A stretch of 64,000 bases of DNA from positions 1,479 through 65,478 of the forward strand of contig CAIRTQ010000094.1 in the NCBI GenBank assembly GCA_903881545.1, in the 5' to 3' direction. The notes below the pieces were generated by a model. The model was not told where the DNA came from. It searched no databases and saw nothing but the letters and a program-made list of their open reading frames with translations. Source of the stretch: an uncultured Elusimicrobia bacterium. GTDB taxonomy: Bacteria; Elusimicrobiota; Elusimicrobia; UBA1565; UBA9628. Position 1 is the first letter of the stretch, and each line of letters opens with the position of its first letter. Both the position numbers and the translations under genes were made by a program. Positions 1 to 64,000 of this stretch are shown here, piece after piece.

Positions 1-98
1 GCTTGCGCTCCACCAGCCCCCGGGCGATATCTCCCGCCACCTTCACATCGGGCGCTGTCACGAGGACGACGCGGAAATGCGTGCCTGGGATCATAACT

Positions 99-1124
99 TC
101 ATCCCACCACTTTCTTAAGATTGCGCCCCTGGGCCGGCCGCACGATGCCCCGGTCCGTCACGATGGCCGTCACCAGGTCGTGCGGCGTAACATCAAAAGC
201 GAAATGCCGGGCCCGCGCGCCCACCGGAGCGATAGGATGCCCGAAGATGCGCAGGACCTCGTCGGAACTCCTCTCCTCGATAGGGATGCGCGACCCGTCC
301 GGCGTGGTCATGTCCACGGTCGTAGCCGGCGCCACCACGAAGAACGGAATGCCGTGATGCCGCGCCAAGATTGCCAGGCCGTAAGTCCCGATCTTGTTGC
401 ACACATCCGCGTTGGCCGCTATGCGGTCCGCGCCCACGATCACCGCGTCTATGCCGCAGGTCTTCATCACATGGGCCGCCATGTTGTCCGTGATCAAAGT
501 GGCGGGCACTCCCCCTTGCATCAGCTCCCACATGGTCAGGCGGCTGCCTTGCAGGTAAGGCCGGGTCTCGCAGGAGAATACCTCGCTTACCTTGCCCACA
601 TGATGCGCGTAGCGGATGACGCCCACCGCGGTGCCCAGACCACCCGTGGCCAAAGCGCCGGCGTTGCAATGGGTCATGACGCGGGAGCCCCGGCGCAGAA
701 GAGAGGCCCCGAGCACGGCCATGCGCTGGTTGCCGGCGATGTCCTCCCGGTGGAAGGCTTCGGCGGCGCGCGTCACCCTGCGGACCAGGTCTTGCTCTGA
801 GGCCAGCGCCGCGGCGGCCAGCATCGCGTCTACGCCGTGCATCAGGTTGACCGCGGTGGGGCGGGCGCGGCGCAGGATGCGGCCGGCGCGGGCCAGCTCC
901 CGGCGGCCGCATCTAGCGGCCAAGGCCATGCCGTAGGCCGCGGCCACGCCGATGAGCGGCGCGCCCCGCAAGGCCATGCAGCGGATGGCGCGGGCGACCG
1001 CGCCTGCGTTGCGGCAGGTGAGATAGTGGATGCGCCGCGGCAGGAGCCGCTGGTCGAGCATGAGCAAGCGGTCCCCCTTCCAGGTGATGTGCGCGATCGG
1101 GTCCTTCAGGGGGAATGGCTTCAT
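99..1124 (-). CDS. mtnA: S-methyl-5-thioribose-1-phosphate isomerase (eIF-2B alpha/beta/delta-like family)
   Basis: 341 aa. N-terminus MKPFPLKDPIAHITW...LDQRLLP and the PLIGVAAAYG motif are typical of MtnA/eIF-2B-like isomerases. Confidence 0.85.
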   Translation of the reverse strand: MKPFPLKDPIAHITWKGDRLLMLDQRLLPRRIHYLTCRNAGAVARAIRCMALRGAPLIGVAAAYGMALAARCGRRELARAGRILRRARPTAVNLMHGVDAMLAAAALASEQDLVRRVTRAAEAFHREDIAGNQRMAVLGASLLRRGSRVMTHCNAGALATGGLGTAVGVIRYAHHVGKVSEVFSCETRPYLQGSRLTMWELMQGGVPATLITDNMAAHVMKTCGIDAVIVGADRIAANADVCNKIGTYGLAILARHHGIPFFVVAPATTVDMTTPDGSRIPIEERSSDEVLRIFGHPIAPVGARARHFAFDVTPHDLVTAIVTDRGIVRPAQGRNLKKVVG

Positions 1125-1140
1125 ATGCGAGTATTTATAT

Positions 1141-1191
1141 CAAAAATGCGGACGCCCGCGCGGGATTCGGCGTCTTCCCGCGCGGGCGTCC
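1141..1191 (-). terminator. Rho-independent terminator candidate downstream of the DUF167 gene (14-bp perfect GC stem, 13-nt loop, then a T5 tract on the minus strand)
   Basis: Inverted repeat GGACGCCCGCGCGG / CCGCGCGGGCGTCC at about 1150-1191. On the minus strand it is followed by GCATTTTTGATA (plus strand AAAAA at 1142-1146). Confidence 0.5.
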
Positions 1192-1220
1192 GGCCGTGCC
1201 CGTCGTCTGTGGCAGGCTTT

Positions 1221-1484
1221 TTACGGAATCGACTCCATGACCCGCTTGAGCTGCTCCTCGGTCCGGCCCACGATTTCCACGGTCTTCTCGCGGCCGTTGG
1301 CGCCGCGCAGGATGTTGACCCGCCGCGCCGGAACATCGAAGAATTCGGCTAGGTAGTTCTTCAGCATGACGTTGGCCTTCTCGTCTATCGCGGGGGCCGT
1401 GACCTTGACCCTAAGAACGCTTCCAATGCGGCTGACCACCTCGTTGTCTTCTGCGTTTGGGATGACACGGACTTTCACCATCAT
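1221..1484 (-). CDS. DUF167 (YggU-like) small protein
   Basis: 87 aa with a YggU-like sequence (VKVTAPAIDEKAN...L..YLAEFF). It lies immediately downstream of yggS, as in many bacteria. Confidence 0.7.
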   Translation of the reverse strand: MMVKVRVIPNAEDNEVVSRIGSVLRVKVTAPAIDEKANVMLKNYLAEFFDVPARRVNILRGANGREKTVEIVGRTEEQLKRVMESIP

Positions 1485-1508
1485 TTGGCCGACCTCCCTA
1501 TTCGTAAT

Positions 1509-2195
1509 CTATTGCGAAAAAACGGCCGACCCGACCCGGACCAGCGTGGCGCCTTCCTCTACCGCAATCTCGAAGTCGCCGCTCATGCCCATGGAAAGCT
1601 GGGTGTCTTCGCGGTCCGCGAAAAATCTGTCGAAGAGCTGTCGCATCCTGCGGAAGTGCGGCCGAGCGCTCTCCGGATTGTCCCCCTGCGGGGCGATGGC
1701 CATCAGTCCACGCAGTTCCAAGTGCGGATAAGCGGGCAAGGTTTCCAGAAGAGCCGGAAGTTCTTCCGGGCGCACGCCCGATTGCGTCTCGCTTTCGCTG
1801 AGTTTGACCTGGACCAGGACTGGAATGCGCCGGTCGAGCGCCGCCAGGGCCTTTTCCAGCGCCTGTGCCGTGCGCAAGGCGTCCAGCGAGTCCACGGTGT
1901 CGAAGATCTCCGCCGCCTTGGCGGCCTTGTTGGTCTGCAGGTGGCCGATGAGCCTCCAGCGGACTTGCGCTGACGACTCGGCCAGGGCCAGCTTCTGGGC
2001 CTGGGCCGCCTGGATCCGGCTTTCGCCGACCTCCGAAACCAATCCTGTCGCGATCGCCTCTCGGACTTGCTGGGGCGACGCATACTTCGTCACCACCACC
2101 AAGCTGACGCGTTTGGGATCCCGGCCGGAGTGTTCTGCCGCGGCGCTGATCCGATAGCGTATTTTTTTTAAGTTGTCAAGGATCAAGCAGGACAC
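1509..2195 (-). CDS. yggS: YggS-family pyridoxal-phosphate homeostasis protein (PLPBP)
   Basis: 228 aa. The NLKKIRYRISAAAEHSGRDPKRVSLVVVTKYASPQQV region aligns with the E. coli YggS N-terminus. GTG start. Confidence 0.85.
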   Translation of the reverse strand: MSCLILDNLKKIRYRISAAAEHSGRDPKRVSLVVVTKYASPQQVREAIATGLVSEVGESRIQAAQAQKLALAESSAQVRWRLIGHLQTNKAAKAAEIFDTVDSLDALRTAQALEKALAALDRRIPVLVQVKLSESETQSGVRPEELPALLETLPAYPHLELRGLMAIAPQGDNPESARPHFRRMRQLFDRFFADREDTQLSMGMSGDFEIAVEEGATLVRVGSAVFSQ

Positions 2196-2229
2196 TATTA
2201 TACCACAGAAATCCCCTCTAGAAACAACC

Positions 2230-2257
2230 GCCCCCGGTCCCTGACGGGACCGGGGGC
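2230..2257 (-). terminator. Strong GC hairpin (12-bp perfect stem, 4-nt loop) downstream of groEL; likely groESL terminator
   Basis: GCCCCCGGTCCC-tgac-GGGACCGGGGGC. On the minus strand it is followed by GGTTGTTTCT. Confidence 0.45.
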
Positions 2258-2307
2258 GTGAGCTGCCGCAACGCCTTGCGATGTCGCAAGGCGCTGGCGC
2301 GTCTCGC

Positions 2308-3944
<1,637 letters not shown>

Positions 3945-3969
3945 TTACCTCTCTTCTAAATAAAGGAAT

Positions 3970-4281
3970 CTACTTAAGGATGCCGAGGATGTCGTCCTGA
4001 TGCATGATCAGGTGCTCGACATCGTCCATCTTGATCTCGTTGCCCGAGTACTTGCCGTAAAGGATGCGGTCCCCAGGCTTGACTTCCATGGCCAGGACCT
4101 TGCCGTCTTCGGTCACTTTGCCTTTACCCACGGCGACGACTTCGCCCTCTTGGGGCTTTTCCTTGGCCGTGTCGGGGATGATGATCCCTCCCCGCTTGGT
4201 TTCCTTCTGTTCCACTGGCTTGACCAGAACGCGGTCGCCCAGCGGCTGAATTTTTACTTTGCTCAGCGTTGCTTCTGCCAT
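3970..4281 (-). CDS. groES: Co-chaperonin GroES (Hsp10)
   Basis: 103 aa with a canonical GroES sequence ([13 protein letters not shown]...GKVTEDGKV). A GGAGG Shine-Dalgarno sits 8 nt upstream. Confidence 0.95.
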
Positions 4282-4325
4282 TTTTCTTTACCTCCGGATG
4301 TTCGACTTAGTTCTGCGAGCCTCAT

Positions 4326-4352
4326 CCTGGCACTCGACTGGATACACTGCTA
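4326..4352 (-). promoter_or_regulatory. Degenerate CIRCE-like inverted repeat (HrcA operator candidate) with a 9-nt spacer upstream of groES
   Basis: CTGGCACTC-N9-CACTGCTAT versus the CIRCE consensus TTAGCACTC-N9-GAGTGCTAA (13/18 match). It is positioned 45-70 nt upstream of the groES ATG. Confidence 0.3.
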
Positions 4353-4429
4353 TCATAGCAATAGGATATTAAAGTTGTCAATCGATTTGTTCGATTGCTA
4401 ATTATGAATGATGGCCCTGATTCTAATCC

Positions 4430-4458
4430 TTGCCAGGGTTGGACATTTGATATATAAT
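4430..4458 (+). promoter_or_regulatory. Sigma70-type promoter for the leaderless mRNA of the 4467 gene (-35 TTGCCA, 17-nt spacer, -10 TATAAT, 8 nt to ATG)
   Basis: TTGCCA at 4430-4435 and TATAAT at 4453-4458, with the ATG at 4467 and no Shine-Dalgarno. Confidence 0.45.
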
Positions 4459-4466
4459 CCAGAAGG

Positions 4467-5630
4467 ATGCTGAACAGAAAGGCGCTGCTCACTCTGGCGG
4501 GCTTGGCGTTGGGGCTGGTTTCCCGATGCTTCGCCATCCAGCCGGAAACGGACAAACGCATCATCGCTGGCCTTGACGCGGCCTACAGCATGGACTTTGA
4601 CCGGGCCGCCGAGCTGTTTTCGGAGGCGGACAGCCTGGAGCCCGAGCATCCGGCCGGCCCGTTCTTCCTCGCCTCGCTACAGTGGTTCAAATATTCGCAG
4701 AACGTGGATGTCCCCAAGATGGCGGGCGAGTTCGAGCCGAGGTTCAACCAGCTCATCAATCAGGCCTTGGACCGAGCGCATAAGATGTACGCGAAAAACC
4801 ACGACGACCCCGAGGCGAACTTCTACCTGGGCGCGGTCTACGGCATGAAGGGGCGCTGGCTGATGCTGCAGCGCAGGTGGATACGCGCGGCGCACTACGG
4901 CTACAAGGGTTACAAGTACTTCAAGAAGACGATTGACCTCGACCCCGAGTATTACGACGCCTATCTGGGATTGGGGATGTACGATTATTATTCGGACACC
5001 TTGCCCACGGTGTTGAAATTCACCGCTCGTCTCATCGCCCGCGGGGACAAGAAACGAGGGCTGCGCTATATAGAGACCACCCTGCAGAAAGGGCACTACA
5101 GCGTCACGGAAGCCAAATTATTCATGATCAGCATTCTGGTCGGCTACGAAAAGAAGCCCGAACAGGCTTTGTCCCTTATCTTTGATCTGCGCCGGGAAAG
5201 GCCGGCGAACCTCTTCTTCATCCTGATGGAAATGCCAGCGCGCATGGTCGCGCGGGATTGGGACGGGGCCGCCGCTTTCGGGGAGTACCTGGCCACCCGC
5301 GTGCGCGAGACCGCTTCCGCCAAGCCCCATGTCAGCCTCTTCGACCTTTATTTGGGCGAGGCTTATCTGGGGGCCAAGGATAATGCGCGGGCGCTGGTCA
5401 TTTTCAACCGCTGCATCGATCAGGCGCCCGAGCCCCAGAAGGCGTCAGTCACGTTCTGCCATCTGCGCCGCGCCCAGCTCTTCGACCTGTTGGGCCGGCG
5501 GGACGATGCGCTCGAGGACTATTCTTTCGTCAAGAAACGGCCGGACTTCTTCGATTCCCAGGATAAGGCCGCGCGCGGCCTCAAGGAACAGGCCACATAC
5601 GAGGAAGTCGTCAAGCAGATGCAGGAGTGA
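4467..5630 (+). CDS. Secreted TPR-like hypothetical protein (signal peptide)
   Basis: 387 aa with an N-terminal signal peptide (MLNRKALLTLAGLALGLVSRCFA). Helical repeat-like composition (YYDAYLGLGMYDYY). No family recognised with certainty. Confidence 0.55.
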   Translation: MLNRKALLTLAGLALGLVSRCFAIQPETDKRIIAGLDAAYSMDFDRAAELFSEADSLEPEHPAGPFFLASLQWFKYSQNVDVPKMAGEFEPRFNQLINQALDRAHKMYAKNHDDPEANFYLGAVYGMKGRWLMLQRRWIRAAHYGYKGYKYFKKTIDLDPEYYDAYLGLGMYDYYSDTLPTVLKFTARLIARGDKKRGLRYIETTLQKGHYSVTEAKLFMISILVGYEKKPEQALSLIFDLRRERPANLFFILMEMPARMVARDWDGAAAFGEYLATRVRETASAKPHVSLFDLYLGEAYLGAKDNARALVIFNRCIDQAPEPQKASVTFCHLRRAQLFDLLGRRDDALEDYSFVKKRPDFFDSQDKAARGLKEQATYEEVVKQMQE

Positions 5631-5674
5631 CGGCCCGACTCAGGCCTTGTCGCTGAACTGTCGGCTGGACGCGC

Positions 5675-6565
5675 TCAGGGCTTGCGCTCGTGCACCTTGT
5701 GCTCCTTCCAGAAATTCTGGATGAAAGCCCAGCCTTCCTCGGCTTTCTCCACCATTTTGAACAGGCGCGTATCCTCCCAGCTGATCATCCCGGTCTCGGC
5801 CAGAAAGTCGAAGTCGATGGCGCGCTCCCAGAATTCCCGGCCGAAAAGCACGATGGGGATGGGCCGCTTCTTGCCGGTCTGCACCAAGGTCAAGGTCTCG
5901 AAGAGCTCGTCTAAGGTGCCGTAGCCGCCCGGAAACGCCACCAGCGCCTTGGACCGCATCATGAAGTGCATCTTGCGCAAGGCGAAGTAGTGGAATTGGA
6001 AGGAGAGCTCGGGCGTGATGTAAGGGTTGGGGTACTGCTCATGGGGCAATGTGATGTTGAGTCCGATGGAGCGGCAGCCGGTCTCGAACGCCCCTCGGTT
6101 GGCCGCCTCCATGATGCCCGGCCCCCCCCCGGTCACGATGACGAACTCCAGGCGCTTGTCCGATCGCTGGGCGCGGGAGATGATGGCGGCGAAGCGGCGC
6201 GCCTCCTCGTAGTAGGCGGAGAACCCTACCTTCATCCGGGCGGCCTTTACCGCCTGGGCCAGGTCGTAGTCGCCGGGAGCGGCCTTGGCCTTGCCCTGAG
6301 CCTCGGCCAGTTCCTTGCGGGCCTGGTCGGGCGGGACCACCCGCGCCGAGCCGAAGACCACGATCGTGGACTTGACCTTGTTCTGGGTCAGGACCATCTC
6401 GGGTTTGAGCAGCTCCAGCTGTAGGCGGATCGGGCGAAGTTCATGGCGCTGCATGAACTTAGGGTCCTCATAGGCCTTGAGATAGGCCGGAGAGGACTGG
6501 ATGCGGTCCAGCAGCCTCTTTTTTTCCGCCGGATCCAAATTGCTGTTTCGTGATATCGGTTTCAT
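5675..6565 (-). CDS. LOG-family / PpnN-like Rossmann-fold nucleotide 5'-monophosphate nucleosidase (TIGR00730 family)
   Basis: Contains VIVTGGGPGIMEAANRGA and the PGGYGTLDEL motif. The start is taken at the ATG (MKPISRNS) that overlaps the dctM TGA stop as ATGA. The longer 410-aa ORF N-terminus is antisense-like nonsense overlapping dctM. Confidence 0.75.
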   Translation of the reverse strand: MKPISRNSNLDPAEKKRLLDRIQSSPAYLKAYEDPKFMQRHELRPIRLQLELLKPEMVLTQNKVKSTIVVFGSARVVPPDQARKELAEAQGKAKAAPGDYDLAQAVKAARMKVGFSAYYEEARRFAAIISRAQRSDKRLEFVIVTGGGPGIMEAANRGAFETGCRSIGLNITLPHEQYPNPYITPELSFQFHYFALRKMHFMMRSKALVAFPGGYGTLDELFETLTLVQTGKKRPIPIVLFGREFWERAIDFDFLAETGMISWEDTRLFKMVEKAEEGWAFIQNFWKEHKVHERKP

Positions 6566-7833
6566 AGTATCCTCAGTAGGTCGGGTAGCCAAAGGCTCAG
6601 GCGCGGCAGGTAAGTGACCAGGGCCAATGCGACGACGAGTATGGCCCAGAACGGCATTGTGGCGCGGTAAAGCGACGGCAAGGATTTGTTGAAGCGTCGG
6701 CTGGACAGGAAGAGGTTGAGGCCCAAGGGCGGAGTCATGTAGCCTATTTCCAGATTGAGCAGGAACAGAGTTCCCAGGTGTATGGGATCGATGCCGTACT
6801 GCGCCGCCACCGGCACGATGATGGGCACCACGATGATGATGGCCGAGAATATCTCCACCATGTTGACCACCAGAAGGAAAACATTGAGCGCCGCCAGGAA
6901 GGCCCACTGGCCGTGCAAGTGGGCGCTCAGGAAGCGGAAGAGGAGCGCCGGGACTTCCGCGTCGACGAGATAGTTGGTCAGTCCCAGGGCGGTGCCCAGG
7001 ACGATGAGGATGGCGCCCACCAGCATCATGCTGCGGCGCACGATGCGGGGCAGTTCCCGCCAGTCCAGGTCGCGGTAGACCAGGACTTCCACGGCGACCA
7101 CGTAGAAAGCCATCACGGCGGCGGCTTCAGACGCAGTGAACTTGCCGCTGTAGATGCCGCCGATGATGACGAAGGGCAGAGGGATCTCATAGGCCGCCTC
7201 GCGCGCGGCCTTCCAGACCGCGGCAGCGCAAAACGGCGCGCGGGTCGCGCCTTGCCGCGAGGCCACCAGCATGGCATAGGCCGCCAGCACCGCCAGCAGG
7301 ACCAGCCCGGGCACCGCTGCCGCAGCGAAGAGCCGGTCGATGGAGACCTTGCCTACCAAGGAGTAGAGGATGATGGGCAGGCTCGGCGGGAACAACAGCC
7401 CCAGGCTGCCGGTGGTGGTCACCAGTCCCAAGGAGAAATCCTCGGGATAATTCTGCCGCCGCAGGAGTGGGTAGATGAGTCCGCCCAGCGCGATGATGGT
7501 GACGCCGGAAGCGCCCGTGAAGGCGGTGAAGAGCGCGCAGGACAAGAGCGCCGCGATGGCGACCCCCCCTGGGAGCCAGCCGGTCAGCGCTTCGGCCAGG
7601 GCCACGAGCCGCCGCGGCGCCCCGCTCTCGGCCAGGGCGAAGCCGGCGAAGGTGAAGAGCGGTATGGCGATCAACGACGGCAAGGTGGCGAGGCGGTAGA
7701 GCTCGATGATGACCGCGGTGGATGATATCTGAGCGCCGTGGAAGAGCCACAGGGCCAGCCCGCCCATGAGCGTAAAGATGGGCGCGCCGAGCAGCGCCAA
7801 GGCCAGGAACAAGGAGGCCGCGAGCCAGGTCAT
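6562..7833 (-). CDS. dctM: TRAP transporter large permease subunit (DctM family)
   Basis: 423 aa from MTWLAASLFLALALLG, with about 12 predicted TM helices and a DctM-like sequence. Upstream ORF extension judged spurious. Its start overlaps the dctQ stop as ATGA. Confidence 0.85.
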   Translation of the reverse strand: MTWLAASLFLALALLGAPIFTLMGGLALWLFHGAQISSTAVIIELYRLATLPSLIAIPLFTFAGFALAESGAPRRLVALAEALTGWLPGGVAIAALLSCALFTAFTGASGVTIIALGGLIYPLLRRQNYPEDFSLGLVTTTGSLGLLFPPSLPIILYSLVGKVSIDRLFAAAAVPGLVLLAVLAAYAMLVASRQGATRAPFCAAAVWKAAREAAYEIPLPFVIIGGIYSGKFTASEAAAVMAFYVVAVEVLVYRDLDWRELPRIVRRSMMLVGAILIVLGTALGLTNYLVDAEVPALLFRFLSAHLHGQWAFLAALNVFLLVVNMVEIFSAIIIVVPIIVPVAAQYGIDPIHLGTLFLLNLEIGYMTPPLGLNLFLSSRRFNKSLPSLYRATMPFWAILVVALALVTYLPRLSLWLPDLLRIL

Positions 7834-8333
7834 GAGGCCGGATCCTCGGAGGCGACCCGCGCCAGGCCGAGGCGCAATCCGGCGTGGATGGCCACAAGGG
7901 CGAACCCGACCGGCAGGATGGAAGCGAACGGCCAGCCCGGCACGGCGCTGTTGCCGATGCTGAATAAGGAACCGCCCGCAGCTCTCTCTTCGACCATGAA
8001 GGACCAGGAGGCCTTGGCGAGGACGAGCGACACCGCCACGGCGCTTAGACGCGCCAGCAGAGCCGCGGCGCCTCTGAGCCTGCCGGGCAGGCGGTCGGCC
8101 ATGGCCTCGAAGGAAAAGTGCTTCTCCTCGGCCGCGGCGCGCGCCGCGCCCAGGAAGCCGACCCAAAGGACGAGGTGGCGCAGCAAGGTGTCGCACCAGA
8201 GGATGCCGCCGCCGAAGAACTGGCGCAGGATGACCTGAAGGAAGGACATGGCCAACAGGAAGAATACGATGGCCACCAAGGCCGCGCTCTCAAGGCCGAG
8301 TAGGACGGACTCGGCCTTCTTCAATCTTTCCAC
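7830..8333 (-). CDS. dctQ: TRAP transporter small permease subunit (DctQ family)
   Basis: 167 aa with 4 TM segments, sitting between dctP and dctM. Confidence 0.75.
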   Translation of the reverse strand: MERLKKAESVLLGLESAALVAIVFFLLAMSFLQVILRQFFGGGILWCDTLLRHLVLWVGFLGAARAAAEEKHFSFEAMADRLPGRLRGAAALLARLSAVAVSLVLAKASWSFMVEERAAGGSLFSIGNSAVPGWPFASILPVGFALVAIHAGLRLGLARVASEDPAS

Positions 8334-8344
8334 AGCCGTTGGCC

Positions 8345-9349
8345 CTACCGGCGTCCCGTCCGGCGCTGGGCCAGAGCCGCTTCCACCCGTTCGAGGAGCT
8401 GGGCCGGGTAGAGCTTTCCCGCCAGTTCCCTTCGGGCTTGGCGGCCCAATTCGTCATAGCGCTTGAGGGTTTCGGGCGTGGGTTTTTGGGAAAGGAGGAG
8501 CCCCTGGTGCTGCAGGGCGACGAGCGCCTCGGTATTCTCTCGGCGGGAGAGGAGGTTCAGGCGCTTGAGGTGCTTGGCGCTGGTCTCGATGAGGGCCTTG
8601 CGGTCGGCCGGAGCCAGGCCGTCGCAGGCCTTGCGGGAGATGAGCACCGCGCCCGCGGAGTCCGCCATGGGGACGTCATAGATATACTTGGTGCGGCGGA
8701 ACCACTGCAGGGCGGTCACTCCCATGGGCGGGCCGTAGACGCCGTCCACCATCCCGGTTTCCAAGGAAGACATGACGTCCACCACGGACAGCGGCCGGGG
8801 AGTGACGTCGAGGACCTTGTAGGCGGCCTGGGCGATGGGGTCGCCCTCCCAGACCCACATCTTGGAACTCTTCATGTCCTCGGGGGTGTTGATGGGCTTC
8901 TTGCTGAAGACGTAGACCCAGCCCAGGTCGATCCAGCCGAGCAGGACGAACCCGCCTTTTTCGATAGCCCCGTCCAAGTCCTTGGCGAAGGATTGGCGGA
9001 TAAAGTCCGCCTCGGCGTTGTCCCGGAACAGCCAGGGCGCGTCAAGGATGCGCACCTCGGGAGCGATCTGGCCCAGGCCTACGCCCGTGAAGCCCGCCGC
9101 CTGAAGCTGGTTGATGCGTATCTTCTTGACCACGTCCATCTCGTCGCCCTGGACTCCGCCCGCGTAGATCTTGAATCTGACCCGGCCTTCCGTCTTGGCC
9201 TGGAGTTCCGCGTTGAGATCGTTTATGACTTTCAGCCAGGTAGAGCCTTCCGGCGCCAAGGTCGCGAATTTGATGACCTGGGTATCGGCCGCGCGCGCGG
9301 AGCCAGGCAGCCAGAGGCAGAAGATCAGAGCGAGGCTAGAAAAGGTCAT
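8345..9349 (-). CDS. dctP: TRAP transporter substrate-binding protein (DctP family; TatP(T)-type)
   Basis: 334 aa with a signal peptide and a DctP-like sequence (IKFATLAPEGSTW...). Confidence 0.85.
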   Translation of the reverse strand: MTFSSLALIFCLWLPGSARAADTQVIKFATLAPEGSTWLKVINDLNAELQAKTEGRVRFKIYAGGVQGDEMDVVKKIRINQLQAAGFTGVGLGQIAPEVRILDAPWLFRDNAEADFIRQSFAKDLDGAIEKGGFVLLGWIDLGWVYVFSKKPINTPEDMKSSKMWVWEGDPIAQAAYKVLDVTPRPLSVVDVMSSLETGMVDGVYGPPMGVTALQWFRRTKYIYDVPMADSAGAVLISRKACDGLAPADRKALIETSAKHLKRLNLLSRRENTEALVALQHQGLLLSQKPTPETLKRYDELGRQARRELAGKLYPAQLLERVEAALAQRRTGRR

Positions 9350-10202
9350 TGGCTTTCTCCAGGAGAGCGGCGGCCTTGAGCTTGGCCACCTCGTCGGCCA
9401 AGCGGGCCTGGGGCAGGCTGCCAGCGGGAGTCTCCCGCACTTTGGCGAGGAGGCTTTCGAACAGCGCCCTGTCCTGTAGGGCCACGGCCAGCGTCTTGGC
9501 CTTCAGGACGTAGGTCATGAGGTATTTGCCATCGGTGATTCTTTCGGCGGCGGCGAAACGGGCCTTGGCCTGTTCCGGGTCCCCCCCCAGAAGCCTGGGC
9601 CGGGAAGCGAAGTAGACGCCGAAAAAAAGGTCCGGCCCCGCGAAATAGTACGCCGGGTCCAGCTCATGGACCCGTTGCATCATGGCCACGGCTTGGGGCA
9701 GTTGCGCCAAGGCTTCGGGAGAATCCTTGGACAGGTTGATGAAGCTGGACCAGCAGAAGGCGGCCCAGAACAGGGCGGGCACGTCGGCCTTGGCGGCGGA
9801 CTTGAGGGCTTGGTCCAACTCATCAGCGGTGGACGCGGCGATCTTGGAGAAGCCGGGCCTGCGGCTCAGACTGCGCAGGGCGTAATCACGGCCCCGCAGG
9901 TAGAAGCCTTTGGCCCGTTCCGGTTGGGAATCCTCCACGAACAGGAATGCATAGCCGCCGAAGCCTTCCGCCGCGAGGCGGTTGAGGCGCTCGTCTTGCG
10001 GCGCGTTCTGGAGCAGGACCTCGATGAGTTTGAGCTGCGAGGCCATGGACTCGCGGGCGAATTGGGGGTCGGGCTCGTCGTAGACCGCCGAGGCGCCGCG
10101 GTCCAGCAATTGGCTGGTCGAACGCAAGGCCAGGGAATTGAAGCTGCACCCTGCCAGAGCAAAAAATGGAAGCAGGAGCGCGATTTTCTTCAAGCGGGCC
10201 AT
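9336..10202 (-). CDS. tatT: TatT-like TPR lipoprotein (T component of a TPAT, TPR-protein-associated TRAP transporter)
   Basis: 288 aa with a lipoprotein signal (LLLPFFALAGC) and helical TPR-like repeats. It overlaps the dctP start by 14 nt, matching TatT-TatP(T) organisation. Confidence 0.65.
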   Translation of the reverse strand: MARLKKIALLLPFFALAGCSFNSLALRSTSQLLDRGASAVYDEPDPQFARESMASQLKLIEVLLQNAPQDERLNRLAAEGFGGYAFLFVEDSQPERAKGFYLRGRDYALRSLSRRPGFSKIAASTADELDQALKSAAKADVPALFWAAFCWSSFINLSKDSPEALAQLPQAVAMMQRVHELDPAYYFAGPDLFFGVYFASRPRLLGGDPEQAKARFAAAERITDGKYLMTYVLKAKTLAVALQDRALFESLLAKVRETPAGSLPQARLADEVAKLKAAALLEKANDLF

Positions 10203-11293
10203 TCTAGCAAATTGGCTGCGTAATCAGCGATGGCGGGGCTGGCGGTCAGGCCCGGGGATTCGATGCCGATGAGGTTGACCCAGCCGGGCCAGCCGCGGGC
10301 CGATTCTTCCGCGATGACGAAGTCCCTAAACGAGCCGTCGGATGAGAGCTTTGGCCTGATTCCGGCCGTTCCGGGGGTGAGGTCTTCCAGCTTGAGTTCC
10401 GGCAGGTAGCGGGACGCCGCCTCATGAAAGCTCCGGCGGAGTCCGAGGTCTATGTCATAATCGAGGGAGCTGACGGCGAAGGCATTCGGGCCGAGGCGGT
10501 GGCGCCCCTGGCGGTCGATGGTGAGGTGGATGCCCAGGCTATGGGTCGCCGGGACAGGATAGACCAACGGTTGGATCGGCAGAGTGCGGCGCAGGTTGAA
10601 GTACTCGCCTTTGAACCAATGGAGCCGATAGCCGGCGGCGGCGGTGTCCATGCCGGCCAGGGCGGCGACGCGGTCGCTCGTTAGGCCGGCTGCGTTGATC
10701 ACGCAGCGCGCGAGGATGGGGTCGGCCATGCCGTTGATTTTGAGAAGATAGTGTCCCGCTTTACGCTCCACCGCGACGAGTTCGGAGTTCCAGAGAAAGA
10801 TGGCGCCGGAGTCCTGGGCCTGGGCCAGGAAGTGACGCATGAGCTCCTCGGAATCCACGATGCCCGTCTCGGGCGACCAGAGGCCCGCGACCGCCCGGAC
10901 TCCGGGGGCCAGTCCGGGAATGTCGGAAGGACCCACCATCTCCAGGCCCGCGACGCCGTTGGCCTGCCCTTGGGCGAGCAGGCTTTCGAGCTTGGCGACC
11001 TCCTCGGCGGCGCAGGCGACCAGGAGCTTACCGGTGCGGCGGCAGAAGACGCCGTGCCGGCGGCCGATTTCGTATATCCGCCCGCGACCCGCGACGCAGA
11101 GCCTGGCCTTCAGGCTGCCCGGCGGATAGTAGAGGCCCGCATGGAGGACTTCGCTGTTGCGCGAGGAGGTCTCCAGCCCGTGGCGCGGGTGGCGTTCGAG
11201 GACGACGACGTTGTTGTCGGGCCGGGCGAGCCGGGCGGCGACGGCCAGGCCTACGACTCCGGCCCCGATTACGACCGCGTCAATGGTTTCCAT
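10190..11293 (-). CDS. lhgO: FAD-dependent oxidoreductase, L-2-hydroxyglutarate oxidase/dehydrogenase-like (LhgO/YgaF family)
   Basis: 367 aa. N-terminal FAD-binding GxGxxG (VVIGAGVVGLAVA) and overall LhgO-like sequence. Confidence 0.7.
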   Translation of the reverse strand: METIDAVVIGAGVVGLAVAARLARPDNNVVVLERHPRHGLETSSRNSEVLHAGLYYPPGSLKARLCVAGRGRIYEIGRRHGVFCRRTGKLLVACAAEEVAKLESLLAQGQANGVAGLEMVGPSDIPGLAPGVRAVAGLWSPETGIVDSEELMRHFLAQAQDSGAIFLWNSELVAVERKAGHYLLKINGMADPILARCVINAAGLTSDRVAALAGMDTAAAGYRLHWFKGEYFNLRRTLPIQPLVYPVPATHSLGIHLTIDRQGRHRLGPNAFAVSSLDYDIDLGLRRSFHEAASRYLPELKLEDLTPGTAGIRPKLSSDGSFRDFVIAEESARGWPGWVNLIGIESPGLTASPAIADYAANLLEWPA

Positions 11294-11314
11294 GGTCCAT
11301 CGGCCGTTGCCGGT

Positions 11315-12187
11315 TTAAGCGTTCTGCCGGTCTTTCCTGAGCGTGCCTAGTATCTCGACGGCGGAGCGGGAGCGGTTGAGTGTGTAAAAATGGATCCCCG
11401 GCGCCCCTCCCTCTAGGAGCTCCCGGCATTGCTGCGTCGCCCACTCGATGCCGTAGCGCACCACCGCTTCGCCGTCGTTCTGTATTCGTTCCAGGTCCGC
11501 GGCCATCCGCGCGGGGATCGTCGTCCCGCAGAGCGTGGTGAAGCGCTTGAGCTGCGCGAAGCCCGTCACCGGCATGATCCCCGGCACGATCGGCACGGTC
11601 ACCCCCGCGCCGCGCGCCGAGGCTACGAAGTCGAAGTAATGCCGGTTGTCGAAGAAGAGCTGGGTCACCACCATCTCTCCCCCGGCCTGTACCTTGGCCA
11701 CCAGGTGCTCCAGGTCCTCCTGGCGGCTGCGCGCCTCCGGATGCCCTTCCGGATAGCCCGCCACCGCCATGTGGAATCCGCCGGCTTGCCGGATGAAGCG
11801 GACTAGGTCGGCCGCGTGCGGGAAATCCCCGGGCAGGGCCCCTGGCCAGTCCTGCGGCTGGTCGCCGCGCAAGACCATGATGTTGCGTATTCCCGCCGCC
11901 TCGATGCGCTCGAGGTTGCGGAACATCTCGGCGCGGGTATGCGTGATGCCGGTCAGGTGGCAGACGGTTTCGATGCCCACTTCCCGCTGCATGCGCTCGA
12001 CCATGTCTATGGTCCGGTCCCGTGCCGAGCCGCCCGCGCCGTAGGTCAGGGACACGAACGACGGCGCCAGATCTTTGAGCCGCCGCACAGAGTCCAGGAA
12101 GGAGTCCGTCCCCACGGGCGTCTTGGGCAGGAAGAATTCAAAGGAGAATACGGGTTCCGAGCGCGTGAACAAGGCCGGAATATCCAC
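11315..12187 (-). CDS. metF: 5,10-methylenetetrahydrofolate reductase
   Basis: 290 aa with a MetF-like sequence (SFEFFLPKT...SLTYGAGGS...). Confidence 0.85.
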   Translation of the reverse strand: MDIPALFTRSEPVFSFEFFLPKTPVGTDSFLDSVRRLKDLAPSFVSLTYGAGGSARDRTIDMVERMQREVGIETVCHLTGITHTRAEMFRNLERIEAAGIRNIMVLRGDQPQDWPGALPGDFPHAADLVRFIRQAGGFHMAVAGYPEGHPEARSRQEDLEHLVAKVQAGGEMVVTQLFFDNRHYFDFVASARGAGVTVPIVPGIMPVTGFAQLKRFTTLCGTTIPARMAADLERIQNDGEAVVRYGIEWATQQCRELLEGGAPGIHFYTLNRSRSAVEILGTLRKDRQNA

Positions 12188-12220
12188 GCGGCTATAGTAG
12201 CAAATGAGTCCGCGAAGGGC

Positions 12221-15124
12221 TCAGGTCTTGCCGGGGCCGGTCTGGGATTCGGCGGCCTTGATGAGCTTCTGGTATTCATCCGCGGCGTTCGGGTCGGTGT
12301 TGACCCGGCTGGCGCTCTTGAATTCGGTCGCGGCGTCCAGGAATTGGTGCATGGCCGTGTAGGTCGCGGCGCGGTTGCGGTAATAGCGGTCAACGGATGG
12401 GCCCAGCTCGATGGCGCGGCTGAAATTTTCCAACGCCTCGGGATACTTGCGCAGGGCCAAATTCGCCATGCCTACCCCGTTATAGGCCGCGGCCAAGCTG
12501 GGGTCGTATTTGGCCGCGACTAGATAATTCTCCAGGGCTCTTTGGTAGGCGCCCTGGAAGTAGTACGCGTGGCCGGCGCGCAGGTAGGCCTCGGGGCCTT
12601 TCAGGTCGAGCTTGATGGCGGCCATGATCTCCGCCAGGGCGCTTTTGTAGTTGCGCCGGGTGGTTAGCACCGTGGCCAGGCGCAGATGCGCTTGAGTGCT
12701 CTTGGGATCGAGCTCGATGGCCCGGAGGAAATCCTGCTGGGCCGCGTCAAAGGCTTCCTGCGCGAGAAGGCAGCTGCCGCGGCCGAGATACGCCTCGACT
12801 ACGGTTCCGTCGATCTCCATGGCATGGGTGTACTCGTTGACGGCCTTGTCGTAGCGCCCGACGCTGTGCAGAGCGTCGGCGCGCAGGATGAAGGCGTACG
12901 GGTCGGTGACATCCTTCGCCATGAGGGGCGCGATGTCGGCCACGGCCGTGAAGTAATCATCGGCCTCTCCGCGAGGAGCGCCGAATCCGGCTTGGAAGGT
13001 CCGGGCGCTGGGGTCTAATGCCATGGCTGCCCAATAGGCCCGGTCCGCCTCCTTGTATTGCTTGGCCAGGGCGTGGCCGTAAGACTGGCCCAACAGTCCC
13101 TCGGCGCGATGGATGCCGAACTGATAGGCGCTGTTGATGTCGGCTATGGCGCGGTCGGCCTGGCGCAAGCGCAGGTAAGCTAATCCCCTTTGCAGGTAGG
13201 CGGGACCATGGCTGGCGTCGATCGTCAAGACACGCGTACAGTCCTTCACGGCTATCTCGTATTTCTGCCCCAGGCGGCGGGCCGTACACAGGCCGGTCCA
13301 GGCCTCCCGGGATGCGCTGTTGAGCCGCGCGGCCCGGCTGAAATCCTTGAGGGCTTCCTGCCACGAGCCCAGGCCGCCTTCGGCCTGCCCGCGGTGGATG
13401 AGCGCGGGCACGAAGTCCTCGTCATAGCGCAAGGCTTGGTTGAAGGCGCCTACGGCGGCTTCATAATCGTGCCCGGCCATGCGGATGCCGCCGAGCGTGT
13501 CGTATACGGCTGGGTTCCGCGCGTCTTTTTCAATGGCCACCTGGATGTCGTGCAGGGCGCCGGCATGCTCCCCGATCTTGGCGCGGGCCTGGGCCCGCGC
13601 CTGCAGGATGCGCGAGGGAGGGCCTTTGAGGCTGAGCGCCGTGGTGAAGGCCTCGATGGCTTTATGGTAGAGGCGCGCCCGCATCCGGAGCATCCCCAGA
13701 TTGAACTGGAAGTCGAAATTCCCGGGCTCCAGCGTCACGGCGGCGATGATGTCGCTGAGGGCTTTGTCCGGATCGTTCAAGGCATTGGCGTAGAGCGCGC
13801 CGCGGTTGTTGTAGGCATCGGCCAGCTTCGGGTCGCTGGCGAGCGCGGCGTTGAAATCGTCCAAGGCCAGCGCCGATTTCCCCGTGCGCGCGTAGAACCT
13901 GCCCCGCGCCACCCGGACTCCGGGCGCCTTCGGGTCCAATTTAACGGCGTGCGAGAGGTCCGTGAGGGCCTGTTCCTGTAGATCGAGTTCCAGTTCCAAT
14001 AGCCCGCGTGCGCTCCAGGCCGCGGTGGAGGCGGGCTCCGCTTTCACCGCCGTATCGAGATCCCTCATCGCGGCCTTGGTGTTTTTGAGCGCCTCCCAGG
14101 CCCTGGCGCGGCTTACCAGAGGCGCGGCGCCGCGGCCCAAGGCCGCGGCCAGGGTGTAGGCCTCGATGGCCTCGCTCCAAAGGAGTTGGCCGGCAAAACG
14201 GTCACCCACGGCCAGGGCGAATCGGGCGTCATCCGGCTTGGAGGAAAGGACCTTGCGATAGTCGGCCAACGCTTCGTCGCGCCGGCCCAGGCGCCAATAG
14301 GCTTCGGCCCGATTGAACCAAGCCGAATAATCGCGCGGGCCCACCCGGACGGCCTCTCCAAAATCTTTGAACGCGGCGTCGTTGTCCCCGTGCGCCAGGC
14401 GGAGGGCGGCCCGGCCCAGGTAGGCGTAGGTGTATTCTGGGTTAAGAGCCAACGCCTTGTCATAGGCTTTGGTGGCGCGTGCCGCGTCGCCCTTGTGCGC
14501 CAAGACGGTCCCCAACAGGGCGAAGGAGATGGAGGCGCCCTTGTTGAGCCTAAGCGCAGAGAAGAGGTCCGCGACGGCTTTGTCGTCGTGCCCCAGGTCG
14601 AAATAGGCGTGGGCCCGGTTGTGATAATAAAGGGCCTGGGGGTTGCCCTGGATGGCGAGGTCGAGATCCGCGGCCGCCGCCGCGAAATCCCCCTTGGCGC
14701 GCCAGGCCCGGGCGCGGGCGGCAAAGGCCTCGGGGGATCTTTCCGCCTGCAAGGCAGCGGTCAAGTCGCTCATGGCCTCGTCTGCGGCGCCCTTGAGCAG
14801 AAGCGCCGACCCCCGAGCGATGAGTTCCTCCGCGCTGCGGGGCCGGCGTCTGGCCAACACTTGGGCGCAGTCCTCTTCCATCCGGATCGGGTCCGCGAGA
14901 GCCGAGGCAATCCTGGCCCGCAGGGCAAGGGCCGGCGTGAAGCGGGAATCGTGCACGATGGCCGCGTCAGCCGCGGTCAGGGCGATCTGGAAATCCTCAT
15001 GCAGATAGGCGGCCAAGGCCCGATTATAGGAACGCCGAGCTAATTCCGTATCACGGGCCAAGCCGGGCTGGGCCAGGGCTAAGGAGAAAACGATGAGTGT
15101 CAGGAGCGTGAGGGGCCTCATCAT
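12221..15124 (-). CDS. Secreted TPR repeat protein (about 25 TPR units)
   Basis: 967 aa with a signal peptide and a repeated W-LG-Y-A-P-NP TPR pattern throughout. Confidence 0.7.
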   Translation of the reverse strand: MMRPLTLLTLIVFSLALAQPGLARDTELARRSYNRALAAYLHEDFQIALTAADAAIVHDSRFTPALALRARIASALADPIRMEEDCAQVLARRRPRSAEELIARGSALLLKGAADEAMSDLTAALQAERSPEAFAARARAWRAKGDFAAAAADLDLAIQGNPQALYYHNRAHAYFDLGHDDKAVADLFSALRLNKGASISFALLGTVLAHKGDAARATKAYDKALALNPEYTYAYLGRAALRLAHGDNDAAFKDFGEAVRVGPRDYSAWFNRAEAYWRLGRRDEALADYRKVLSSKPDDARFALAVGDRFAGQLLWSEAIEAYTLAAALGRGAAPLVSRARAWEALKNTKAAMRDLDTAVKAEPASTAAWSARGLLELELDLQEQALTDLSHAVKLDPKAPGVRVARGRFYARTGKSALALDDFNAALASDPKLADAYNNRGALYANALNDPDKALSDIIAAVTLEPGNFDFQFNLGMLRMRARLYHKAIEAFTTALSLKGPPSRILQARAQARAKIGEHAGALHDIQVAIEKDARNPAVYDTLGGIRMAGHDYEAAVGAFNQALRYDEDFVPALIHRGQAEGGLGSWQEALKDFSRAARLNSASREAWTGLCTARRLGQKYEIAVKDCTRVLTIDASHGPAYLQRGLAYLRLRQADRAIADINSAYQFGIHRAEGLLGQSYGHALAKQYKEADRAYWAAMALDPSARTFQAGFGAPRGEADDYFTAVADIAPLMAKDVTDPYAFILRADALHSVGRYDKAVNEYTHAMEIDGTVVEAYLGRGSCLLAQEAFDAAQQDFLRAIELDPKSTQAHLRLATVLTTRRNYKSALAEIMAAIKLDLKGPEAYLRAGHAYYFQGAYQRALENYLVAAKYDPSLAAAYNGVGMANLALRKYPEALENFSRAIELGPSVDRYYRNRAATYTAMHQFLDAATEFKSASRVNTDPNAADEYQKLIKAAESQTGPGKT

Positions 15125-15212
15125 CGGAGAAGATTAGTGGATGCGTGTTACAATTTCAAGTCACGCGGTCGGCGCGGGTTCCAGAAAGGCTAGAATCATC
15201 TGCTCCTAATAT

Positions 15213-17267
15213 ATGTCCATAGGTTCTGCGGAGGATCTTTTTGCGCCAGAAGGGCCGCTGGCCCGTGAAGCGCCTGATTTTGAGCTTCGGCCGCAGCAGG
15301 TTCGTATGGCTATTGCGGTCGCGGAGGCGCTGCAGCGCAACGGCCGCCTCGTGGTGGAAGCCGGCACGGGCGTAGGCAAATCCTTGGCTTACCTCCTGCC
15401 CGGGGCGTTGTGGGCGTCGGAGCAGGGGCGCCGTTTGACGGTTTCCACTCACACCCGTGCTCTTCAGGAACAGATAATGGGCCGGGAACTTCCCGTCGTC
15501 TCCCGAGTGCTCGGCCGCCTGGGGCGCACCCTGCGCACCGCCCTGCTCATGGGCGGGGAGAACTATCTCTGCGTACGGCGGCTGGAGCGTCTGGCCCGGT
15601 CTCCGGCTTTCTCTCTTGAGCCGGCCGCTCTTGTTTTGGAAGAACTCCGCTTTTGGACCCGGACCGCGGACACCGCGCTGCGATCGTGCATTCCGTTTTC
15701 CGTGCCGCAGGATATTTGGCGGCGCGTTTGCCGGGATGCGGAGTTTTGCGGGCGCCGGGGGCGGATTTGCGGCCGCTGCCTCTATCGTCTCGACCGTAGG
15801 CGCGCGGAGAACTCCCAGGTCCTGGTGGTCAACCACGCCCTGCTCCTCTCCGGCGCGCGTCTGCCGCCCGCCGGGGCATTGGTCATCGACGAAGCCCACA
15901 GCCTGCTCGATGCCGCCGCCGGGCATTTAGGGGCATGCGTGACCGTGGGTCGATTCCTGTCGCTGGGCGAGACGGCGGCGGACCTGGCGCGCCGCATCGC
16001 GTCCGCGGGCGGCGACGCGGAGGGCGCCTTGGCGGCGGCGGAGCGCCGGGCCCGTCTTCTGGTCGAAGCTGCCCCTGGCTTCCTGGGGCGGGTAGCCGCC
16101 GACCATGGGTTCCGGGAGCGCTCCGCGGATGCCGGCGCGGCGCCTCTGGAAGGGATCCCGGAGGAGGTGGAACCCGCGGCGCTGCCCGAGTTGGAGGGCT
16201 GCCTGGTCGAGGTCCTGCGCCGCTGTCCGGATGCCGAGTCAGATTCCGAGGTCCGCTCCCTTCAGGCGAATGTCGCGGCCTTGCGCCGGGACTTGCGGGA
16301 GATTCTGTCCCGTGAGTCCCTTGATGTGGCGCGCTGGGTGGAATGGCGGCCGGTTGCCGCGCGCGCTGACGGTGAAGACGCGGTCTCTGGCGCTGACCGG
16401 GCGCCGCGCCGATTCGCCTTCTCTCTGCGCGCCGAGCCTTTGGAAGTCTCCGGCGCTCTCGCTGAAAGGCTCTGGGCCCAGGACATTCCATTGGTGCTGA
16501 CTTCAGCCACGCTTTCCGCCGGCCGCGGTTTGGGTGAATTCAAGGCGGCCGTGGGACTGCCCGAGGCGCGTGCTTTGGCGCTGGATTCCCCCTTCGATTT
16601 TCGTAGCCAGGCCGGACTGCTCATTCTGGACGGACTCCCTGAACCCGCGGATGAGGCGGGGTATGCCGCGGCCGTGGCGCAGCGCTGCCGCGAGCTGATC
16701 CCCCACGTCTCCGGCGGAGTCTTTATCCTCTTCTCCAGCTGGAGGATGCTACGCCAGGTTCATGGCTTGCTGCGCCTCAGTTTCAAGGACCGTCTGCTGG
16801 CGGTGCAGGGAGACTCTGGAAGCGAGGCTCTCCTCAACGAGTTCAAAGCTGCCGGCAACGCCGTGCTTCTGGGCGTGGATACATTCTGGCAAGGGGTGGA
16901 TGTCCCGGGAGCGGCGCTTTCCTGCGTGATGCTGGCCAAGCTGCCGTTCCCGAACTACGCCTCTCCCTTGGAAGCGGCGCGCCGGCGCTGGTATGAATCC
17001 TGCGGCCGGTCCTATTTCGAGGACTGGAGCTTGCCCCGAGCCGTCATGAAGCTGCGCCAGGGCTTCGGCCGGCTCATCCGTGGCGCGTCGGACCGCGGCG
17101 CCGTGGTCATCCTGGATTCGCGCATTCTGCACAAGGGCTATGGCGATGTTTTCTTGGACGCCTTGCCTTCCTGCCGGAGGCTCTCCGGCGTGGAGGATTT
17201 CGCCGCGTTCTTCTCCAAACCCGACCGCGAGACTCCGGGCGGCAAGCGTAGCAAGCGGGCAAAATAA
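15213..17267 (+). CDS. dinG: ATP-dependent DNA helicase, DinG/XPD (Rad3) family
   Basis: 684 aa. Walker A (AGTGVGKS), the DEAH-region VVNH, a four-Cys Fe-S cluster (C..C...C..C in RRVCRDAEFCGRRGRICGRC), and C-terminal helicase motifs. Confidence 0.8.
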   Translation: MSIGSAEDLFAPEGPLAREAPDFELRPQQVRMAIAVAEALQRNGRLVVEAGTGVGKSLAYLLPGALWASEQGRRLTVSTHTRALQEQIMGRELPVVSRVLGRLGRTLRTALLMGGENYLCVRRLERLARSPAFSLEPAALVLEELRFWTRTADTALRSCIPFSVPQDIWRRVCRDAEFCGRRGRICGRCLYRLDRRRAENSQVLVVNHALLLSGARLPPAGALVIDEAHSLLDAAAGHLGACVTVGRFLSLGETAADLARRIASAGGDAEGALAAAERRARLLVEAAPGFLGRVAADHGFRERSADAGAAPLEGIPEEVEPAALPELEGCLVEVLRRCPDAESDSEVRSLQANVAALRRDLREILSRESLDVARWVEWRPVAARADGEDAVSGADRAPRRFAFSLRAEPLEVSGALAERLWAQDIPLVLTSATLSAGRGLGEFKAAVGLPEARALALDSPFDFRSQAGLLILDGLPEPADEAGYAAAVAQRCRELIPHVSGGVFILFSSWRMLRQVHGLLRLSFKDRLLAVQGDSGSEALLNEFKAAGNAVLLGVDTFWQGVDVPGAALSCVMLAKLPFPNYASPLEAARRRWYESCGRSYFEDWSLPRAVMKLRQGFGRLIRGASDRGAVVILDSRILHKGYGDVFLDALPSCRRLSGVEDFAAFFSKPDRETPGGKRSKRAK

Positions 17268-17351
17268 CAGGCCGGCGTAAATCAGAACAAGGTGTTTACC
17301 TGTGGGGTTCTATATTATAGAATCGCAGGGTCGCGCAGTTGAAGGAGGCTT

Positions 17352-18284
17352 ATGAAGAAATTCCTGGCTGGCTTCGTTCTGTTGTTTACGCCCATCTCTC
17401 TGAGCGCCGCATATTTTGAGGGCGGCGTGGATCAGACCTCCGGGTCGAACGGATATTCTGGCACTGCCGGCTATGTGCAGTTCGCGTCTAACAAAGGGCT
17501 CTACTTCAAGCCTCGGTTCAACATCCTGCAGACGAACCAATCCAGCACGAAATACGGCTCGTATTTCGGGCGCGTAGGCTACGACCAGTTCGGCTTCATC
17601 GGTAACGAGCAGCTTCTGCATCTGGGTCTCGAGGGCGGCGGCACGCCGATGGCCAACGGCTACGGCAACGCTTCGGCCAGCGCGGACATGACCGTGAGCC
17701 TGATCGGCGGTAAAGCCGGCGCTGTCCTCGCCGGTCCCGGTTCCAGGGGCGAGAAGGGACGTTTGGGCGTGGGCTTGACCCGGGTCGACGTGGGCCTCAT
17801 GGGAACGCTCACCGAGCATCGCGATGACGCGCCGGCCGCTACGCCGACCCATGTCGGGCAGGCCGATTGGGGTGCGTTTGCCGGGGTGAATCTATTGTCC
17901 CTCCAAGGCAGCGTCCAGGTCACGAAGAGTTCGTATCAAAGGGCCATCCCGACCAACGCCGCGTTCCAGCCGAACCTGGAGCTGGTGGGCGTGAGCAACA
18001 TGGTCTCCGGGTTCCCGGACCTCAGCTACAATGTAAAGGTCCAGACGAACGAGCTGATTCTTTTCTCTCCTTTCGTTTCGTACACCTATACCACGTTCAA
18101 TCAATACCAGGCGGCGGGCAACAACCTGTCGGCCTCCCATGCCATGCAGTTCGGCGTGAGCGCGAACCTGGCCATGCTGGAGCTGCGCGGTTCTTACCAA
18201 TATTACGATCCGGGCAAGGGCCACGCGACGCGCAATTACATCTCTTTGGGCGCGTCCTTGAATTTCGGGGCCGCGGGCAGCTAA
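17352..18284 (+). CDS. Hypothetical outer-membrane beta-barrel protein
   Basis: 310 aa with a signal peptide, alternating hydrophobic beta-strand pattern and Gly/aromatic-rich composition. GGAGG Shine-Dalgarno 5 nt upstream. Confidence 0.5.
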   Translation: MKKFLAGFVLLFTPISLSAAYFEGGVDQTSGSNGYSGTAGYVQFASNKGLYFKPRFNILQTNQSSTKYGSYFGRVGYDQFGFIGNEQLLHLGLEGGGTPMANGYGNASASADMTVSLIGGKAGAVLAGPGSRGEKGRLGVGLTRVDVGLMGTLTEHRDDAPAATPTHVGQADWGAFAGVNLLSLQGSVQVTKSSYQRAIPTNAAFQPNLELVGVSNMVSGFPDLSYNVKVQTNELILFSPFVSYTYTTFNQYQAAGNNLSASHAMQFGVSANLAMLELRGSYQYYDPGKGHATRNYISLGASLNFGAAGS

Positions 18285-18383
18285 GCTTCGCGCCTCGGAG
18301 GATCATTCCGCGCAGTCGGGTTCCCGGATATGTGCTATCATTCTTATTGGTTACCGATGGCCGAATCGGGCCTAAACGATCTT

Positions 18384-18473
18384 GGAGAGGTGGCCGAGCG
18401 GCTGAAGGCGACGGTTTGCTAAACCGTTATATCCTGTAAAGGGGTATCGAGGGTTCGAATCCCTCCCTCTCCG
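18384..18473 (+). tRNA. tRNA-Ser (anticodon GCT), long variable arm
   Basis: GGAGAGG acceptor stem, anticodon loop TT-GCT-AA, long variable arm, T-arm GAGGG-TTCGAAT-CCCTC. No encoded CCA. Confidence 0.85.
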
Positions 18474-18533
18474 TATCTTTTTCTTCTGCGATGAAATATT
18501 TCTGTAAAGGCCAGACTCAACCCTAATCGCGTC

Positions 18534-21500
18534 ATGCGCCGCAATCCGAATTGGAGTCGCAGTGCTCGGGTCTTCGCGGGCGCGGCCTTCCTGGTCGCGG
18601 CCGTTGCCGGCGCGCCGGAGGCTTGGGCCATAAGGGTGCCCGCCGGGGCCGCCGTGGACGCCCGGCGCTTCGGCCTGGACCAGTTCCGCCAGCCGGCGCG
18701 CCACGCGTCTTCCCGGAGGGCCCGCGCCGCTTTCGCCGCTTTCAACAAAAGCCATGGCGGCAGATGGAATATCCGTTTCGACCCCGTCACCGGCGCCGCG
18801 TCGGCCCTGGTCGGGGGGCAGGGTTCCCCCCGCCCGGGCAAGCGCGAGGACGCGGCCCGCTCGTTCCTTGCCGAACAAGGCGAGCTCTTGGATATCGATT
18901 CTGCCGCTTTGTCCGTGGAGAAGGTCATCCCCGGAAAGGGTCACGGCCATGTCCTGTTCCGGCAGACTTATCGGGGAATTCCGGTGGAGTTCTCCCGCGT
19001 CAAGGTCCATTTTGACGGCCGCGGGGCCGTGACCGGACTGCATTCGAACTTCAAGCCTGGCTTGAGCTTGGATGTGACTCCCAGCATCACCTCGGCGCAG
19101 GCCGCGGCCGCGGTGCGCCGCGACGCGGGGGTGCCGCCTTCAAGCCGAGGCGCCCTGGTGATCTTTATGGACCCGCGCACCGCGCAGGCGCGCTTGGCCT
19201 GGAAGTTCACCGCGCGGTCAAAGCAGGCGCTGTGGCGGTATTACATCGACGCCCTCACCGGCGGCGTCATCTTCCGTTATAACGATCTGCGTTTCGCCTG
19301 CCTCTCGCAAGGCACGATATCAGGCCAAGTCTATGACGTCGATCCGACCAGCACGCCCGGCCCAGTTGTGCGGCCGTTCAACCATGAGCGGGTCTATGTG
19401 GTGGATGCCAGCACTTTCGCCGAGACCTATAACGATTCCACCAACGGGCAGGGCTTCTTCTGTAGCAGCCAATCGGGCGCGATGTTTACCCAATTGCAGG
19501 GACCGTTCGTCAACGTTTCCAATTTCCGGGGGCCGAGCGCGCACTTCGATAACAACGGAGGGCTATGGCGGACGGTGGCAACGCCTGTTTCCTCACCGCA
19601 TCCCTATCCCCTCAACGCGCGTCTGACCTCGGCAGTCAATGTGTCTGATTCCAATGGCGAGACAGTGGTCAAGGTTTTGCCGATCTTCACGAAGTTTATG
19701 GTGGGCGCGGTAGGCAGCGGCAATGGGCAGGAAGCTAACGACATCACCATCGATGATTCGGTCAGCATACTCGATTCCTTCAGCAACCCCGTGGGCGCAT
19801 TCATCGGGAGCCTGGGCGCGTTCAACGGGACCGCCGTGGCCGGCGCCTCCTACAGCCTGCGCTTGAAGTCGGGCGGCAGCGGGACCGGCCAGCAGTACGG
19901 CTACGATGTGAGCTCCTCCAGTTACCTTGTTCTGCCCAGCCCCAGCACCGTCGGCAACAACCTCCTGACTTGGACCACCGACTACACTTTCCCCTTTCCC
20001 CGCGTGGGGACACGGATGCACAGCGAGATGTCCCTCTTCTATCATTTGAACCTCATGCATGATTTCTTCACCGACGGCGTCGTCTATGACCCGCTCGCAC
20101 CTCCGGCTTCTCCAGACGGGCTTGCCCCCCTCTATTCGCCAGGAGTGTACGCCTCGGGCGCGGCCGACATCAACAGCGCGCCGGTTAATGCCTTGGTCCT
20201 GGTGGGTCCGAACATGGCTGGCCCGTTCTACAACCCGGACGACGACAACTTCATCTTCGGCGACGGGCAGGATGCGTCGCCCAACGACATGCAGACGGAC
20301 GACGCGACCGCGAGCCACCATGAGTACACCCATTACGTGGTGCAGAAGATCTGGAACATCCAGAATTTCGGCCAGGCCGGCGCGATTTCCGAAGGCAACG
20401 CCGACTATTTCGCGGCCACATCCTTGAACAACAGCGCCATCGGGTCCTACCTCAACGGTGGGACGCCCCTGCGGGACATCGATTGCCAGAAGCCGGGCGT
20501 CACCTGCGCGGTGCTCTGCCCCACGACAAGCGTGACTTCCAACTGCAACGCCAATTGGAGCGGAGAGATACACACGGACGCGATATTCCTCAGCCAAGCG
20601 CGCTGGGACATCCGTCGCGACCAGATAGCGCGCCTGGGTGCCGCAGACGGGCAGGCCTGCGCGGATGGCCTCATGTTCCAGGCCTTGACTTACTTCCCCG
20701 AGAGCTTTCAGGAATACATGGACGCCATGCTGGATATTGACGCCTTGGGCGCGGTCACGGCGTGCGGCGGCGTCGGCGTGGCTAACAGTTCCATCGTCAA
20801 TAATTTTAGCCTGCACGGCCTGCCTTTCGGCGCCGGCAATAGCGGCTTTGAGAGCGCTTTGGACGTCAGCACCATGAGTTCTACCTCCGGCGCGATCTAC
20901 CCCGCGGGCGCCGAGAACTTCTACACTTTCGCCGCGGGCCCGGGGCCCATCCGGATCGCCATGACCTTGCCTCCCCATAGGCAGCCTTCCGACGGCTACT
21001 ACATGGGCTATTACCTGACCTTGTTTTCCCGGAACCATGAGGTGGTGGCGACCGCCCAACCGCAGCTCGGTTCTTGCGACGCCGTTGACTGCGAGTCGCT
21101 ACAGCAGGATGTCGTGCTCACCTACGTCAACTCCTCGGGCGGGGGCGGGCAATTCTACTTGATGGTCTCGGCTGAATATACGGCCGACGGCTCCAACAGC
21201 GGCGCCAACTCCCTATGGCCTTACACCCTCGATTTTAGCTATGTCAAGGCCGGCGCCTTTACGGGCGGGGTGGCCGTCCATTCCTTCGACAACGACATCA
21301 TAAGCTTCTCGGTCAACGTGACCACTTTAGGGGTGGCGCAAACCCCGAACTTTACCTTCGCCTACGCCCAGCTGCGCGACCACAACCAGAGCCCCCTAGC
21401 GGAAACGCGGACCGATGTCCCCGGGGGGTACCTGACCTTAGTCTTCAGCTCCGCCGCGGGCGCCGCGATCTCGGGCCAATTGCAATTGCAGCAGGCGCTG

Positions 21501-21953
21501 GGGCCGGGCAGCAACTTGCAGGGATTCTCCACGCGCTACCCGGCCGTCGGCACGGTCTATCTGGAGGTCTTCGGCTATAATCGGTACAGCCTCAGTTCCA
21601 ATCCGGTCGTGGCGGGCAGCACGGTGTCCTTGGGCCTCTCCAGTCCCATCAACCTGACCGCCAATGCGAGCGCCCTGACCGCGTACAACAATATCTTTAA
21701 TCCGGCGCTGGGCCAGAAGGCGACGATCCGCTACGAGCTGCAGACCGCGGGCCATGTCACGCTCAAGCTCTACACGCTCAACGGGAACCTGGTCGCCACC
21801 CTCCTGGATGCGGACGAACCCGTGGGTAAAGGCAATTCCGTGGATTGGGACGGCAGCAACCGCGCCGGAGTGCGGGTCGCCAGCGGGATCTATCTGCTGC
21901 ACATGCGCGGCCCGGGCATCTCCAAGACGCAGAAGATCGTCGTCGTGAAATAG
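18534..21953 (+). CDS. Secreted zinc metalloprotease (M4/M36 thermolysin/fungalysin-like: HEYTH ... EGNADYF) with a T9SS/FlgD-Ig-like C-terminal domain
   Basis: 1139 aa with a signal peptide, HExxH (HEYTHYVVQ) and a downstream E-G-x-x-D Glu ligand. The C-terminal 85 aa (IRYELQTAGHVTLKLYTLNGNLVATLLD...ASGIYLLHM...KIVVVK) match the Por/T9SS-type CTD fold. Confidence 0.7.
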   Translation: MRRNPNWSRSARVFAGAAFLVAAVAGAPEAWAIRVPAGAAVDARRFGLDQFRQPARHASSRRARAAFAAFNKSHGGRWNIRFDPVTGAASALVGGQGSPRPGKREDAARSFLAEQGELLDIDSAALSVEKVIPGKGHGHVLFRQTYRGIPVEFSRVKVHFDGRGAVTGLHSNFKPGLSLDVTPSITSAQAAAAVRRDAGVPPSSRGALVIFMDPRTAQARLAWKFTARSKQALWRYYIDALTGGVIFRYNDLRFACLSQGTISGQVYDVDPTSTPGPVVRPFNHERVYVVDASTFAETYNDSTNGQGFFCSSQSGAMFTQLQGPFVNVSNFRGPSAHFDNNGGLWRTVATPVSSPHPYPLNARLTSAVNVSDSNGETVVKVLPIFTKFMVGAVGSGNGQEANDITIDDSVSILDSFSNPVGAFIGSLGAFNGTAVAGASYSLRLKSGGSGTGQQYGYDVSSSSYLVLPSPSTVGNNLLTWTTDYTFPFPRVGTRMHSEMSLFYHLNLMHDFFTDGVVYDPLAPPASPDGLAPLYSPGVYASGAADINSAPVNALVLVGPNMAGPFYNPDDDNFIFGDGQDASPNDMQTDDATASHHEYTHYVVQKIWNIQNFGQAGAISEGNADYFAATSLNNSAIGSYLNGGTPLRDIDCQKPGVTCAVLCPTTSVTSNCNANWSGEIHTDAIFLSQARWDIRRDQIARLGAADGQACADGLMFQALTYFPESFQEYMDAMLDIDALGAVTACGGVGVANSSIVNNFSLHGLPFGAGNSGFESALDVSTMSSTSGAIYPAGAENFYTFAAGPGPIRIAMTLPPHRQPSDGYYMGYYLTLFSRNHEVVATAQPQLGSCDAVDCESLQQDVVLTYVNSSGGGGQFYLMVSAEYTADGSNSGANSLWPYTLDFSYVKAGAFTGGVAVHSFDNDIISFSVNVTTLGVAQTPNFTFAYAQLRDHNQSPLAETRTDVPGGYLTLVFSSAAGAAISGQLQLQQALGPGSNLQGFSTRYPAVGTVYLEVFGYNRYSLSSNPVVAGSTVSLGLSSPINLTANASALTAYNNIFNPALGQKATIRYELQTAGHVTLKLYTLNGNLVATLLDADEPVGKGNSVDWDGSNRAGVRVASGIYLLHMRGPGISKTQKIVVVK

Positions 21954-21973
21954 CTCCGGGCGCCGGAGCCCGC

Positions 21974-24900
21974 CTAGGCGGCGGGGCGCAGGGCCGCGGC
22001 CACGGGTTGGCCGCAGATCTCCAGTTCTTTGCGCGTGGCCGTGCCGTCCAGATCCGCGTCCAGCAGGCGGACCGCAAGGAGCTCCTCGGCGATGTGCTCG
22101 CGGTGCGCGGCGACGGCCTGGCGCAGTTTCGCGCTGGAGGTCGCCAGGCCCAGTTCCACGCGCTGGGTGACTTCCAGGCCCGCGTCCTTGCGCAGGACTT
22201 GCAGGTGGCGCACCAGGTCGCGCGCCAGGCCCTCCAGCTCCAACGGCTCGTCGATGGCCGTGTCGAGGGCCAAGGTGACTTCCCCCTCCGTCGCCACCTG
22301 TAGGCCGGGAGTCATCGCCTTCTCCCGCGTGAAGACGGCCGGCGGCAGGTAGGCTTCGTGGCCCGCGATGCGGCACGGCTGACCGGCGTCAAACTTTGCC
22401 ACCATTCCCGCCATGTCGGCGGCGGAGATTCCCTCCAGGAGCCCCTTGACCTTGCCCATGTCGCCCCGCAGGATCGGCCCCGCCGTGCGGAGATTGAGCG
22501 CGAGCTTGGGCATATAGAGAGACGCGGTATCGGAAAGGAACCGGACTTCCTTGACGTTGAGCTCGGAGAGCACGACCGGGAGCTGCTCCTGCAAGGCCCG
22601 GACCGCTTCCTCCGGCCCGTGCACCAATAGCGCCCGCAGGGGCTGGCGCACCCTTATATCGGCGTCCTCGCGCAGGTGCAGGGCCCGGCTGATGGCCCGG
22701 CGCGCCAAGGCCGTGCGTTCGAGGAGGCCCGGGTCGGCCCAGGATTGGGACGCGGCCGGCCAATCCGCGTGATGGACGGATTCCGGCGCGTCCGCGACGA
22801 GCGGCCGGACCGCGTTCTGCCATATCTCCTCGGTGATGAAGGGCGTGATGGGCGCCAAGACCTTGACCACGGCCTGCAAAGCCTGGTGCAGGGCCTGATA
22901 CGCCGCGGTCTTGTCCTGGGTGGCCCCGGACCGCCAGAAGCGGCGGCGGTTGATCCGGACATACCAGTTGGAGACGTCCTCCAGGTACTCGTCCACGGCG
23001 CGGACCACGGCGTTGACGGCGTAGCCGTCGTAGCCCTGCGCGGCCGCGGCCAGCAGTTCGTGGGTGCGCGCCAGCAGCCAGCGGTCCGCCACGGTGCAAG
23101 ACGAAGGCCGCACCGCGGCCTGCAAGTCCGGCTTGTCCACCAGCGCGTAGGTGACGAAGAAGACATAGATGTTCCAAAGGGCGCAGAGCTTGCGGCCGGC
23201 CAGCTCGCCGAGGTTGAAGCCGAAGCGCATCTCCAGGGCCACGGGCTGGGCGCAGTAGAGATAGCGCATGGCATCGGCGCCGAGCTTCTCCACGGCCTCG
23301 TCGAGATGGATCATGTGCCCGGTCTTCGAGAACTTGGTCCCTTCCTCCGAGATCATGCGCTCGTAGGCGAGCACTTTCTCATAAGGAGCCCGGTCGCTGA
23401 TGGTCACCCCCATGAACAGCATGGAGTAGAACCACAGCCGGACCTGCTCGCGCATCTCGCAGACCCATTCGATGGGGAATTGCTTCTCCCAGTTCGGCCG
23501 GTCGCTGAAATAGCCCAAGGTCGTGTAGGGCACGATGCCGGCGTCGAGCCAGCAGTCCCCCACCTCGACCTCCCGGCGCACCGGCTGGCCGCATTTCGGG
23601 CAGCGGATGGCGACCGAGTCGATCCAGGGCTTGTGCAGTTCCGGCAGGGCGTCCACCTGCGCCGGATCGACGGCCAGGGCGCGCAGTTCCTCGCGGGAGC
23701 CGGCCACGGTGAGTTCGCCGCAGGCGCAGGCGAAGAAGGGCAGGGGCATGCCCCAATAGCGTTTGCGGGAGATGCACCAATCCCCCATGTTTTCGAGCCA
23801 GTCCTCCATGCGCTTGCCCAGGTGTTCCGGCAGCCATTGCACGGCGGCGGCCGCTTTTTTGAGCCGGGGTTTGATGTCCGCAGTCTTGATGAACCATTCG
23901 TCCACCAGCCGGAAGATGACCTCGCTCTTGCAGCGCCAGCAGACCGGGTAGGAGTGGGTGTAGAGTTCGGCCTGGAGCAGCTTGCCGGCTTTCTCCAGCG
24001 CCTTGGCCACATCGTCGGCCACCTCGCCCGCGGCGCGCCCGGTCAGCCAGCCGAAGCCCTTGAGGAAGACCCCGTTGTCGTCGACGGGTCCGATGGCGCT
24101 CAGGCCCTGTTCCAGCCCCAGCTCGTGGTCCTCGCGGCCGCAGCCCGGGGCGATGTGCACGATGCCGGAGCCCTCCGCCGCGTCCACCGCGGCCCAGGGC
24201 ACGACCTTGTGGTCCACGCCCTTCTGCGCCTCGAATTCAGGGAAGAACGTCTCGTAGCGCAGGCCCAACAGCTCCCGGCCCGGGAACATCCGCTCCACCT
24301 TGGGCGCGAAGGGCTTGAGCTTGCCCAGGGCGTCCTTGCACAAGATGAGGCGGTGCGGCCATTTCGGCGAGGAGACCTCGCAGTACTGGAGGTCGGGGTT
24401 GACGGCCGCGGCCGTGTTGGATGAGAGGGTCCAGGGCGTGGTGGTCCACAGGAGCAGCCGCCGCTGGGGGTCGTCCTTGAGCGGCAGGTGGACGAAGACC
24501 GAGAGATGCTGGAGGTCCTTGTGTGCTCCCGACATCTCATGCTCGGAGAGGCTGGTGCCGCAGCGCGGGCACCAGGGCATGGGCAGGGCCTTGCGGGCGA
24601 GCCAGCCGTTCTCCTTGCAGAGCTTGAGAAAATGCCAGATGCCTAGGATGTTCCCGTCGTCGTGGGTATAATAGGAATGCTCCCAGTCCATCCATTGCCC
24701 CAGGCGCACGGATTGCTCGGTCTGGATGCGGGAGAACTTCTCCACGCGCTCCCGGCACTTGCGGGAGAAATTGGCGATGCCGAAGCGCTCGATGTCGGGC
24801 TTGCCTTTGAAGCCGAGTTCCTTCTCCACCTCGACCTCCAGCCAGAGGCCCTGGCAGTCGAAGCCGTTCTGATAGCGGCAGGAATGGCCGCGCATGGCCT

Positions 24901-25132
24901 GGTAGCGGAGGAAGGCGTCCTTGAGCGTGCGGCCCCAGGCGTGATGCACGCCCATGGGGTTGTTGGCCGTGATGGGTCCGTCGACGAAGCGGAACGGCGT
25001 CCCTTCCCGCCGCAGTTCGCGCAGCTTCTCGAAGGCGCGCCGCTGCTTCCAGAAGTCCAGGATGCGGCATTCTATGTCGACCAGCGCCGGCACGGCCGGC
25101 GCGGGGCGCATGGTCGGTTGGTCTTCGTTCAT
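21974..25132 (-). CDS. ileS: Isoleucyl-tRNA synthetase (type 2, long form)
   Basis: 1052 aa with the HIGH motif (P..NPMGVHHAWG) and KMSKS (KFSKT). IleRS-like sequence. Confidence 0.9.
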   Translation of the reverse strand: MNEDQPTMRPAPAVPALVDIECRILDFWKQRRAFEKLRELRREGTPFRFVDGPITANNPMGVHHAWGRTLKDAFLRYQAMRGHSCRYQNGFDCQGLWLEVEVEKELGFKGKPDIERFGIANFSRKCRERVEKFSRIQTEQSVRLGQWMDWEHSYYTHDDGNILGIWHFLKLCKENGWLARKALPMPWCPRCGTSLSEHEMSGAHKDLQHLSVFVHLPLKDDPQRRLLLWTTTPWTLSSNTAAAVNPDLQYCEVSSPKWPHRLILCKDALGKLKPFAPKVERMFPGRELLGLRYETFFPEFEAQKGVDHKVVPWAAVDAAEGSGIVHIAPGCGREDHELGLEQGLSAIGPVDDNGVFLKGFGWLTGRAAGEVADDVAKALEKAGKLLQAELYTHSYPVCWRCKSEVIFRLVDEWFIKTADIKPRLKKAAAAVQWLPEHLGKRMEDWLENMGDWCISRKRYWGMPLPFFACACGELTVAGSREELRALAVDPAQVDALPELHKPWIDSVAIRCPKCGQPVRREVEVGDCWLDAGIVPYTTLGYFSDRPNWEKQFPIEWVCEMREQVRLWFYSMLFMGVTISDRAPYEKVLAYERMISEEGTKFSKTGHMIHLDEAVEKLGADAMRYLYCAQPVALEMRFGFNLGELAGRKLCALWNIYVFFVTYALVDKPDLQAAVRPSSCTVADRWLLARTHELLAAAAQGYDGYAVNAVVRAVDEYLEDVSNWYVRINRRRFWRSGATQDKTAAYQALHQALQAVVKVLAPITPFITEEIWQNAVRPLVADAPESVHHADWPAASQSWADPGLLERTALARRAISRALHLREDADIRVRQPLRALLVHGPEEAVRALQEQLPVVLSELNVKEVRFLSDTASLYMPKLALNLRTAGPILRGDMGKVKGLLEGISAADMAGMVAKFDAGQPCRIAGHEAYLPPAVFTREKAMTPGLQVATEGEVTLALDTAIDEPLELEGLARDLVRHLQVLRKDAGLEVTQRVELGLATSSAKLRQAVAAHREHIAEELLAVRLLDADLDGTATRKELEICGQPVAAALRPAA

Positions 25133-25151
25133 GGGGCTGGGGATAAAGTGG

Positions 25152-25224
25152 TGGGCGGACCGGGATTCGAACCCGGTACCTCCGTGTTATCAGCACGGCG
25201 CTCTACCAACTGAGCTATCCGCCC
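25152..25224 (-). tRNA. tRNA-Ile (anticodon GAT)
   Basis: Reverse complement GGGCGGATAGCTCAGTTGGTAGAGCGCCGTGCTGATAACACGG...GGTTCGAATCCCGGTCCGCCCA. Anticodon loop CT-GAT-AA. Confidence 0.85.
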
Positions 25225-25297
25225 GTACGCATCTTCCGAAAAACGAGAAGCCATTGTACAAAATTTCTGAACCGCGGTTTTTTACTATAATGAAATC

Positions 25298-25735
25298 ATG
25301 ACGGATGGAGAAGCGGGGCCGCGCCAGAAGAGCATCCTCGTCGTTGACGACGATGCCGACGTGCGCCGGGGCCTCGCGATGCTGCTGGGAGGCGAGTACG
25401 AGGTCCGGGAAGCCGCGGATGGAGAGTCCTGCCTGCGCGCCGTGGCGCAGGCTTGCCCCGACCTGGTCCTTCTCGACGTGGCGATGCCCGGGATGACGGG
25501 CATCGAGGTGCTGCGCCAGATGCGTTCCAGATGCCCGAATACTCCCGTCCTCATGCTGACCGCGCAGACGGATATCGGCCTGGCCAAGCAGGCTCTGGAT
25601 CTGGGCGCCACGGCGTATATCACCAAACCCTTCGATTTCGGCGAACTGCGCGTGGAAGTGCGGCGCATCTTTGCAGGACCCTCCCCGGAAAACGGCAGCC
25701 AAGGTTACCGTCCTTGGCGCGTGACCGGTTCCTGA
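25298..25735 (+). CDS. Stand-alone response-regulator receiver domain protein (CheY-like)
   Basis: 145 aa with DD...D57-like (VLLDVAMPGMTG), T/K motifs. TATAAT 6 nt before the ATG (leaderless-type). Confidence 0.8.
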   Translation: MTDGEAGPRQKSILVVDDDADVRRGLAMLLGGEYEVREAADGESCLRAVAQACPDLVLLDVAMPGMTGIEVLRQMRSRCPNTPVLMLTAQTDIGLAKQALDLGATAYITKPFDFGELRVEVRRIFAGPSPENGSQGYRPWRVTGS

Positions 25736-25771
25736 CAATCCCCCGTCCCCTTCTTCCTTGATTCCTGCGAA

Positions 25772-26467
25772 CTAAAGGGTCTTCAGCGTGACGTGGATCT
25801 TAAGGAAGGGGTCCTTGAATCCCCGGGGCAGAGGCGGATAGGGCGCCCCGTCCTGGACCGCGCTCAACGCGGTCAGGTCGAAAGCGGAGTCCCCCGCGCT
25901 TTCCTCGGTGCGCAGGTCCACGATGCCGCCGTTGCGCAGCAAGGTGAAGACCACCACGCATTCGCCCGTATCCTTGGGCATGCGCGCCGACCATTGGTTC
26001 CAAAGGATCTGGCGGATCTGGCTGATGTACCAGGGATATGGGAAATTGGGCAGGTCCGTGGCGACGCCCGCCTGGCCGGGCGTCCCCGCCGGCGCTCCGT
26101 TGCCGGGAGCGGATCGCGCGGCGGAGGCCGGGGCCGCCGCGCGATCCGGCGCGGCAGGAGCGCGCTTTTCATGCCAGCCGCGCAGGAGGCTGGGCCTGGG
26201 CAACGGGGCGCTGCGGTGCCGGCGAGTCGCGAATTCCGCAGCCTCGGACCGGGGCGCCGGCGCGGCGGCCGGCTTTCCCGGCTGGGCCAGGCCGGCGCTG
26301 TCGATGATGAGCGCGGACGGCCCCACGAAATCGATCATGTAGACCGCGGCGGTCTTGGCCGTCACGCCGCGATAGAGCATCAGCGCCAGGGCCGCCCCGC
26401 TCAGGTGCAGGCCCAGGGAATAGGTCAGGTAGGGCCGCAGGCCGGCCGGGGCCGGGCGAACGCTCAC
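25772..26467 (-). CDS. tonB: TonB-family energy transducer (N-terminal TM, Pro/Ala-rich linker, TonB C-terminal domain)
   Basis: 231 aa from a GTG that overlaps the exbD TGA as GTGA. C-terminal domain (PNFPYPWYISQIRQILW...VVVFTLLRNGGIVDLR). The long upstream ORF extension is spurious. Confidence 0.7.
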   Translation of the reverse strand: MSVRPAPAGLRPYLTYSLGLHLSGAALALMLYRGVTAKTAAVYMIDFVGPSALIIDSAGLAQPGKPAAAPAPRSEAAEFATRRHRSAPLPRPSLLRGWHEKRAPAAPDRAAAPASAARSAPGNGAPAGTPGQAGVATDLPNFPYPWYISQIRQILWNQWSARMPKDTGECVVVFTLLRNGGIVDLRTEESAGDSAFDLTALSAVQDGAPYPPLPRGFKDPFLKIHVTLKTL

Positions 26468-26880
26468 GGCTTGGGCTCGTTCTGGCCGGTGACTCCGATG
26501 CCGAGCTTGCCCACGCCCAGGCGCTTGGCCGTGTCCAGGACGATGACCACCTTCTCCACCGCGACGTTGCGGTCCGCTTGGACCAGCAAGGTCTTCTGCG
26601 CGGATCTCGGGCAGAGCAGGGCCAGTTCCCGCTCCAGGTCGTCCCATCTGACCGGCCGGCCTTCCACGAGCACGGCCCCGGAGCGGCTGACCTGAACGTT
26701 GACCGTCGTGTCCGCTGCCGCCGGGGTCCCGGATTGGGCCCGAGGCAGCTTCACGGTGAGCTGGGATTGCACGAGTATGGGGGTGAGCACCATGAAGATA
26801 ATGACCAGGATGAGCGAGATGTCGATGAGCGGGATGAGGTTCATCTCGGCGAAGGTCCGGCGGCCGGGAGCGGCTTTCAT
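26464..26880 (-). CDS. exbD: Biopolymer transport protein ExbD/TolR
   Basis: 138 aa with a single TM and an ExbD-like sequence (NLIPLIDISLILVIIFMV). Confidence 0.85.
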   Translation of the reverse strand: MKAAPGRRTFAEMNLIPLIDISLILVIIFMVLTPILVQSQLTVKLPRAQSGTPAAADTTVNVQVSRSGAVLVEGRPVRWDDLERELALLCPRSAQKTLLVQADRNVAVEKVVIVLDTAKRLGVGKLGIGVTGQNEPKP

Positions 26881-27503
26881 TTCTGCGCTCCGACCGTGAG
26901 GCGGTCGAGGATGTCGTCGCTGGCCCAGCCCATCTCGTCGCCGAACCGGGCGGCTTGGTGGTTGAGGTAGTTATAGGCCGCGACGGCCGGGATGGCCACG
27001 AAGATGCCGGCCGCGGTGCACACCAAGGCCTCGGAGATGCCGATGGCGACGATGCCGGGCCCGGCGCCCGCGGCTCCGGCCAGGTCGCGGAAGGCGCGCA
27101 TGACGCCGATGACCGTGCCGAAGAGCCCGATGAACGGCGAGACGGTGGCGATGGTGCCCAGCGCGGTCGTGCCGCGCTGGAGCTGGGCGACGGCCTGGAC
27201 GACGCAGCGGTCGACGGCGCGCCGGCGCTCGTCCCGGCTGGTCGAGCCGGCCAGGCTGGCGGCGAGGATGGGCGCGGCGAGGCCTGGATGCTTTTGGCAG
27301 AGTTGGACTGCCTGGGCGAGTTCGCCGGCCGCCAGGGCCTGGCGCAGCTGTTCCAGGAGCGGGTCCAGCCCATGGGTGGCGCGCCGCAGGGCGCGCCAGC
27401 GCTGCCATATGAGCGCGATGGAGTAGATGGAGAGCGCGATGAGCAGCCACAAAGTGACGCCGCCCGAGACGAGGATGTCCTTGACGCTGACATGGAAGGT
27501 CAT
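26877..27503 (-). CDS. exbB: MotA/TolQ/ExbB proton-channel protein
   Basis: 208 aa with 3 TM segments and the conserved C-terminal region (LGTIATVSPFIGLFGTVIGVMRAF). Confidence 0.85.
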   Translation of the reverse strand: MTFHVSVKDILVSGGVTLWLLIALSIYSIALIWQRWRALRRATHGLDPLLEQLRQALAAGELAQAVQLCQKHPGLAAPILAASLAGSTSRDERRRAVDRCVVQAVAQLQRGTTALGTIATVSPFIGLFGTVIGVMRAFRDLAGAAGAGPGIVAIGISEALVCTAAGIFVAIPAVAAYNYLNHQAARFGDEMGWASDDILDRLTVGAQK

Positions 27504-27556
27504 GGCCAGATTATGTCAAATCGCCGCCGGTGATTCAATTTTGGTAGACTTGCCCG

Positions 27557-28627
27557 ATGAGCCCGGCGGCGGCCCTCATAGCGCTGTCCGTGACGGCCGC
27601 TCCGGCGTTGGCGATGGATGCGGCCGTGTCCTTCAGTATCGAGCCCCCTCCGGGATGGTCCCAACAGTCGTCCTCCGGCGACGGGGGCCAGATCCTGGCG
27701 CTCAAGGGGCCCGAGCAGAGTTCCTTCGTCCTGACGCGCATCGCGCCGGTGAGCTGGGAGAATCGCGCCGCCGTGCGCGGACTGCTGACCGAAGCCGTCA
27801 ACGGCGTCAACGCCCGTGAGCGTCTGGGCTACCGGGCGGCCGCGAATCTGGAGACCGCCACCTACGGCAACGGCTTGACTGCCCGATTCCTCCGTGCCGA
27901 TATCGACGGCAGGCCACGCCTGGCTCTGGCGGTCATGGAGCTCGACGGCGTCTACCTGCTCGGCACCTTGCGCAGCGCGGTGCCCGACACCTTGCTGCCC
28001 GCGATCCTGGGCGCGTTGAAAGGATCCGGCGTGCCGGCCGCCGCAGTTTCGGGCGCGGCGCTGAGCCGCGATGGGGAGCTGAGCTTCCGTCTTCCCGCCG
28101 GGGTGCGGCCCCGGCCGCCTTCGGAGCAGGAATTGAAGGCGGGGTGCGTGGCGGTCTTGTCCGGCCCGGGCGCCCAGCTGCTGGTCATGAAACTGACTGA
28201 CGACGACACGCCGGCCCAGCGACGGGCCGCGGTCGTCAAGAGCACGGTCCGGGCCGGCCCGGGCGTGGATCCCAAGAGCGCCGGTCCCGTCGAGTACCTG
28301 CTGAGCTCGGCCGGTCCGGACTTCATCTACGCCGTGGCGCGCTGCGCGGACGCCGCGGGGCCGAGCCTGTATCTGGCCGGCTATATGCCCTGGGGCTACT
28401 GGGGTTATTCTTTCCTCGCCAAGGGGCCGCAGGCGCCGGAGATGACCAGGGAGCTGTTGAGCTCCCTGTCTCTCGGGCCGTCGGCCGTTCCCAAGCTGGT
28501 CGCGGCGTCGCCCCGGCTGTCGGTGCGGCGGGACTTGAGCTGGGTCGCCTCTTGGTCGAGCAATCTTATTCTGGCGCTGCTGGCGGTCGTGGTGGTCTGG
28601 TTCTGGTGGCGCAACCGGGGGGATTGA
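27557..28627 (+). CDS. Hypothetical exported protein with a C-terminal TM anchor, first gene of the MoxR operon
   Basis: 356 aa with a signal peptide and a C-terminal hydrophobic segment ([15 protein letters not shown]). It ends 5 nt before moxR. Confidence 0.45.
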
Positions 28628-28631
28628 GAGC

Positions 28632-29624
28632 ATGGGTCATATCGCTACAGAGGGCGACGTGCAGGCCGCCGAGCGGCTGGGGCAGGCCAAGGCGGATATG
28701 CTGCGCGGCATCCGTTCGGTCATCATCGGTCAGGAGCAGGTGATCGAGGAGATCCTGATCGCGCTCTTCGCGCGCGGGCATTGCCTGCTCGAAGGCGTGC
28801 CCGGTCTGGCCAAGACCTTGATGATATCGAGCCTGGCGCGGCTCCTGGATCTGAAGTTCTCACGCATCCAGTTCACGCCGGACCTGATGCCTTCGGACTT
28901 GACGGGAACCGAGATCCTGCACGAAGACCCTCAGACCCGGCAGCGCACCTTCCGCTTCCTGCCGGGGCCGATCTTCGCCAACATGATCCTCGCCGATGAG
29001 ATCAACCGCACCCCGCCCAAGACCCAGTCCGCGGTGCTCGAGGCGATGCAGGAGAACCAGGTGACGTCGGCCGGCGCGACCCGGCCCTTGCCGCGGCCCT
29101 TCTTCGTGATGGCGACGCGCAATCCCATCGAGCAGGAGGGCACCTACCCTCTGCCCGAGGCCCAGCTCGACCGTTTCTTCCTGCAGATCGCGGTGGACTA
29201 CCCGTCGGCCGACGAGGAGCGCCGCATCGTGACGGAAACGACGGGGGACAAGGAGGTGCGGCTGACGCCGGTGCTGGGCGCCGCCGAGGTCGTGGCTCTG
29301 CAGGACCTGGTGCGCCGGGTCCCGGCGCCGGATTCGGCCGTGGACTATGCGGTGCGTCTGGCGCGGCGGACCCGGCCGGAGGCGGCGGGCGCCCCCGACG
29401 AGGTGAAGAAGTGGGTGGCTTGGGGCGCGGGGCCGCGGGCCAGCCAGGCTTTGGTGGTGGGGGCCAAGGCACGGGCCTTGCTGAACGGGCGCTTCGCTGC
29501 TTGTCTTGACGACGTGAAGGCCGTGGCCAAGCCGGTCCTGCGGCATCGCTTGGTGCTCAATTTTCAGGCCGAAGCGGAAGGGGTCAAGGCGGACTCCCTG
29601 GTCGAGCGGCTCCTGAGGGACTGA
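28632..29624 (+). CDS. moxR: MoxR-family AAA+ ATPase
   Basis: 330 aa with Walker A (GVPGLAKT), Walker B (ILADEINR) and a MoxR-like sequence throughout. Confidence 0.85.
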
Positions 29625-29629
29625 GCCGG

Positions 29630-30946
29630 ATGAGGATCTTCAGTTTGGACGGCCATAGGACGAACGTCCGCACCGAGCTGGCGGCCGGCCTGACCACTTT
29701 CCTGACCATGGCCTACATCATCTTCGTCCAGCCGCAGGTTCTGGGCGCGGCGGGGATGAACGAAGGGGCGGTCTTCACGGCGACCTGCCTGGCCAGTGCC
29801 CTGGGTTGCTTCCTCATGGGCTTGCTGGCGAATTATCCCATCGCCCAGGCTCCGCTCATGGGCGAGAATTTTTTCTTCACCTACACGGTCGTCCTAGGGA
29901 TGGGCGTCACATGGCAGCGGGCCTTGGCCCTGATCCTCATCTCGGGCCTCGTGTTCTTGGTCTTGACCCTGACCAAGATGCGCGAGGCCTTGGTGAACTG
30001 CGTGCCGGCGTCTTTGAAATTGGCCATCGCCGCCGGCATCGGCCTGTTCGTGGCGCTCATCGGCTTGCAAGGGGCGGGCCTGGTGATCGCGAATCCTTCC
30101 ACCTTGGTCAAATTGGGGCCGATCACGGCCAAGCCGGTGCTCTTGGCCCTCTTCGGCTTCGGCGTGACCGCCGCCCTGTCCGTGAGGAAGGTGCGCGGCG
30201 CGATCCTGGCCGGGATATTGTCCACGGCAGTCCTGGGATCCTGTCTGGGCCTGGTGAAGTTCAACGGTGTCTTCAGCGCGCCGCCGTCCTTGGCTCCGAC
30301 CTTCTTCAAGTTCGACCTGACGGGACTGCTCTCGTGGAATTCGGCCTCGATCGTGATCATCTTCCTCTTCATGACTCTTTTCGACACGCTGGGAACCTTG
30401 GTGGGCGTGGCCGTGCAAGCCGGGCTGTTGGTGGATGGGAAACTGCCCCGGGCGTCGCGGGCCCTTTTGTGCGACGCGGTCTCCACGACGGCGGGCGCGT
30501 GTCTGGGCACGTCCACGGTCTCCAGCTACATCGAGAGCGCGACGGGCGTGGCGCAGGGCGGCCGGACGGGTCTGACCGCGGTGACGGTGGGGGTTCTGTT
30601 CCTGGCAAGCCTGTTCTTCTCTCCGCTCGTGCGGTCGGTGAGCGCGGGTATGGCTTTGGACGCTCGCACCTTCATCCATCCGGTGACGGCGCCGGCCTTG
30701 ATCCTGGTGGGCGCGCTCATGATGGGCGTGGTCAAGAGGATCGCTTGGGACGATCTGACCGAGGGCCTGCCCGCGTTCTTGACCATCGCCACGATCCCTT
30801 TCACCTTCAACATCGCCGACGGGATCGCCGCAGGCTTTGTGAGCTATCCCATGCTCAAGGCCTGCGCAGGCAAAGGGCGCGAGGTCCCGGCGCTGATGTG
30901 GGTGCTGGCGGCGGTCTTCTTGCTGCGCTACGCTTTCTTGGCGTAG
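29630..30946 (+). CDS. NCS2-family nucleobase permease (AzgA / guanine-hypoxanthine permease-like)
   Basis: 438 aa. The N-terminus (LAAGLTTFLTMAYIIFVQPQVLGAAGM) aligns with AzgA/PbuG-type permeases. About 12 TM segments. Confidence 0.8.
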   Translation: MRIFSLDGHRTNVRTELAAGLTTFLTMAYIIFVQPQVLGAAGMNEGAVFTATCLASALGCFLMGLLANYPIAQAPLMGENFFFTYTVVLGMGVTWQRALALILISGLVFLVLTLTKMREALVNCVPASLKLAIAAGIGLFVALIGLQGAGLVIANPSTLVKLGPITAKPVLLALFGFGVTAALSVRKVRGAILAGILSTAVLGSCLGLVKFNGVFSAPPSLAPTFFKFDLTGLLSWNSASIVIIFLFMTLFDTLGTLVGVAVQAGLLVDGKLPRASRALLCDAVSTTAGACLGTSTVSSYIESATGVAQGGRTGLTAVTVGVLFLASLFFSPLVRSVSAGMALDARTFIHPVTAPALILVGALMMGVVKRIAWDDLTEGLPAFLTIATIPFTFNIADGIAAGFVSYPMLKACAGKGREVPALMWVLAAVFLLRYAFLA

Positions 30947-30963
30947 AGCAGCCTCGGCGCCGC

Positions 30964-31557
30964 TCAGCCGAGGCAGAGCGATACTAAGGTGTAGATGCCC
31001 AGCCCCGTGAAGATGAGGCCGCCGATTCCGCGGATGACCTTGAGCGGCAGGAATCTCTGGAGCATCCTTCCCCCGTAGGCGCCCAGCACGGTGACGCACA
31101 CGAGCGCGGCGCTCGATGCGGCGAAGACTTGGTAGGGCTGGTGGGTCTTGGCGGCTAAGTTGGCAGCCTGGATCTGGGTGAGGTCGCCGAATTCGCCGAT
31201 GAAGATGATCCCAAAGGCGGTGGCGATTTCTCTCCAGCGCCCGGCGGCATGCTCGGGCTCGGCCTCGCGCGCGCCTTCGGCTTCCTCCCTTTCTTCGGGC
31301 ACGAAGAAGAGATAGGCCGCACCTCCCAGGAACAACAGTCCGACGATGGTGTCCTTGATGTGGCCGGGCAGCAGGGTGAGCAGGCCGCCTGCGGTAACGG
31401 CGATGGCCATATGCACGATGAAAGCGCTCGATGCGCCGAGGATCACCGAGGATGGCCGGGCGCGCGTGCTCATGACGATGGTGGCGATCATCGTCTTGTC
31501 GGGAAGTTCGAGCAGGAACATCAGGGCGAAGATACCCAGCATGGCCCCGATGTTCAT
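30964..31557 (-). CDS. UPF0016/GDT1-family membrane protein (putative Mn2+/Ca2+:H+ transporter)
   Basis: 197 aa with two E-x-G-D-(K/L)-T-like motifs (ELPDKT, EFGDLTQ) in a duplicated 3-TM architecture. Confidence 0.7.
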   Translation of the reverse strand: MNIGAMLGIFALMFLLELPDKTMIATIVMSTRARPSSVILGASSAFIVHMAIAVTAGGLLTLLPGHIKDTIVGLLFLGGAAYLFFVPEEREEAEGAREAEPEHAAGRWREIATAFGIIFIGEFGDLTQIQAANLAAKTHQPYQVFAASSAALVCVTVLGAYGGRMLQRFLPLKVIRGIGGLIFTGLGIYTLVSLCLG

Positions 31558-31582
31558 CCTGTCCCCCTAAGACCGCCTACGG

Positions 31583-32725
31583 CTATCGGTTGACGTGCAC
31601 GACCTTCGCCGGCGGGAATCCGTTGAAGTGCGTGGACGAGGCGTGGCTGTAGGCCCCGATGTCCGGGCTGTAGAGCAACTCTCCGAGCTCTAAGTCCTCG
31701 GGCAGGTTCTCCGCCATGGAGATCACATCCAGCGCGTCGCAGGTTGGCCCGAACACCGAGCAGATTTGTTCCCGCCCCTTGCGGAACGCCTTCATGTGGT
31801 AGTGGCAATGGTCGAAGATGATGCCGGAGTAGGTGTGGTACACCCCGTCGTTGACGTAGTAGCAGAGCTTGCCGTCGCGCACCGCCTTGCCGATGATCTT
31901 CACCACCGAGGTCCCCGCGGTCGCGATCATGAACCGGCCGGGCTCGGCCAGGATCTCGATGTCCGGCGGGAACAGCCGGTCCAGCTCCTTGTTGATGGTC
32001 CGGGCCAAGTCGCGGAACGGCTTGACGGTGTTGTCGTACGGGGCCGGGAATCCCCCCCCGATGTCGAGCAGGTTCATCTTGTTGTAGCCGCGCTCGCGCG
32101 TCTCCTTGAAAATGTTGGCCGCCAGGTTGATGGCCTGGACGTAGTTCTCGAAGTTCGTGGTCTGGCTGCCCACGTGGAAGCTCAGGCCCTCCACGACCAG
32201 CCCGGCCTTCACCGCCGCGAGGATGAGGTCCACGGCCTCGCCCGGCGCGGCGCCGAACTTGGAGGACAGCTCCACCATGGCGCCCGTGTTGGCCACCTTC
32301 AGGCGCAGGGCGAGTCCCGCGTGCGGCGCGTGCTTCTTGATCTTGCGGACCTCTTCGATGTTGTCGAAGGTCACCAGGGGGCGGTACTGGTCGAGCTGCT
32401 CCAGGGTCTCGGTGGCCTTGATCGGGTTGGCGTAGATGATCTTGTCCCAGATGTAGTCCTGGCGCCGGCGCGCGGACAGGTTCTTGATGTTCTCATGGAC
32501 GATGAGGAACTCCGGGAAGGAGGCCACATCGAAGCTCGCCCCCGCCTTGTACAGCGTCTCCACGATCTCGGGCAGGGGTTCGGCCTTGACCGCGTAGTAG
32601 GCCTGCACCCGCGGCAGGTGCTTCTTGAACTCCGCGTAGTTGCGGCGGATCTGGTCGTGGTCCACCACGAAGAGCGGCGTGCCGTGCCGCGCGGCGAGCT
32701 TCTGCAGGCGGTTGAGCGGTAGCAA
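31583..32725 (-). CDS. Type III PLP-dependent decarboxylase, ornithine/lysine decarboxylase-like
   Basis: 380 aa from a TTG start preceded by GGAGGA and a 6-nt spacer. Motifs FHVGSQ, DIGGGFP and GPTCDALD. Confidence 0.8.
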   Translation of the reverse strand: MLPLNRLQKLAARHGTPLFVVDHDQIRRNYAEFKKHLPRVQAYYAVKAEPLPEIVETLYKAGASFDVASFPEFLIVHENIKNLSARRRQDYIWDKIIYANPIKATETLEQLDQYRPLVTFDNIEEVRKIKKHAPHAGLALRLKVANTGAMVELSSKFGAAPGEAVDLILAAVKAGLVVEGLSFHVGSQTTNFENYVQAINLAANIFKETRERGYNKMNLLDIGGGFPAPYDNTVKPFRDLARTINKELDRLFPPDIEILAEPGRFMIATAGTSVVKIIGKAVRDGKLCYYVNDGVYHTYSGIIFDHCHYHMKAFRKGREQICSVFGPTCDALDVISMAENLPEDLELGELLYSPDIGAYSHASSTHFNGFPPAKVVHVNR

Positions 32726-32748
32726 GGTTTTCCTCCGGGCGCGGTGGA

Positions 32749-34206
32749 TTAGTCTCCGTCCGTGATCAGGAAGTTCGTGAACTGCCAGGGATCCTTCCTG
32801 TCGACGGCCGGGTTGTTGAAGCCGTGGAACGCGTTGGTGTAATGCTCCAGCGGCGTCCAGGACGAGGGCGTCGAGATGAACTTGCCCAGGTACGGCTTGG
32901 CGGTCTTCAGGATGGGCTCGTGGGGCAGGTCGTCGGGCACCAGCACGCCCCGGCTCGGGTTCTCGATCATCCAGAGGGAGGCGGCGACCACCGAGATGGC
33001 GACCTGCATGGTGGTGGCGTTCTGGTGCGGGACCAGGCGGCGGGACTCCGCGATGCTGAGGTCGCTGCCCACCCACCAGGAGTTGTAGGGATGGCCCATG
33101 ATCAGCGCGCCGAGGACGTCGGATCCGGTCGTGATCTCGTCGGTCATGATGCGCAGCTTGGGCTGCAGGCGGTAGTCGTCGCCGCGCAGCTCGTTGAGCG
33201 AGACGATGGCCGCGTCGCTGGGGCAGTAAGCATAGTGCACCGTAGGGCGGTACACGGCCTTGCCGCCCTTCCACACCGTCAGCTTGTCGGAGATGGTGAA
33301 GGCCTCGCCGTGGCGCACCACCATGCCGTGGATGCAGTAGTTCGGCACCCAGGAGCAGACCCAGGTGTTGATGCCCATGCGCGCCAGGCAGATCTGGTTG
33401 CGCGGGCCTTGCTTGTGCTCGAAGGCATAGGGCGGGAGCTTCTTCTCGTGCGTGCCCCAGCCCAGCTCCGCCGTGGTGGTGCCTTCCTCGCGGAAGCCCT
33501 CGATGCTCCAGGTGTTGACGAACTCGTTGACGCGCTTGGGCTGGTCGGAGATCTGCGTGTCGCGCTCGCTGCAGTGGATGACCTTGACGCCCAACTGCAT
33601 GGCGAGCCGGTTGAAGGTCCGGTCCTTGATGAGCTGGCGCAGCTCATCGGCGGCCCGGCCCTTGACCTTCTTCTCCGCGAGGAGGCGCTCGCCGATGGCG
33701 ATGAGCCCGTACTTGGTGAAGTGCGAGATCAGGCCGGGGTTGGCGCCGTGCTCGAGCACGGCAGTCGGTCCGGGGCGGTCCCACTTGGCGATGAGGCGCC
33801 GGACTTTCATGTGCCGCCAGTAGAGGGTACGCTCGGTGGGATGCTTGTTCAAGGCGCCGGCGTAGGGGTCCCAGACCTCGGTGGAGGTGTTGATGTAGAG
33901 CACGCCGCGGTCGTGGCACCACTGCAGGAGCTCCTCGCAGTCGATGTTCCAGGCCAGGTCGATGAGCAGGTCGCCGGCGGCGAGATGCTTCTTCAGCACG
34001 GAGCCGAGGTTGGCGCGCGTGATGCGCTGGCGCACGAAGCGCACGCCCTTGGCGGTGAAGGGCTTAAGGGCCTGCCGGCGGTCCTCGAAGTCCATGACGG
34101 TGATGTTGCGCGCCGGGACCTTCAGGAGCTTGAGCAGGATGGGCAGGGCGCATTGGGCCACGGCGCCGTAGCCCAGGAACAGAACCTTGTTGTCGAATTC
34201 GATCAT
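32749..34206 (-). CDS. Homospermidine synthase-like enzyme (saccharopine dehydrogenase NAD-binding family)
   Basis: 485 aa from the ATG (MIEFDNKVLFLGYGAVAQ) with an AAGAGGA Shine-Dalgarno. Size and N-terminal Rossmann motif are consistent with bacterial HSS. Carboxynorspermidine dehydrogenase is not excluded. Confidence 0.6.
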   Translation of the reverse strand: MIEFDNKVLFLGYGAVAQCALPILLKLLKVPARNITVMDFEDRRQALKPFTAKGVRFVRQRITRANLGSVLKKHLAAGDLLIDLAWNIDCEELLQWCHDRGVLYINTSTEVWDPYAGALNKHPTERTLYWRHMKVRRLIAKWDRPGPTAVLEHGANPGLISHFTKYGLIAIGERLLAEKKVKGRAADELRQLIKDRTFNRLAMQLGVKVIHCSERDTQISDQPKRVNEFVNTWSIEGFREEGTTTAELGWGTHEKKLPPYAFEHKQGPRNQICLARMGINTWVCSWVPNYCIHGMVVRHGEAFTISDKLTVWKGGKAVYRPTVHYAYCPSDAAIVSLNELRGDDYRLQPKLRIMTDEITTGSDVLGALIMGHPYNSWWVGSDLSIAESRRLVPHQNATTMQVAISVVAASLWMIENPSRGVLVPDDLPHEPILKTAKPYLGKFISTPSSWTPLEHYTNAFHGFNNPAVDRKDPWQFTNFLITDGD

Positions 34207-34444
34207 TTCAATCCTCTTGCCGGCCTCGTGGGAATTTGGGCTCATGAATAATAGCATGATTGAGGCGCGAGGGAAAACCGCGCATCAAATCATATGAAAC
34301 ATTAAGAGTGTCCCTAAGTCGTACGTGGCGTGGTTTTTGTACGCCCGCTCGCCGATGTTGGCGAGCGGAACCGGAGGCCGAAGGCCGACGGAGCTGTGGC
34401 CGTCATTTGGATACGCTCCCGGCTTCGTTTCCGGGATATATCAA

Positions 34445-34516
34445 GTTATCTCCGACCTTATCTCCGACCTTATCTCCGACCTTATCTCCGACCTTATCTC
34501 CGACCTTCTCCCGCGC
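34445..34516. repeat. 12-nt direct tandem repeat (C/G)TTATCTCCGAC x5 plus a degenerate 6th unit
   Basis: Read directly from the sequence: gttatctccgac followed by four copies of cttatctccgac, then cttctcccgcgc. On the minus strand it encodes (KVGD)n. Confidence 0.85.
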
Positions 34517-34660
34517 CTTTAACGAACGCTCTGGCGAGCGATGAAACACGGCTCGGAAAAATCCGTTCGCTTCGAACTCAGGCGCCTTGAGCCCCGCCTC
34601 GGCCATGGCGTCCTTCATCCGCTTCATGCGCTGCGCCACTTTATGAAAGAGTTGCTGACA
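34445..34660 (-). pseudogene. Remnant of a RecG-like/AlbA_2-HATPase_c_4 'putative transcriptional regulator' gene (C-terminal fragment only)
   Basis: Minus-strand frame encodes ...AQRMKRMKDAMAEAGLKAPEFEANGFFRAVFHRS followed by the (KVGD)5 repeat. The GL.xPEFE...F.V.F.R motif matches the C-terminal region of this regulator family. No N-terminal ATPase part is present. Confidence 0.35.
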
Positions 34661-34792
34661 CCTTGCTGCGACATAGGCACAAGAGCGCAGCTGGGGCTTG
34701 CGGGGAGCAGCCGCTTAGGTGCATTCCGCTAACAGTACAAGCTGCATCTTTCGTCGAGAGAGTTGGTTTCAGGGCCGACTTGTTGGCGCAAA

Positions 34793-37700
34793 CTACTCCT
34801 TCTCAAACCCATGATTTTCGAACTTGAGGGTACGGCAATTCTCGGTGACGGTACGGACTACATGGTCTGGAACACCGAATGGGATATTCGCCTCGACCTC
34901 CAGGGTGACCTTGACCTCGGAGCCCACGATCCCGGCGAGGTGCGCGATAACCTCGTCGGCAATGCGGCCGGCGTCGCGGCCGACCCGCGTTGTTTCAAGC
35001 GTTACGCTCCCATGGAAACGCTTCGGTGGCGCCGCCACTACAGCAACCTTGGCGCTGGGAGTGCTGCTTCCCGACACCGCGATTGATGGGCCGCCGGACC
35101 CATTGGAAGGTTTCGCCGCCTCGTCCGGCGCTTGAGGGGCTTCGACTGCCAGTTGACGTTGGGCAGCATCTGGACGTACTATCAGGCCCAATGGACTGTC
35201 CTCGGCAATCCAGATGTGTTGACCGAAACGGAGACCACGATAACGGCCTGCGGTTTCGTCAAAACTCTCGGCATAAGCGAAAGAGTCTTGCATCCAGGTC
35301 AACAGAGCAAGGCCGCTCAAGATCGCATCGATGAGAACGGCTGAATCCTTTAGCCGCGGTAGATAGAGATACCGAGCGAAGTCCTCAGCTAATTGCTGGA
35401 TCGCCACATGATCCCCGCCGGCCTGTGCCGTATCCCGCGATGCGGCTGGCGCGCGCCACAGAGGGACCTGATCCAATTCCAATCGCAACCGGCTGGCCGC
35501 TAGCCCCGTAATCAAGAGTTCATCTTTACACAGCTTCTTGCTTGCACGAACCGCCAACGCATCCTGGCCTGTAAGACGGAAGGACTGCCATTCGACTGGT
35601 CCTTGTGGGGTTGCCTGTGTAGGCACAATCAACCACTGGTAGGTTTCTGGCAATCGGGCCGCAACCGCGCTGCTGGCGTTTTCCTTCTGTGCTACAGCCT
35701 GCTTGCTCTGGTGTGGGTCAAGATTGAGCGTTTCCGCTTCGTCGACGATGGAGGACCACGCCAGAAATCGGCGGATGGCCTCGTCCAGGTCTTGAAGCCG
35801 GTTTTTATCGGGCGCGAGAAAAACCAGGGCGTTACGGTAGATGCGCGGAGCGGTCCCGCGATTCTGCACCATCTCTTTCGCGGCCGCGATGGCCGGGCTC
35901 TCCGTGTCCTTAGTGTGCGGATACTCAATGCCGAATACGACCAGCCGAGCGTCCTTATCATCAGGCACGTCACCCGATGTCTTCGGCAATGGATGGATGC
36001 GGCTGAAGTCTCCGGCCTTGCGCAAATCATTGCGGAGCCACTTGCCGACTTCTTCCGCCACGGCATCCGGGTCCGACTTGAGTTGCTCGGCTCGGTCATC
36101 GGCCAGTTTCGTCACCGTCGGCTGTGTCGAATACCAATAGCGAGCAGAATCCTGGTAAAGAAAGGTTGCGGCACCGGCGAGCCGGCGCAAAGCATCGCCG
36201 AAGATGGCCGGCGACTCACCCGGCATCACGCAGCCCAACTTAATCCACCTGTCCTCCAGGCCCTTGTGGGCCGCCTTGGCTGTTGGGGCCGAACCAAGAT
36301 AGACTGTTCGCGCCACACGGCGGCAGGCGGAGTACTTGCCGAGGTTCGGCGTTTCCGCGTCAATGCGCAGCGGAACCGAGTTGGGGCCATCCACATCCTT
36401 TTCGATCACCGGCACCCAGTTGTCGGAGAGATAGCGGGTCAATTCGAACTGCACGCGAGGGTCGTCAATCGGGATATTTGAAGGCAGGATCAACGGACTG
36501 CGGTCGCCTTTCTCCCAGAGGCTGTGGATCACGGTGGCCATCAGACGCAGGACGCCCCGGGTGCGCTGGAACTTCACCAGCGTGGACCAGTCGTTGTACA
36601 GCCGATCAAAGACCTCTGGATGAATAGGATAGGCGGCCTTCAGCCGCCTCTCGTAGTCGCTATCGTGGCACTCCGGTGGAAACTCCGCCTGCTGGGTGCG
36701 ATAGAGGTCGAAGAACGCCTTTGCCACGGTGTCGCGGGCGACAAACTGGTCCTGCTCGATCAAGGGCTCGAACAGCCGCCGGCGCACGATCTCGAACCCC
36801 TCTTCGGCGCTGGCCGGCCGCCAAGATGCTTCCACGCGGCCAATCGAATTGCGCAGGCGGTCAAGCGCGGCCCGGCCGCGCTCACCGCCCACCTCTATGT
36901 CATCGGCCTGCGCGTGTGGCGACCCGGTCGTATCGGACGCCGGCAGACTAACCACCAGCAAGCACTGCTTCGCAAGCTTGGCGGATTCCGTGAGCGCCTG
37001 GGCGAAGGTGAAGTGCGTCTCGAAGTTGCCGCCTGGCAGGTCGCCCTGATCGTGGAGTTGGCGGGCGTAGGCTACCCATTCGTCAATGAGGATCAGGCAC
37101 GGACCGTAGTCGTTGAACAGGGCACGCAGTGCATCCCCGGGATTCGTGGCTCTCTCATCGTCCGCCTGAATGCGCTTAAAAGCCTTCTTAGCTTCTTTCT
37201 CACCGCCAGCCGAGTAGCCGAGCTGCCAAGCGATTTCCCCCCACAAGGTGCGGATCACGGTTCCGCCTGGCTTGGTCACCGGGTTGCCGGGGGAAATCTT
37301 GTTGCCCACCAAAACAACTCGATTGACCTTCGGCAGCTTGGTCACTTCGGCGTGCTGGAGGACCGAGTCCACACCAAGAAGCTCTCCGGGCGCGATGCCG
37401 GAGAAGAGGTGATAGAGGGCCAGCATGGAATGGGTTTTGCCCCCCCCGAAGTTCGTCTGGAGCTGAACGACCGGATCGCCACCCATGCCGCTAAGCCTCT
37501 GGGCGGCACTGGCCAGCAAGCCCCGCAAACTTTCCGTGAGGTAGGTGCGGCGGAAGAATTCCTTCGGTTTGCGGTACTCGTCCGAACCTTCGCCTAAATG
37601 AACCTGCCATAGGTCGGCGGCGAACTCCGCCTGCTGATACTTCCCGCTGGCCACGTCCTTGTGGGGACTCGCAACCTCCTTCCAAGGTTTAAGCCCGGCT

Positions 37701-38194
37701 TGCGCCTGTGTCTCGATGGTTGTGCTGGCGCTCTTGCGCTTTTCCGTGCGCACTTGCTCGTCGAAGCGTACGCGGAGCAATTCCATCTTCATCTTTTCGA
37801 CTTCGTCCGCCTCCGGTGCGGATACGGAAGCCAGAAGCCGGGCGGCGCTGTCCAGGGCGCGGTAGGCGTCGTCGGTGCTGAAGGGCCGCTGATGCGCCCA
37901 GCGATTGCGGGTTTCCCGCAACTCGCTGACTAGCGTGCGTTCGGCCTGCCCCAAGGTTTTGCGGAAAACATCGTTCCACTGGTTCCACATCGTAACGAGG
38001 ATGGCGGATGCATCCCACTGCGGCGCCTCCGGGGTTCCTAGGAGTTGAAGCTGGGAATCGGCGAGGGTGCGCTTTGTGTCAGCGAACCAGTTCGGCGGAT
38101 TGGTGTTTTTTAGCTCGCGCTCGACGAAGGGTTTTAGGCCTGACGACAGCAACTCCAACATCTTGCCGACGCGTTCGTGATTGGTAATGGCCAT
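34793..38194 (-). CDS. DUF499-family P-loop ATPase (BrxC/PglY/HmaC-like) with an N-terminal Swt1-like HEPN domain
   Basis: 1133 aa. The N-terminal ~130 aa carry a HEPN R-x4-H motif (RNRWAHQ). Walker A (NFGGGKTHS) and Walker B (CLILIDEWVAY). Size and architecture fit DUF499 defence ATPases. Confidence 0.8.
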   Translation of the reverse strand: MAITNHERVGKMLELLSSGLKPFVERELKNTNPPNWFADTKRTLADSQLQLLGTPEAPQWDASAILVTMWNQWNDVFRKTLGQAERTLVSELRETRNRWAHQRPFSTDDAYRALDSAARLLASVSAPEADEVEKMKMELLRVRFDEQVRTEKRKSASTTIETQAQAGLKPWKEVASPHKDVASGKYQQAEFAADLWQVHLGEGSDEYRKPKEFFRRTYLTESLRGLLASAAQRLSGMGGDPVVQLQTNFGGGKTHSMLALYHLFSGIAPGELLGVDSVLQHAEVTKLPKVNRVVLVGNKISPGNPVTKPGGTVIRTLWGEIAWQLGYSAGGEKEAKKAFKRIQADDERATNPGDALRALFNDYGPCLILIDEWVAYARQLHDQGDLPGGNFETHFTFAQALTESAKLAKQCLLVVSLPASDTTGSPHAQADDIEVGGERGRAALDRLRNSIGRVEASWRPASAEEGFEIVRRRLFEPLIEQDQFVARDTVAKAFFDLYRTQQAEFPPECHDSDYERRLKAAYPIHPEVFDRLYNDWSTLVKFQRTRGVLRLMATVIHSLWEKGDRSPLILPSNIPIDDPRVQFELTRYLSDNWVPVIEKDVDGPNSVPLRIDAETPNLGKYSACRRVARTVYLGSAPTAKAAHKGLEDRWIKLGCVMPGESPAIFGDALRRLAGAATFLYQDSARYWYSTQPTVTKLADDRAEQLKSDPDAVAEEVGKWLRNDLRKAGDFSRIHPLPKTSGDVPDDKDARLVVFGIEYPHTKDTESPAIAAAKEMVQNRGTAPRIYRNALVFLAPDKNRLQDLDEAIRRFLAWSSIVDEAETLNLDPHQSKQAVAQKENASSAVAARLPETYQWLIVPTQATPQGPVEWQSFRLTGQDALAVRASKKLCKDELLITGLAASRLRLELDQVPLWRAPAASRDTAQAGGDHVAIQQLAEDFARYLYLPRLKDSAVLIDAILSGLALLTWMQDSFAYAESFDETAGRYRGLRFGQHIWIAEDSPLGLIVRPDAAQRQLAVEAPQAPDEAAKPSNGSGGPSIAVSGSSTPSAKVAVVAAPPKRFHGSVTLETTRVGRDAGRIADEVIAHLAGIVGSEVKVTLEVEANIPFGVPDHVVRTVTENCRTLKFENHGFEKE

Positions 38195-38197
38195 GGA

Positions 38198-40027
38198 TTA
38201 CTCCGTTTGGGACAGCTTTGGCGTGTCCAACACCACAATGTCCTTAAAGTGTTCCGCCAGCCGATCTAACTTCTCGGCCACTTCAGGAGGCAAGTCGCTG
38301 GATGCGACGTCCTCGATCATTTGGCAATATTCGCCCTTTCGCAGAAGGACTGGCTGCTTTTGCCGCCGCGCGAACTCCTCGAACACGCCTTCGGCGAATT
38401 CGCTCATCTTGAGGTTACTGAGTAATGTCTTCTGCAAGCTGGCACTGGCCGTCTTATACTCGTCAAGCTGCTGGCGATCTCCAGCAAACACCTTCTTCAG
38501 AAGATGCTCATCCAGCACCTCCTGCATCGTTTTGACGTTCGACTCGGTGAACAAACCGCCTTCCTGATCGAAGACGCCGACAACAAATTTCAGAATGAGA
38601 TCAGGAGTAATATAGTAATTCTCAATCTCATAGCGTTGCCAATAAAGGATATCCAGGCCCTCCCCGCTTTCATCAGACAAGTCCCGCGCATCCTTGTCCA
38701 GAATGGCCAATCCCTTAAACTCCGGCACCAGTCCCTTCATGGCATGAAAATGGCGCTTAATGTTTTCCTGGAATGCCCCGCCCAGCCGATCTAGTTGATT
38801 GTCGAGCGTGTCGGCGGGCCCGACATTACGCGTGTAGTAGTAGTTGATGCGCCCCGCGAGCACCCCTGACGCAGGATGTTTAAGCTTCGCCGCGAGCGCC
38901 TTGAGCGTGTCAAAATCCGTGGATCCTTCGATATAGAGGATTCGGGGACACACTCGCGCTTTGTAGTAATGCTCGACCCCGAATGTCCGCAACGAGTTTC
39001 GCACGTTCTGCATCGTTGCAAGGTCGGCGGCCGTCCCATTAATAAGCAACGTCAGGTTGGTCTCGATCGCGTCGTCCAGAATGACTTCCGAATGTGTGGC
39101 CACCACAACTTGACTATTGTTCTCCGCCGCCACGTCCTTAAGCATCTCATAAACTTGTTTCTGCCGTAAAACTTCGAGATGAGCATCCGGTTCGTCAATC
39201 AGAAGCACGCTGCCCTTATTTGTGTAGAGATAGGAAAGGATCAACAGCATTTGCTGGAACCCACGCCCTGCCAGCGCGATGTCCATGTCGGCGTCAGTAT
39301 CTGGCTGGCTATAGCGCACGACCAATTCGCCGCGCTTCTCGTCTAGGCGTGGTCTGCCGAGCGCAACACCGAACAGTTTCTGGATCAGACGACCGATGCG
39401 GTCCCAATCTTCTGTTCTCTTTTCCTTGTCGTTCTCAACGACCTTGAAGCAGAGGTTGCGGAGCACCTGCGCCGTCTGGCCTTGCCCCAGCAGGACGTTA
39501 ACGCGGCCCTCGGGCACGAGGGTTTCGACCGGCTCAATTCCTGACATCGGGTAGAGCAAATGAAATGGGATGCTGCTCGCATGCGCAATTAGAGCATCGT
39601 CCTTCAGCGTCTCCTCACACGGCCGGCAGTAAAGGACCTCGCTGTCACGCACGGTAAACTCCATGCGACAGTCCTTGACCAGTCCGCCGTGCTCGACGCC
39701 CACATTGACCGTCAAGCGAATGGAGGCATTGTCCTTCCGCACCCGCATTCGGTTCCACAAAAAGCGATTCTCGGAGACCGGCACCTCAAGGATGCTCAGC
39801 CGGTTGATGCCTGCTGCGACCCGCTCTCTCTTTTCCTTCTGCCGAGGCCGGCCCTTGCGCTCGTACCATGCCTGCACGCCGCGGCTCCATAGGGCGAGGG
39901 CCTGGATCACGCTGGTTTTCCCGGCATTGTTTGGTCCGATCAGTACGGCAGGATGTCCCAGGTCCACATGAATTTTCCCACCAAATATCTTAAAGTTCTC
40001 GATTTCGACATAACGAATGCCTCGCAT
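38198..40027 (-). CDS. ABC-type (AAA_15/AAA_21, OLD-family-like) ATPase fused to a C-terminal DUF4435/TOPRIM-like domain (single-polypeptide PARIS AriA-AriB-like)
   Basis: 609 aa with Walker A (GPNNAGKTS), Walker B (VLLIDEPDAHLE) and H-loop (VVVATHS). The C-terminal ~200 aa carry YIEGSTDFD and DKDARD motifs resembling DUF4435 (YVEG ... DRD). Confidence 0.7.
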   Translation of the reverse strand: MRGIRYVEIENFKIFGGKIHVDLGHPAVLIGPNNAGKTSVIQALALWSRGVQAWYERKGRPRQKEKRERVAAGINRLSILEVPVSENRFLWNRMRVRKDNASIRLTVNVGVEHGGLVKDCRMEFTVRDSEVLYCRPCEETLKDDALIAHASSIPFHLLYPMSGIEPVETLVPEGRVNVLLGQGQTAQVLRNLCFKVVENDKEKRTEDWDRIGRLIQKLFGVALGRPRLDEKRGELVVRYSQPDTDADMDIALAGRGFQQMLLILSYLYTNKGSVLLIDEPDAHLEVLRQKQVYEMLKDVAAENNSQVVVATHSEVILDDAIETNLTLLINGTAADLATMQNVRNSLRTFGVEHYYKARVCPRILYIEGSTDFDTLKALAAKLKHPASGVLAGRINYYYTRNVGPADTLDNQLDRLGGAFQENIKRHFHAMKGLVPEFKGLAILDKDARDLSDESGEGLDILYWQRYEIENYYITPDLILKFVVGVFDQEGGLFTESNVKTMQEVLDEHLLKKVFAGDRQQLDEYKTASASLQKTLLSNLKMSEFAEGVFEEFARRQKQPVLLRKGEYCQMIEDVASSDLPPEVAEKLDRLAEHFKDIVVLDTPKLSQTE

Positions 40028-40039
40028 AGCTTTACCCCT

Positions 40040-41506
40040 TTAGAACAGCTCTGCCTGCGGTGTCTGAGATTCCCCGTCCTTGCGTGATAGGCGGGCCAAT
40101 TCCGGCCAGCCCATCACCAGCGCATTATAGCTTTGAGCGCCCTTACTCCACTGCTTCTTCTCGCAGACGGTGAACAGTTTATAGGCCAGGTCGCGGGCCA
40201 CATCCGCTTTACCGCCCAACTTGCGCAAGAGCGCCGCTGTGGCCGCGTCGCCTCGCTTCTCGGATACATACACGCGCAGCAGGTGATGGGTCATCTCCCA
40301 TACTGTCAGGCGCTTGTCCGTAGTGGGATCCCAGTCAGCCGGCAACTCCTCCGGACGAAGAAGACGGACCTGGTTGCCCTTGACCTCCACGATGCCAGCG
40401 GCGACGAGGCCATTCATGGCAGTGGCCTGCGCATTGGCCAGCAGGTTGGCCTGTCCGGCCTCGCCCCATTCAAATCCCGTGCCGGCGAACCAGGTCACCG
40501 CCCACCGCGTGTCCTTGTCGAGTTCCTCAACGGCCTCACCAAGCAATTCATCCTTCATGCCGTTGATGAGGGCCAGCGCGGTGCGAACGGCCATCGGCTT
40601 GCCATTGCTCTCCAACACGGCGGAGTAGCGGGAAAAGACCGCCATGCCGGGACCGATGGCCGCTTGCGCAAAGTCCACCGGGGCCACGTTGCCCTGTTGT
40701 AGATGGTGTAGCGCTGGCGGTAGCTCGCGTTTTAACTCTGCCACGAACGCATTCCGGCCGACTCGTAGCGCATCCGCCGGGCGCGGCCTACAGGCGAGCA
40801 CGATGTAGGAGGCTAGAGCGTTGGAACCCATCGCGCGCATTCGCCATGCTTGCGATGCGCGTACCGGCCACGTCCCAGTAATCTGGAAGTTGCTTGAGAT
40901 CAGTGCGTCAAGGAGCGTCTCCCAGCCTGTTGTGAGATCAATTCCCGCGGCCTCCGTCGATGCTTCATCCGCACCGCTTCCCTCGTCGTCTTGCTTGAAA
41001 GCGTAGTAAACGGTAAGCGGGAAGTGCGGATCCATCTCGTCCCGCAGGGCCGTGAAAGCCTTCCGGAATCCCGTCTCAAAATGTTGCTTAGCCCTTTCCT
41101 TGTCGCCCTCGAACCGGTCGGGAGAGGCGATCAGTTCCGTCATCTTGGGGACGAGCACGGTACGGAAAATGTCCGGATAATGTTCTCCGATTGTGCGTCT
41201 CAGCCAGACATAGGAGAAGTCCGACAGCGCGCCGTAGCTAATATTGTCGTAGTAGGGCGGATCGGTGCTGACCAGCAAGTTGCGGAGGCCGTTTGCGCCG
41301 GGGCAGCGTCGGCTTGGTGGACTGTCGCTACGGCTTCCGGATTCGGCGTTATCGTCTGAATGGCATCTGCGCATATGTCGACCGCGGTGTGCCAGCACAC
41401 GGCTTTTTCGCCCATTATGTTTGGCTCGACGAAGTCCCAGACCAACCGAATGACCTGTAGTCCGAAGAGATCCATTGACTGCTGACCACTCGCTTTCCAC
41501 CGGCAC
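40040..41506 (-). CDS. DUF1156-family N6-adenine DNA methyltransferase, C-terminal part (real portion begins near nt 41300, containing DPPYYDN motif IV)
   Basis: LLVSTDPPYYDNISY... and the downstream C-terminal domain. Upstream of about 41300 this frame is R/S-rich nonsense. Confidence 0.75.
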   Translation of the reverse strand: MPVESEWSAVNGSLRTTGHSVGLGLRRAKHNGRKSRVLAHRGRHMRRCHSDDNAESGSRSDSPPSRRCPGANGLRNLLVSTDPPYYDNISYGALSDFSYVWLRRTIGEHYPDIFRTVLVPKMTELIASPDRFEGDKERAKQHFETGFRKAFTALRDEMDPHFPLTVYYAFKQDDEGSGADEASTEAAGIDLTTGWETLLDALISSNFQITGTWPVRASQAWRMRAMGSNALASYIVLACRPRPADALRVGRNAFVAELKRELPPALHHLQQGNVAPVDFAQAAIGPGMAVFSRYSAVLESNGKPMAVRTALALINGMKDELLGEAVEELDKDTRWAVTWFAGTGFEWGEAGQANLLANAQATAMNGLVAAGIVEVKGNQVRLLRPEELPADWDPTTDKRLTVWEMTHHLLRVYVSEKRGDAATAALLRKLGGKADVARDLAYKLFTVCEKKQWSKGAQSYNALVMGWPELARLSRKDGESQTPQAELF

Positions 41507-42870
41507 AGAGCATTATTGAAGTCTGCGCAGCGATCAACCGCGAGGGCAAGAAACGTCGCCACCGACTGGGCATAGGCACCGGCCTCTGCATGGGTCCAAC
41601 CCGCCGCAATAGCATCGCGCCGCACGTCCGCGTCGATCTCCTTTACTAGGTCACTCAAAGTCACCATTGCCGTGAGCTGCCGGGGAGTAAAAAGCTGCCA
41701 GTGCTTCCGAATGCCGTAGTTCTGAACCCGGAAGCCTAGTGCTTCATCGGGAAGATCTGTATCTGGGAAGCCCTGCGGTTTGGCTGAATTAGCGGCCTCG
41801 ACCTGCTCCGGGCTTATCGGGATATAAGTACGACCGCGGGGGAGCTCAGCTACAACTGCGAGCATGACGCATCCCAGCCGACCACTTTGCCCTTCACTGC
41901 GAATGTACTCAAATGGGATGGGTGCGTCGGTGAGCAGGCACCGAAACCCCCCCCTGCCTCCCTTCGTTCCCTCATCAATTTGTGTCCGATTTACGGGCGC
42001 TCCCGTCCGCACCACAAACCGGTAAGTACACTTGGCCTTGTCCACCACCGGCTCCATCCAGTGATAAGGCGGCTTCTTGTCCTTCCTTGGGGAATTCAGC
42101 CAATACGTGCTGATGAGCGGCACATGGATGCCTCGTGCCGCAGGGTTCGGGCTAGCAACCGTGCGAGCCCAAATCCATGCGATGACGTTGGCCTCGCCGC
42201 TTCCATTTTCCTTAGGCAGGTGCACCTTAGGGTAAAGACTTCCAATCTTCGCATACGCTCTATGGCGAACCAGCCGCCCGTAGTAGCGTACGTCGGCTGC
42301 GAGTCCGTTCGCGCCGTGCCAAGACTGTGTACCTCCAATCCGCTTACGGTCCTCCGAATTTACGGGCGGTCTATTCACCCAGCGCGGCGCAAGCTCCAGA
42401 TTGCACTTGTTGAGCATCACTGCGATAGGATTTAGGTCGCCTGCGTGGGCTTCAAATCCAAGTCGGTTAGCCTCAAGAGGGATGGATCCACCGCCGGCAA
42501 ACGGGTCAAGCACGGGCGGGAGCTTTCCGTCGCAGTGCTTGAGCATCTCCTCCTGTGCCTCAGCATAGACCTCCGGATGTTCATGGAGTTTCTTGCCCAT
42601 GAGTCGCCGGATGATCCCGAACAGTCGCTCCCGCTCAGCATCCTGCTTGGCCTCGCTCTTGCCCGCCCACGCCGGATTATCCGAAGGATCGGTCACGACC
42701 GAAGCGAACAGCACCGCCCGCGCGGTCGGCAGCGGCAACCGCGCCCACCAGTGGTGGATGCCCTTCGGATGCGGCCCGATTCCCGGCATCTTGTCGTAGG
42801 ACGACGCATCGTTGATCTCTGGCAGCGGGAGCGCCACCTCGATAAGCTTCTTTTTATACGGAACCGTCAT
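41200..42870 (-). CDS. DUF1156-family N6-adenine DNA methyltransferase, N-terminal part (real portion 42870 down to about 41300; frameshifted relative to the C-terminal part)
   Basis: Starts MTVPYKKKLIEVALPLPEIN (DUF1156 signature N-terminus) with SAM-binding DPFAGGGSIP (motif I). The frame degenerates after about 41300. Its ATG overlaps the PIN gene's TGA stop as ATGA. Confidence 0.75.
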   Translation of the reverse strand: MTVPYKKKLIEVALPLPEINDASSYDKMPGIGPHPKGIHHWWARLPLPTARAVLFASVVTDPSDNPAWAGKSEAKQDAERERLFGIIRRLMGKKLHEHPEVYAEAQEEMLKHCDGKLPPVLDPFAGGGSIPLEANRLGFEAHAGDLNPIAVMLNKCNLELAPRWVNRPPVNSEDRKRIGGTQSWHGANGLAADVRYYGRLVRHRAYAKIGSLYPKVHLPKENGSGEANVIAWIWARTVASPNPAARGIHVPLISTYWLNSPRKDKKPPYHWMEPVVDKAKCTYRFVVRTGAPVNRTQIDEGTKGGRGGFRCLLTDAPIPFEYIRSEGQSGRLGCVMLAVVAELPRGRTYIPISPEQVEAANSAKPQGFPDTDLPDEALGFRVQNYGIRKHWQLFTPRQLTAMVTLSDLVKEIDADVRRDAIAAGWTHAEAGAYAQSVATFLALAVDRCADFNNALCRWKASGQQSMDLFGLQVIRLVWDFVEPNIMGEKAVCWHTAVDICADAIQTITPNPEAVATVHQADAAPAQTASATCWSAPIRPTTTILATARCRTSPMSG

Positions 42871-43418
42871 GGGCACGCTCTGAGCAGGCGCGGATGAGAG
42901 GTCAAAACATCGATCCCGCCAGAGGTGAAATCGCCATCGTTGGTGACCAGTTTCCAGCCATGATGACGGCAAGTCTCGGCGAGGAGGCCGTCGTTGAAGT
43001 CATTCACTCCAGTCTCAAAGTCAGCAAGTACTTGCGTGACGTTGGCGGCGGAAAATGGATGGTCGTGCCTAGTGCAGAGTTTAAGCATTTCTCGTGCGTA
43101 CGTGGCGGCGCCTGCCCCCACAGACTTAAAAGCGGGGGATTTGCGGAACATTTTAAAGTCCGGCTGCGCCGCCTTGTGTAATGCAATCCACTCGATCCGG
43201 CAGTAGCGGTTGAGGTACTCGCTGAGGATCAGTGCATCCATAACCAGGCGTGATCCAGCGGTCAGTATGCCCTTCAGGGCGTTCGAATAGCTGGCAGCAC
43301 GCCAATCGGGCTTATTGGACGGGGCCGGATAGAGGTAGAGCCAGACATTGGCATCCAGCAAAAAGGGCTCGTTCTTCTGGAAAGCATACTTGGAGAGGTC
43401 GTGAGCTTTATTCTTCAT
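42867..43418 (-). CDS. PIN-domain nuclease (VapC-like)
   Basis: About 183 aa from MKNKAHDL. Conserved acidic residues in LLDANVWL, DALILSEY and TNDGDF. Confidence 0.7.
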   Translation of the reverse strand: MKNKAHDLSKYAFQKNEPFLLDANVWLYLYPAPSNKPDWRAASYSNALKGILTAGSRLVMDALILSEYLNRYCRIEWIALHKAAQPDFKMFRKSPAFKSVGAGAATYAREMLKLCTRHDHPFSAANVTQVLADFETGVNDFNDGLLAETCRHHGWKLVTNDGDFTSGGIDVLTSHPRLLRACP

Positions 43419-43767
43419 TATTGCCCACCTCTTCCTTCCACGCCGCATCAAATCGTTTCGGGGCTTTGAAATACGCCTTAGCGTTTTCGACCACGCGCTT
43501 GAGGACTATGCGGTCTTCCTCATCCATGTCGCGGACCGAAAGCAGTTCCCTAATTCGGTCTTCAGGGAACTTGCCGTAGAGCTGCCCAATCGCGGCGTTG
43601 AGGAAAGACGAGATCATCGTCTCCACCTGCTCAAAGGAGAGGGAAACTTTCTTCCCCTCGCTCAGCAGGAGAGCGATCTTGTCGTAAACGCGTTGGCCAT
43701 CATCGGCAGATACGCCCAACGGACCACCGACGATATCGAATACACGAACCACAATTGGCTCACTCAT
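43408..43767 (-). CDS. DUF4325-like (STAS-like) small protein
   Basis: 119 aa (MSEPIVVRVFDIVGG...GKKVSLSFEQVETMISSFLNAAIGQLYGKF) resembling the STAS-like DUF4325 family. Overlaps the PIN gene by 11 nt. Assignment is from memory of the family and is unverified. Confidence 0.45.
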   Translation of the reverse strand: MSEPIVVRVFDIVGGPLGVSADDGQRVYDKIALLLSEGKKVSLSFEQVETMISSFLNAAIGQLYGKFPEDRIRELLSVRDMDEEDRIVLKRVVENAKAYFKAPKRFDAAWKEEVGNNEE

Positions 43768-43785
43768 CTTTCCACTCCATTCTGT

Positions 43786-44655
43786 TTAGAAAATGCTCTC
43801 TGGCGGTATCTCCGACGCCAGAACATAGGATTCTGTGTCGGCAGTGTTGATCTCGATGGTCACGGCCGTACCAGGGAAATCTGCAGCCATCTTCGCGAAG
43901 GACTCCTGGCCATCGCCGAACTCGTAAAATCCGAATCGGGAGGCGATCTGAATTCGGCCCTTGTTCAGCCGGACGAATTCCTGAAGAAACTTCAGGCCCA
44001 ATCCCCCCGGTTGAGGCCCTCTCTTCGTGGTATGGCCCTCCTGCAATGCCCAGCGAATCGCATCAACAGAAGACATTTTGCCGCCGAGAAATCGGCGGAC
44101 GCTTTCCCTAATGCCAATGCCCGCATCCACAATCGTCAGATCGAGTCTTTGCTTCTGCGGGAAGAACTGTCCGCAAACGAAGATCCCGAGTTCTGACTCG
44201 GAATGAATCACGGCATTCTGGAAGACCTCAAAAATCTTCTTCTTAAACACTTTGCCGAGCCCTTCGGACATGCGAGGAATGCCCTTGCCTCTCAGGTGCC
44301 GTTCCACGTAATCGGCAAAGAGCCCTTCGTCCGAACGCTGGAGGCGGCGAAACGGAATGGTGGTTCGGTTCACGTCGTCCAACGCCGGGTAACGGTATTG
44401 CGTCAAGAAACCGTTTTTCCGCAAGATGTGTTCCACCATTTCCGGAACGCTGACCACTTCAATGGCATTGAAGCGATCTGCTACTCGCGCCAGCACCGCC
44501 CCGAGAGGGGCAGCCATGTTGGCGGCGAAAAAACCGACTTGGGACAGATCGAGTTCCAAACGACTGGCCGAAAGCATAGCAGTTTCTCTGGCCAACTCCG
44601 CCAGCCGTTCGTATCCATCCCGGCCGCTTTGGACTGTTGGCAAGCGGGAGATCAT
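43786..44655 (-). CDS. GHKL-superfamily ATPase (histidine-kinase/RsbW-like ATP-binding domain) with an unknown N-terminal domain
   Basis: 289 aa with N-box (EVFQNAVIHS), G1 (IVDAGIGI) and G2 (GGLGLKF). Its ATG overlaps the helicase TGA as ATGA. Confidence 0.7.
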   Translation of the reverse strand: MISRLPTVQSGRDGYERLAELARETAMLSASRLELDLSQVGFFAANMAAPLGAVLARVADRFNAIEVVSVPEMVEHILRKNGFLTQYRYPALDDVNRTTIPFRRLQRSDEGLFADYVERHLRGKGIPRMSEGLGKVFKKKIFEVFQNAVIHSESELGIFVCGQFFPQKQRLDLTIVDAGIGIRESVRRFLGGKMSSVDAIRWALQEGHTTKRGPQPGGLGLKFLQEFVRLNKGRIQIASRFGFYEFGDGQESFAKMAADFPGTAVTIEINTADTESYVLASEIPPESIF

Positions 44656-47600
44656 GATGGCGCTCCAGCCCGCTCTAGCAAATCTGCAAAATTGTAATTT
44701 ACGCTGGTCACGCCGAAGTCTGGCTCCCGCCGGAAAGGGTGGCGGACATAATGAACCCGCTGTTTCTCGCCGTCGAATTCAACGATGGCGAGAATGAAGT
44801 CATCGGGTTTGTTGAGCGAGTACAGGATTTCATTCTTGGTGACGGTGATCGTGGCGGCGCCCGTGACGCGTCCCTTCACCTCAATAAAGCGCAGCCGCCC
44901 GGTGCCAGGCACGCGGCTCTCGATGTCGTAGCCCAGCTTCTCGGTCTCGCGGTCGGCGGGGATGAAGCCCAGGCCGCGCTCGACCATCATCACGGCCTCG
45001 CGTGCTCGCGCTGCCGCGGCCAAGGTGTCGGCTGCGACGCGTGGGAGTTCGGCGGAATGACCTGTCATGGCGGCAAGCAGGCCCGCAGGTATCACCACAA
45101 GGCCGCCCAACACGACCGGGGGCAAAGGGGCGATCTGCCGTTCGAGTTTGAGTTCCTCCATCCGCTTCTGCAACCGTCCCTGAAGGGCATCCGCGCGTTT
45201 CCGCGCTTCATCCGAGTTAAGTCGCGCATTAGGCCTGCCCGCCTGTTCCTGGAGCTTAAGCTCTTCGGCGCGGTGGTCCCAATAGCTGATCTCCTTCGTC
45301 AATCGGTCCTGCACCGCCGCCTCGGTCTTAGCAATGAGATCGAGCTTGCGCGCGCGAACCTCATTAAGGTGTTCGGGCACGACATTCGCGACGGCGTACC
45401 CCTGCGCTTTTTGCTCCAGTTCTCGGGTTATCCAAGCGCATTCCGGTCGGGCCAATATCGCGTCCACCGCCGGTTCGCCGTCCGCCAACGGGCGATAATC
45501 CAGGTAGGGCGCATAATGCGGATTGCGCGCGTTGCCGTCCGCCTCCAGTTCCACATAAAGCATCCGCTTGGATATGACGCGACGCTCCCCCGCCGCCATG
45601 GCGGCGGCAGGCAGGCCCGTCCGTGCCAGGCTTGCGTCCTGAATGGCATGCTCCAGATAAAAGAGTACGCGAGGGCGTGTCCCGCAGTCGCGCTCGTCGA
45701 CCAGCACCGTGCCGCGGCGCAGCAAATCGCGATGGCGTTCAAGGGTGAGGTCTATGGTGACGTCCAGTAACGGGTGCCCCGGGCACAGGAATGCGGCCAG
45801 TGGCTGGCCCTGCGGAGCGACCAGGGATTTCTCAAAGGCAACCCGCTCGTAGCGCGACAACAACGGCTCGGCGATTCCAATGAGCCGGTCGCGATTGCGC
45901 AGAGGAGATGGGACATGCGCGATCTCATAGCGGCGCGGTTCGCGCTGCTTAACCGAACCCCCCAAACGCTGGAAGGCATCGAGGAAGAAAGATTCAACGT
46001 AATGGGGTTGCAAACGACGCGCCTCGGCTCGCTCCATCTCCTCGCGAATGCGGTACACGCGAGTGGCGTCCATCGCGTCGTGCGCGAGAGCATGTTCTTC
46101 GAGCAAATCGCGCAACTTGGCAGGGTCCACGGAATTGGCGACCACTTGCGTAAGCTTGGCGCGAACATCGGGGCGTTCCCCGTAACGAATCGCCTCGATC
46201 AAGAGCTCACGCAGAGGTTTTCCCCCAAATTGGAGCTTCCCTAGCACATCAAAGACTTGGCCTCCCAGGGTTTCCCGGGCCTGTTCCAGCTTTTCCAGCA
46301 GAGTTCGGTATACGTCTCCCTCGCGGGTTTCTTCGGCGACGAGATTCCAAAGATGACAGACTTCGGTCTGTCCAATGCGATGAATACGGCCGAACCGTTG
46401 CTCGATACGGTTCGGATTCCATGGCAGATCATAATTCACCATCAGGTGCGCCCGCTGGAGGTTAATCCCTTCGCCAGCGGCATCCGTCGCCAAAAGGACC
46501 TGAACTGCGGGATCGTGTTTGAATGCTTCCTGCGCCTTCATCCGCTCCTCACGGCCCATGCCGCCATGAATCATCACTACTGCTTCCTTTCGCCCAAGAA
46601 GGGTCGTAATTCGATTCTCTAAGTAGTTGAGGGTGTCGCGGTGCTCGGTGAAGAGGACAAGTTTCTGGCGCGGGGACGAAGTCGGCGGCGGGATTGTCGC
46701 AGACCCGTGAGTGAGTGGGCGCTCAGCCACCTGGGTGGCATGGATGGCGGACGTGAAGATTTCGTTTAACAGTTGGGAGAGCTCACGCCACTTCTTATCC
46801 TCACCGCTCCGGCGGAGCGTGAGCGCCAGCGCTTCAAGGCGCTTTAGCGTCGTGATTTCCGCTTTCAGTTCCGAGATTGTTCGCGCCGCGGTCGACTGGT
46901 CGAGAATCTCCTCTTCCGCCGTCTCGACCTCATTATCAGGGGCGTCTTCGAGATCTTCAACATCCTCATCATCCAGCACCGGGATCCCGGCCGCCATGGC
47001 AGGCGCGGTTACGCTCCCCCGCTGGAGTAATTTCAACTCTTCCAGTTTGCTTTCCAACCGTTCGCGACGACGACGCAACGACTGATAGATGGCTTCAGGC
47101 GACGAGGCCAAACGGCGCTGCAAAATAGTGAGCGCAAAACCGACGGTGCCGGCGCGCTTATCGTTCTGAAGCGCATCAGCCCGGTTGAACTCCTCGCGAA
47201 CGTAGTCGGTCACTTCCTTGTAGAGTTGCGCCTCCGCATCGGAGAGCTTGTATGGAACAGTGTAGGCTATCCGTTCCGGAAACAGCGGAGTCGCATCGAA
47301 CTTGAGCAGCCCTTCCTTGACCATGCGCCGCATCAGATCAGAGGCGTCAGAGGCGTGAACGCCATCACGGAAGCGTCCCTCGAATCTATCCCCATCGAGG
47401 AGCGCCATGAAAAGCTGAAAATCCTCTTCCTTGCCATTGTGCGGCGTCGCGGTCATCAGCAAGAAATTCCGGGTCATAGTGGAGAGAAGCTGACCGAGCT
47501 TGTAGCGCTTCGTATACTTGACCTCGCCATTGAATATGCTGGCGGACATCTTATGCGCCTCGTCGCATACGATGAGATCCCATCGGCAGTCGGGAGCTCT

Positions 47601-48257
47601 CAGCTTGTCTTGAACATCCTCATTGCGCGAGAGCTTGTCGAGCCGGGCGATGACCAGGTTTGTCTCAAGGAACCAGTTGCCAGTGCGAGCGGATTCCAGC
47701 TTGTCATTGGTCAATATCTCAAAAGGCAGGTGAAATCGACGATAGAGCTCATCTTGCCATTGCTCGGCCAGACTGCCTGGACAGACCACCATACAACGAT
47801 GCAGGTCTCCTCGGGCAATTAACTCCTTCATGAGGAGCCCTGCCATGATTGTCTTGCCCGCGCCAGGGTCGTCGGCCAACAAAAAGCGCAGGGGTTGACG
47901 CGGCAGCATCGTGTCGTAGACCGCCGTGATCTGGTGCGGGAGTGGCTCAACTACTGAGGTGTGGACGGCAAGGACCGGGTCAAACAAATGGGCCAATCGG
48001 ATCCGATGAGCTTCGGAGACTAGGCGAAACAGCGCGCCATCCCCATCAAAACTCCATGGCCGTCCTTGAAGGGCCACCTCGACACGCGCTTCGTCCTGAC
48101 GATATAAAAGCTCGTTAGACACTTTACCGGCTGGGTCTTTGTAGGTTAACTCAAGGGCGTCCGAGCCGAACCACTGAACATTGACGACAGAGACAAGGCA
48201 TTCCGGTAAAATGCCTCTTACTGAAGCGTTCGGTTTTAGTTCCTCTAGCTTGCTCAT
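44652..48257 (-). CDS. SNF2/DEAD-like superfamily-2 helicase with C-terminal DUF3883 (HmaA-like)
   Basis: 1201 aa from MSKLEELKPN. Motif I (LADDPGAGKT), motif II (DEAH), helicase C-terminal motifs (LLATDAAGEGINLQ, QRFGRIHRIGQ). C-terminal domain (IEVKGRVTG...TKNEILYSLNKPDDFILAIVEF) typical of DUF3883. Confidence 0.85.
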   Translation of the reverse strand: MSKLEELKPNASVRGILPECLVSVVNVQWFGSDALELTYKDPAGKVSNELLYRQDEARVEVALQGRPWSFDGDGALFRLVSEAHRIRLAHLFDPVLAVHTSVVEPLPHQITAVYDTMLPRQPLRFLLADDPGAGKTIMAGLLMKELIARGDLHRCMVVCPGSLAEQWQDELYRRFHLPFEILTNDKLESARTGNWFLETNLVIARLDKLSRNEDVQDKLRAPDCRWDLIVCDEAHKMSASIFNGEVKYTKRYKLGQLLSTMTRNFLLMTATPHNGKEEDFQLFMALLDGDRFEGRFRDGVHASDASDLMRRMVKEGLLKFDATPLFPERIAYTVPYKLSDAEAQLYKEVTDYVREEFNRADALQNDKRAGTVGFALTILQRRLASSPEAIYQSLRRRRERLESKLEELKLLQRGSVTAPAMAAGIPVLDDEDVEDLEDAPDNEVETAEEEILDQSTAARTISELKAEITTLKRLEALALTLRRSGEDKKWRELSQLLNEIFTSAIHATQVAERPLTHGSATIPPPTSSPRQKLVLFTEHRDTLNYLENRITTLLGRKEAVVMIHGGMGREERMKAQEAFKHDPAVQVLLATDAAGEGINLQRAHLMVNYDLPWNPNRIEQRFGRIHRIGQTEVCHLWNLVAEETREGDVYRTLLEKLEQARETLGGQVFDVLGKLQFGGKPLRELLIEAIRYGERPDVRAKLTQVVANSVDPAKLRDLLEEHALAHDAMDATRVYRIREEMERAEARRLQPHYVESFFLDAFQRLGGSVKQREPRRYEIAHVPSPLRNRDRLIGIAEPLLSRYERVAFEKSLVAPQGQPLAAFLCPGHPLLDVTIDLTLERHRDLLRRGTVLVDERDCGTRPRVLFYLEHAIQDASLARTGLPAAAMAAGERRVISKRMLYVELEADGNARNPHYAPYLDYRPLADGEPAVDAILARPECAWITRELEQKAQGYAVANVVPEHLNEVRARKLDLIAKTEAAVQDRLTKEISYWDHRAEELKLQEQAGRPNARLNSDEARKRADALQGRLQKRMEELKLERQIAPLPPVVLGGLVVIPAGLLAAMTGHSAELPRVAADTLAAAARAREAVMMVERGLGFIPADRETEKLGYDIESRVPGTGRLRFIEVKGRVTGAATITVTKNEILYSLNKPDDFILAIVEFDGEKQRVHYVRHPFRREPDFGVTSVNYNFADLLERAGAPS

Positions 48258-48553
48258 TTGAGAAGACGCATCCCAGCATCCCATCGCCCGGTAGAAAATG
48301 ATTCTATAAAACCAGCACTAGGCCGGGCTAAGCGCAAGGGCACCATTCAGTCGAGTAGGAGATTTTAGCATGATTGGGCCATCGGGATGCGGCAGACTGA
48401 CAATAGTGCTGGCCGAACTCGACGGCGATAGGACGTAAACTGGTCTCCTCGGCGGCACCTGCGCTTCGCTTAGTGCCGCCGGTTGCGCCCGGCATACGGC
48501 CGCCGGGCGCTCGCTACGGCAAAGCCCGAACTTTATTGTCCCTTATCCGGCGG

Positions 48554-49462
48554 ATGGCATTTGGTAAAATCCTTGCCACCGTGCGTTACCTCGACCCGGT
48601 CGCCCTGGCCAAGCTGCGCAGATTCGACCTCACCATGCGGCGCGTCCTGGCCGAAGGCCACCTCGTCGGCCGCCACCGCAGCGCCGCCAAAGGCCTCTCC
48701 CACGAGTTCGCCCAGCACCGCGCCTACGTCCCCGGCGACGAGATCAAGTCCCTCGACTGGAAGGTCTTCGCCCGGCAGGAGCGCTTCTATGTCCGGCAGT
48801 ACCAGACCGAGAACATACTGGCCAGCGCGGTCCTCCTGGACGCCTCCGGCTCCATGGGGTTCTCCGCGGCCGGCCGCCCGAGCAAATGGGAGCTCGCCTG
48901 CCGCCTCGCCATGGCCGTCTCCTATCTCGTCCTCGCCGGCGGCGACGCGGTCGGCTTGACGACCTTCGATACCGAGCCGCGCGACTACTCCCCCTCCCGC
49001 GCCAGCTTCGGCCAGCTCGCGGTCCTCGACTCGCTGCTGGACCGCTCCCGGCCCCGGGGAGAGACCGATCTCGCTAGCGCCCTGGAGGCCGCGGCCGCGC
49101 GCATCCGCAGGCGCTCCTTGCTCATCCTCATATCCGATCTCCTCGGTGACGCCGGCGCCATCATCAAGGCCATCAAGAGCCTGCGCGCCCGGCGCCATGA
49201 GGTCATGGTCCTGCAGGTCCTCGACCCGGCCGAGAAGAATTTCAGCTTCGACGGCCCCACGTTGTTCCGCGGACTGGAGGACGGCCGCGAGATCTACTGC
49301 GACGCCGCGGCTCTGCAGGACGCCTACCGCGAGGCCTTCGGCCGCCAGCAGAGGCTCTACGAAGCAGGCTGCCATGCCGCGTCCATCCCCTTCTGGTCCT
49401 TCCTTAATGACCGGAGTTGGGAAGACGAGCTGGCCCGATTCCTGGGGCGCGGGCTGTCATGA
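48554..49462 (+). CDS. DUF58 protein (MoxR-associated, VWA-like)
   Basis: About 302 aa from MAFGKILATVRYLDP. DUF58 core (DWKVFARQERFYVRQYQTENILASAVLLDASGSMGF). Confidence 0.8.
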   Translation: MAFGKILATVRYLDPVALAKLRRFDLTMRRVLAEGHLVGRHRSAAKGLSHEFAQHRAYVPGDEIKSLDWKVFARQERFYVRQYQTENILASAVLLDASGSMGFSAAGRPSKWELACRLAMAVSYLVLAGGDAVGLTTFDTEPRDYSPSRASFGQLAVLDSLLDRSRPRGETDLASALEAAAARIRRRSLLILISDLLGDAGAIIKAIKSLRARRHEVMVLQVLDPAEKNFSFDGPTLFRGLEDGREIYCDAAALQDAYREAFGRQQRLYEAGCHAASIPFWSFLNDRSWEDELARFLGRGLS

Positions 49463-52230
49463 CCTTCGCCAATCCGGCCGTGCTCTGGGCTTTGCCTCTG
49501 GCCGCGGCGCCGTTGCTCCTGCACCTGCTCTCCCGGCGCCGGGCCAGGCGCGTGGAGTTCTCGGACCTGACACTGCTGCGGCAGGTGCAGGTCCAGGCCT
49601 TGCCGCGCACCCGGCTGCGCCAGTGGCTTCTGGCCGCGGCGCGCTGCGGCATCATTCTGTTCTTGCTCCTCGCCTATGCCGGCCCGGTCCGGCAAACCCG
49701 CGGCGGGGCCGCGGCGGCCGGGGCCGGCGAGGGCATCGACCTCGTCCTGTTACTGGACAGCTCTTATTCCATGGGCGTCATGGACCGGGGCGTCGCGCGC
49801 CGCGCCGCGGCCCGGTCCGCCGCCGAGGACCTTTTGCGCAGCCTGCGGCCTGCGGACAGGGTGGCCTGCGCCGCTTTTTCGGACCGGTTGGAGGGCGCTC
49901 CGGGAGGCCGGCTGGCCTGGAGCACGCCTCAAGCCTGCCGGGATTTCTTCGACCACAGCCCGGCGGGCTATCGCGGCACTGATTACGCTCCGGCGCTCCA
50001 GGCGGCCTACGCGCTGTTGGCGGGCTCCCGCAACAAGCGCTCCGTGGTGCTCCTGAGCGACGGCGCGGCCCACGGGCTGCGCGGCGCCTTGCCGCCTCCA
50101 GAGCCGGGGACGGCTCTTTACTGCCTTTCCTGGCCGGGCACTCCTTTCAACGCCACGGCGCTCTCGGCCGCACCAGCCCGGGAGAGCTCGGCGCTCCAGC
50201 CGTCCCTGCGCGTCGTGCTATGGGGTTCGGCCAAGGCGGAGACCGCAGTCGACCTTTGGCTCGGCCGAGCGCACCTGGCCACCGCCAAGTCAGCGCTGGG
50301 TCCGGATGGTCCGGCCGCTCTGTCATTGCCGCTGCCCCCGGCTCGGCCCGGGGCCAAGCCGGCCTGGTCAGGCCGGGTGGAACTTCGCCCCGACGCCCTG
50401 GTCGCGGACGACTCCTATTTCTATTCCTTCGAGCATCCCCGGCAGCCGCGCCTACTGGTGCTCTATGGGGCGCCCGGATTCCTTAAAGCTCCGCAAGCGG
50501 GCTATTTTCTCAAGGAACTTTTCGCGAGACGGCCGGGCGGCGCGGCGCAGGGAGGGCCCCTGGATTGGGATGCGGATTTTAGGGCGATGGATGGACTTGC
50601 CAGGGACGCGTTCTCGGACTATGACGCCGCAGCCTTGGCCGACTTCCAGGCGATTCCCGGCCCCCTGGCCGCGGAGGTCGAGCTCTTCGTGCGCCGGGGC
50701 GGCGGGCTTTGGCTCATTCCGGGAAGCCGCACCACGGCCGAATCCTGCGCCGCTTTGGCGGACTGGCTGCCCGCGCGCCTGGGTCCGGCTCCCGATGCCG
50801 GAGCGGCCCGCGGCTTACGGGCGGAGACGGCCGCGGGGCCGTTCGCGTCATGGAAGAACTTCGAACTGGAAAAGGCCGCGGTGACGCGCCGGTTGAGTCT
50901 GGAGCCCAAGCCGGGCTCGGCGGTGTGGCTGCGGACCGCCTTGGGCGATCCGCTCCTCGTCACGGGAGGCCACGGCAAGGGCCGCATCGCGCTTTGGGCC
51001 GCGCCGCTCGACGCCGCTTCGGGCAATCTGCCGGTCAAGCCCGTGTTCGCGGCATTGGTGTCGGCCGTCACCGGCCTCCTGCGCCAGAGCGCGGCCGGGA
51101 CGCAGAGCTTCGCGGTGAAGGTCGGCGAGCCCATCGTCAGGGCCTGGACGGAAAAGGAGGCCGCGCCCGCCAGCGTGAGGCTGCGCTCTCCCGAGGGCCG
51201 GACCACCGGCCTTTGGATCAAGGACCGCCGGGTGGAATTCGCGGAGACCGGCAAGCCCGGCCTTTATGAGATGGAGGACGACTCGGGCGACCGGCGAGTC
51301 TACGCCGTCAACCTCGACCGCGGCGCGGGCGAGAGCGATATGTCCCCCCCGGCCCGCCCGCCCTGGCAGGGACTTGCTGCCGACAAACTGCGCGATGAGT
51401 TCTGGCTCAAGATGCGCGGCCAGGACGCGCGCGCCGCCGCGCTCTGCGCCGCGGCCGCATTAGTGCTATTGGAATTGGCCTTGGCGCTGCCCCGTTCCTT
51501 TTTCGTGCTTCTCCTCTTGGCCGGGCTGGCCGCGCCGGCCGCCTCCCAGCAGGGCGACCGCTTCGTCTGGACCCAGCTCCAGCTCGGGCCCACTTGGGAT
51601 CCCTATCCGGACGCGCCGGCCGAGGCGCTGGAGCTCTTCGCCACGGTCACCAGCGTCCTGGTGGCCCCGCAGCGCCGCGTCATCACCTTGGGCGACCCCG
51701 CCCTCTTTCAATCGCCGCTGGTCCTGCTCGCCGGGCGCGAGGCGCCGGAAGATTTGAAGCCGGGCGAGCAGCAGCGCCTGCGCGCTTATCTGGCCGCGGG
51801 CGGGACGCTGTGGATCGAGGATACCTCCGGCCTGGCCTCCGGCTCTTTCGACCGCTGGGTGCGGCGCACGCTCAAGGAGGTCGCGCCCGAGGCCGAACTC
51901 CAGGCCCTGGGCACCGATGATGTCGTCTTCAAGACCTTCTTCTTGCTGCGCCAGGCCGCGGGCCGGGTCATGACGCGGGCGACCTTGGAGGGCGTGTCCT
52001 GGGGCGGGCGCGCGGCCGTCATCTATTCGCGCAATGACCTCCTGGGAATCTGGATCAAGGACGCCCTGGGCCGGCCGCTCCTGCCCTGCGTCCCCGGCGG
52101 CGAGGCCCAGCGCCACAACGCCCGCAAGCTGACCCTCAACCTGCTCATGTACTCGCTGACCGGCAGCTACAAGGCGGACGCGGTGCACCAGCCTTATCTC
52201 ATGCAGCGGATGCGTTCAGGCGCGCCATGA
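49459..52230 (+). CDS. BatA-like aerotolerance-regulator N-terminal/VWA membrane protein with a C-terminal DUF4159-like domain
   Basis: About 923 aa with a BatA N-terminal TM domain (MTFANPAVLWALPLAAAPLLLHLLSRRR), a VWA-like DxSxS (LLLDSSYSM) and a DUF4159-like C-terminus. Its ATG overlaps the DUF58 stop as ATGA. Confidence 0.65.
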   Translation: MTFANPAVLWALPLAAAPLLLHLLSRRRARRVEFSDLTLLRQVQVQALPRTRLRQWLLAAARCGIILFLLLAYAGPVRQTRGGAAAAGAGEGIDLVLLLDSSYSMGVMDRGVARRAAARSAAEDLLRSLRPADRVACAAFSDRLEGAPGGRLAWSTPQACRDFFDHSPAGYRGTDYAPALQAAYALLAGSRNKRSVVLLSDGAAHGLRGALPPPEPGTALYCLSWPGTPFNATALSAAPARESSALQPSLRVVLWGSAKAETAVDLWLGRAHLATAKSALGPDGPAALSLPLPPARPGAKPAWSGRVELRPDALVADDSYFYSFEHPRQPRLLVLYGAPGFLKAPQAGYFLKELFARRPGGAAQGGPLDWDADFRAMDGLARDAFSDYDAAALADFQAIPGPLAAEVELFVRRGGGLWLIPGSRTTAESCAALADWLPARLGPAPDAGAARGLRAETAAGPFASWKNFELEKAAVTRRLSLEPKPGSAVWLRTALGDPLLVTGGHGKGRIALWAAPLDAASGNLPVKPVFAALVSAVTGLLRQSAAGTQSFAVKVGEPIVRAWTEKEAAPASVRLRSPEGRTTGLWIKDRRVEFAETGKPGLYEMEDDSGDRRVYAVNLDRGAGESDMSPPARPPWQGLAADKLRDEFWLKMRGQDARAAALCAAAALVLLELALALPRSFFVLLLLAGLAAPAASQQGDRFVWTQLQLGPTWDPYPDAPAEALELFATVTSVLVAPQRRVITLGDPALFQSPLVLLAGREAPEDLKPGEQQRLRAYLAAGGTLWIEDTSGLASGSFDRWVRRTLKEVAPEAELQALGTDDVVFKTFFLLRQAAGRVMTRATLEGVSWGGRAAVIYSRNDLLGIWIKDALGRPLLPCVPGGEAQRHNARKLTLNLLMYSLTGSYKADAVHQPYLMQRMRSGAP

Positions 52231-54443
52231 GCATGGGCCTGGAATTCGAAGGCGGCGCCGCCGGCGCCGCGGCGGCGCTGGCGCTGGCGGCCGGCCTGGT
52301 CTGGCACTGCCGCCGCGCGCGGGCCGGCAAGGCCCTGCTGGCCCTGCGCGTCCTGGCCGTTTCGGCCGTGGCGTGCTCCCTGCTGCGGCCGGCCGTGACG
52401 GTGAGCGGTCAACGCCTGGCCAAGCCCCCCCTTCTGGTCCTCCTCGACGCCGGCCATGCCATGGCCGCCCGGAAGGATGCGGGTGGGCGTCTCGAGGCGG
52501 CCCGGGACTGGCTGCTGCGCCGGCGCCAGGCCATCGATGAGCGCTGCGCGCCCAGGTTCTTCGCCCTTTCCGACCGGGGCCGCGGGCTTTCCGGCTGGGA
52601 GGAGCTTTCGTCCTTGACGGCTTCGTCCGCCGGGCTGCATCCCTCCGCGTCCCTGCGCGACGTCGCAGACGACCTGGCGGCGCGGCGCGAGCGGCCGCAG
52701 CGCGCCTGGCTCTTGAGCGACGGCAACGCCGAGCCTGACCCGGATCTGGATGCGGCGCTGGCCGAGCTGCGCCTGCCCGTGGACGTGGTGGGGGTCGGTC
52801 CCTCGCGGCGCGAGCGCGGCGCGGCCATCGTGGACCTGAGGACGCCGGACTTCGCCTTCCTGCACGGCCGGGTGGCGGTGGCCGTCGATCTGGAAGCCTC
52901 TGCGCTGGCCGGCCAGGCCCTGGAGCTTACCCTGTCCAAGCGGGGGCCGCAAGCCGCGTCGGGCTGGGAGGTCGCGGACCGGCGCCGCATCGAGGTCCGC
53001 TCCGACCTGGAGACGGTGGCCGCGACCTTCACGGCTACGGCCCAATCCTTGGGCACGGAGCGCTACCGCGTCGAGGCGCGCGCGGCGGGCGTCCAGGTCG
53101 CGGCGCGCGAGTTCCGCGTCGAGGTCATCCGGCAGAAATACCGCATCATGTATCTTTCGGGCCGGCCCAGCGCGGAATATGCCAACTTGAGGGAGTTCCT
53201 CAAGTCCGACCCCAACCATGAGCTGGTCTCCTTCGTCATCCTGCGCAATCCCGAGAACCCGAGCCTGGTGCCGGAGGACGAGCTGTCCCTCATCCCGTTC
53301 CCGGCATCCGAGATCTTCGTCGATACCCTCCCCCAGTTCGACCTGTTCATCCTGGAGAATTTCTCCTACGCGCGCTTCCATCTGCCCACCGCCTACCTGG
53401 CTTCGCTCAAGAGCTTCGTGGCCGCGGGCGGAGCGTTGCTCGTCATCGGGGGAGAGAACGCCTTCGCCTTGGGCGGCTATCAGGGCACGCCGTTGGAGGA
53501 CGTGCTCCCGGTCACGCTGTCGGACCGGAGCCCGGATTTCGTCCCCGGCCTGTTCCGGGCCAAGCCCGCCGCGCCCGAACACCCCTTGGTCCGCCTCTAC
53601 GACACGGCGGAGCGTTCGCGCGCGGCCTGGGAGGCGCTGCCGGAACTCGACGGCTACGCCCGGTTCGCCTCGGTGCGTCCCGGAGCCAGCGTCCTGGCCG
53701 TCCACCCGGAGGCGCGCACTGGCGCGGGCCAGGCCATGCCCCTGTTCGCGGTGCGCGAGTACGGGCGGGGCAAGGTGATGCTGGTCAGCACGGATTCCAC
53801 CTGGCGCTGGCGGCTGGGCGCAGCCCTGGATTGGAGGACCGCCGATTTTTACGGCCGGTTCTGGACCCGCGCCGTGGAGTACCTTACGGGCAGCCTGGAG
53901 CTCTCCAAGGTCAAGTTCGCGCCCTTGCCGGACCGCCTGCCCGCCCGCGAGCCGGCTGTGTTCTCCATCCGCGTCTTCGACGAGAACTTCCAGCCCGCGG
54001 CCGAGGATGCGACCGCGCTCAGCGTGCTGTGGACCGCGCCCGGCGGCCAGGCGCGCGAGGTCTCGCCCCGGCTCATCGGGCCGGGCAGCTACAGCGTGGA
54101 GCTGACGGGCTTGGCGCCGGGCTGGCATCGGCTCCGGGCCTTGGCGCGCCTGCGCGGCAAGCCCTGGGGCGAGGACGAGGTGCGCTTCGCCTGGGCTAAG
54201 GCGCCTCCGGCCGCGCCCATGGACCTGCGCTGGCTGCGTCACGCGGCCCAGGCCACGGGCGGCTCCTTCACGGAGCTCTCCGGGCTCGAGGCGCGGGCGC
54301 TCCTGGACAAGCTCCCCCCCGTCGCGCGGCAAAGCGAGGTCACGAGCCGGCGGCGGCCGACGGCCTCGCTCTGGTGGCTGGCGGCGGCCTTGGCGCTGCT
54401 CCTGTCCGAATGGGCCTGGCGCAGATGGCGGGGACAGCCGTGA
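52227..54443 (+). CDS. Membrane protein with a VWA-like region and a class-I glutamine-amidotransferase-like (ThuA/DJ-1-like) domain; Bat-operon member
   Basis: 738 aa with an N-terminal TM and a central GATase1-like segment (YARFHLPTAYLASLKSFVAAGGALLVIGGENAF). ATGA overlap with the upstream gene. Confidence 0.5.
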   Translation: MSMGLEFEGGAAGAAAALALAAGLVWHCRRARAGKALLALRVLAVSAVACSLLRPAVTVSGQRLAKPPLLVLLDAGHAMAARKDAGGRLEAARDWLLRRRQAIDERCAPRFFALSDRGRGLSGWEELSSLTASSAGLHPSASLRDVADDLAARRERPQRAWLLSDGNAEPDPDLDAALAELRLPVDVVGVGPSRRERGAAIVDLRTPDFAFLHGRVAVAVDLEASALAGQALELTLSKRGPQAASGWEVADRRRIEVRSDLETVAATFTATAQSLGTERYRVEARAAGVQVAAREFRVEVIRQKYRIMYLSGRPSAEYANLREFLKSDPNHELVSFVILRNPENPSLVPEDELSLIPFPASEIFVDTLPQFDLFILENFSYARFHLPTAYLASLKSFVAAGGALLVIGGENAFALGGYQGTPLEDVLPVTLSDRSPDFVPGLFRAKPAAPEHPLVRLYDTAERSRAAWEALPELDGYARFASVRPGASVLAVHPEARTGAGQAMPLFAVREYGRGKVMLVSTDSTWRWRLGAALDWRTADFYGRFWTRAVEYLTGSLELSKVKFAPLPDRLPAREPAVFSIRVFDENFQPAAEDATALSVLWTAPGGQAREVSPRLIGPGSYSVELTGLAPGWHRLRALARLRGKPWGEDEVRFAWAKAPPAAPMDLRWLRHAAQATGGSFTELSGLEARALLDKLPPVARQSEVTSRRRPTASLWWLAAALALLLSEWAWRRWRGQP

Positions 54444-54470
54444 AATTCCTAAGATGGATTTGAAGATCCC

Positions 54471-57400
54471 ATGAGAATCGCGCTCATACAATGTCCGCTT
54501 TGGGGGACGTTCGACCCTCCCATAGGCTTGGCGCAGATGGCCTCGTTCATGAAGAGCCAGGGTCATGAGGTCGCCGCCTGGGACATCAACATCAAGGCGT
54601 TCTTGAGCCAGCCGGAGGAGCGCAAGAGCCTCTGGGCCTGGGAAAAGACCGAGCTGTGGACCTTCCCGGACCAGGTCCAGAGGATATTCTCGGAGAATCT
54701 GGGGGTCGTGGACCGCTGCATCGACCAGGTGCTCGGACGCGGGATCCGCTTGCTCGGCATCTCCGTCAATTCGGCTTCTTACCTGTTCAGCCTGGAATTC
54801 GCCCGGCGGCTCAAGTCCCGGGAAGGCCGCATCCGCATCGCGCTGGGCGGGCCGTTCTTCCTGAAGCCGGCCGCGACGGCCGACGCCCTGCGGGAGGACT
54901 GCGTCGATTTCGTCATCGCCGGAGAGGGCCTCGCGGCTTTCGCGGAGCTGGCCCGCAGGCTCGACTCCGGCGCGGATGCCTCCGGCTGTCCGGGAGTGGC
55001 AGGCAAGGGCGCCGGACTGGAGGTGAGCAATCCCCCGCCGCCGCCCGCGGACTTGGACGCCCTGCCGTTCCTGGACTTCAGCGATCTTCCTCTCGGCGAT
55101 TACGACACCGGCAATCATCTCTCGCTGATGACGAGCCGCGGCTGTCCCAGGCAGTGCCACTTCTGCAGCTGCGCGCCCTGCTGGCCGGGCTACCGGGTCA
55201 TGAGCGGGCGGCGCATCTTCGAGGAGGTCAGGCACCACAAGGAGCGGTTCGGGCACGGGCTGGGGCATGTGGATTTCGTGGACCTGGCCTTCAACGGGAA
55301 CATGGAGTCGCTGTCGCAGTTCTGTGCCCTGATGGACCGCGCCGACCTCGACCTCAGCTGGACGGCCAACATGTACGTGCGCCCGGAGATGAAGGCTCCC
55401 GTCATCGCGGCGATGGCGCGCGCCCGCTGCCGGCACGTCATCCTGGGCATCGAGTCGGGGTCGGAGCGCGTGCTCAAGCTGATGAACAAGCATTATCGGA
55501 TCGCGGACGCCGAGCGGATGCTGCGCGAGCTGTTCCAGGCCGGGATATGCGTCACCGCGAACTTCATGTTCGGATTCCCCGGTGAGACCGAGGCGGATTT
55601 CCAGCTCACGCTGGACTTCCTGCGGCGCAACGCCCGTTACATGGGAGTCTATCCCAGCCGGACTTACTGCGCCCTCGAGGAGAACAGCCTCCTGGCCGCG
55701 CACCCGGAGCGGTTCGCGATCAAGCCATCTTCCGCGAGCCACATCTTCTGGGAAAGCAGCGACGGCCGGAACACCTATCCCGTCCGCATGGACCGCTGCC
55801 AGCGCTTCTGCCGGCTGGCGGCCAAGCTGGGCGTCGGGACCAGCGCCGGGGTGCAGACCACGGTGCCGCTCGAGGAATGGCTCACGCTGGGGGCCTATTA
55901 CGAGTTCAAGGGCGACATCCCCAAGGCCATCCAGAGCCTGGCCAAATACTTGAGGCGCGACCCGTGCAATCAGGAAGCGAGGCGGCGCCTCGAGGGCCTG
56001 CGCGGCCGCATCCCGTCCTTGGGCCTGGACCGCAAGAAGTCGGACGGCTTGCGCTCATTGGCGGAGCAAACCCTTTCGCGCCGGCCCACGGCCAAGGCGG
56101 TGCGCAGGGACAGGCCCCTTTCTCCCGTGTTCCTGTCCGTCCGGATGACTTGGCTGGCGGCGCGGCTGGGACGGCTCTCTAAGCGCCGGATCTCCTATCC
56201 GGAGACCATGGCAGTCAAGAAGATCATCACCGAGATCGTCCAGATCGCCAGGCTCCAGAAGCGGTTCCCCCCCAAGGTGTCCCGGGGCTTGCTGCGCCAG
56301 ATGGAGCGGCTGCGGCGTCAGGCCCGCGCCCTGCCGATGGCAAGGGGTCTGAAACTAGAGGAAGGCCTGGCCGGCGACGACCCCTCTTATGTTCAGCTGG
56401 GCATCGCCTCCAGCGAACGGGGCGAATTCCCCCAGGCGTTGAGATTTCATGCCAAAGCCATCGCCATCAATCCCTATAATGACGACGCCTATTGTTATAT
56501 GGGCAACATCCTGCGCAAACAGGGTCAGATGAAGGAATCCGACGCGGCTCTCCAGAAAGCCTTGGAGATTAATCCAAGCAACGACACGGCACGCAGCGGT
56601 TTGGGCTGCTTGTACTTCAGCCAGGGCAAGATTGCAGAGGCCTTGGAGGAGCTCACGAAGGCTATCGGGATAAACCCCAGGAATGACTGGGCTCATAACA
56701 TCCGTGCGGACATCTATCTTAGTCAAGGCCGATTATCCGATGCGGAGGCTGATGCTGTAGCGTCCATAAGAATAGATCCCAGGAACGACGGGGCGCATTG
56801 CAAATCAGGTAAGATCCTCCGGCTCCAGGGCCGTCTGGCCGAGGCGGAAGCGGCATTTGAGAAGGCGTTGGAGGTGAACCCGCGCTGCGTTGAAGCCTGC
56901 ACCGCATTGGGAGACATGCTTCAGTCCCAGCATAGGATCGCGGAGGCTGAAGCGGCGTTCCAACAGGCCGTCGCCATGGATCCGAATGATTATGGGGCGC
57001 ACTTATTTTTGGGCCATATCCGTCGCGAGCAAGGAAGATTGGCGGAGGCCGAAGCGCTCTTCAAACGGGCCTTCGCGATAGACCCCCGTAGCGAGGGCAT
57101 CTGCACGGATCTGGGACAGTTCTATCTTGCGCAAGGCCGGCTTTTGGAGGCGGAAGAAGAGATTCGGAAAGCCATAGAGATTAATCCCAAGAATATCTGG
57201 GATTATCTCATCAGGTCGGATATCCACTGCGGTCTGGGCCGGCTGCCCGAGGCCGAGGCGGACATCCGGAAAGCCACGGAGATCGATCCGCGGAACGACG
57301 GGGCGCATTGCAAATTAGGCAATATCCTCCGGCTCCAGGGCCGCCTGGCCGAGGCGGAAGCCACATTTGAGAAGGCGCTGGAGGTGAACCCGTGCTGTGT

Positions 57401-59594
57401 CGGAGCCTGCACCGCATTGGGAGAAATGCTCAAGTCCCAGCAGAGGATTGCAGAGGCTGAGGCGGCGTTCCAACAGGCCGTCGCCATGGATCCGAACGAT
57501 TACGGGGCGCACCTGTTCTTGGGACAGATCCGTCGCGAGCAGGGACGATTGGCGGAAGCCGAGGCGCTCTTCAAACGGGCCTTCGCGATAGACCCCCGCA
57601 GTTATGGCGTCTGCACGGAGCTGGGGCAGTTCTATTTCGCTCAAGGCCGGCTCTTGGAAGCGGAAGAAGAGATACGGAAAGCCATAGAAATAAATCCCAG
57701 GAATATCTGGAGCTATCTCATCGGGTCGGACATCCATTGCGGCCTGGGCCGGCTCCCCGAGGCAGAGGCGGACATCCGGAAAGCCACGGAGATCGATCCG
57801 CGGAATGCCGGGGCGCAGTATTGTTTGGGAAGAATCCGGCGCAGGCAGGGTAGGCTGGAGGAATCCGAGGCGGCTTTCTTGACGGCCGCCGAGATAGATC
57901 CTTCCAGCGATGGGGTTCATACGGAATTAGGCGATCTTTATAGCATCCAGGAGCGGATGCCGGAAGCTGAACTTGAGTTCAAGAAGGCCGCGGAGATCAA
58001 TCCGCGGAACAGTATGGCGTTCTTCTGTCTGGGGAAAATCCACCGGATCCAACGCCGGTTCGCGGAGGCCGAAGCGGCCTTCAGGATGGTCCTGGAAATC
58101 GATCCGCGCCGGGACGACGCGCTCACGGAATTGGGCTCCCTGTATCTGGGGCGGGGCGCGTTCCAGGAGGCGGAGGCCGCCGTCAGGAGCGCCATCGAGA
58201 TCAATCCCAAGAATGACTGGGCTTATCTTATATGCGGGGAAGCCTGTTGCGGCCGGGGCAGTTTCGCGGAGGCGGAGGACAGCGTCAAGAAGGCCATCGT
58301 GATCAACCCGCGCAATGCCGGGGCGCTCCGCGATTTGGGCAAGGTTTATCGCAAGCAGGGCCGGCTGCCGCAAGCCGAAGCGGCGCTCCGGCAGGCGAAG
58401 GCCCTGGACCAGGCGAGCGACGGCGCCTGGGCCGACCTGGGGGACCTTTACCTCGGCCAGGAGAGATTCCCGGAGGCCGCGGTGGAACTCCAGCAAGCCG
58501 TAGCGATGAATCCGAAGAATAGCGCGGCTCATGCCAGCCTAGGATGCGTCTATCGCAAGCTGGGCCGCCTGCCGGAGGCAGAGGTTTCTTTCAAGATGGC
58601 CGTGGCGGCGGACCCGAACAGCGATTGGGCCCGCGCCGAATTGGGAGACATCTACCGCGTCCAGGACAGATTCCCGGAAGCCGAGGCGGCGTTCACTGAA
58701 GCCGTCAAGATGAACCCGAGGAATGAAGGAGCGCTCCGTGATTTGGGTCGGCTCTACCGCCAGCAGGGCCGGTTGCAGGAGGCCGAGGCGGCCTACTGCA
58801 AGGCCTTGGAGATGAACCCCGCCAGCGCTGGCGCCCACACCGAATTGGGCGAGCTCTACCGCGGCCAGAACAGGCTCGCGGAGGCCGCGGCGGAACTAGG
58901 CAAGGCGATAGCGCTCAACCCGAATCAGGGCGAGGCGCATTTCTTGCTAGGATTGGCCTATCGCGCGCAGGGCCTGTCGGCGGAGGCGGAAGCGTCCTTC
59001 CAGAAGGCGTTGGCCTCGGACGCGAGAAGCGATTGGGCCTGCGCCGAATTGGGCGATCTTTATCTGTCCCAGGACAGGCTGTTGGAAGCCGAGGCGGCGT
59101 TCCAGAAAGCCGTCGCTATCGATCGGAAGAATGACCGTGCCCATTTCCTCTTGGGAAGGACCTATGGCAGACAGGGCAAGGTGCAAGAGGCTGAAGCGGC
59201 TCTGAAGAAAGTTCTGGAGCTCAATCCCGGAGCCGATTGGGCCTGCGTTGAAATGGGAGAGCTCTTTCTCTTCCAGGGCCGGCTGGCCGAGGCTGAAGCG
59301 GTGGTCGAGACGGCTATGCGATTGAACCAGAGGAATGACTGGGCGCACTATGTTCGGGCGAAGATATGCTGTCGTCAGGGCCGCTGGCTCGAGGCTGAGG
59401 CAGACGCCAGGAAAGTCATAGAGATTGCCCCGAGGCACGAGCATGCTTATTGCGTTCTGGGGAAGAGCTGCAGCATGCAGGGACGCCAGCCGGAGGCTGC
59501 GGCGGCTTACCAGAAGGCCCTCGAACTGGCCCCGGACAATGCCGAGGCGCGTTCATTCTTGGGCAGCCATGGCGGCGTCGAACTGCGCCCGTAA
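54471..59594 (+). CDS. B12-binding-domain radical SAM enzyme (class B) fused to about 33 C-terminal TPR repeats
   Basis: 1707 aa. N-terminal cobalamin-binding-like domain (MRIALIQCPLWG...), radical SAM CxxxCxxC (SRGCPRQCHFCS), then about 1150 aa of 34-residue TPR units. Confidence 0.8.
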   Translation: MRIALIQCPLWGTFDPPIGLAQMASFMKSQGHEVAAWDINIKAFLSQPEERKSLWAWEKTELWTFPDQVQRIFSENLGVVDRCIDQVLGRGIRLLGISVNSASYLFSLEFARRLKSREGRIRIALGGPFFLKPAATADALREDCVDFVIAGEGLAAFAELARRLDSGADASGCPGVAGKGAGLEVSNPPPPPADLDALPFLDFSDLPLGDYDTGNHLSLMTSRGCPRQCHFCSCAPCWPGYRVMSGRRIFEEVRHHKERFGHGLGHVDFVDLAFNGNMESLSQFCALMDRADLDLSWTANMYVRPEMKAPVIAAMARARCRHVILGIESGSERVLKLMNKHYRIADAERMLRELFQAGICVTANFMFGFPGETEADFQLTLDFLRRNARYMGVYPSRTYCALEENSLLAAHPERFAIKPSSASHIFWESSDGRNTYPVRMDRCQRFCRLAAKLGVGTSAGVQTTVPLEEWLTLGAYYEFKGDIPKAIQSLAKYLRRDPCNQEARRRLEGLRGRIPSLGLDRKKSDGLRSLAEQTLSRRPTAKAVRRDRPLSPVFLSVRMTWLAARLGRLSKRRISYPETMAVKKIITEIVQIARLQKRFPPKVSRGLLRQMERLRRQARALPMARGLKLEEGLAGDDPSYVQLGIASSERGEFPQALRFHAKAIAINPYNDDAYCYMGNILRKQGQMKESDAALQKALEINPSNDTARSGLGCLYFSQGKIAEALEELTKAIGINPRNDWAHNIRADIYLSQGRLSDAEADAVASIRIDPRNDGAHCKSGKILRLQGRLAEAEAAFEKALEVNPRCVEACTALGDMLQSQHRIAEAEAAFQQAVAMDPNDYGAHLFLGHIRREQGRLAEAEALFKRAFAIDPRSEGICTDLGQFYLAQGRLLEAEEEIRKAIEINPKNIWDYLIRSDIHCGLGRLPEAEADIRKATEIDPRNDGAHCKLGNILRLQGRLAEAEATFEKALEVNPCCVGACTALGEMLKSQQRIAEAEAAFQQAVAMDPNDYGAHLFLGQIRREQGRLAEAEALFKRAFAIDPRSYGVCTELGQFYFAQGRLLEAEEEIRKAIEINPRNIWSYLIGSDIHCGLGRLPEAEADIRKATEIDPRNAGAQYCLGRIRRRQGRLEESEAAFLTAAEIDPSSDGVHTELGDLYSIQERMPEAELEFKKAAEINPRNSMAFFCLGKIHRIQRRFAEAEAAFRMVLEIDPRRDDALTELGSLYLGRGAFQEAEAAVRSAIEINPKNDWAYLICGEACCGRGSFAEAEDSVKKAIVINPRNAGALRDLGKVYRKQGRLPQAEAALRQAKALDQASDGAWADLGDLYLGQERFPEAAVELQQAVAMNPKNSAAHASLGCVYRKLGRLPEAEVSFKMAVAADPNSDWARAELGDIYRVQDRFPEAEAAFTEAVKMNPRNEGALRDLGRLYRQQGRLQEAEAAYCKALEMNPASAGAHTELGELYRGQNRLAEAAAELGKAIALNPNQGEAHFLLGLAYRAQGLSAEAEASFQKALASDARSDWACAELGDLYLSQDRLLEAEAAFQKAVAIDRKNDRAHFLLGRTYGRQGKVQEAEAALKKVLELNPGADWACVEMGELFLFQGRLAEAEAVVETAMRLNQRNDWAHYVRAKICCRQGRWLEAEADARKVIEIAPRHEHAYCVLGKSCSMQGRQPEAAAAYQKALELAPDNAEARSFLGSHGGVELRP
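56775..57794 (+). repeat. Intragenic tandem duplication: two 510-nt (5-TPR, 170-aa) units, about 90% identical, inside the rSAM-TPR gene
   Basis: Protein segment DPRNDGAHCKSGKILRLQGRLAEAEA...ADIRKATEI is repeated as DPRNDGAHCKLGNILRLQGRLAEAEA...ADIRKATEI. The DNA aligns base-for-base with mostly synonymous differences. Confidence 0.75.
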
Positions 59595-60572
59595 GAAGGG
59601 CAGGTGCCGGTAGAAGACCTCCGCCGGATCCTTCGCGTCTATTTCAGCCGCCGGGCGCCGAAGTTCCTCGGCGGCCATGCGTTCTAGCCAGGGCCGCGTT
59701 TCCGGGAAATGCTCCTGATATGCTTCGCAAGTCTGGTCGAAGTCTTCCGGGTCGCACGCCTCGCCCCGGCCGAAATACAGGCGTAGTCCGAGCACGCGGG
59801 TATATAGGAAAAAGAGCCGGTAGGTATTGCATCCCGCCCACGAGCGCAGGCCGAAATGTCGTAGGGAAAGCGCCAACTCCGCCGCAGCTTGGCGGGCGCC
59901 GCGCTGCAATTGCGCCGGCGAGGGACGCCGCAGCCGGCCGGGGTCGAACCCGCAGCGCAATCGGTAGTGGCCGGCCCACAGGGGATGGCGGCTCAAGGCC
60001 CGAATCCACAGTCCGTCGCCACGGTCCGGCCCGCCCAAGGCCCATGCAAAGAAGGGCGTATCCAGATGCGGTGAGAGCAGCAGCCCCTGGAGGACATTCC
60101 TCGTGATCAGCCAGCCGGCGCTGCGGAACCGGGTTTCCTCCCTATGCCAAAAGTCCATCAATAAGGAGACCTTGCGCAAGGCGTGGAGCCCCGGGGCCTC
60201 GGGTAGGACCACGTACCAATGCAGCATGGTGTCCATGAAGAAACCCGCCCCTGGGCCAATCTTTGCAATCCGCTCCAGCCATTCATCGGGATAGGAATTT
60301 TTTGGCGCGGCGTGCGGCAGTTCCGAAGCGCATGCCTCCTCGGGCCCATCGCCGAGTCCGGAGCAGAATCCGTCCAGCCGGCCCAGCGCGAAGCCCAGCA
60401 GGGCCATGGCTTGCTCGCGGTCCATCCGCTCCGGAAGCAGCAGGCTGCGCCGGATCTCTGGGGAGCATCCGCTGGCGATGCCGGCATGGGCGTGGCCGCG
60501 TTCCGCGGCCGACGGCAACCCCTGCTGCGCTGCCTCGATGTGGCGTAGCACGTCCAGGAACCCTTTGATCAT
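59553..60572 (-). CDS. Hypothetical protein; possibly the C-terminal portion of the upstream nucleotidyltransferase gene
   Basis: 339-aa ORF with ordinary protein-like composition. It overlaps the 60283..61125 ORF in another frame. Confidence 0.4.
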   Translation of the reverse strand: MIKGFLDVLRHIEAAQQGLPSAAERGHAHAGIASGCSPEIRRSLLLPERMDREQAMALLGFALGRLDGFCSGLGDGPEEACASELPHAAPKNSYPDEWLERIAKIGPGAGFFMDTMLHWYVVLPEAPGLHALRKVSLLMDFWHREETRFRSAGWLITRNVLQGLLLSPHLDTPFFAWALGGPDRGDGLWIRALSRHPLWAGHYRLRCGFDPGRLRRPSPAQLQRGARQAAAELALSLRHFGLRSWAGCNTYRLFFLYTRVLGLRLYFGRGEACDPEDFDQTCEAYQEHFPETRPWLERMAAEELRRPAAEIDAKDPAEVFYRHLPFLRAQFDAAMAAQE

Positions 60573-61125
60573 GCGGAAGCCGAAATCCGGAGCCGCGGGC
60601 GGTCGCGCGGACTCGGAATAGGTCTGGGTTAAAAAGAGGTAGGCGGCCAGCGCCTCGTGCAGGTGTTGGAGGCTGGCGTCGGAGCCCGGGCCTGCCGGCG
60701 CGGGGAGACCGGGTGCCCCGCAGGGGCTTCCAGGTGCGTGAGTCCATCCGGCGGATTCCGCCCCAGGCCAGGTAATCCGAAAATTCCGCCGGCGTGGCGA
60801 TTTGCAGTTCGCCCAGCATGGGCGAGAGAAGTTTGGCCCAGCCGTAACGGCGCCAGAGGCCCCGCAAAAGAGCGGTTTCCCGGCCGGCCGGAATATCGAG
60901 GACCATGAGCAGATCCATGTCGCTGACGCCAGGCGTCAGCCCGCGCCGGCTGAGCCCGCGGCGCAGGTAGAGAGCGACCAAGGAGCGGCCCAACGGCCAG
61001 GCTAGCAGCAGCGCCGCCAGGCGGAGCCCCCCAGCATAGGCGGCGCGGTAGCAGGCCCCTAGGACAGGCCAGTCACGGGTCCTTATCACGAGGCGTCGCA
61101 GTGCGGTTGCTCCGGGCATCGACAT
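60283..61125 (-). CDS. Nucleotidyltransferase-domain protein (Pol-beta superfamily, GS-x9-DxD: GVSDMDLLMVLD); only the first ~125 aa look real
   Basis: The N-terminal 125 aa are protein-like with the NTase motif. The remainder of the ORF is R/P/G-rich wrong-frame-like text overlapping the next ORF. Confidence 0.5.
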   Translation of the reverse strand: MSMPGATALRRLVIRTRDWPVLGACYRAAYAGGLRLAALLLAWPLGRSLVALYLRRGLSRRGLTPGVSDMDLLMVLDIPAGRETALLRGLWRRYGWAKLLSPMLGELQIATPAEFSDYLAWGGIRRMDSRTWKPLRGTRSPRAGRPGLRRQPPTPARGAGRLPLFNPDLFRVRATARGSGFRLPHDQRVPGRATPHRGSAAGVAVGRGTRPRPCRHRQRMLPRDPAQPAASGADGPRASHGPAGLRAGPAGRILLRTRRWARGGMRFGTAARRAKKFLSR

Positions 61126-61361
61126 GGAATCTTAAGTGATTCTATATAATTTGAGAAATTCTCTGGCTCGGAGCGATGACGGCAAGTATTACAAGCGTAG
61201 GTCATCCAAGTCAGCGCGCGAGCGGGTCTGTCTTTCGTTCGTATTTTTCCGTCGGGTGGTTGTGAAGTATCCCTCGCAGCTTGTGAAGGCAATTTCTCTG
61301 GCATTCCGGCACTTCTCCGTATATAATGGTTCTTGCCGTGCGCACTCAAGGCAACAAACAC

Positions 61362-64000
61362 ATGGCGGTGCCCATTTCTATGATTCGCAGTCGATTCCCC
61401 CGCGGCATTCTCTTGCGATGCCGGGCGGGGCTGCTGACGATCATTCTTGCGCTCCCCCCATCAGCGATGGCGGCATCCAAGAGTTGGGTCGGCGGTTCCA
61501 ATTCCAATTGGCAGACGGCGGCCAACTGGAGCCCTTCCGGAGTCCCAGGTTCCGCCGACGCGGTCACCATAGACGCCAACATCAGCGTCGTAGCGAACTC
61601 CTCAGCCATCAGCTTCTCGAGTTTGATATTGGGAGATGCCAACGGCACCTTCGCCTCGAACCTTTTCCTTTCAACCGGCCTGGCGAGCGCGGGGAGCGTA
61701 CTGATTTACAAGAAGTCAGGCCTGACCATCGATATCTCCCAGCAATTGTTCATCAACGGTAATTTTACGATGCAGCCGGGCTCGAGCATGACCACCACCG
61801 CAGTGACGGCCACGAATAATCCCGTCGACGCCCAGATTTATTTAACGCTCACCGGCACAGGCATTTTCAATCTCGTGAAGGGCTCGACCGTGAATCTTGC
61901 CGGTTTGGGCTTCGCTGGGGGCGCCAGCCGCGTCACTGGGAAAGGCCCTGGCGGCGGCGGCGGTTCCGGCGCTAACAATTACGGTGGCGGCGGCGGCGGG
62001 CATGGCGGCGCCGGCGGCGCGGGCTACGGAGGCACCGGAGGATTAGCTAATGATACGCCAACCGACCCTGCTTATCCGGGTTCGGGCGGCGGCGGAGGAA
62101 GGTCTTCCAGCGCCGGCTTGGCCGGCGGAGCGGGTGGCGGTGCGTTCATCCTGAATGCGACAAGCGCCACCATCGACGGCCTCATCACCGTGAATGGCGC
62201 CGCGGGAAAGCCCGGCGTCGGTCCTGGCGGAGGCGGAGCTGGAGGGACCGTGAATATGACGGCCGCCTACTTCACCGGCGTCGGGAGCATCAGCGCCAAT
62301 GGCGGGGGCGGAGGCGCGCCCTCCAGCGGAAGAGGAGGAGGAGGAGGAGGAGGAGGAGACATTTCCATTGATATCATGGGCTCGGGTTCGATCTCCGGCC
62401 TGAGCCTGAGCGTGGCCGGAGGCACTAGCTCGGCCACCACGGGATCGCTCGGCGTCATCAGCACGACCGTGACCGTGGCCGCGCCGACCTTGACCTCCGT
62501 CGGGGCGGCTTCCAGCTCTATTGAATGGGATTGGAACGGCGTTGTGGGCGGAGTGAACTACCAGATCTTTTCCTCAACGGGCGGCCTCGGCCAGTCCCCC
62601 CTTCTGGGGGCAGGTGCCACCTATTATGTCGAGTCTGCCTTGACCCCCAACACCACCTATACCCGTTATGTCGTTGTTACTGCCGGTGGATATTCCGCCA
62701 ATTCGACGGTTTTCAGCACAGCCACTCTGGCCGCGGCGCCCACTGCGGCAGCCAAGACATTCAACGCCGTGAACGCGGCGGACATGACTGTGGGCTGGTC
62801 CACCAACGGCAATCCTGTGGGCGTCACGACTTACACCGTGGTCTTAAGCACAGGATCGTCATATCCCAACAGCTACTCAGGGACAGTTTCCATCAGCACG
62901 GTCGCCCAAGGTGCTACTGCGGCCGCTACTTTGACCGGGCTCGCGGCTGATACAACCTACTACCTCTATGTCGCGGCCATGAATTACAACGGCATCCAGA
63001 CCGCTTTCATGCCATTAGGTTCTACCTCGACCTTGGCCAGCGCTCCGTCCAACCCGGTTTTCGTGGCTGTCCTTGCCGGCAGCATCATCGTCCACTGGAC
63101 CGCTCCCTCCGCGGGCACTGCGGCAGGCTACCTGCTCCAGGCCTCGACCGCTTCCAATTTCACTGGAACCATCTACTCCTCCGCCACGCCTAACGCCGTC
63201 TTGAGCACCTTGACCGTTTCCGGGCTCAGGGCCAACACCACCTACTATTTCCAGGTGGCCGGCTTGAACTGGAACTCCGTGCCCAGCTTCACGGTCTGGG
63301 GCGGTTCCACAGCGACGTTGGCCTCCCCCCCCTCGCGCCTAGCCAGCGACTACATCGCCGTCTACTATACCTCGGCCACCTTGCAATGGGCCGCCCTGCC
63401 CCAGTCGCCTTCCAGTCAGACCTGCGAAGGCTATCTGCTGATAGCCTCGACGGCTCCGGATTTCACTGGGACAATCTACTCCTCCGCCACGCCCAACACG
63501 GCCTTAAGCACCCTGACCATTTCCGGGTTGAACCTGGCCAATACCTATTATTTTCAGGTGGGCAGCCTTAACCCCGAATCGGTCTGGAATCCTGTATCTT
63601 TGACCCAGCTCAACATGCAGCTCAGCCAGTCCACGGCCGCCTTGAGCCTCGGCGCCATGGACCCGACGGTGTATTCCTCCACCATATCCATCAGCAGTTT
63701 CGTGGTGACCAACCAGGGCAGCCTGCCTGTCACGATCATGGTCTGGGCCTCGACCATGACCCAGCCGTCGAGCCCGTGGACCTTGGGACTGGCGCCGGAC
63801 AATGAGACCGTCCTGCTCCAGGGCGTCTGGAATTCGGTTGCCCCCTCCTCCGGGAAATTCAACACGGCCATCACCAACAGCACGACGACCTCGACCGGCT
63901 CTAACTACGCGGGCAATCAGACCGGGGTGAGCGTACCGCCGGGGCAGTCGCGGACCATGTGGTTCCAGTTCTGGCGGCCGTCGTCGACAGTCAGCAACGC
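61362..64000 (+). CDS. Large secreted surface protein with a Gly-rich beta-helix-like region and multiple fibronectin-III-like repeats (partial, continues past the window end)
   Basis: Uninterrupted reading frame from the ATG at 61362 to the window end (>870 aa); it is absent from the ORF track, presumably because no stop codon falls inside the window. Signal peptide (ILLRCRAGLLTIILALPPSAMAAS). Repeated ~95-aa Thr/Ser-rich modules (TTYYFQVAGLN...). Confidence 0.65.
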   Translation, partial: MAVPISMIRSRFPRGILLRCRAGLLTIILALPPSAMAASKSWVGGSNSNWQTAANWSPSGVPGSADAVTIDANISVVANSSAISFSSLILGDANGTFASNLFLSTGLASAGSVLIYKKSGLTIDISQQLFINGNFTMQPGSSMTTTAVTATNNPVDAQIYLTLTGTGIFNLVKGSTVNLAGLGFAGGASRVTGKGPGGGGGSGANNYGGGGGGHGGAGGAGYGGTGGLANDTPTDPAYPGSGGGGGRSSSAGLAGGAGGGAFILNATSATIDGLITVNGAAGKPGVGPGGGGAGGTVNMTAAYFTGVGSISANGGGGGAPSSGRGGGGGGGGDISIDIMGSGSISGLSLSVAGGTSSATTGSLGVISTTVTVAAPTLTSVGAASSSIEWDWNGVVGGVNYQIFSSTGGLGQSPLLGAGATYYVESALTPNTTYTRYVVVTAGGYSANSTVFSTATLAAAPTAAAKTFNAVNAADMTVGWSTNGNPVGVTTYTVVLSTGSSYPNSYSGTVSISTVAQGATAAATLTGLAADTTYYLYVAAMNYNGIQTAFMPLGSTSTLASAPSNPVFVAVLAGSIIVHWTAPSAGTAAGYLLQASTASNFTGTIYSSATPNAVLSTLTVSGLRANTTYYFQVAGLNWNSVPSFTVWGGSTATLASPPSRLASDYIAVYYTSATLQWAALPQSPSSQTCEGYLLIASTAPDFTGTIYSSATPNTALSTLTISGLNLANTYYFQVGSLNPESVWNPVSLTQLNMQLSQSTAALSLGAMDPTVYSSTISISSFVVTNQGSLPVTIMVWASTMTQPSSPWTLGLAPDNETVLLQGVWNSVAPSSGKFNTAITNSTTTSTGSNYAGNQTGVSVPPGQSRTMWFQFWRPSSTVSN
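62328..62357 (+). repeat. (GGA)n trinucleotide microsatellite (8 perfect units, 62334-62357) encoding poly-Gly inside the surface-protein gene
   Basis: Read directly: gga aga followed by eight consecutive gga codons. Confidence 0.8.

Follow-up and report, generated by a model that had tools for sequence, protein, structure and literature searches.

Does a tight string of seven genes in the genome of an uncultured Elusimicrobia bacterium represent a new kind of anti-phage system, or does it combine systems that are already known? The string lies on the minus strand of the window, that is, the 64,000-nucleotide stretch of contig CAIRTQ010000094.1 (assembly GCA_903881545.1) analysed here. An earlier, sequence-only reading had described it as a helicase-methylase-ATPase (Hma) core with two extra immunity modules between its genes. 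We consider it quite probable that the gene block came in by horizontal transfer and forms a layered anti-phage operon, in which three systems of known kinds are combined: Hma, VapKSC and a merged PARIS-like system.

Layout of the locus

The ORF coordinates and translations bear out the seven minus-strand genes and the order previously assigned to them:

34760..48394, minus strand: transferable unit, seven genes with about 137 nt of DNA ahead of hmaA and about 33 nt after hmaC
44652..48257, minus strand: hmaA, 1201 aa, Snf2-family helicase with a C-terminal NOV_C/DUF3883 PD-(D/E)xK nuclease domain
43786..44655, minus strand: vapK, 289 aa, STAS plus GHKL kinase
43408..43767, minus strand: vapS, 119 aa, STAS-like (DUF4325) antitoxin and predicted kinase substrate
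42867..43418, minus strand: vapC, 183 aa, PIN-domain toxin
40040..42870, minus strand: hmaB, 2831 nt, frameshifted, DUF1156 N6-adenine-type DNA methyltransferase
41282..42116, minus strand: variable central block of hmaB, presumed target-recognition region
41300..41303, minus strand: hmaB frameshift site, C4 run in GCTGCCCCGGCG
38198..40027, minus strand: merged PARIS-like (AriAB-like)/OLD-family protein, 609 aa, N-terminal ABC ATPase and C-terminal Toprim (DUF4435-like) nuclease
34793..38194, minus strand: hmaC, 1133 aa, Swt1-type HEPN RNase domain fused to a DUF499 STAND/ORC-like ATPase

The tight coupling of these genes, claimed from junctions that are ATGA overlaps, an 11-nt overlap or gaps of at most 18 nt, is likewise supported. 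Start/stop ATGA overlaps join hmaA to vapK (44652-44655) and vapC to hmaB (42867-42870), and vapS and vapC share 11 nt (43408-43418). The gaps measure 18 nt (vapK to vapS), 12 nt (hmaB to the ABC gene) and 3 nt (ABC gene to hmaC). Promoter-like matches (5 versus 4.3 expected) and terminator-like matches (13 versus 14.3 expected) were at chance level. The GC content does drop relative to the flanks (66.7% and 70.0%), to 58.4% rather than the proposed value of about 55%. Pfam supported the proposed domain calls (HEPN_Swt1 and DUF499, AAA_21/AAA_15, DUF1156, PIN, DUF4325, HATPase_c, and SNF2/Helicase_C/NOV_C), except for DUF4435, which scored below threshold in the ABC-Toprim protein.

Identity of the three systems

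Both PADLOC and Pfam support the Hma core, and the PADLOC matches to its three proteins are full-length. In HmaA (E=0, 1698 bits) the match begins at residue 10 of the long ORF. The gene has an alternative ATG at 48284, and a second assembly of the locus calls it at 1201 aa. HmaC is matched with E=0 and 1124 bits, and HmaB in two pieces (E=1e-147 and 1e-143). HmaA carries SNF2-rel_dom, Helicase_C, ResIII and NOV_C domains, as well as the motif 'GYDIESR...RFIEVKG', and shares its C-terminal PD-(D/E)xK nuclease with 79% of taxa. HmaC combines HEPN_Swt1 (E=4e-37), with an 'RNRWAH' (Rx4H) motif, and DUF499 (E=1e-26), a HEPN fusion present in 1370 of 2446 taxa. HmaB shares the DUF1156 N-terminal domain. 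The window's locus differs from the Hma system as known in its frameshifted hmaB, in the four additional genes interleaved with the core, and in a central HmaB block wholly unlike that of an otherwise 88-89% identical locus. Hma (PADLOC; Payne et al. 2021, as cited in PMC11232893) has been renamed the type-1 BREX-related (BR) DUF499-centred system (PMC12839542). In Halomonas, HmaA alone protected cells, and HmaB showed no modification effect (PMC11232893), a point against the roles proposed below.

Judged by their sequences, the GHKL, DUF4325 and PIN genes are VapKSC, an already named, kinase-regulated toxin-antitoxin system (Chambers et al., EMBO J 2026, PDB 9z7o; PMC13373217). The three-gene order K-S-C is the same, and the residues known to matter are conserved. 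VapK (HATPase_c, E=8e-6, with a weak N-terminal STAS_2 match) has the same STAS and GHKL composition; in the alignment its F42 corresponds to F54 of the ssDNA site, and its E143/N147/H151 to the N-box. VapS (DUF4325, E=7e-19) has 9z7o_A, 'Escherichia VapS', as its closest PDB match (E=8e-12), and keeps both the C-terminal tail and a serine, S53, that aligns with the phospho-acceptor S48. VapC (PIN, E=1.4e-9) is closest to 9z7o_C, 'Escherichia VapC'; its D22 aligns with the catalytic D28, and the C-terminal 'TNDGDF' is conserved. The window proteins are nevertheless distant from the Escherichia ones: 27% identity for VapK against residues 1-186 (BLASTP, E=2e-22), 34% for VapS (BLASTP, E=4e-17) and E=4e-4 for VapC. 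Also different is the embedding of the module, translationally coupled, in an Hma operon, a context unreported in PMC13373217. VapK has 906 homologues, of which the best 120 are 62-93% identical. A match of VapK to the PADLOC DrmA model (E=9e-12) hints at fusions to DISARM helicases.

The 609-aa protein is probably a merged form of PARIS AriAB, again a kind already named. PADLOC assigns its two halves best to the AriA, AriAB and AriB families, and AriB is the best structural match of the C-terminal domain. With PARIS, which consists of an AriA ABC ATPase and an AriB DUF4435/Toprim protein, it shares AAA_15/AAA_21 signatures and Toprim-type acidic motifs, the latter invariant. The C-terminal profile finds no sequence relative in the PDB, and the protein has no sequence-level PDB match to AriA or AriB. 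Because of this and the DUF4435 score, PARIS-like behaviour, including the trigger and the tRNA target, is suggested by analogy. Merged ariAB genes and clades are documented (PMC11464382). In contrast to two-protein PARIS, the single polypeptide of the window would not allow AriB to be released from an AriA scaffold in the same way. The two modules do lie between the Hma genes, as had been proposed, but both already have names.

Horizontal transfer and recurrence

The claim of horizontal acquisition is strengthened by a differently flanked Elusimicrobia MAG locus (L010), which carries the unit 48394..34760 at 88-89% DNA identity. Similarity between the two starts and stops at window positions 34760 and 48394, where different flanking genes take over. 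Together with the GC contrast, this shared unit shows that the seven-gene block was horizontally acquired. In the window it lies between housekeeping genes, with the saccharopine dehydrogenase family represented in one flank and DUF58/BatA in the other; no integrase or tRNA adjoins it.

Within hmaB, the presumed target-recognition region has been exchanged between otherwise near-identical loci. On both sides of 41282..42116, blastn identity to L010 and L011 is 88-89%, and across this block similarity is undetectable; L002 shows the same pattern. At the protein level, HmaB residues 1-150 and 686-943 are 88-100% identical to those of L010, versus 24-60%, mostly 24-42%, for residues of about 250-535.

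The inserted genes do recur in homologous Hma loci. We surveyed 80 species-level genomes with a VapK relative, a sample biased towards relatives of the window's VapK. VapKSC lies within Hma, in the order HmaA-VapKSC-HmaB-HmaC, in 33 of the 80, and within type-3 BREX in 14 (e.g., L055, L059, and L063). Of the 62 loci whose contigs are long enough for a judgement, these make up 47; the remaining 15 belong to neither system. VapS and VapC follow VapK in all 80 relatives except one, whose contig ends after vapS (L023), and the ABC gene is found in none of the 80 loci (0/80).

Type-3 BREX (BrxC-PglXI-BrxHII-PglZ-BrxA) has a homologous ATPase, methylase and Snf2-helicase core, with VapKSC also between the methylase and helicase genes. 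We rejected it as an identity for the window locus, which is Hma: type-3 BREX has PglZ and BrxA, a reversed methylase-VapKSC-helicase order and a helicase without C-terminal nuclease.

Proposed mode of action

Published work on each family suggests how the biochemical steps and the labour may be divided. HmaB would methylate host DNA, and HmaC, whose STAND-like ATPase is preceded by an N-terminal HEPN RNase, would probably scan for invaders and recognise them. HmaA, in which a PD-(D/E)xK nuclease is joined to a Snf2 helicase, would restrict unmodified DNA. VapS would keep the PIN toxin VapC inactive until single-stranded DNA switches on the GHKL kinase VapK; phosphorylation of VapS at Ser53 would then free VapC to cut RNA and stop growth. 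By analogy, the ABC-Toprim protein may sense a phage anti-restriction protein or a similar trigger and unleash its Toprim nuclease (the target is tRNA in PARIS). If they act in this way, both inserts would serve as abortive-infection back-ups to the front-line restriction system, expressed from the same tightly coupled gene string as Hma.

It is also possible, if not the reading that we favour, that the VapKSC lineage is a dedicated arm of Hma and type-3 BREX and not an independent lodger. VapK would then read the ssDNA made when the Snf2 helicase(-nuclease) engages its target, and turn ongoing or failing restriction into RNase-mediated growth arrest. The counts for the two systems and the common position between their methylase and helicase genes argue for this, as do the short distances (at most 30 nt to the neighbouring gene in 19/29 cases on the HmaA side and 20/28 on the HmaB side), the DrmA-model match, and a neighbour-joining tree in which Hma-linked VapKs mostly form one clade. 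Moreover, closely related Hma loci can hold different VapKSC lineages at the same junction (L068, with HmaA 83% and VapK just 51% identical), and the VapKSC authors themselves propose that such kinases could be activated by restriction-generated DNA damage (PMC13373217). However, VapKSC alone protects E. coli, PADLOC neighbours within 10 kb are absent for most of its 289 published instances, and the neighbours in Dataset EV3 include brex_type_III, DMS_other and RM_type_I but never hma (PMC13373217). The 15 loci outside both systems and the sampling bias weigh on the same side. So does the plasmid evidence: in 122 plasmid records that have an HmaC-like gene, a full-length VapK relative occurs on just one plasmid. 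Other cargo at the hmaA|hmaB junction, GmrSD in L098 and Septu in Halomonas (PMC11232893), fits a generic insertion hotspot.

That all seven proteins form one inseparable machine of a new kind is strongly disfavoured and hardly credible. The junctions are tight throughout, and the exact order is found again in L010, L011 and an ENA sibling contig. Every sub-combination occurs naturally, though: plain HmaABC on a Burkholderia plasmid, Hma with VapKSC and without the ABC gene (L002, L004, and L017), HmaA-GmrSD-HmaB-ABC-HmaC without VapKSC (L098), VapKSC alone or in type-3 BREX, and standalone ABC relatives (L012, L014, L100, and L101). The ABC gene is absent from the surveyed VapK loci and represents a clean 1.85-kb insertion relative to L002.

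The frameshift in hmaB

The methylase had been presented as one gene running from 42870 to 40040, which overlooked a frameshift: 2831 nt is not a multiple of three. Two overlapping ORFs in different frames make up hmaB (41200-42870 and 40040-41506). The break, located by tblastn between gene nucleotides 1569 and 1572, falls inside the C4 run, which is short of one nucleotide and lies upstream of the catalytic DPPY motif. With HmaB of L004 as tblastn query, frame 1 accounts for residues 1-519 and frame 3 for residues 521-928; the PADLOC HmaB profile is likewise split between two frames, at positions 6-566 and 568-960. The break separates motif I, 'DPFAGGGS', on its upstream side from motif IV, 'DPPY', on its downstream side. 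With a fifth C the sequence would again read '...QADAAPGANGLRNLLVSTDPPYYD', and the repaired HmaB has 943 aa without a stop codon.

Most likely the frameshift arose in assembly or represents a minority variant, given that hmaB is a single intact 943-codon gene in a sibling assembly of the locus. There, VapK is identical, the flanks are the same, and gene lengths match except for start-codon choice in two flanking genes. It seems unlikely to us that the locus is decaying or switched off, in which case the cell would make no full-length methylase, the Hma arm would be altered or non-functional, and the two inserted modules may be the sole active parts. The length of the gene and the frame switch upstream of DPPY would agree with decay, and a recombination scar is conceivable, since the break falls within the recombining variable block, some 20 nt from its 3' edge. 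Against decay, however, speak the intact sibling gene, the otherwise intact halves of hmaB (66% and 70% identity to L004, without further stops) and the integrity of all other genes of the block. Indels in homopolymers are, besides, a common assembly error. Far more doubtful still is a functional frameshift, either programmed -1 ribosomal frameshifting or a phase-variable switch toggling methylase expression. The homopolymer position would suit it, and the frame would be regained by a -1 slip on GCC-CCG. Yet a tract of four or five C is shorter than typical phase-variable tracts, the methylase is in a single frame in relatives (L004, L010, L019, and L025), and the sibling gene is intact. Should the frameshift be genuine, methylation by this system would be lost, and the model above would depict an ancestor instead of the present state.

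Relation to published insertions

The sequence-only reading knew of no described system with such a composite architecture. This does not hold, as insertions in hmaABC are already published (PMC11232893 and PMC12839542) and the arrangement is recurrent. About 66.5% of hma loci contain inserted defence genes, PARIS and Septu among them; Halomonas has hmaA-ptuAB-hmaB...hmaC, and PARIS, Ppl, and GmrSD-like insertions also occur (PMC11232893). The window modules likewise occupy the hmaA|hmaB and hmaB|hmaC junctions, with an AAA_21/OLD-type ABC ATPase module between hmaB and hmaC in both cases. Auxiliary and backup effectors embedded in BREX/BR loci include OLD-ABC+Toprim, PIN, and PARIS (PMC12839542), so that PIN and Toprim effectors are listed there too; the published ABC and Toprim are a gene pair, whereas the window has them in one polypeptide. 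The GHKL kinase/STAS/PIN trio is unnamed in the searchable text of both papers, and 'GHKL', 'STAS', and 'DUF4325' have no occurrences in PMC12839542.

The layout of this locus is real, but it follows a recurrent and largely documented pattern and is no new kind of system. What may be new is the position that VapKSC keeps in both Hma and type-3 BREX, between the genes for methylase and helicase, together with the swapping of the target-recognition block in HmaB.

Layout and gene content of the locus

Seven tightly packed reading frames lie on the minus strand between 34793 and 48257, as indicated by the ORF list and its translation:

44652-48257, minus strand: hmaA, helicase gene of the Hma core
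43786-44655, minus strand: vapK, candidate kinase gene of the VapKSC insert
43408-43767, minus strand: vapS, candidate antitoxin gene of the same insert
42867-43418, minus strand: vapC, candidate PIN toxin gene of the same insert
40040-42870, minus strand: hmaB, methylase gene of the Hma core, split by a frameshift
38198-40027, minus strand: ABC-Toprim gene, for a 609-aa protein with an N-terminal ABC ATPase and a probable C-terminal Toprim domain
34793-38194, minus strand: hmaC, ATPase gene of the Hma core

The sequence-only reading had described the junctions within this block correctly, with start and stop codons overlapping as ATGA at 44652-44655 and 42867-42870, 11 nt shared at 43408-43418, and gaps of 18, 12 and 3 nt. 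Most of its domain calls were recovered with Pfam (SNF2/Helicase_C/NOV_C, HATPase_c, DUF4325, PIN, DUF1156, AAA_21/AAA_15, and HEPN_Swt1 with DUF499). The exception was DUF4435 in the ABC-Toprim protein, which is weak by sequence and stays below the Pfam threshold (E=0.017, 15.3 bits against 27; 5 of 42 relatives at E<=0.1). Promoter and terminator scans of the block gave counts at chance level only, and neither strengthen nor weaken the claim of a single operon.

The proposed Hma core was also borne out by the PADLOC models. In Hma systems, HmaA is a Snf2-family helicase, typically with a C-terminal PD-(D/E)xK (NOV_C/DUF3883) nuclease, and HmaC is a DUF499 STAND-like ATPase, often with an N-terminal HEPN domain. 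Hma has been renamed the type-1 BREX-related (BR) system, and was found in 2446 taxa (PMC12839542). HmaA of the window matches its PADLOC profile with E=0, over positions 1-1171 of 1176, and carries SNF2-rel_dom, Helicase_C and NOV_C (E=5e-19) in Pfam. HmaC likewise matches with E=0, and has HEPN_Swt1 (E=4e-37) and DUF499 (E=1e-26). HmaB is recognized in two pieces, at about 1e-145 each (E=1e-147 and 1e-143), with motifs I and IV both present. The three core genes lie on the same strand within 13.5 kb, interleaved with four other genes. PglZ, BrxA, BrxB and BrxL were found neither in nor beside the block by Pfam, PADLOC or inspection of the neighbor genes. The locus is thus BREX-related, and not a BREX system of types 1-6, which requires PglZ with BrxC and PglX.

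Horizontal transfer of the block

The window comes from an Elusimicrobia-like MAG. Its DNA similarity to L010, a locus in another Elusimicrobia MAG (GCA_026388095.1), is 88-89% from 48394 to 34760 and ends there. These limits therefore mark the extent of a mobile block, which has been horizontally transferred. The GC content of the block is 58.4%, compared with 66.7% and 70.0% in the flanks, and is lowest in the inserted genes (52.8-55.3%). The flanks carry housekeeping genes, on one side a saccharopine-dehydrogenase family gene and an Orn/Arg decarboxylase, and on the other aerotolerance-type genes (DUF58, BatA, DUF4159). No integrase flanks the block and no tRNA adjoins it, the nearest tRNAs lying at 18.4 and 25.2 kb of the window.

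Just downstream of hmaC, and beyond the unit shared with L010, a short minus-strand ORF (34403-34627) reads 'MKRMKDAMAEAGLKAPEFEANGFFRAVF...(KVGD)x5...' and includes a perfect tandem repeat with a 12-nt unit in 5.2 copies (34446-34507, TRF score 124). The ORF may be what remains of a gene. A resemblance to the C-terminus of AlbA_2/HATPase_c_4 (Schlafen-like) proteins was considered; this identity was discarded, with no Pfam match, E=13 against the Schlafen-like protein of the Latescibacterota locus L007, and no plasmid match. Elsewhere in the window, the BatA/DUF58/DUF4159 genes are followed downstream by a 1707-aa ORF (54471-59594), in which a radical SAM domain (residues 221-384) is joined to a very long array of TPRs. 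A tRNA-Ser(GCU) at 18383-18474 is followed by a 1139-aa ORF (18534-21953) that has an FTP propeptide motif and, at its C-terminus, an FlgD_ig domain, in a stretch of somewhat lower GC content (about 62%).

The methylase gene: a frameshift and a probably exchanged center

The sequence-only reading had taken the methylase, 42870 to 40040, as one gene, and overlooked a break. The span is 2831 nt and is covered by two overlapping frames, 41200-42972 and 40040-41506. PADLOC HmaB profile positions 6-566 align to one of them and 568-960 to the other. In tblastn with the intact relative from L004, a locus in a Nitrospira MAG, residues 1-519 lie in frame 1 up to gene nucleotide 1569, and residues 521-928 in frame 3 from nucleotide 1572. 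The break is a 1-nt frameshift in a GCTG-CCCC-GGCG run (41300-41303), and adding one C restores '...QADAAPGANGLRNLLVSTDPPYYD' and a 943-aa protein. The lesion falls between the SAM-binding motif I and the catalytic motif IV, and the remainder of hmaB is intact. In another public assembly of the locus (ENA ERZ1426829), VapK is identical, the flanks are the same, and gene lengths agree except for start-codon choice in two flanking genes; hmaB is a single gene of 943 codons there, the extra nucleotide being read from the gene length alone.

Because the rest of the gene is intact and the sibling assembly has the uninterrupted form, our working reading is that the frameshift is an assembly error at the homopolymer or a minority variant. 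That hmaB is genuinely a pseudogene is a live alternative. The restored 943-aa protein had no exact match in the protein collection, where the best HmaB relative returned was only 73% identical.

The center of hmaB (42116-41282) has no detectable nucleotide similarity to L010, to L011 (a further locus with the same seven genes) or to L002 (in an Elusimicrobia MAG), whereas both sides are 81-89% identical. At the protein level, HmaB residues ~250-535 share 24-60% identity with L010, mostly 24-42%, compared with 88-100% for residues 1-150 and 686-943. A target-recognition domain insert has been described in these methylases (PMC12839542), and the pattern looks like the one expected for an exchange of the target-recognition block. 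The frameshift falls within this variable stretch, some 20 nt from its 3' edge.

The VapKSC insert between helicase and methylase

The vapKSC system was described in 2026 (Chambers et al., EMBO J, PMC13373217), and consists of VapK, a CapK-like kinase with STAS and GHKL domains, VapS, a STAS-domain antitoxin, and VapC, a PIN toxin. In the model proposed there, ssDNA activates VapK, VapS is phosphorylated at Ser48 and VapC is freed; for Escherichia, this ssDNA-activated release was inferred from mutants and AlphaFold 3 models. Hallmarks of VapS are the STAS domain, an invariant Ser/Thr phospho-acceptor (S48 in Escherichia) and a short C-terminal inhibitory region (PMC13373217). For BLASTP comparison, the sequences of Escherichia VapS and of its VapK (residues 1-186) were taken from a supplementary model file.

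The window has the same gene order, with an 18-nt gap and the 11-nt overlap. VapK is 27% identical to Escherichia VapK over the available residues 1-186 (E=2e-22). Its F42 aligns with the ssDNA-site residue F54, and E143/N147/H151 of the N-box with E156/N160/H164; among 24 homologues, F42 is at least 90% conserved and N147 invariant. Pfam recognizes HATPase_c (E=8e-6), and STAS_2 weakly (19.7 bits, cut-off 29.2). The best PDB match of VapS is Escherichia VapS (9z7o_A, E=8e-12; 34% identity in BLASTP). Its S53 aligns with the phospho-acceptor S48, and a 20-residue tail extends past the aligned region. VapC is distantly related, with Escherichia VapC as top PDB match (9z7o_C, E=4e-4), D22 aligned to the catalytic D28, and a Pfam PIN match (E=1.4e-9). 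Judged from these alignments, the three-gene insert is a VapKSC module. As a side observation, the PADLOC model for DISARM DrmA (PDLC02567, 1750 positions) matches VapK with E=9e-12 at profile positions 143-274, and VapS weakly (E=0.021, positions 327-389). A fused VapK/VapS-like region may be present at the N-terminus of some DrmA proteins.

VapK has 906 database homologues, the top 120 being 62-93% identical and spread over many phyla. To follow its genomic context, we scanned genomes, one for each species, with a VapK alignment, and searched the resulting 80 loci by tblastn with the proteins of the window; the sample thus consists of relatives of this VapK. VapK is followed by VapS and VapC in every locus apart from L023, where the contig stops behind vapS. 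Hma genes stand beside the trio in 33 of the 80 loci, and in 26 of the 30 where VapK is at least 57% identical. A further 14, without Hma, carry type-3 BREX according to PADLOC, in the order BrxC-PglXI-VapKSC-BrxHII-PglZ-BrxA. Neither system was found in 15 loci with sufficient contig, and 18 contigs were too short. In three quarters of the classifiable loci among these sampled relatives, VapKSC therefore occupies the methylase-helicase junction of Hma or of type-3 BREX. In a rough NJ tree, most Hma-linked VapKs fall in one clade.

The arrangement varies between lineages. L002 and L004 have the order HmaA-VapK-VapS-VapC-HmaB-HmaC, and in the Latescibacterota loci L006-L009 the trio directly precedes HmaB, and HmaC and HmaA follow. 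In type-3 BREX, VapKSC sits between PglXI and BrxHII, for example in L055 (8820-11779) and L063 (6978-14712), and also in L056, L058, L059, L061 and L095; L055 additionally has a gene for a 358-aa AriA/PtuA-like ABC ATPase immediately upstream of vapK. Five loci (L040, L041, L044, L045, L065) carry VapKSC of the Hma-linked clade (VapK 52-64% identical) with no Hma or BREX-3 gene within 10 kb, so that either the host system has been lost there or the trio has moved.

Of the three genes, the toxin gene seems to be swapped separately. In L002 (also surveyed as L027), VapK is 93% and VapS 82% identical to the window, and VapC only 35%. A divergent PIN lineage (35-40% identity) replaces VapC there (11238-11789) and in L020, L022 and L071, while VapK and VapS stay at 65-93%.

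In the other direction, the association is weak. Of 122 plasmid records that carry an HmaC-like gene, a full-length VapK relative was found on one plasmid only, and a Burkholderia plasmid with a close HmaC relative has a plain three-gene Hma. The combination of Hma and VapKSC therefore recurs as a minority subtype, seen above all in uncultured lineages.

The ABC-Toprim insert and the exchange of cargo

PARIS pairs an ABC ATPase, AriA, with AriB, a DUF4435 protein containing a Toprim nuclease; it responds to the anti-restriction protein Ocr or similar triggers and cleaves tRNA. The N-terminal half of the 609-aa protein is an AAA_15/AAA_21 ABC ATPase (Pfam AAA_21 E=2e-22, AAA_15 E=1e-18). PADLOC scores it best as AriA (E=1.7e-24), followed by AriAB (E=3.6e-19). 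This half is not specific to PARIS, because Foldseek hits of the whole protein are dominated by ABC/SMC heads, with AriA (8v47_H) just one of many. For the C-terminus, the only informative results came from a separate model of that domain and from a PADLOC scan of it, the latter giving AriAB at E=4e-6 and AriB at E=1e-4. A profile of the domain retrieved no relevant relative among the PDB sequences. In an alignment of 42 homologues, E367-G368-x2-D371, D444 and Y466-E467-x-E469-N470 are invariant and D446 is at least 90% conserved, forming ExxD, DxD and YExEN motifs. Merged ariAB genes are known from 2 of 11 PARIS subclades (PMC11464382). We file the protein provisionally as PARIS-like/OLD-family, a placement that falls short of proven membership.

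The ABC gene is a variable add-on of the operon. It was absent from all 80 surveyed VapK loci, and compared with L002 it is a clean insert of 1.85 kb that separates the hmaB stop from the hmaC start. Relatives that are 81%, 60% and 58% identical stand alone. An 84% identical relative occupies the same hmaB|hmaC junction in L098/L099, an Hma locus with GmrSD in place of VapKSC; there (3001-9815), a GmrSD-type gene (GmrSD_N/GmrSD_C) and two tiny ORFs fill the hmaA|hmaB junction. Both junctions therefore accept alternative cargo.

Other genes were observed at hmaB|hmaC in Latescibacterota, namely an MNT+HEPN pair in L006 (14683-15406), and a Schlafen/AlbA_2+HATPase_c_4 gene with DuOB and DUF488 genes in L007 (14433-17458). 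A duplicated junction was considered as a footprint of the ABC insertion, as the 30-nt stretches preceding the ABC and hmaC starts resemble each other by eye. It was dropped: in the window the local alignment was matched by 8 of 500 shuffles, and in L098 there is no such alignment.

Novelty, and the question of coupling

The sequence-only reading knew of no described system with such a composite architecture. As a principle, this has already been published (PMC11232893, PMC12839542), and comparison with other loci found the exact seven-gene order again in L011 and, between different flanks, in L010. Insertions are present in about 66.5% of hma loci, hma regions can contain Septu, PARIS and Ppl, and an AAA_21 ATPase gene pair lies between hmaB and hmaC in every Halomonas hma (PMC11232893). 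"Auxiliary and backup" effectors embedded in BREX/BR operons have been cataloged, including PARIS-like OLD-ABC+Toprim and PIN RNases (PMC12839542). The three building blocks and the nesting of back-up effectors in Hma/BREX-type operons are thus in the literature, and the locus therefore defines no new system. The original observation was largely right, and its novelty overstated.

The most interesting aspect is the conserved position of VapKSC in Hma and type-3 BREX, which has probably not been described so far. The 289-instance table of the VapKSC paper lists brex_type_III, DMS_other and RM_type_I as neighbors, and never "hma" (PMC13373217). A link of VapKSC to the Hma/type-3 BREX junction is not stated in the searchable main text of the VapKSC, BREX/BR and Halomonas Hma papers.

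Within the limits given above, the analysis itself shows what the components are, that their key residues are conserved, how the genes are ordered, that the modules are separable, and that the arrangement recurs and has moved horizontally. Following the cited work, Hma would act as an RM-like front line against phage, telling self from non-self by methylation, VapKSC would fire on ssDNA, the PARIS-like protein would fire on an anti-restriction cue, and both inserts would lead to abortive infection. VapKSC may be functionally wired to the Snf2 helicase, or may simply be lodged in an insertion hotspot. That it keeps the same place in two homologous systems speaks for wiring. Against wiring, VapKSC is autonomous in E. 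coli, and the methylase-helicase junction also takes other cargo, as would be expected of a hotspot. We regard it as a tentative and rather unlikely proposal that one VapKSC lineage is a conserved, co-transferred accessory of homologous Hma and type-3 BREX, always placed between the methylase and helicase genes, and serving as an abortive-infection output that senses helicase-made ssDNA.

If this accessory role were true, the window would encode a three-tier circuit on one transcript, from restriction, through an ssDNA-triggered RNase, to an anti-anti-restriction nuclease. The apparent central HmaB exchange between otherwise 88-89% identical loci points to specificity switching, and the 13.6-kb, seven-gene block is a compact natural construct for dissecting layered immunity. 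The locus ties VapKSC, a system that received its name in 2026, to a particular genomic context, and its position there gives a testable hypothesis for the coupling of restriction and abortive infection, with helicase-generated ssDNA as the signal.

Follow-up and report, generated by a model that had tools for sequence, protein, structure and literature searches.

The window, by which we mean the whole 64 kb stretch of Elusimicrobia DNA that was analysed, has an intergenic gap of 586 bp (34207–34792) between a homospermidine synthase gene and hmaC, and a short gene remnant lies inside this gap. The features of the junction are as follows.

32749–34206, minus strand: homospermidine synthase gene (Pfam Sacchrp_dh; 485 aa in other contigs; GC3 0.953), on the core side of the junction.
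34248–34258, minus strand: −10-like box CATGCTATTAT, a conserved motif ∼45 nt upstream of the homospermidine synthase ATG.
34345–34368, no strand assigned: GC hairpin 1, CCGCTCGCC-N6-GGCGAGCGG, with a 9-bp perfect stem (−20.6 kcal/mol, z = −4.1).
34403–34445, minus strand: non-homologous read-through tail NLIYPGNEAGSVSK* past the 3′ breakpoint of the remnant, with the expected wHTH missing (from comparison with locus L084).
34413–34440, minus strand: GC hairpin 2, directly after the repeat (−14.1 kcal/mol, z = −3.4).
34446–34507, minus-strand frame: perfect 12-nt tandem array, TTATCTCCGACC on the plus strand (TRF).
34508–34654, minus strand: surviving coding remnant QLFHKVAQRMKRMKDAMAEAGLKAPEFEANGFFRAVFHRSPERSLKAR, made up of the last ∼30 residues of HATPase_c_4 and a linker (phmmer, Pfam and a family HMM).
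34655–34792, no strand assigned: spacer from the hmaC stop codon to the 5′ limit of remnant homology, with no homology to the family or to the module in locus L094.
34793–48392, minus strand: Hma module of 13.6 kb (PADLOC; ends from the comparison with L094).

The homospermidine synthase gene most likely starts at 34206 (485 aa) and not at 34257; the former is preferred because a 485-aa protein is called in five other contigs, and it is this start that gives the gap of 586 bp. The GC content is 0.64–0.69 across the synthase gene and falls to 0.53–0.60 from about 34200, so the GC drop first read from the sequence is real; values of 0.54–0.63 continue up to ∼48 kb and then reach up to 0.70. Two GC hairpins had been said to flank the remnant. 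Both exist and are stable, but both lie on its homospermidine synthase side. Hairpin 1 occurs once in the window and is invariant in L083, a JGI contig from a ∼98% identical strain. No U tract of the kind that marks an intrinsic terminator follows either hairpin on either strand, and a terminator scan listed nothing at either. A sigma-70 promoter scan returned zero sites. The Elusimicrobia loci L001 and L051 share the −10-like box, likewise in front of their synthase genes, and the pattern CATGCTAWWAT (minus strand) has exactly two copies in the window, at 34248–34258 and, upstream of hmaA, at 48362–48372. CATGCTAWWAT is probably an extended −10 promoter box of this lineage, and, judging from its conservation, the copy at 34248–34258 is probably the homospermidine synthase promoter, placed outside the remnant.

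Mechanical ORF calling gives a 78-aa frame on the minus strand (34403–34639) with a GTG start, reading VAQRMKRMKDAMAEAGLKAPEFEANGFFRAVFHRSPERSLKAREKVGDKVGDKVGDKVGDKVGDNLIYPGNEAGSVSK*, which matches exactly the text given in the earlier note. Searched in full against 5.8e9 proteins, this frame yielded low-complexity (KVGD-like) matches alone, and the repeat was therefore taken out of the query. Using phmmer with the 48 residues upstream of the repeat (34511–34654) against 1.84 billion representative proteins, we obtained 42 hits with E < 1e-3, down to 1e-9 for the top one. Those of full length, P0008, P0022 and P0045 (461–468 aa), carry SLFN_AlbA_2 and HATPase_c_4 followed by a wHTH or Fic-like_C domain, and the remnant aligns to residues ∼336–376 of these ∼465-aa proteins, which are the end of HATPase_c_4 and the linker. 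Pfam run on the fragment alone matches positions 61–89 of the 89 in PF13749, in the expected place, with E = 0.086 and a score of 13.3 bits that falls under the 26-bit cutoff. In DNA sequence, the L086 gene has 82% identity to the window from 34633 and the L084 gene (P0028) has 79%; relative to L086, the remnant has in-frame losses totalling 18 nt, and the conserved G-x-G loop is gone. What survives is ∼210 bases, or ∼70 codons, comprising the end of HATPase_c_4, the linker and the (KVGD)n repeat, in line with the ∼70-aa fragment estimated at the outset. These comparisons support the derivation of the fragment from a COG2865-type gene of the AlbA_2/HATPase_c_4 (‘RecG C-terminal’)/wHTH kind, and the RecG-like/AlbA_2-type assignment of the earlier note stands on the phmmer hits and the domain order of the full-length proteins. 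The RecG name goes with the Pfam title of PF13749, ‘putative ATP-dependent DNA helicase RecG C-terminal’. The accompanying label of ‘regulator’ is an annotation habit; the sole solved relative (3LMM) was deposited as an ‘uncharacterized protein’.

With the fragment as query, tblastn against plasmids and phmmer against the PDB gave no meaningful match, and NCBIfam left it unmatched. Many of the short hits start at one motif, and we considered a class of stand-alone small genes; this was rejected as an artefact of gene calling on truncated contigs because the L086 frame extends upstream of the called Met. Other COG2865 members are also rearranged: P0028 (L084 1129–1932) has lost the greater part of HATPase_c_4 through an internal deletion, P0015 is a chimera in which the N-terminus of a ResIII helicase is joined to HATPase_c_4 and an HTH, and P0013 breaks off just past the linker. 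Genes of this family seem to decay and rearrange readily.

We built a family HMM from three full-length members and ran it on the six-frame translation of the entire window. The sole match is at 34463–34645 and covers HMM positions 335–393. Nothing in the six frames of the 64 kb matches HMM positions 1–334, and the N-terminal AlbA_2 domain is thus missing; HATPase_c_4 is incomplete, with just profile positions 61–89 of 89 matching; and no HTH signal was seen in any frame of 34258–34445, where the wHTH would follow the linker. The second half, or any other piece, of a COG2865 gene is absent from the 64 kb, including the DNA beyond the far end of the module. Lacking AlbA_2 and the wHTH, and with no further part of the gene in the window, the fragment is a pseudogene that has been cut short at both ends. 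Its homology to the L084 gene stops at ...GGAGATAA, which is position 34446, and L084 runs on into its wHTH; the 3′ breakpoint thus coincides with the end of the array. The 5′ breakpoint lies within 34655–34792 or at about 34655–34672. Measured against an intact COG2865-type gene, ∼335 N-terminal residues and the wHTH have been lost.

The tandem array at 34446–34507 has a period of 12, 5.2 copies, 100% matches and a TRF score of 124; it is the top-scoring tandem array of the 64 kb window (the runner-up scores 65), and a perfect array of 62 nt cannot have arisen by chance. On the minus strand it encodes (KVGD)5, as had been noticed from the letters alone. The array is a variable-number tandem repeat (VNTR), with identical head-to-tail units and alleles that differ by whole units, and its copy number varies among locally identical strains. 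Copy-number variation, which the earlier note had proposed looking for, is present between strains (5 units versus 3).

L081: 100% identical to window 31506–34672; 5 units.
L082: identical to the window over 3.1 kb save one 24-nt deletion; 3 units.
L083: same hmaC–remnant–synthase order as in the window; 3 units.
ERZ1426829 (37 kb): taken to have 3 units because its spacer is 562 bp and not the 586 bp of the window.

The L084 gene shares the 12-nt unit GTCGGAGATAAG with the window, in four imperfect copies followed by the wHTH, and its linker peptide repeat KVGDKVGDKVGEEVGDK is encoded by the same DNA unit. As the unit of the array is carried in a wHTH-containing gene, the repeat is native to the linker of this gene lineage. 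Period-4 or period-8 linker peptide repeats occur in at least eight of the 42 phmmer hits, so that short peptide repeats before the wHTH are a trait of the family as supposed; in COG2865-type proteins they are frequent and not universal, and the (KVGD)5 of the window is such a repeat. The array was most likely inherited from an intact ancestor gene, in which slippage by whole units would alter the length of the linker and keep the frame; in the relic it most likely acts as a neutral variable-number repeat, growing and shrinking by replication slippage (to 5 or 3 units among nearly identical strains). Elsewhere in the remnant, a 9-nt near-repeat at 34613–34632 (CTTCATCCG ×2.2) encodes the peptide RMKRMK; comparison with L086 suggests that it arose by point divergence from QGIQRMK and not by duplication.

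Between the window and L083 there is ∼1 mismatch in 34446–37200 and a divergence of about 2–3% leftward of this, with the last divergent site at 34437; in this one pair of strains, a recombination tract boundary falls at or near the array. The tract of near-100% identity is ∼2.8 kb long (34446–37300), is set within 2–5% divergence and takes in the remnant and most of hmaC, with its right end inside the HEPN_Swt1 part of hmaC; it indicates recent recombination between strains. It could be proposed that recombination or deletion at the borders of defence islands breaks COG2865 genes preferentially at their 12-nt linker minisatellite. This would fit because the last repeat unit is exactly where the 3′ truncation falls and because the divergence step between the window and L083 comes no more than a few tens of bases from the array; if true generally, such linker repeats would help to drive cassette turnover at variable loci. 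We regard this as a long shot, and as weaker still its variant in which the repeat number would tune read-through from the Hma operon into the polyamine operon.

The contigs of L081 and L082 end at 34672/34671. Assemblies of this population also break at 27362, 28220, 30734 and 31506, so the shared ends at 34672 are weak evidence. Independent metagenome assemblies share end coordinates (30734 twice, 31506 twice and 34672 twice), and left of 28418 the window has no match to the first 250 nt of L089 (1–250); the population is likely to contain mosaic strains side by side.

We find no evidence of function in the remnant: no gene is called there in the complete contig ERZ1426829, no RNA family matches 33900–35100 in Rfam at E ≤ 1, and the comparison with L083 gives no selection signal. 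The remnant has zero substitutions between the window and L083, for which purifying selection was considered and rejected; the zero-substitution tract reaches 2.7 kb into the adjoining hmaC, which favours a recombination tract. The 78-aa frame is still open and AAGGA precedes an internal ATG by 4–5 nt (read by eye), and the frame might be translated; no Shine–Dalgarno sequence could be read before the GTG start. A working region is nevertheless highly improbable, whether it were a small protein of 66–78 aa or a cis element in which the five 12-nt units, as protein-binding iterons or a variable spacer, tuned the synthase or the Hma genes phase-variably. The open frame, the copy number that differs among strains, the position of the array 240–300 nt upstream of the homospermidine synthase start and the stable hairpins adjoining it would all suit such a region. 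However, the peptide is the tail of a larger fold with both flanking domains missing, its GTG start has no Shine–Dalgarno sequence, and gene calling and Rfam are both silent here. The repeat is fully accounted for by inheritance from the coding linker of the homologues, and the likely synthase promoter is ∼190 nt nearer the gene and is conserved in relatives that have no repeat. We therefore infer, with considerable confidence, that the feature is a non-functional pseudogene relic, truncated at both ends and carrying a neutral VNTR, in the debris of the junction. The evidence supports ordinary genomic debris at an island edge and not a working element.

The fragment had been placed at an island edge, and it does sit in the junction of the native polyamine operon, which holds the homospermidine synthase and decarboxylase genes, with a horizontally acquired defence block: PADLOC identifies the neighbouring genes as an Hma anti-phage system, consisting of hmaA, hmaB and hmaC with embedded genes.

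44652–48284, minus strand: hmaA (PADLOC HmaA, 1698 bits).
43786–44655, minus strand: HATPase_c gene (Pfam).
43408–43767, minus strand: DUF4325 gene (Pfam).
42867–43451, minus strand: PIN gene (Pfam).
40040–42972, minus strand: hmaB, frameshifted in the window and called as two ORFs (PADLOC HmaB, 478 + 488 bits).
38198–40027, minus strand: embedded ABC-type ATPase gene encoding a 609-aa AAA_15/AAA_21 protein, GajA/AriA/PtuA-like (Pfam).
34793–38194, minus strand: hmaC (PADLOC HmaC, 1124 bits).

Genes embedded between the hma genes have been described for Hma systems (PMC8565338; bioRxiv 10.1101/2024.01.29.577857). By name, all members of the HmaC cluster belong to Elusimicrobia or Elusimicrobiota; the cluster includes MCX5796464.1, on a 65.9-kb contig, and JGI contigs of 33 and 16 kb. 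In L094 (GCA_016212885.1) the Hma module is found in a wholly different context, with no homospermidine synthase gene nearby. The window and L094 share ∼84% of their DNA sequence from ∼48392 as far as the hmaC stop codon, precisely at 34793, where the homology breaks off; the module is therefore 34793–48392 and the remnant is outside it. The module moves among Elusimicrobia genomes as one unit, with the hmaC stop codon as its end. These limits bear on the idea that the remnant was once an accessory regulator gene, carried by the Hma island downstream of hmaC and since decayed. In its favour are a GC3 equal to that of hmaC, the near-identical tract shared with L083 across the remnant and hmaC, and locus L085, in which an intact COG2865 family member lies between two defence-type helicase genes. 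We nonetheless consider it unlikely, as the L094 module gives way to unrelated DNA at the hmaC stop codon, with no COG2865 sequence in that locus, and the four other related Hma loci (L090–L093) have none downstream of hmaC.

Several further differences were seen within the module. The gene for the DUF1156 methyltransferase, hmaB, has a single-base frameshift at 41278–41296, close to a C4 run and shortly upstream of the DPPY catalytic motif. Both ERZ1426829 and L083 have the gene intact (943 aa), and the frameshift may reflect genuine inactivation, phase variation or an error in the assembly. The middle section of hmaB (41034–42116) gives no DNA alignment to L083, with flanks that are 86–96% identical, and may be a swapped target-recognition region. 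The slot between hmaB and hmaC holds the 609-aa ATPase gene in the window and in ERZ1426829, is empty in L083 (5556–5570), L091 and L094, and contains a GmrSD-type gene in L092 (4280–5989) and L093. These differing contents are live turnover of embedded cassettes.

The composition of the remnant helps to place its origin. GC3 is 0.953 in the homospermidine synthase gene and 0.955 in the decarboxylase gene; it is 0.714 in the non-repeat part of the remnant, 0.715 in HmaC and 0.671 in HmaA. The remnant is island-like, or foreign-like, and not core-like, and so it is not a native core gene that was struck by an insertion. This weighs against the remnant as a classical insertion scar, in which a resident COG2865 gene, until then intact, would have been interrupted when the Hma island entered by site-specific or transpositional insertion, leaving one half of the gene as the remnant. 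Such a history would explain why the remnant is within ∼140 nt of the end of the Hma module and why its 5′ limit is near the recurrent assembly break at 34672. It is very unlikely, however, given the missing second half of the gene and a 3′ truncation that goes beyond what insertion explains. No integrase or transposase is found among the island ORFs, and there is no tRNA at the module edges (the tRNAs of the window are solely at 18.4 and 25.1 kb). A single match of 11 nt links the two edges, and its E-value is at chance level. This 11-mer, CAATCATGCTA (34252–34262 and 48366–48376), was considered as a target-site duplication and rejected; it is better explained by the two −10-like boxes, because one is conserved upstream of the synthase gene in relatives free of Hma and the other is inside the L094 module.

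The earlier note had suggested that the fragment may be the scar of the insertion or recombination event that delivered the island. For the 5′ break this is plausible at most; no target-site duplication, integrase, adjacent tRNA or second gene half is present in the window, and no island-free relative turned up. A search for the empty site gave none. In 185,579 species genomes, the nearest homospermidine synthase loci have 77–80% protein identity and share only the downstream decarboxylase gene; a COG2865 gene was absent from the 10 kb around each of 80 synthase loci of other species, which also speaks against a resident gene at this site. Exact-protein look-ups of the neighbouring genes led either to contigs arranged as in the window or to contigs that stop short of the junction, none of them free of the island, and any order of events is therefore presumptive. 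As insertion cannot explain the 3′ truncation, the 3′ break needs a separate deletion. We infer that the relic is most likely what remains of a gene acquired earlier at this variable locus, the 5′ part of which was probably lost upon the arrival or exchange of the Hma module and the 3′ part of which would have been lost by a deletion with its endpoint exactly at the repeat.

On a larger scale, a MoxR-type AAA ATPase gene (28632–29624) and a DUF58 gene (48473–49462, followed by BatA/VWA genes) are on the same strand of the window, 18.8 kb apart. MoxR-type ATPase and DUF58 genes usually form one operon, and they are adjacent in L068. In the window a permease gene and GDT1 come between them, as do the polyamine operon, the remnant and the Hma module, and the whole interval may be a long-standing variable locus.

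The relic itself is of little consequence, being what is left of a gene of a known family with a slippage-prone repeat. It is of more use as a marker: together with the L094 comparison, it sets the 3′ limit of the mobile Hma module at the hmaC stop codon, and it shows an Elusimicrobia locus that has been remodelled more than once. The difference between 3 and 5 units offers a polymorphism for strain typing in this uncultured population. For annotation, the open 78-aa frame should not be called a gene.

Compared with known systems, the adjacent block is like other Hma systems in having hmaA, hmaB and hmaC on one strand with embedded genes, here HATPase_c/DUF4325/PIN and an ABC-type ATPase, and related loci bear differing embedded cassettes; the remnant is not a part of the system and lies just beyond the 3′ end of the module. 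The remnant resembles COG2865-type proteins (SLFN_AlbA_2, PF04326; HATPase_c_4, PF13749; wHTH or Fic-like_C) in its HATPase_c_4 end and linker, which are 50–88% identical, and in a linker of tetrapeptide repeats at the equivalent position, but differs from them in lacking AlbA_2 and the wHTH and in having HATPase_c_4 reduced to a stub. Functional contingency loci usually shift the frame or alter promoter spacing, whereas the array of the window is in a dead gene, and no phase-variable phenotype is therefore expected from it. The array does resemble bacterial VNTRs that evolve by replication slippage: it, too, is perfect and head-to-tail, with alleles that differ by whole units (5 versus 3) in DNA that is the same otherwise.

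Follow-up and report, generated by a model that had tools for sequence, protein, structure and literature searches.

Fusions of a HEPN domain to a DUF499 ATPase were first described, in the type of operon considered here, by Anantharaman et al. in 2013 (PMC3710099). In these Ava_2192-type proteins an N-terminal HEPN domain of the Swt1/Abi2 family, classed as 'Active', precedes an AAA+ module at about residues 160–460 that overlaps DUF499 (PMC3710099). Such systems are annotated as Hma by PADLOC (PMC8565338) and are called Type-1 BREX-related (Type-1 BR) in a 2026 NAR survey, which reported the HEPN-fused form of the DUF499 ATPase in the majority of taxa (1370 of 2446) and placed DUF499 ATPases in clades separate from BrxC (PMC12839542). 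The sole Hma system tested experimentally is that of Halomonas, in which the HmaA nuclease by itself gave defence, shown against T4, and in which HmaC is about 958 aa long and has no HEPN domain (PMC11232893). Searches of the literature and the PDB turned up neither an RNase assay nor a mutant nor a solved structure for any HEPN-DUF499 protein.

The window analysed here, a 64-kb stretch of DNA, carries an Hma operon that is closed by hmaC and also encodes HmaA and HmaB (Table 1). The three components were recovered by PADLOC on the same strand, with scores of 1123 bits for HmaC, about 480+480 for the two parts of HmaB and 1698 for HmaA. An earlier, sequence-only reading had proposed a Swt1-like HEPN domain fused to a DUF499 ATPase at 34793–38194, with no strand given. 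These coordinates delimit a genuine ORF; the plus-strand translation of the interval is riddled with stops, and hmaC therefore lies on the minus strand. The fusion itself was confirmed, as Pfam HEPN_Swt1 (PF18731) and DUF499 (PF04465) both matched within this one ORF. The HEPN part is not a separate gene, since no stop codon interrupts the ORF, the gene upstream ends 3 nt before the hmaC ATG, and the N-terminal residues M1-A2-x-x-N5-x-E7-R8 are invariant among aligned homologues. The protein runs from the HEPN domain through a linker to the ATPase, its downstream domains and a variable C-terminus.

Table 1. Features of hmaC and of the surrounding Hma operon; positions are those of the window.
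Feature	Position	Strand	Description
hmaC	34793..38194	−	Single uninterrupted ORF, 1133-aa HEPN-DUF499 ATPase; Pfam PF18731 + PF04465, PADLOC HmaC 1123.5 bits
C-terminal beta-alpha-beta-alpha (RRM/ferredoxin-like) region	34802..35020	−	Fast-evolving; preceded by low-complexity linker
HmaC/DUF499 body	34802..37693	−	Residues 168–1131; AAA+ core and downstream domains
Walker B CLILIDEW	37076..37099	−	Residues 366–373; D371 and E372 invariant
Walker A/P-loop TNFGGGKTHS	37427..37456	−	Residues 247–256; identical in 120/120 homologues
Low-confidence linker	37616..37759	−	Residues 146–193, between HEPN and ATPase; pLDDT <50 in full-length model
Swt1-like HEPN domain	37820..38164	−	Residues 11–125; PF18731 E 4e-37, AF2 pLDDT 86, dN/dS 0.011–0.040 vs L001–L005
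HEPN catalytic motif R96-N97-R-W-A-H101	37892..37909	−	Predicted; at end of predicted helix 83–100
Conserved E25-R-E-L-K29	38108..38122	−	Candidate upstream acidic E-x3-[KR] HEPN element
OLD-type ABC ATPase, nested	38198..40027	−	609 aa; AAA_21/AAA_15; C-terminal DUF4435/Toprim-like region
hmaB	40040..42870	−	DUF1156 N6-adenine methylase, in two ORFs here
C-run GCCCCGG	41298..41304	−	One base short relative to intact hmaB; frame analysis
PIN-domain protein, nested	42867..43418	−	PF01850 E 1.4e-9; 183 aa by ENA gene call
DUF4325, STAS-like protein, nested	43408..43767	−	119 aa; PF14213 E 6.9e-19
GHKL (HATPase_c) protein, nested	43786..44655	−	289 aa; PF02518 E 8e-6
hmaA	44652..48284	−	SNF2 helicase + C-terminal NOV_C/DUF3883 PD-(D/E)XK nuclease; PADLOC HmaA 1697.6 bits

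The sequence-only reading was to be given up if profile searches found no HEPN domain; when these were run, the whole HEPN_Swt1 profile (1–115 of 115) aligned to HmaC residues 11–125 with an E value of 4e-37 (127.5 bits; cut-off 27.5). The R-x4-H motif that had drawn attention to this region, RNRWAHQ, was found at residues 96–102, inside the full-profile match, the strength of which puts the motif far beyond chance. The position after the arginine, polar in HEPN R-x4-6-H motifs, is occupied by N97. Residues E25, R26 and E27 are invariant in the alignment of homologues and K29 is nearly so; we infer that E25-R-E-L-K29 may correspond to the upstream acidic E-x3-[KR] element that HEPN domains have been reported to carry (PMC3710099). 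All 59 aligned N-termini matched PF18731, and weak cross-family matches centred on the motif were obtained for DUF4145 (33 of the 59) and RiboL-PSP (6 of the 59; alignment A2).

An AlphaFold2 model of residues 1–165 (mean pLDDT 86) largely bears out the all-helical N-terminus expected earlier, except for a small hairpin at residues 52–59. In this model, the R-N-x3-H motif is predicted to lie at the end of helix 83–100, ahead of the loop to helix 107–123, in what appears to be the position reported for HEPN domains (PMC3710099), and a long helix (128–163) extends into the linker. When the confident HEPN model was compared with PDB and BFVD by Foldseek, no match reached E<=0.001, with Csm6 appearing only at E 1.6–4.2, and PDB sequence searches using either the single protein or the 59-sequence profile detected no credible homologue. 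The full-length model was poor (pLDDT 55.6, pTM 0.36) and is uninformative on the arrangement of HEPN and ATPase.

Both domains were present in all 120 of the best homologues (71–100% identity), and the RNxWAH motif was retained in 116 of them. The arginine and/or the histidine was lost in the other four, suggesting that some lineages can do without the RNase. Across a wider, mostly fragmentary set, R and H were kept in 203 of 208 sequences, and R96, N97, W99, A100 and H101 were invariant in an alignment of 44 homologues. Among close relatives, the HEPN domain is the part of HmaC under the strongest constraint: in comparisons with loci L001–L005, dN/dS was 0.011–0.040 for HEPN, about 0.05 for the ATPase and 0.13–0.16 for residues 901–1133. 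The HEPN domain was retained in all 17 related loci that cover the N-terminus, and the order hmaA...hmaB...hmaC was kept in 12 of 18 related loci from several phyla, whereas the contigs of the remaining six are short or truncated or, in L016, rearranged. A homologue search using the HEPN domain alone returned almost solely truncated HmaC N-termini and so gives no information on other architectures.

Downstream of the HEPN domain, the P-loop GGGKTHS pointed out by the sequence-only reading is present at residues 250–256, and Pfam DUF499 matches residues 286–820. The PADLOC HmaC profile (PDLC00662; 1123.5 bits) was aligned almost end to end (3–940 of 941), yet covers only residues 168–1131 and is therefore a profile without the HEPN domain. 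The C-terminus is predicted, at low pLDDT, to form two strand-helix units (E1059–1066, H1071–1090, E1095–1102, H1110–1119); an RRM domain, predicted to be non-enzymatic, has been described at the C-terminus of DUF499 ATPases (PMC12839542). With regard to family, the earlier label 'BrxC/PglY-like' was right as to a DUF499 ATPase, but the kinship to BrxC/PglY is distant only and the protein is the HmaC of Hma: at E<=0.01, PADLOC matched it to HmaC and, beyond that, to a generic DUF499 model alone. Of the BREX, Pgl and Hma systems in which DUF499 ATPases had been said to act, Hma is the one encoded here, and none of the BREX/Pgl partners PglZ, PglX/BrxX, BrxL or PglW occurs among the genes of 34.8–48.3 kb. 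The NCBIfam equivalog 'anti-phage-associated DUF499' (NF042962) scored 154.4 bits, below its cut-off of 1200; the DUF499 clade that NF042962 models is not the one to which this HmaC belongs.

The other Hma components carry the expected signatures. HmaA has Pfam SNF2-rel_dom, Helicase_C and NOV_C matches and a GYD...IEVK motif. The two hmaB ORFs cover positions 5–566 and 568–960 of the 967-position PADLOC HmaB profile and include a DPPY motif. Adding one C to the run at 41298–41304 yields a 943-aa hmaB ORF, which is the length of hmaB on ENA contig ERZ1426829, a contig bearing an identical HmaC. An exact look-up of the repaired protein in the sequence collection found no entry, so that support for the repair comes from length and frame and not from identity. 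Given the frameshift, the locus may be less than fully functional in its assembled form.

Two extra modules lie within the operon. One is a trio of a GHKL ATPase, a STAS-like protein and a PIN protein; the other is an ABC ATPase of the OLD type whose tail is Toprim-like. The OLD-type ATPase matched PADLOC AriA/AriAB/GajA/Old models, carries IEGSTD and ILDKD motifs (its DUF4435 match is weak, E 0.02) and has an 82% identical copy in locus L005, while the GHKL protein showed a weak match to the anti-sigma F factor spIIAB. The trio could be an RNase controlled by partner switching. It is very doubtful that the operon combines three independently triggered RNA- or nucleic-acid-cutting backups (the HmaC HEPN domain, the GHKL/STAS-like/PIN trio and the OLD-ABC-Toprim protein); were this true, the trio would represent an undescribed defence module. 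A 78-aa (KVGD)n ORF downstream of hmaC was considered as the tail of a COG2865-type regulator and rejected, being unsupported by Pfam, the related loci or plasmid tblastn. Flanking direct repeats, an integrase and an adjacent tRNA were looked for as island edges and none were found; Rfam matches in the window comprised two tRNAs only, and the larger ORFs scanned outside 34.8–48.3 kb look like housekeeping genes.

Overall, HmaC is the DUF499 AAA+ ATPase, in its common HEPN-fused form, of an Hma phage-defence operon that resembles restriction-modification, and we consider it fairly probable that its HEPN domain is a latent RNase giving a backup, abortive-infection-like output. Characterised HEPN RNases build one active site from two HEPN domains, and since each HmaC chain has one, the RNase is probably latent at rest. 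In the proposed scheme, HmaB would mark host DNA, and HmaC would use ATP and its variable C-terminal domains to build, together with HmaA, a complex for scanning or recognition; the PD-(D/E)XK nuclease of HmaA would attack unmodified invader DNA. AAA+ oligomerisation driven by ATP or target could then pair two HEPN domains and switch the RNase on, and the activated domains would cut RNA independently of metal, leading to a second-line growth arrest of the abortive-infection type once DNA restriction fails or is inhibited. The oligomerisation switch and the abortive outcome are suggested here by analogy with other HEPN systems. The same fusion and role were proposed previously (PMC3710099), including as backup abortive infection (PMC12839542), and the RNA-targeting, abortive-infection-like output that the sequence-only reading predicted is reasonable, though not new. 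It is very doubtful that the HEPN domain acts instead as a primary effector or RNA sensor and not as a last-resort suicide switch.

Other readings of the HEPN domain were weighed against this one. We regard it as unlikely, though worth serious consideration, that the domain is a selective RNase, cutting a tRNA anticodon loop as PrrC and RloC do, or phage transcripts, and conferring direct or reversible immunity instead of indiscriminate suicide. The conserved and strongly constrained catalytic dyad would suit such a role; PrrC and RloC are themselves NTPase-fused HEPN anticodon-loop nucleases that restrict phage T4 (PMC3710099), and the variable RRM-like C-terminal domain of HmaC could provide selectivity for RNA or nucleic acid. 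However, nothing in the sequence indicates a substrate, that C-terminal domain is of the kind predicted to be non-enzymatic, and published proposals lean to a non-specific backup role (PMC12839542). It is more doubtful still that the domain is no nuclease but a dimerisation, RNA-binding or nucleotide-binding module regulating the ATPase, like the HEPN domains of eukaryotic Swt1, considered inactive binders (PMC3710099). The four of 120 close homologues that retain the domain minus R and/or H suggest that the fold is of some value without catalysis, and defence by HmaA needed no HmaC in the sole experiment (PMC11232893). Set against this are the retention of R96, N97 and H101 in about 97% of homologues and their invariance across the 44 aligned sequences, a dN/dS of 0.01–0.04 that is hard to square with a scaffold role alone, and the 'Active' class of the bacterial Ava_2192-type domain (PMC3710099). 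Finally, the many short 'HEPN_Swt1-only' database proteins might raise the suspicion of an artefactual match, either an R-x4-H that arose by chance in a helical leader or a small HEPN gene misjoined to the ATPase. This reading is almost certainly wrong, being refuted by the full-profile match, the continuous ORF and the presence of both domains in all 120 full-length homologues; moreover, the short entries continue into HmaC linker sequence and owe their length to truncation at a contig end or by a frameshift. The latent RNase is the preferred reading; with its catalytic dyad intact and a HEPN dN/dS of about 0.01–0.04, this HmaC is a reasonable subject for an RNase test.

Among known systems, PrrC and RloC may offer a functional analogy, in that an NTPase module is likewise fused to a HEPN RNase. 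PrrC is kept latent by the EcoprrI restriction-modification system, and RloC is responsive to DNA damage. Their HEPN domain is C-terminal and their NTPase ABC/Rad50-like, whereas HmaC has an N-terminal HEPN domain and an AAA+ ATPase, and the sequence similarity is limited to the HEPN motif. Eukaryotic Swt1 lends its name to the Pfam family shared with HmaC, PF18731, but its HEPN domain is a dyad fused to PIN and inferred to be inactive (PMC3710099), while that of HmaC keeps R-N-x3-H. BrxC/PglY has a role in a methylation-based defence system analogous to that of the DUF499 ATPase and consists of a distantly homologous ORC/Cdc6-type AAA+ followed by a wHTH/alpha+beta/wHTH triad; its tail differs, being a coiled coil in BrxC versus wHTH+RRM in DUF499 proteins (PMC12839542). 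Compared with Hma as defined by PADLOC (PMC8565338) and with Type-1 BR (PMC12839542), the HmaC profile is matched whole, HmaA and HmaB are present, the C-terminus is variable and RRM-like as in Type-1 BR ATPases, and the nested OLD-ABC and PIN modules are of kinds known from these systems; unlike the Halomonas HmaC, the protein here is HEPN-fused. The closest match is with the Ava_2192-type proteins (PMC3710099), whose architecture is the same with nothing essential different, and whose neighbours in the operon also recur, one being a methylase and the other an SNF2 helicase with a fused DUF3883 REase. Unlike in that description, the context of this copy is an Elusimicrobia-like MAG, and its operon contains additional nested genes. 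The HEPN-DUF499 fusion is already known and not unusual: described in 2013, present in over half of these systems and named in routine annotation (members of its cluster carry the NCBI name "Swt1 family HEPN domain-containing protein"), it has here an ordinary example, which brings no new biology but a clean, typical case of a widespread and bioinformatically well-described architecture.

hmaC, the interval that the sequence-only reading had assigned to a Swt1-like HEPN domain fused to a DUF499 ATPase, is a real ORF of 1133 aa with an ATG start, located on the minus strand (on the plus strand, stop codons interrupt the frame throughout). The gene upstream stops 3 nt before this ATG and residues M1, A2, N5, E7 and R8 are invariant among homologues; this confirms the ATG as the start and places the HEPN region in the same polypeptide. 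Both domains were recovered: Pfam HEPN_Swt1 (PF18731) matched residues 11-125 over its whole profile (1-115/115; E 4e-37; 127.5 bits vs a cut-off of 27.5), and DUF499 (PF04465) matched residues 286-820. The PADLOC HmaC profile, which is without the HEPN domain, aligned over positions 3-940/941 with residues 168-1131 (1123.5 bits). The likeness of the ATPase to BrxC/PglY is a distant one; PADLOC returned only HmaC and one generic DUF499 model for this protein and no BrxC or PglY model. HmaC also fell far under the cut-off of the NCBIfam DUF499_antiphage equivalog (154 bits vs 1200), which is a model of another DUF499 clade.

All genes of the Hma operon are on the minus strand. GC content of the defence block (34-48 kb; 34000-48300) was 55-62% vs 65-71% in the flanks, suggesting recent horizontal acquisition; an integrase, flanking repeats and an adjacent tRNA were looked for at the block and none was found. 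The neighbouring genes look like housekeeping genes, as do the larger ORFs that were scanned in the remainder of the window: polyamine enzymes, DUF58/BatA, IleRS and GroEL. A long radical SAM/TPR ORF is unrelated to hmaC.

Features of the Hma operon and other elements noted in the window
Feature	Positions	Strand	Content
hmaA	44652-48284	-	SNF2 helicase + NOV_C/DUF3883 nuclease; PADLOC 1698 bits; GYD...IEVK motif present
GHKL/DUF4325/PIN trio	42867-44655	-	between hmaA and hmaB
GHKL ATPase	43786-44655	-	HATPase_c
STAS-like protein	43408-43767	-	DUF4325
PIN protein	42867-43418	-	PIN
hmaB	40040-42870	-	DUF1156 N6-adenine methylase
hmaB C-run	41298-41304	-	GCCCCGG, one base missing
OLD-type ABC ATPase	38198-40027	-	AAA_21/AAA_15; 609 aa; between hmaB and hmaC
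hmaC	34793-38194	-	HEPN_Swt1 + DUF499
Orphan ORF	34403-34639	-	78 aa; (KVGD)n
12-nt tandem repeat	34434-34517		about 6 copies
Radical SAM/TPR ORF	54471-59594	+	1707 aa; radical SAM domain (residues 221-384) + very long TPR array

The GHKL/DUF4325/PIN trio recurs at two related loci (L001, 5827-7615; L002, 3229-5014). Its GHKL/HATPase_c protein is weakly SpoIIAB-like, and the trio has the look of a partner-switching pair joined to a predicted RNase. PADLOC contains no matching system, and PIN-DUF4325 coupling has been catalogued as ‘function unknown’ (PIN.4; PMC5499597). The OLD-type ABC ATPase, also present at L005 (8183-9973), has AriA/GajA/Old-like PADLOC matches in addition to AAA_21/AAA_15. 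Its C-terminal region is Toprim/DUF4435-like (motifs IEGSTD and ILDKD; weak DUF4435 match, E 0.02), and the protein resembles a fused PARIS-like module. The 535-nt spacer downstream of hmaC contains the tandem repeat TTATCTCCGACC, which encodes (KVGD)n on the minus strand inside an orphan ORF that had no match in Pfam, related loci or plasmids and may be a gene remnant.

A base missing from its C-run, 14 codons ahead of the DPPY motif, divides hmaB into two overlapping ORFs. One added C restores a 943-aa ORF, the gene length on an ENA contig with identical HmaC; the exact repaired 943-aa sequence was absent from the protein collection. The frameshift must be an error of the assembly or else a genuine inactivating mutation, classic phase variation having been rejected because the run is too short. 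HmaB diverges far faster between loci than HmaA and HmaC, its N-terminal half being ∼40-50% identical to that of the window among L001-L017 vs ∼70-90% for HmaA/HmaC. L001 has a mosaic appearance (flanks at 71% and 82%, middle unaligned) and L012 carries two tandem hmaB-like genes; together with the divergence, these features fit swapping of methylase specificity domains.

HmaC relatives (53-90% identity) are encoded at 18 genome loci from MAGs of Elusimicrobia, Verrucomicrobia, Syntrophobacteraceae, Acidobacteria and Proteobacteria, a distribution that indicates horizontal spread. The order hmaA...hmaB...hmaC is found in 12/18, the remaining six being contigs that are short or cut off or, in L016, rearranged, and the HEPN domain is present in 17/17 loci that cover the HmaC N-terminus. 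Members of the protein's own 90% cluster come from Elusimicrobia MAGs, one of them named ‘Swt1 family HEPN domain-containing protein’ at NCBI.

PF18731 and PF04465 were both present in 120/120 of the best full-length homologues (71-100% identity). The R-x4-H motif identified earlier (RNRWAHQ, residues 96-102) is retained as R-N-x-W-A-H in 116 of these, and its R and H are kept in 203/208 of a wider set of N-terminal sequences, mostly truncated. R96, N97, W99, A100 and H101 are invariant in a 44-sequence alignment, as are the entire P-loop (GGGKTHS, residues 250-256) and the Walker B pair D371-E372. Four of the 120 homologues keep the HEPN domain with catalytic R and/or H lost (P0004, WNKWAH; P0005, CNRWAH; P0062, HQRWAE; P0075, YKQWAD), and the predicted RNase thus appears to be occasionally inactivated in nature. 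Searched with the HEPN domain alone, 1.84 billion cluster representatives yielded 2160 clusters at E<=1e-3. Most short ‘HEPN_Swt1-only’ database proteins (∼130-250 aa; P0271-P0388, P0121-P0270) continue into the HmaC linker or out-of-frame junk; they were rejected as stand-alone HEPN proteins, being contig-end or frameshift truncations of HmaC.

In codon-level comparisons with hmaC genes in L001-L005, dN/dS was 0.011-0.040 for residues 1-145 (HEPN region), about 0.04-0.06 for the ATPase and middle region, and 0.13-0.16 for the last 230 residues in three of the four pairs that gave an estimate (L005, 0.06; dS saturated for L004). Among close relatives, constraint on HmaC is thus strongest in the HEPN domain. 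The AlphaFold2 model of residues 1-165 was confident (pLDDT 86, pTM 0.79); that of full-length HmaC was poor (pLDDT 55.6). The expected all-helical N-terminus was borne out by helices 5-31, 36-45, 62-77, 83-100, 107-123 and 128-163, apart from a small hairpin at 52-59. In the model of residues 1-165, the R-x4-H motif lies at the end of predicted helix 83-100 and enters the loop ahead of the next helix, the position given for HEPN domains in Anantharaman et al. (PMC3710099). Weak secondary Pfam matches around the motif, in a 59-sequence N-terminal alignment, were to two other HEPN families, DUF4145 (33/59) and RiboL-PSP-HEPN (6/59).

What is shown for hmaC is its domain make-up, the integrity of its catalytic and ATPase motifs, its purifying selection and its place in the operon; the HEPN-DUF499 reading is supported, and its RNA-cutting, abortive-infection-like output is a prediction. 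HmaB would methylate host DNA, while HmaC, using ATP and variable C-terminal domains, would assemble a recognition complex with HmaA, whose nuclease would restrict unmodified DNA. Activation by pairing of two HEPN domains is taken over from other HEPN enzymes: with one HEPN per chain, the domain would stay inactive until AAA+ oligomerisation paired two of them, which could then cleave RNA and arrest the infected cell. By analogy with PrrC/RloC, the domain might instead be a selective RNase. A second alternative, a non-catalytic regulatory HEPN domain, is favoured by the four homologues lacking R and/or H and opposed by retention of the dyad in about 97% of homologues.

A HEPN-DUF499 fusion was discussed by Anantharaman et al. 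as an R-M accessory subunit, and the three-gene system was named Hma by Payne et al. 2021 (PMC8565338). Tang et al. 2024 (PMC11232893) showed defence against T4 for the HmaA nuclease and found nested genes in ∼66% of hma loci, among them AAA_21 ATPases located between hmaB and hmaC. [quoted passage not shown] Given these papers, the fusion and its interpretation had both been published before; the HEPN-fused ATPase is the majority form, a known, common architecture that routine annotation labels. The HmaC of Tang et al. is ∼958 aa and without HEPN, whereas the HmaC described here has 1133 aa and carries the domain.

Follow-up and report, generated by a model that had tools for sequence, protein, structure and literature searches.

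A single-chain ABC ATPase and predicted Toprim nuclease of the OLD/PARIS family nested in an Hma operon

The 64,000-nucleotide stretch of DNA analysed here (the window) carries an Hma operon in which one gene, encoding a single-chain ABC ATPase and Toprim nuclease (38198..40027, minus strand), lies between the methyltransferase and the DUF499 ATPase. The locus raises the question of whether such a protein is a PARIS-like layer built into the restriction system, as a preliminary description had proposed, or an autonomous defence module that has settled there. The protein belongs, as a divergent member, to the known OLD/PARIS family of abortive-infection systems. We consider it probable that it is a self-contained OLD-ABC/Toprim defence protein, with a nuclease closest to AriB, that acts as an ATP-gated abortive-infection backup in the Hma operon.

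The gene, its conserved residues and its operon

The ORF list and the translation gave an open reading frame with an ATG start and 609 residues, on a strand that the preliminary description had left unspecified. That it is a genuine gene is shown by more than 3,000 clusters of homologues, with proteins of ~ 600 residues that matched it over the full length, at E-values down to 0. The OLD/AAA_21-type ABC ATPase domain, located by Pfam, the PDB sequence match and Foldseek, covers residues 1 to ~ 350 (38978..40027; this and all further features are on the minus strand). The C-terminal domain, with an AriB-like Toprim fold and a helical subdomain, covers residues 360–600 (38228..38950). An N-terminal ABC ATPase had been correctly recognised before, but its end had been put at ~ 400 residues, and the boundary is nearer to residue 350/360.

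All motifs quoted in the preliminary description are present, and each was placed at exact coordinates. The ATPase domain contains the Walker A motif GPNNAGKTS with K37 (39911..39937), an ABC signature-like LAGRGFQQ (39251..39274), the Walker B/D-loop LLIDEPDAHLE with D278 and E279 (39173..39205), and the H-loop ATHS with H312 (39089..39100). In the C-terminal domain, the Toprim glutamate motif YIEGSTD (E367-G-S-T-D371; 38915..38929) has the spacing of E26/D30 in AriB (PMC11464382). It is followed by the DxD motif DKD (D444-K-D446; 38690..38698) and by the conserved YEIEN (E467, E469 and N470; 38618..38632), which is a likely second metal site. The pattern E-x3-D ... D-x-D ... E mirrors residues E26/D30/D88/E90/E122 of AriB (PMC11464382), an equivalence read from the spacing.

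Conservation was followed in an alignment of 76 sequences, with relatives at 40–59% identity. K37, D278 and E279 were invariant (76/76), as were G254 and G256 of the ABC signature, and H312, E367, D371 and the helical-subdomain lysines K540 and K564 were invariant or nearly so. Among the sequences with a residue at the respective position, D444 was Asp in 74 of 75, D446 was Asp in 71 and Asn in 4, and E467, E469 and N470 were kept in all 75. The conservation of both sets of catalytic residues indicates that the two predicted enzymatic activities are under purifying selection. The C-terminal domain evolves faster than the ATPase, with a mean identity to the window protein of 37% versus 52%.

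In the surrounding Hma (Type-1 BREX-related) operon, PADLOC matched all of HmaA, HmaB and HmaC. HmaA is an Snf2 helicase with a NOV_C nuclease domain (44652..48284; E = 0), HmaB a DUF1156 N6-methyltransferase (40040..42870), and HmaC a HEPN_Swt1 domain fused to the DUF499 ATPase (34793..38194; E = 0). The HmaB and HmaC matches on the flanks bear out the described position between a methyltransferase and a DUF499 ATPase. HmaB was matched on two ORFs (1e-146 and 1.4e-143) split by one frameshift, and tblastn with the intact 953-aa HmaB of locus L011 placed the frame switch near 41290–41299; the Hma system may therefore be inactive here, or the assembly may be wrong. The gene under study does not belong to the defining components of Hma. 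Between HmaA and HmaB lies a variable slot (42867..44655), occupied in the window by genes for a HATPase_c protein (43786–44655), a DUF4325/STAS-like protein (43408–43767) and a PIN protein (42867–43418/43451). The GC content of the island is 0.53–0.61 versus 0.66 in the flanks. Within it, our gene (0.549) is nearer to the other inserted genes than to the core Hma genes (0.59–0.61).

The gaps of 12 and 3 nt reported earlier agree with the sequence. Between the HmaB stop codon TAA and the ATG of our gene lie 12 nt (AGGGGTAAAGCT, Shine-Dalgarno-like), and 3 nt separate the TAA of our gene from the ATG of HmaC; both flanking gaps bear Shine-Dalgarno-like sequences. Promoter and terminator scans across the operon gave no match above chance level. 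With gaps this short and such signals at chance level, the natural inference is that one transcript carries the gene together with HmaB and HmaC and that their translation is coupled.

Affinities of the ATPase and nuclease domains

The ATPase domain was readily assigned. Pfam AAA_21 (2.3e-22, 80.9 bits) and AAA_15 (1.1e-18, 68.4 bits) both passed their cut-offs, and both scores exceed the thresholds of 27 and 32 bits, respectively, at which either model qualifies a PARIS ATPase (PMC9122126). The PADLOC models of OLD-type ATPases that matched the protein include AriA, AriAB, GajA, Old (6.2e-15), AbiLi (4.8e-14 on the ATPase) and PtuA. The top PDB sequence match of the family profile was the OLD protein from Thermus (6p74, 2.6e-7). 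In Foldseek searches with the full-length model, which is a monomer, PtuA, GajA and OLD led the matches; GajA and OLD aligned end-to-end, and PtuA aligned with the ATPase head. AriA was absent from the top 50 matches of this model, and the ATPase is therefore not specifically AriA-like.

The C-terminal domain had been described as a TOPRIM-like DUF4435 nuclease. The Toprim assignment stands, as an AriB-like domain recognised by PADLOC and by fold, but the Pfam label is not supported: DUF4435 (PF14491) scored 15.5 bits (E 0.015) on the domain alone, below the curated cut-off of 27. None of 18 relatives reached this cut-off either (five gave weak matches), and 0/10 more divergent relatives matched. 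The PADLOC models AriAB (3.4e-6) and AriB (1.1e-4) did match the domain, and AriB models matched 12 of the 18 family C-terminal domains. Searching PDB sequences with a profile of the C-terminal alignment gave neither AriB nor OLD, only a spurious HisZ match, so fold searches were needed. In the structural comparison, the highest-ranking match was AriB of PARIS (8v46_D, 183 residues aligned, score 9.7), followed by Thermus OLD (rank 2, 8.0), a class-2 OLD (rank 4, 7.6), the Toprim of retron Ec67 (rank 5, 7.5) and GajA (rank 8, 6.4). Foldseek with the domain likewise placed a chain of the PARIS complex first (8ux9_A, E 5.8e-4), ahead of the C-terminal regions of class-2 OLD proteins. The domain is therefore homologous to AriB at the profile and fold level, and, according to its model, AriB of PARIS is its closest structural match.

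PARIS shares with our protein an ABC ATPase coupled to a Toprim nuclease, an equivalent acidic catalytic pattern, and a tie to restriction-type systems inhibited by Ocr-like proteins, in addition to the matches of the AriA, AriB and AriAB models and the top structural rank of AriB. It is set apart by the sub-threshold DUF4435 score, the lack of a PDB sequence match to AriB, and the ATPase described above. In canonical PARIS, the AriB nuclease is released from the AriA hexamer scaffold (PMC11464382), which the covalent fusion would bar. The statement that PARIS consists of two proteins was incomplete, as single-gene AriA–AriB fusions were reported with the original description of the system (Rousset 2022, PMC9122126). 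GajA of Gabija has a related OLD-type ABC ATPase head and a fused Toprim domain, and PtuA of Septu and retrons a related head of the same type. For Gabija, no UvrD-like helicase GajB was found in the operon by the ORF list, Pfam or PADLOC. For Septu and retron PtuAB, no HNH nuclease PtuB was found as a neighbour, and the C-terminus of our protein is Toprim. We also observed that the helicase of this operon, HmaA, is of the Snf2 type and not UvrD-like.

Distribution and genomic context of the family

Of the 8,000 candidate clusters that were scored, 3,279 matched the family; GTDB species genomes contributed at least 582 loci, and the C-terminal domain alone formed 347 clusters at 50% identity. 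Family members are almost always fusions of ~ 600 residues, with a patchy distribution over many phyla at 40–60% identity. Apparent stand-alone C-terminal domain proteins from a representative search were mostly truncated metagenome gene calls. One candidate split system (P0136, on a 2.4x long-read contig) was rejected; ATPase fragments precede its C-terminal domain, and it is therefore a broken fused gene. Canonical PARIS is often carried on satellites. Our family differs in being rare in viral contigs, where two full-length relatives were found, and a tblastn search of phage genomes gave no match. Plasmid matches were confined to the ATPase domain, at ~ 25% identity. Plasmid proteins of ~ 560 residues were rejected as bona fide AriAB comparators, given that two of them with an ATPase match had no DUF4435 and that the C-terminus of one (L096) was unrelated to our C-terminal domain in hhalign.

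In five loci, namely that of the window and those of relatives with 92, 84, 83 and 79% identity, the gene occupies the slot between HmaB and HmaC. Each of them has the DUF1156 methyltransferase upstream and the HEPN-DUF499 gene downstream, with gaps of 9–13 nt and 3 nt. The HmaA–HmaB slot contains the HATPase_c/DUF4325/PIN trio in the window and L011, and other cargo in L007, L093 and the P0010 contig; these other cargoes are GmrSD, a trio of DUF4325, an 872-aa ATPase-like protein and Schlafen-HATPase_c_4, and an AAA_21 ATPase with a 217-aa protein. By tblastn, the identity to the window was 84% for our gene versus 83% for HmaA and 80% for HmaC in L007, and 92% versus 94% and 96% in L011. In these two loci, the ones compared in this way, the gene has diverged to roughly the same degree as HmaA and HmaC.

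Other relatives reside elsewhere. Two at 78–81% identity (P0021 and P0024) are stand-alone, with no Hma genes, and the sampled relatives at 56–60% are also stand-alone. HmaB or HmaC was found within 10 kb in 0/80 genome loci with 40–59% identity. R-M genes were adjacent in 17 of these 80 loci: in about 12, the gene is nested in a type I operon of the order hsdM-hsdS-X-(optional gene)-hsdR, frequently with just a few nt between genes, and about four adjoin an N6_N4 methyltransferase. One relative at 63% identity adjoins a type III-like restriction enzyme. Neighbourhood clustering revealed no conserved partner gene besides R-M genes, and toxin-antitoxin genes were found near some copies. Most family members are stand-alone, some of them among housekeeping genes, and the link to Hma may hence be incidental.

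On the basis of this survey, with its stand-alone, type I R-M and Hma occurrences, we rejected an Hma-specific gene and regard the family as an autonomous module with a strong and repeated tendency to lodge in restriction-type operons, immediately after the methylase or specificity gene. The association with Hma is one lineage-specific instance, and only the close subclade is Hma-embedded. The earlier proposal of a layer built into Hma was overstated. A similar nesting is known from type I R-M loci, where RloA/RloB of Campylobacter and the lactococcal AbiLi/AbiLii are ATPase/Toprim pairs linked to restriction. They resemble our family as ATPase and Toprim-like modules within R-M operons, and differ as two-gene pairs from the fused protein. 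Profiles of the RloB/AbiLii type gave no match to the C-terminal domain at E up to 10, in a search where HMMER filters drop weak matches.

Possible mechanism and meaning for restriction-linked immunity

In the mechanism that we favour, the ABC ATPase head would serve as sensor and switch, holding the covalently attached Toprim nuclease inactive. We infer that some signal from the phage, for which an anti-restriction protein or DNA mimic is plausible by analogy with PARIS, would alter the nucleotide-dependent conformation or the oligomer. The two-metal Toprim site might then cut host or phage nucleic acid, and the infection would be aborted. The substrate could be tRNA, by analogy with PARIS, or DNA, by analogy with OLD and GajA. 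The fusion cannot release its nuclease from an AriA-type scaffold, so the activation must differ from that of PARIS; it would be conformational or oligomeric, with the nuclease staying attached. As the gene appears to be co-transcribed and translationally coupled with the Hma methyltransferase and HEPN-DUF499 ATPase, its most likely role would be that of a backup layer that fires once the restriction function is blocked.

The protein could also be a Class 1 OLD-type DNA nuclease, namely an ATP-regulated nickase/exonuclease acting on phage or replicating DNA and not a tRNA nuclease triggered by anti-restriction proteins. Its layout is indeed that of Class 1 OLD, with an N-terminal ABC ATPase and a C-terminal Toprim domain in one polypeptide and no adjacent UvrD-like helicase as a partner. 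The top PDB sequence match to Thermus OLD, the score of the Old model in PADLOC, and the alignment of OLD and GajA over the whole model point the same way. OLD nucleases with a catalytic lysine are said to have been described by Schiltz et al. in 2019/2020, and the invariant K540 and K564 recall this residue. Nevertheless, compared to P2 Old and Thermus scotoductus OLD (6p74), the Toprim and helical region is more AriB-like, the identity is only ~ 12–15%, and the family has invariant motifs of its own (YPMSGI, GQGQTAQVLRN and W463-x2-YEIEN). We give this interpretation a low but appreciable probability. A selfish addiction or toxin-like module that merely hitch-hikes in defence islands and R-M operons and lacks a trigger dedicated to phage would explain the patchy, HGT-like spread across many phyla at 40–60% identity, the GC content below those of the core Hma genes and flanks, and the toxin-antitoxin genes near some copies. 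It is highly improbable, given that the sites of the ATPase and of the nuclease are both under strong purifying selection, that no cognate antitoxin gene is conserved beside the gene in the neighbourhood clustering, and that the characterised relatives PARIS, OLD and Gabija are bona fide defence systems.

Two further explanations concern the tie to restriction complexes. The protein might be no independent module but an integral subunit of the Hma system in this lineage, where, as guard or effector, it would act in physical association with HmaB and HmaC and watch for their inhibition. The HmaB-X-HmaC order is fixed in five loci (79–100% identity) with near-identical gaps of 9–13 and 3 nt, while the cargo of the HmaA–HmaB slot varies, and the divergence of the gene is comparable to that of HmaA and HmaC in L007 and L011. 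An AAA_21 ATPase pair also occupies this HmaB–HmaC slot in all Halomonas hma loci (PMC11232893), and type I R-M operons show a parallel nesting, with the gene between hsdS and hsdR. We regard such a subunit as unlikely, because P0021, P0024 and all relatives sampled at 40–60% identity lack Hma genes, canonical Hma is defined without this gene, and HmaA by itself defends against T4 (PMC11232893). Less likely still, in our opinion, is that the whole clade is a dedicated guard of methyltransferase-containing restriction complexes, sensing their inhibition through an intramolecular switch. If so, a physical interaction would explain why the gene recurrently nests directly after hsdS or the DUF1156 methyltransferase and ahead of the motor or ATPase gene. 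Inhibition of the R-M complex would be sensed, in contrast to AriA, which binds the phage inhibitor, and the switch would have to be intramolecular as the nuclease cannot be released.

The favoured reading, an autonomous OLD-ABC/Toprim backup, is in line with the literature, and the finding is sound and was largely anticipated. In a NAR 2026 study (PMC12839542), Hma is equated with Type-1 BR among the DUF499-centred BREX-related systems, a pervasive association of OLD-ABC ATPases with nucleases, Toprim among them, is described for at least 1,242 taxa, and PARIS-like OLD-ABC/Toprim modules in BREX/DUF499 systems are presented as an anti-anti-restriction layer. These modules share with ours the host system, the module type and the rationale; ours differs as a single fused gene from a mostly stand-alone clade. 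In hma loci, Liu et al. (2024) noted various inserts, PARIS and Septu among them; in Halomonas, an AAA_21 ATPase and an unannotated gene lay between hmaB and hmaC in every hma locus (PMC11232893), an insert position that matches that of our gene. The anti-anti-restriction idea for such modules is therefore already published, and no new concept is opened here.

The present analysis adds a distinct and almost always fused clade below the Pfam DUF4435 threshold, mostly stand-alone and with a nuclease domain predicted to be AriB-like by fold, which type I R-M and Hma operons have both taken up in corresponding positions. The PARIS/OLD superfamily thereby gains a large uncharacterised clade. At its curated cut-off, DUF4435, the model on which the first rule for detecting PARIS depended, misses this clade. 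Candidates from cultured strains, namely Acidovorax soli, Sphingomonas pituitosa, Limnobacter litoralis and Aquabacterium lacunae, make the family tractable. The locus in the window is a natural example of layered immunity, whose single operon combines an RM-like Hma system, with HmaC bearing a HEPN domain, a PIN module and the ATPase-Toprim module. That the same clade is repeatedly nested in type I R-M and Hma, which are unrelated as restriction systems, provides comparative support for the idea of an anti-anti-restriction backup.

Genomic setting of the Hma island

The genes for MoxR, DUF58 and BatA/VWA proteins are normally neighbours in Bat/MoxR operons. In the window, ~19 kb separates the MoxR AAA_3 ATPase gene (28632-29624, plus strand, at 28.6 kb) from the DUF58 and BatA/VWA genes (48473-52230, plus strand, at 48.5-52.2 kb); this interval contains the low-GC Hma island, along with a gene for a permease and genes for polyamine synthesis. 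This distance, with the island in the gap, suggests that a Bat/MoxR operon was split by insertion.

We also observed that the plus-strand gene at 54471-59594 encodes a 1,707-aa protein with a radical SAM domain (aa ~221-384) and a very long series of TPR repeats.

Frameshift in HmaB

The HmaB DUF1156 methyltransferase (40040-42870, minus strand) is encoded by two overlapping ORFs, split by one frameshift. When the intact orthologue from L011, a related Hma locus carrying the same fused gene, is aligned to it, residues 1-538 of the orthologue match one reading frame and residues 536-953 a different one. The junction, at ~41290-41299, contains no long homopolymer. The frameshift could be an assembly error or could mark a real pseudogene; were it real, the self-protection of the Hma system would be lost.

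ATPases and nucleases in and around the Hma operon

The C-terminal domain of the fused gene also occurs elsewhere. P0229, a 722-aa protein found by searching with this domain, has an AAA_14-DUF4143 ATPase at its N-terminus and the AriB-like domain at aa ~404-634; therefore, on at least one occasion the nuclease domain has been joined to an ATPase of an unrelated type. L093, another related Hma locus, carries the fused gene in the HmaB-HmaC slot, and its HmaA-HmaB slot (L093 3113-5085, plus strand) adds a further ATPase, of 440 aa (AAA_21/AAA_15), and an unannotated 217-aa protein. Its operon would thus hold two OLD-type ATPase modules together.

HmaC (34793-38194, minus strand) has a Swt1-like HEPN RNase domain at its N-terminus (4e-37), which brings the nuclease types encoded in the window operon to as many as four: NOV_C/PD-(D/E)XK (on HmaA), PIN, Toprim and HEPN.

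The PIN nuclease belongs to a three-gene insert between HmaA and HmaB (42867-44655, minus strand), together with an HATPase_c protein, which shows a weak STAS match at its N-terminus, and a DUF4325 (STAS-like) protein. The stop codon of the PIN gene and the start codon of HmaB overlap (ATGA). L011 has the same trio, where other related Hma loci carry GmrSD, a Schlafen-HATPase_c_4 protein or an AAA_21 pair. The HATPase_c and DUF4325 proteins look like a partner-switching kinase/antagonist pair with the PIN RNase under its control, and an RNase controlled in this way would be a further effector embedded in the operon.
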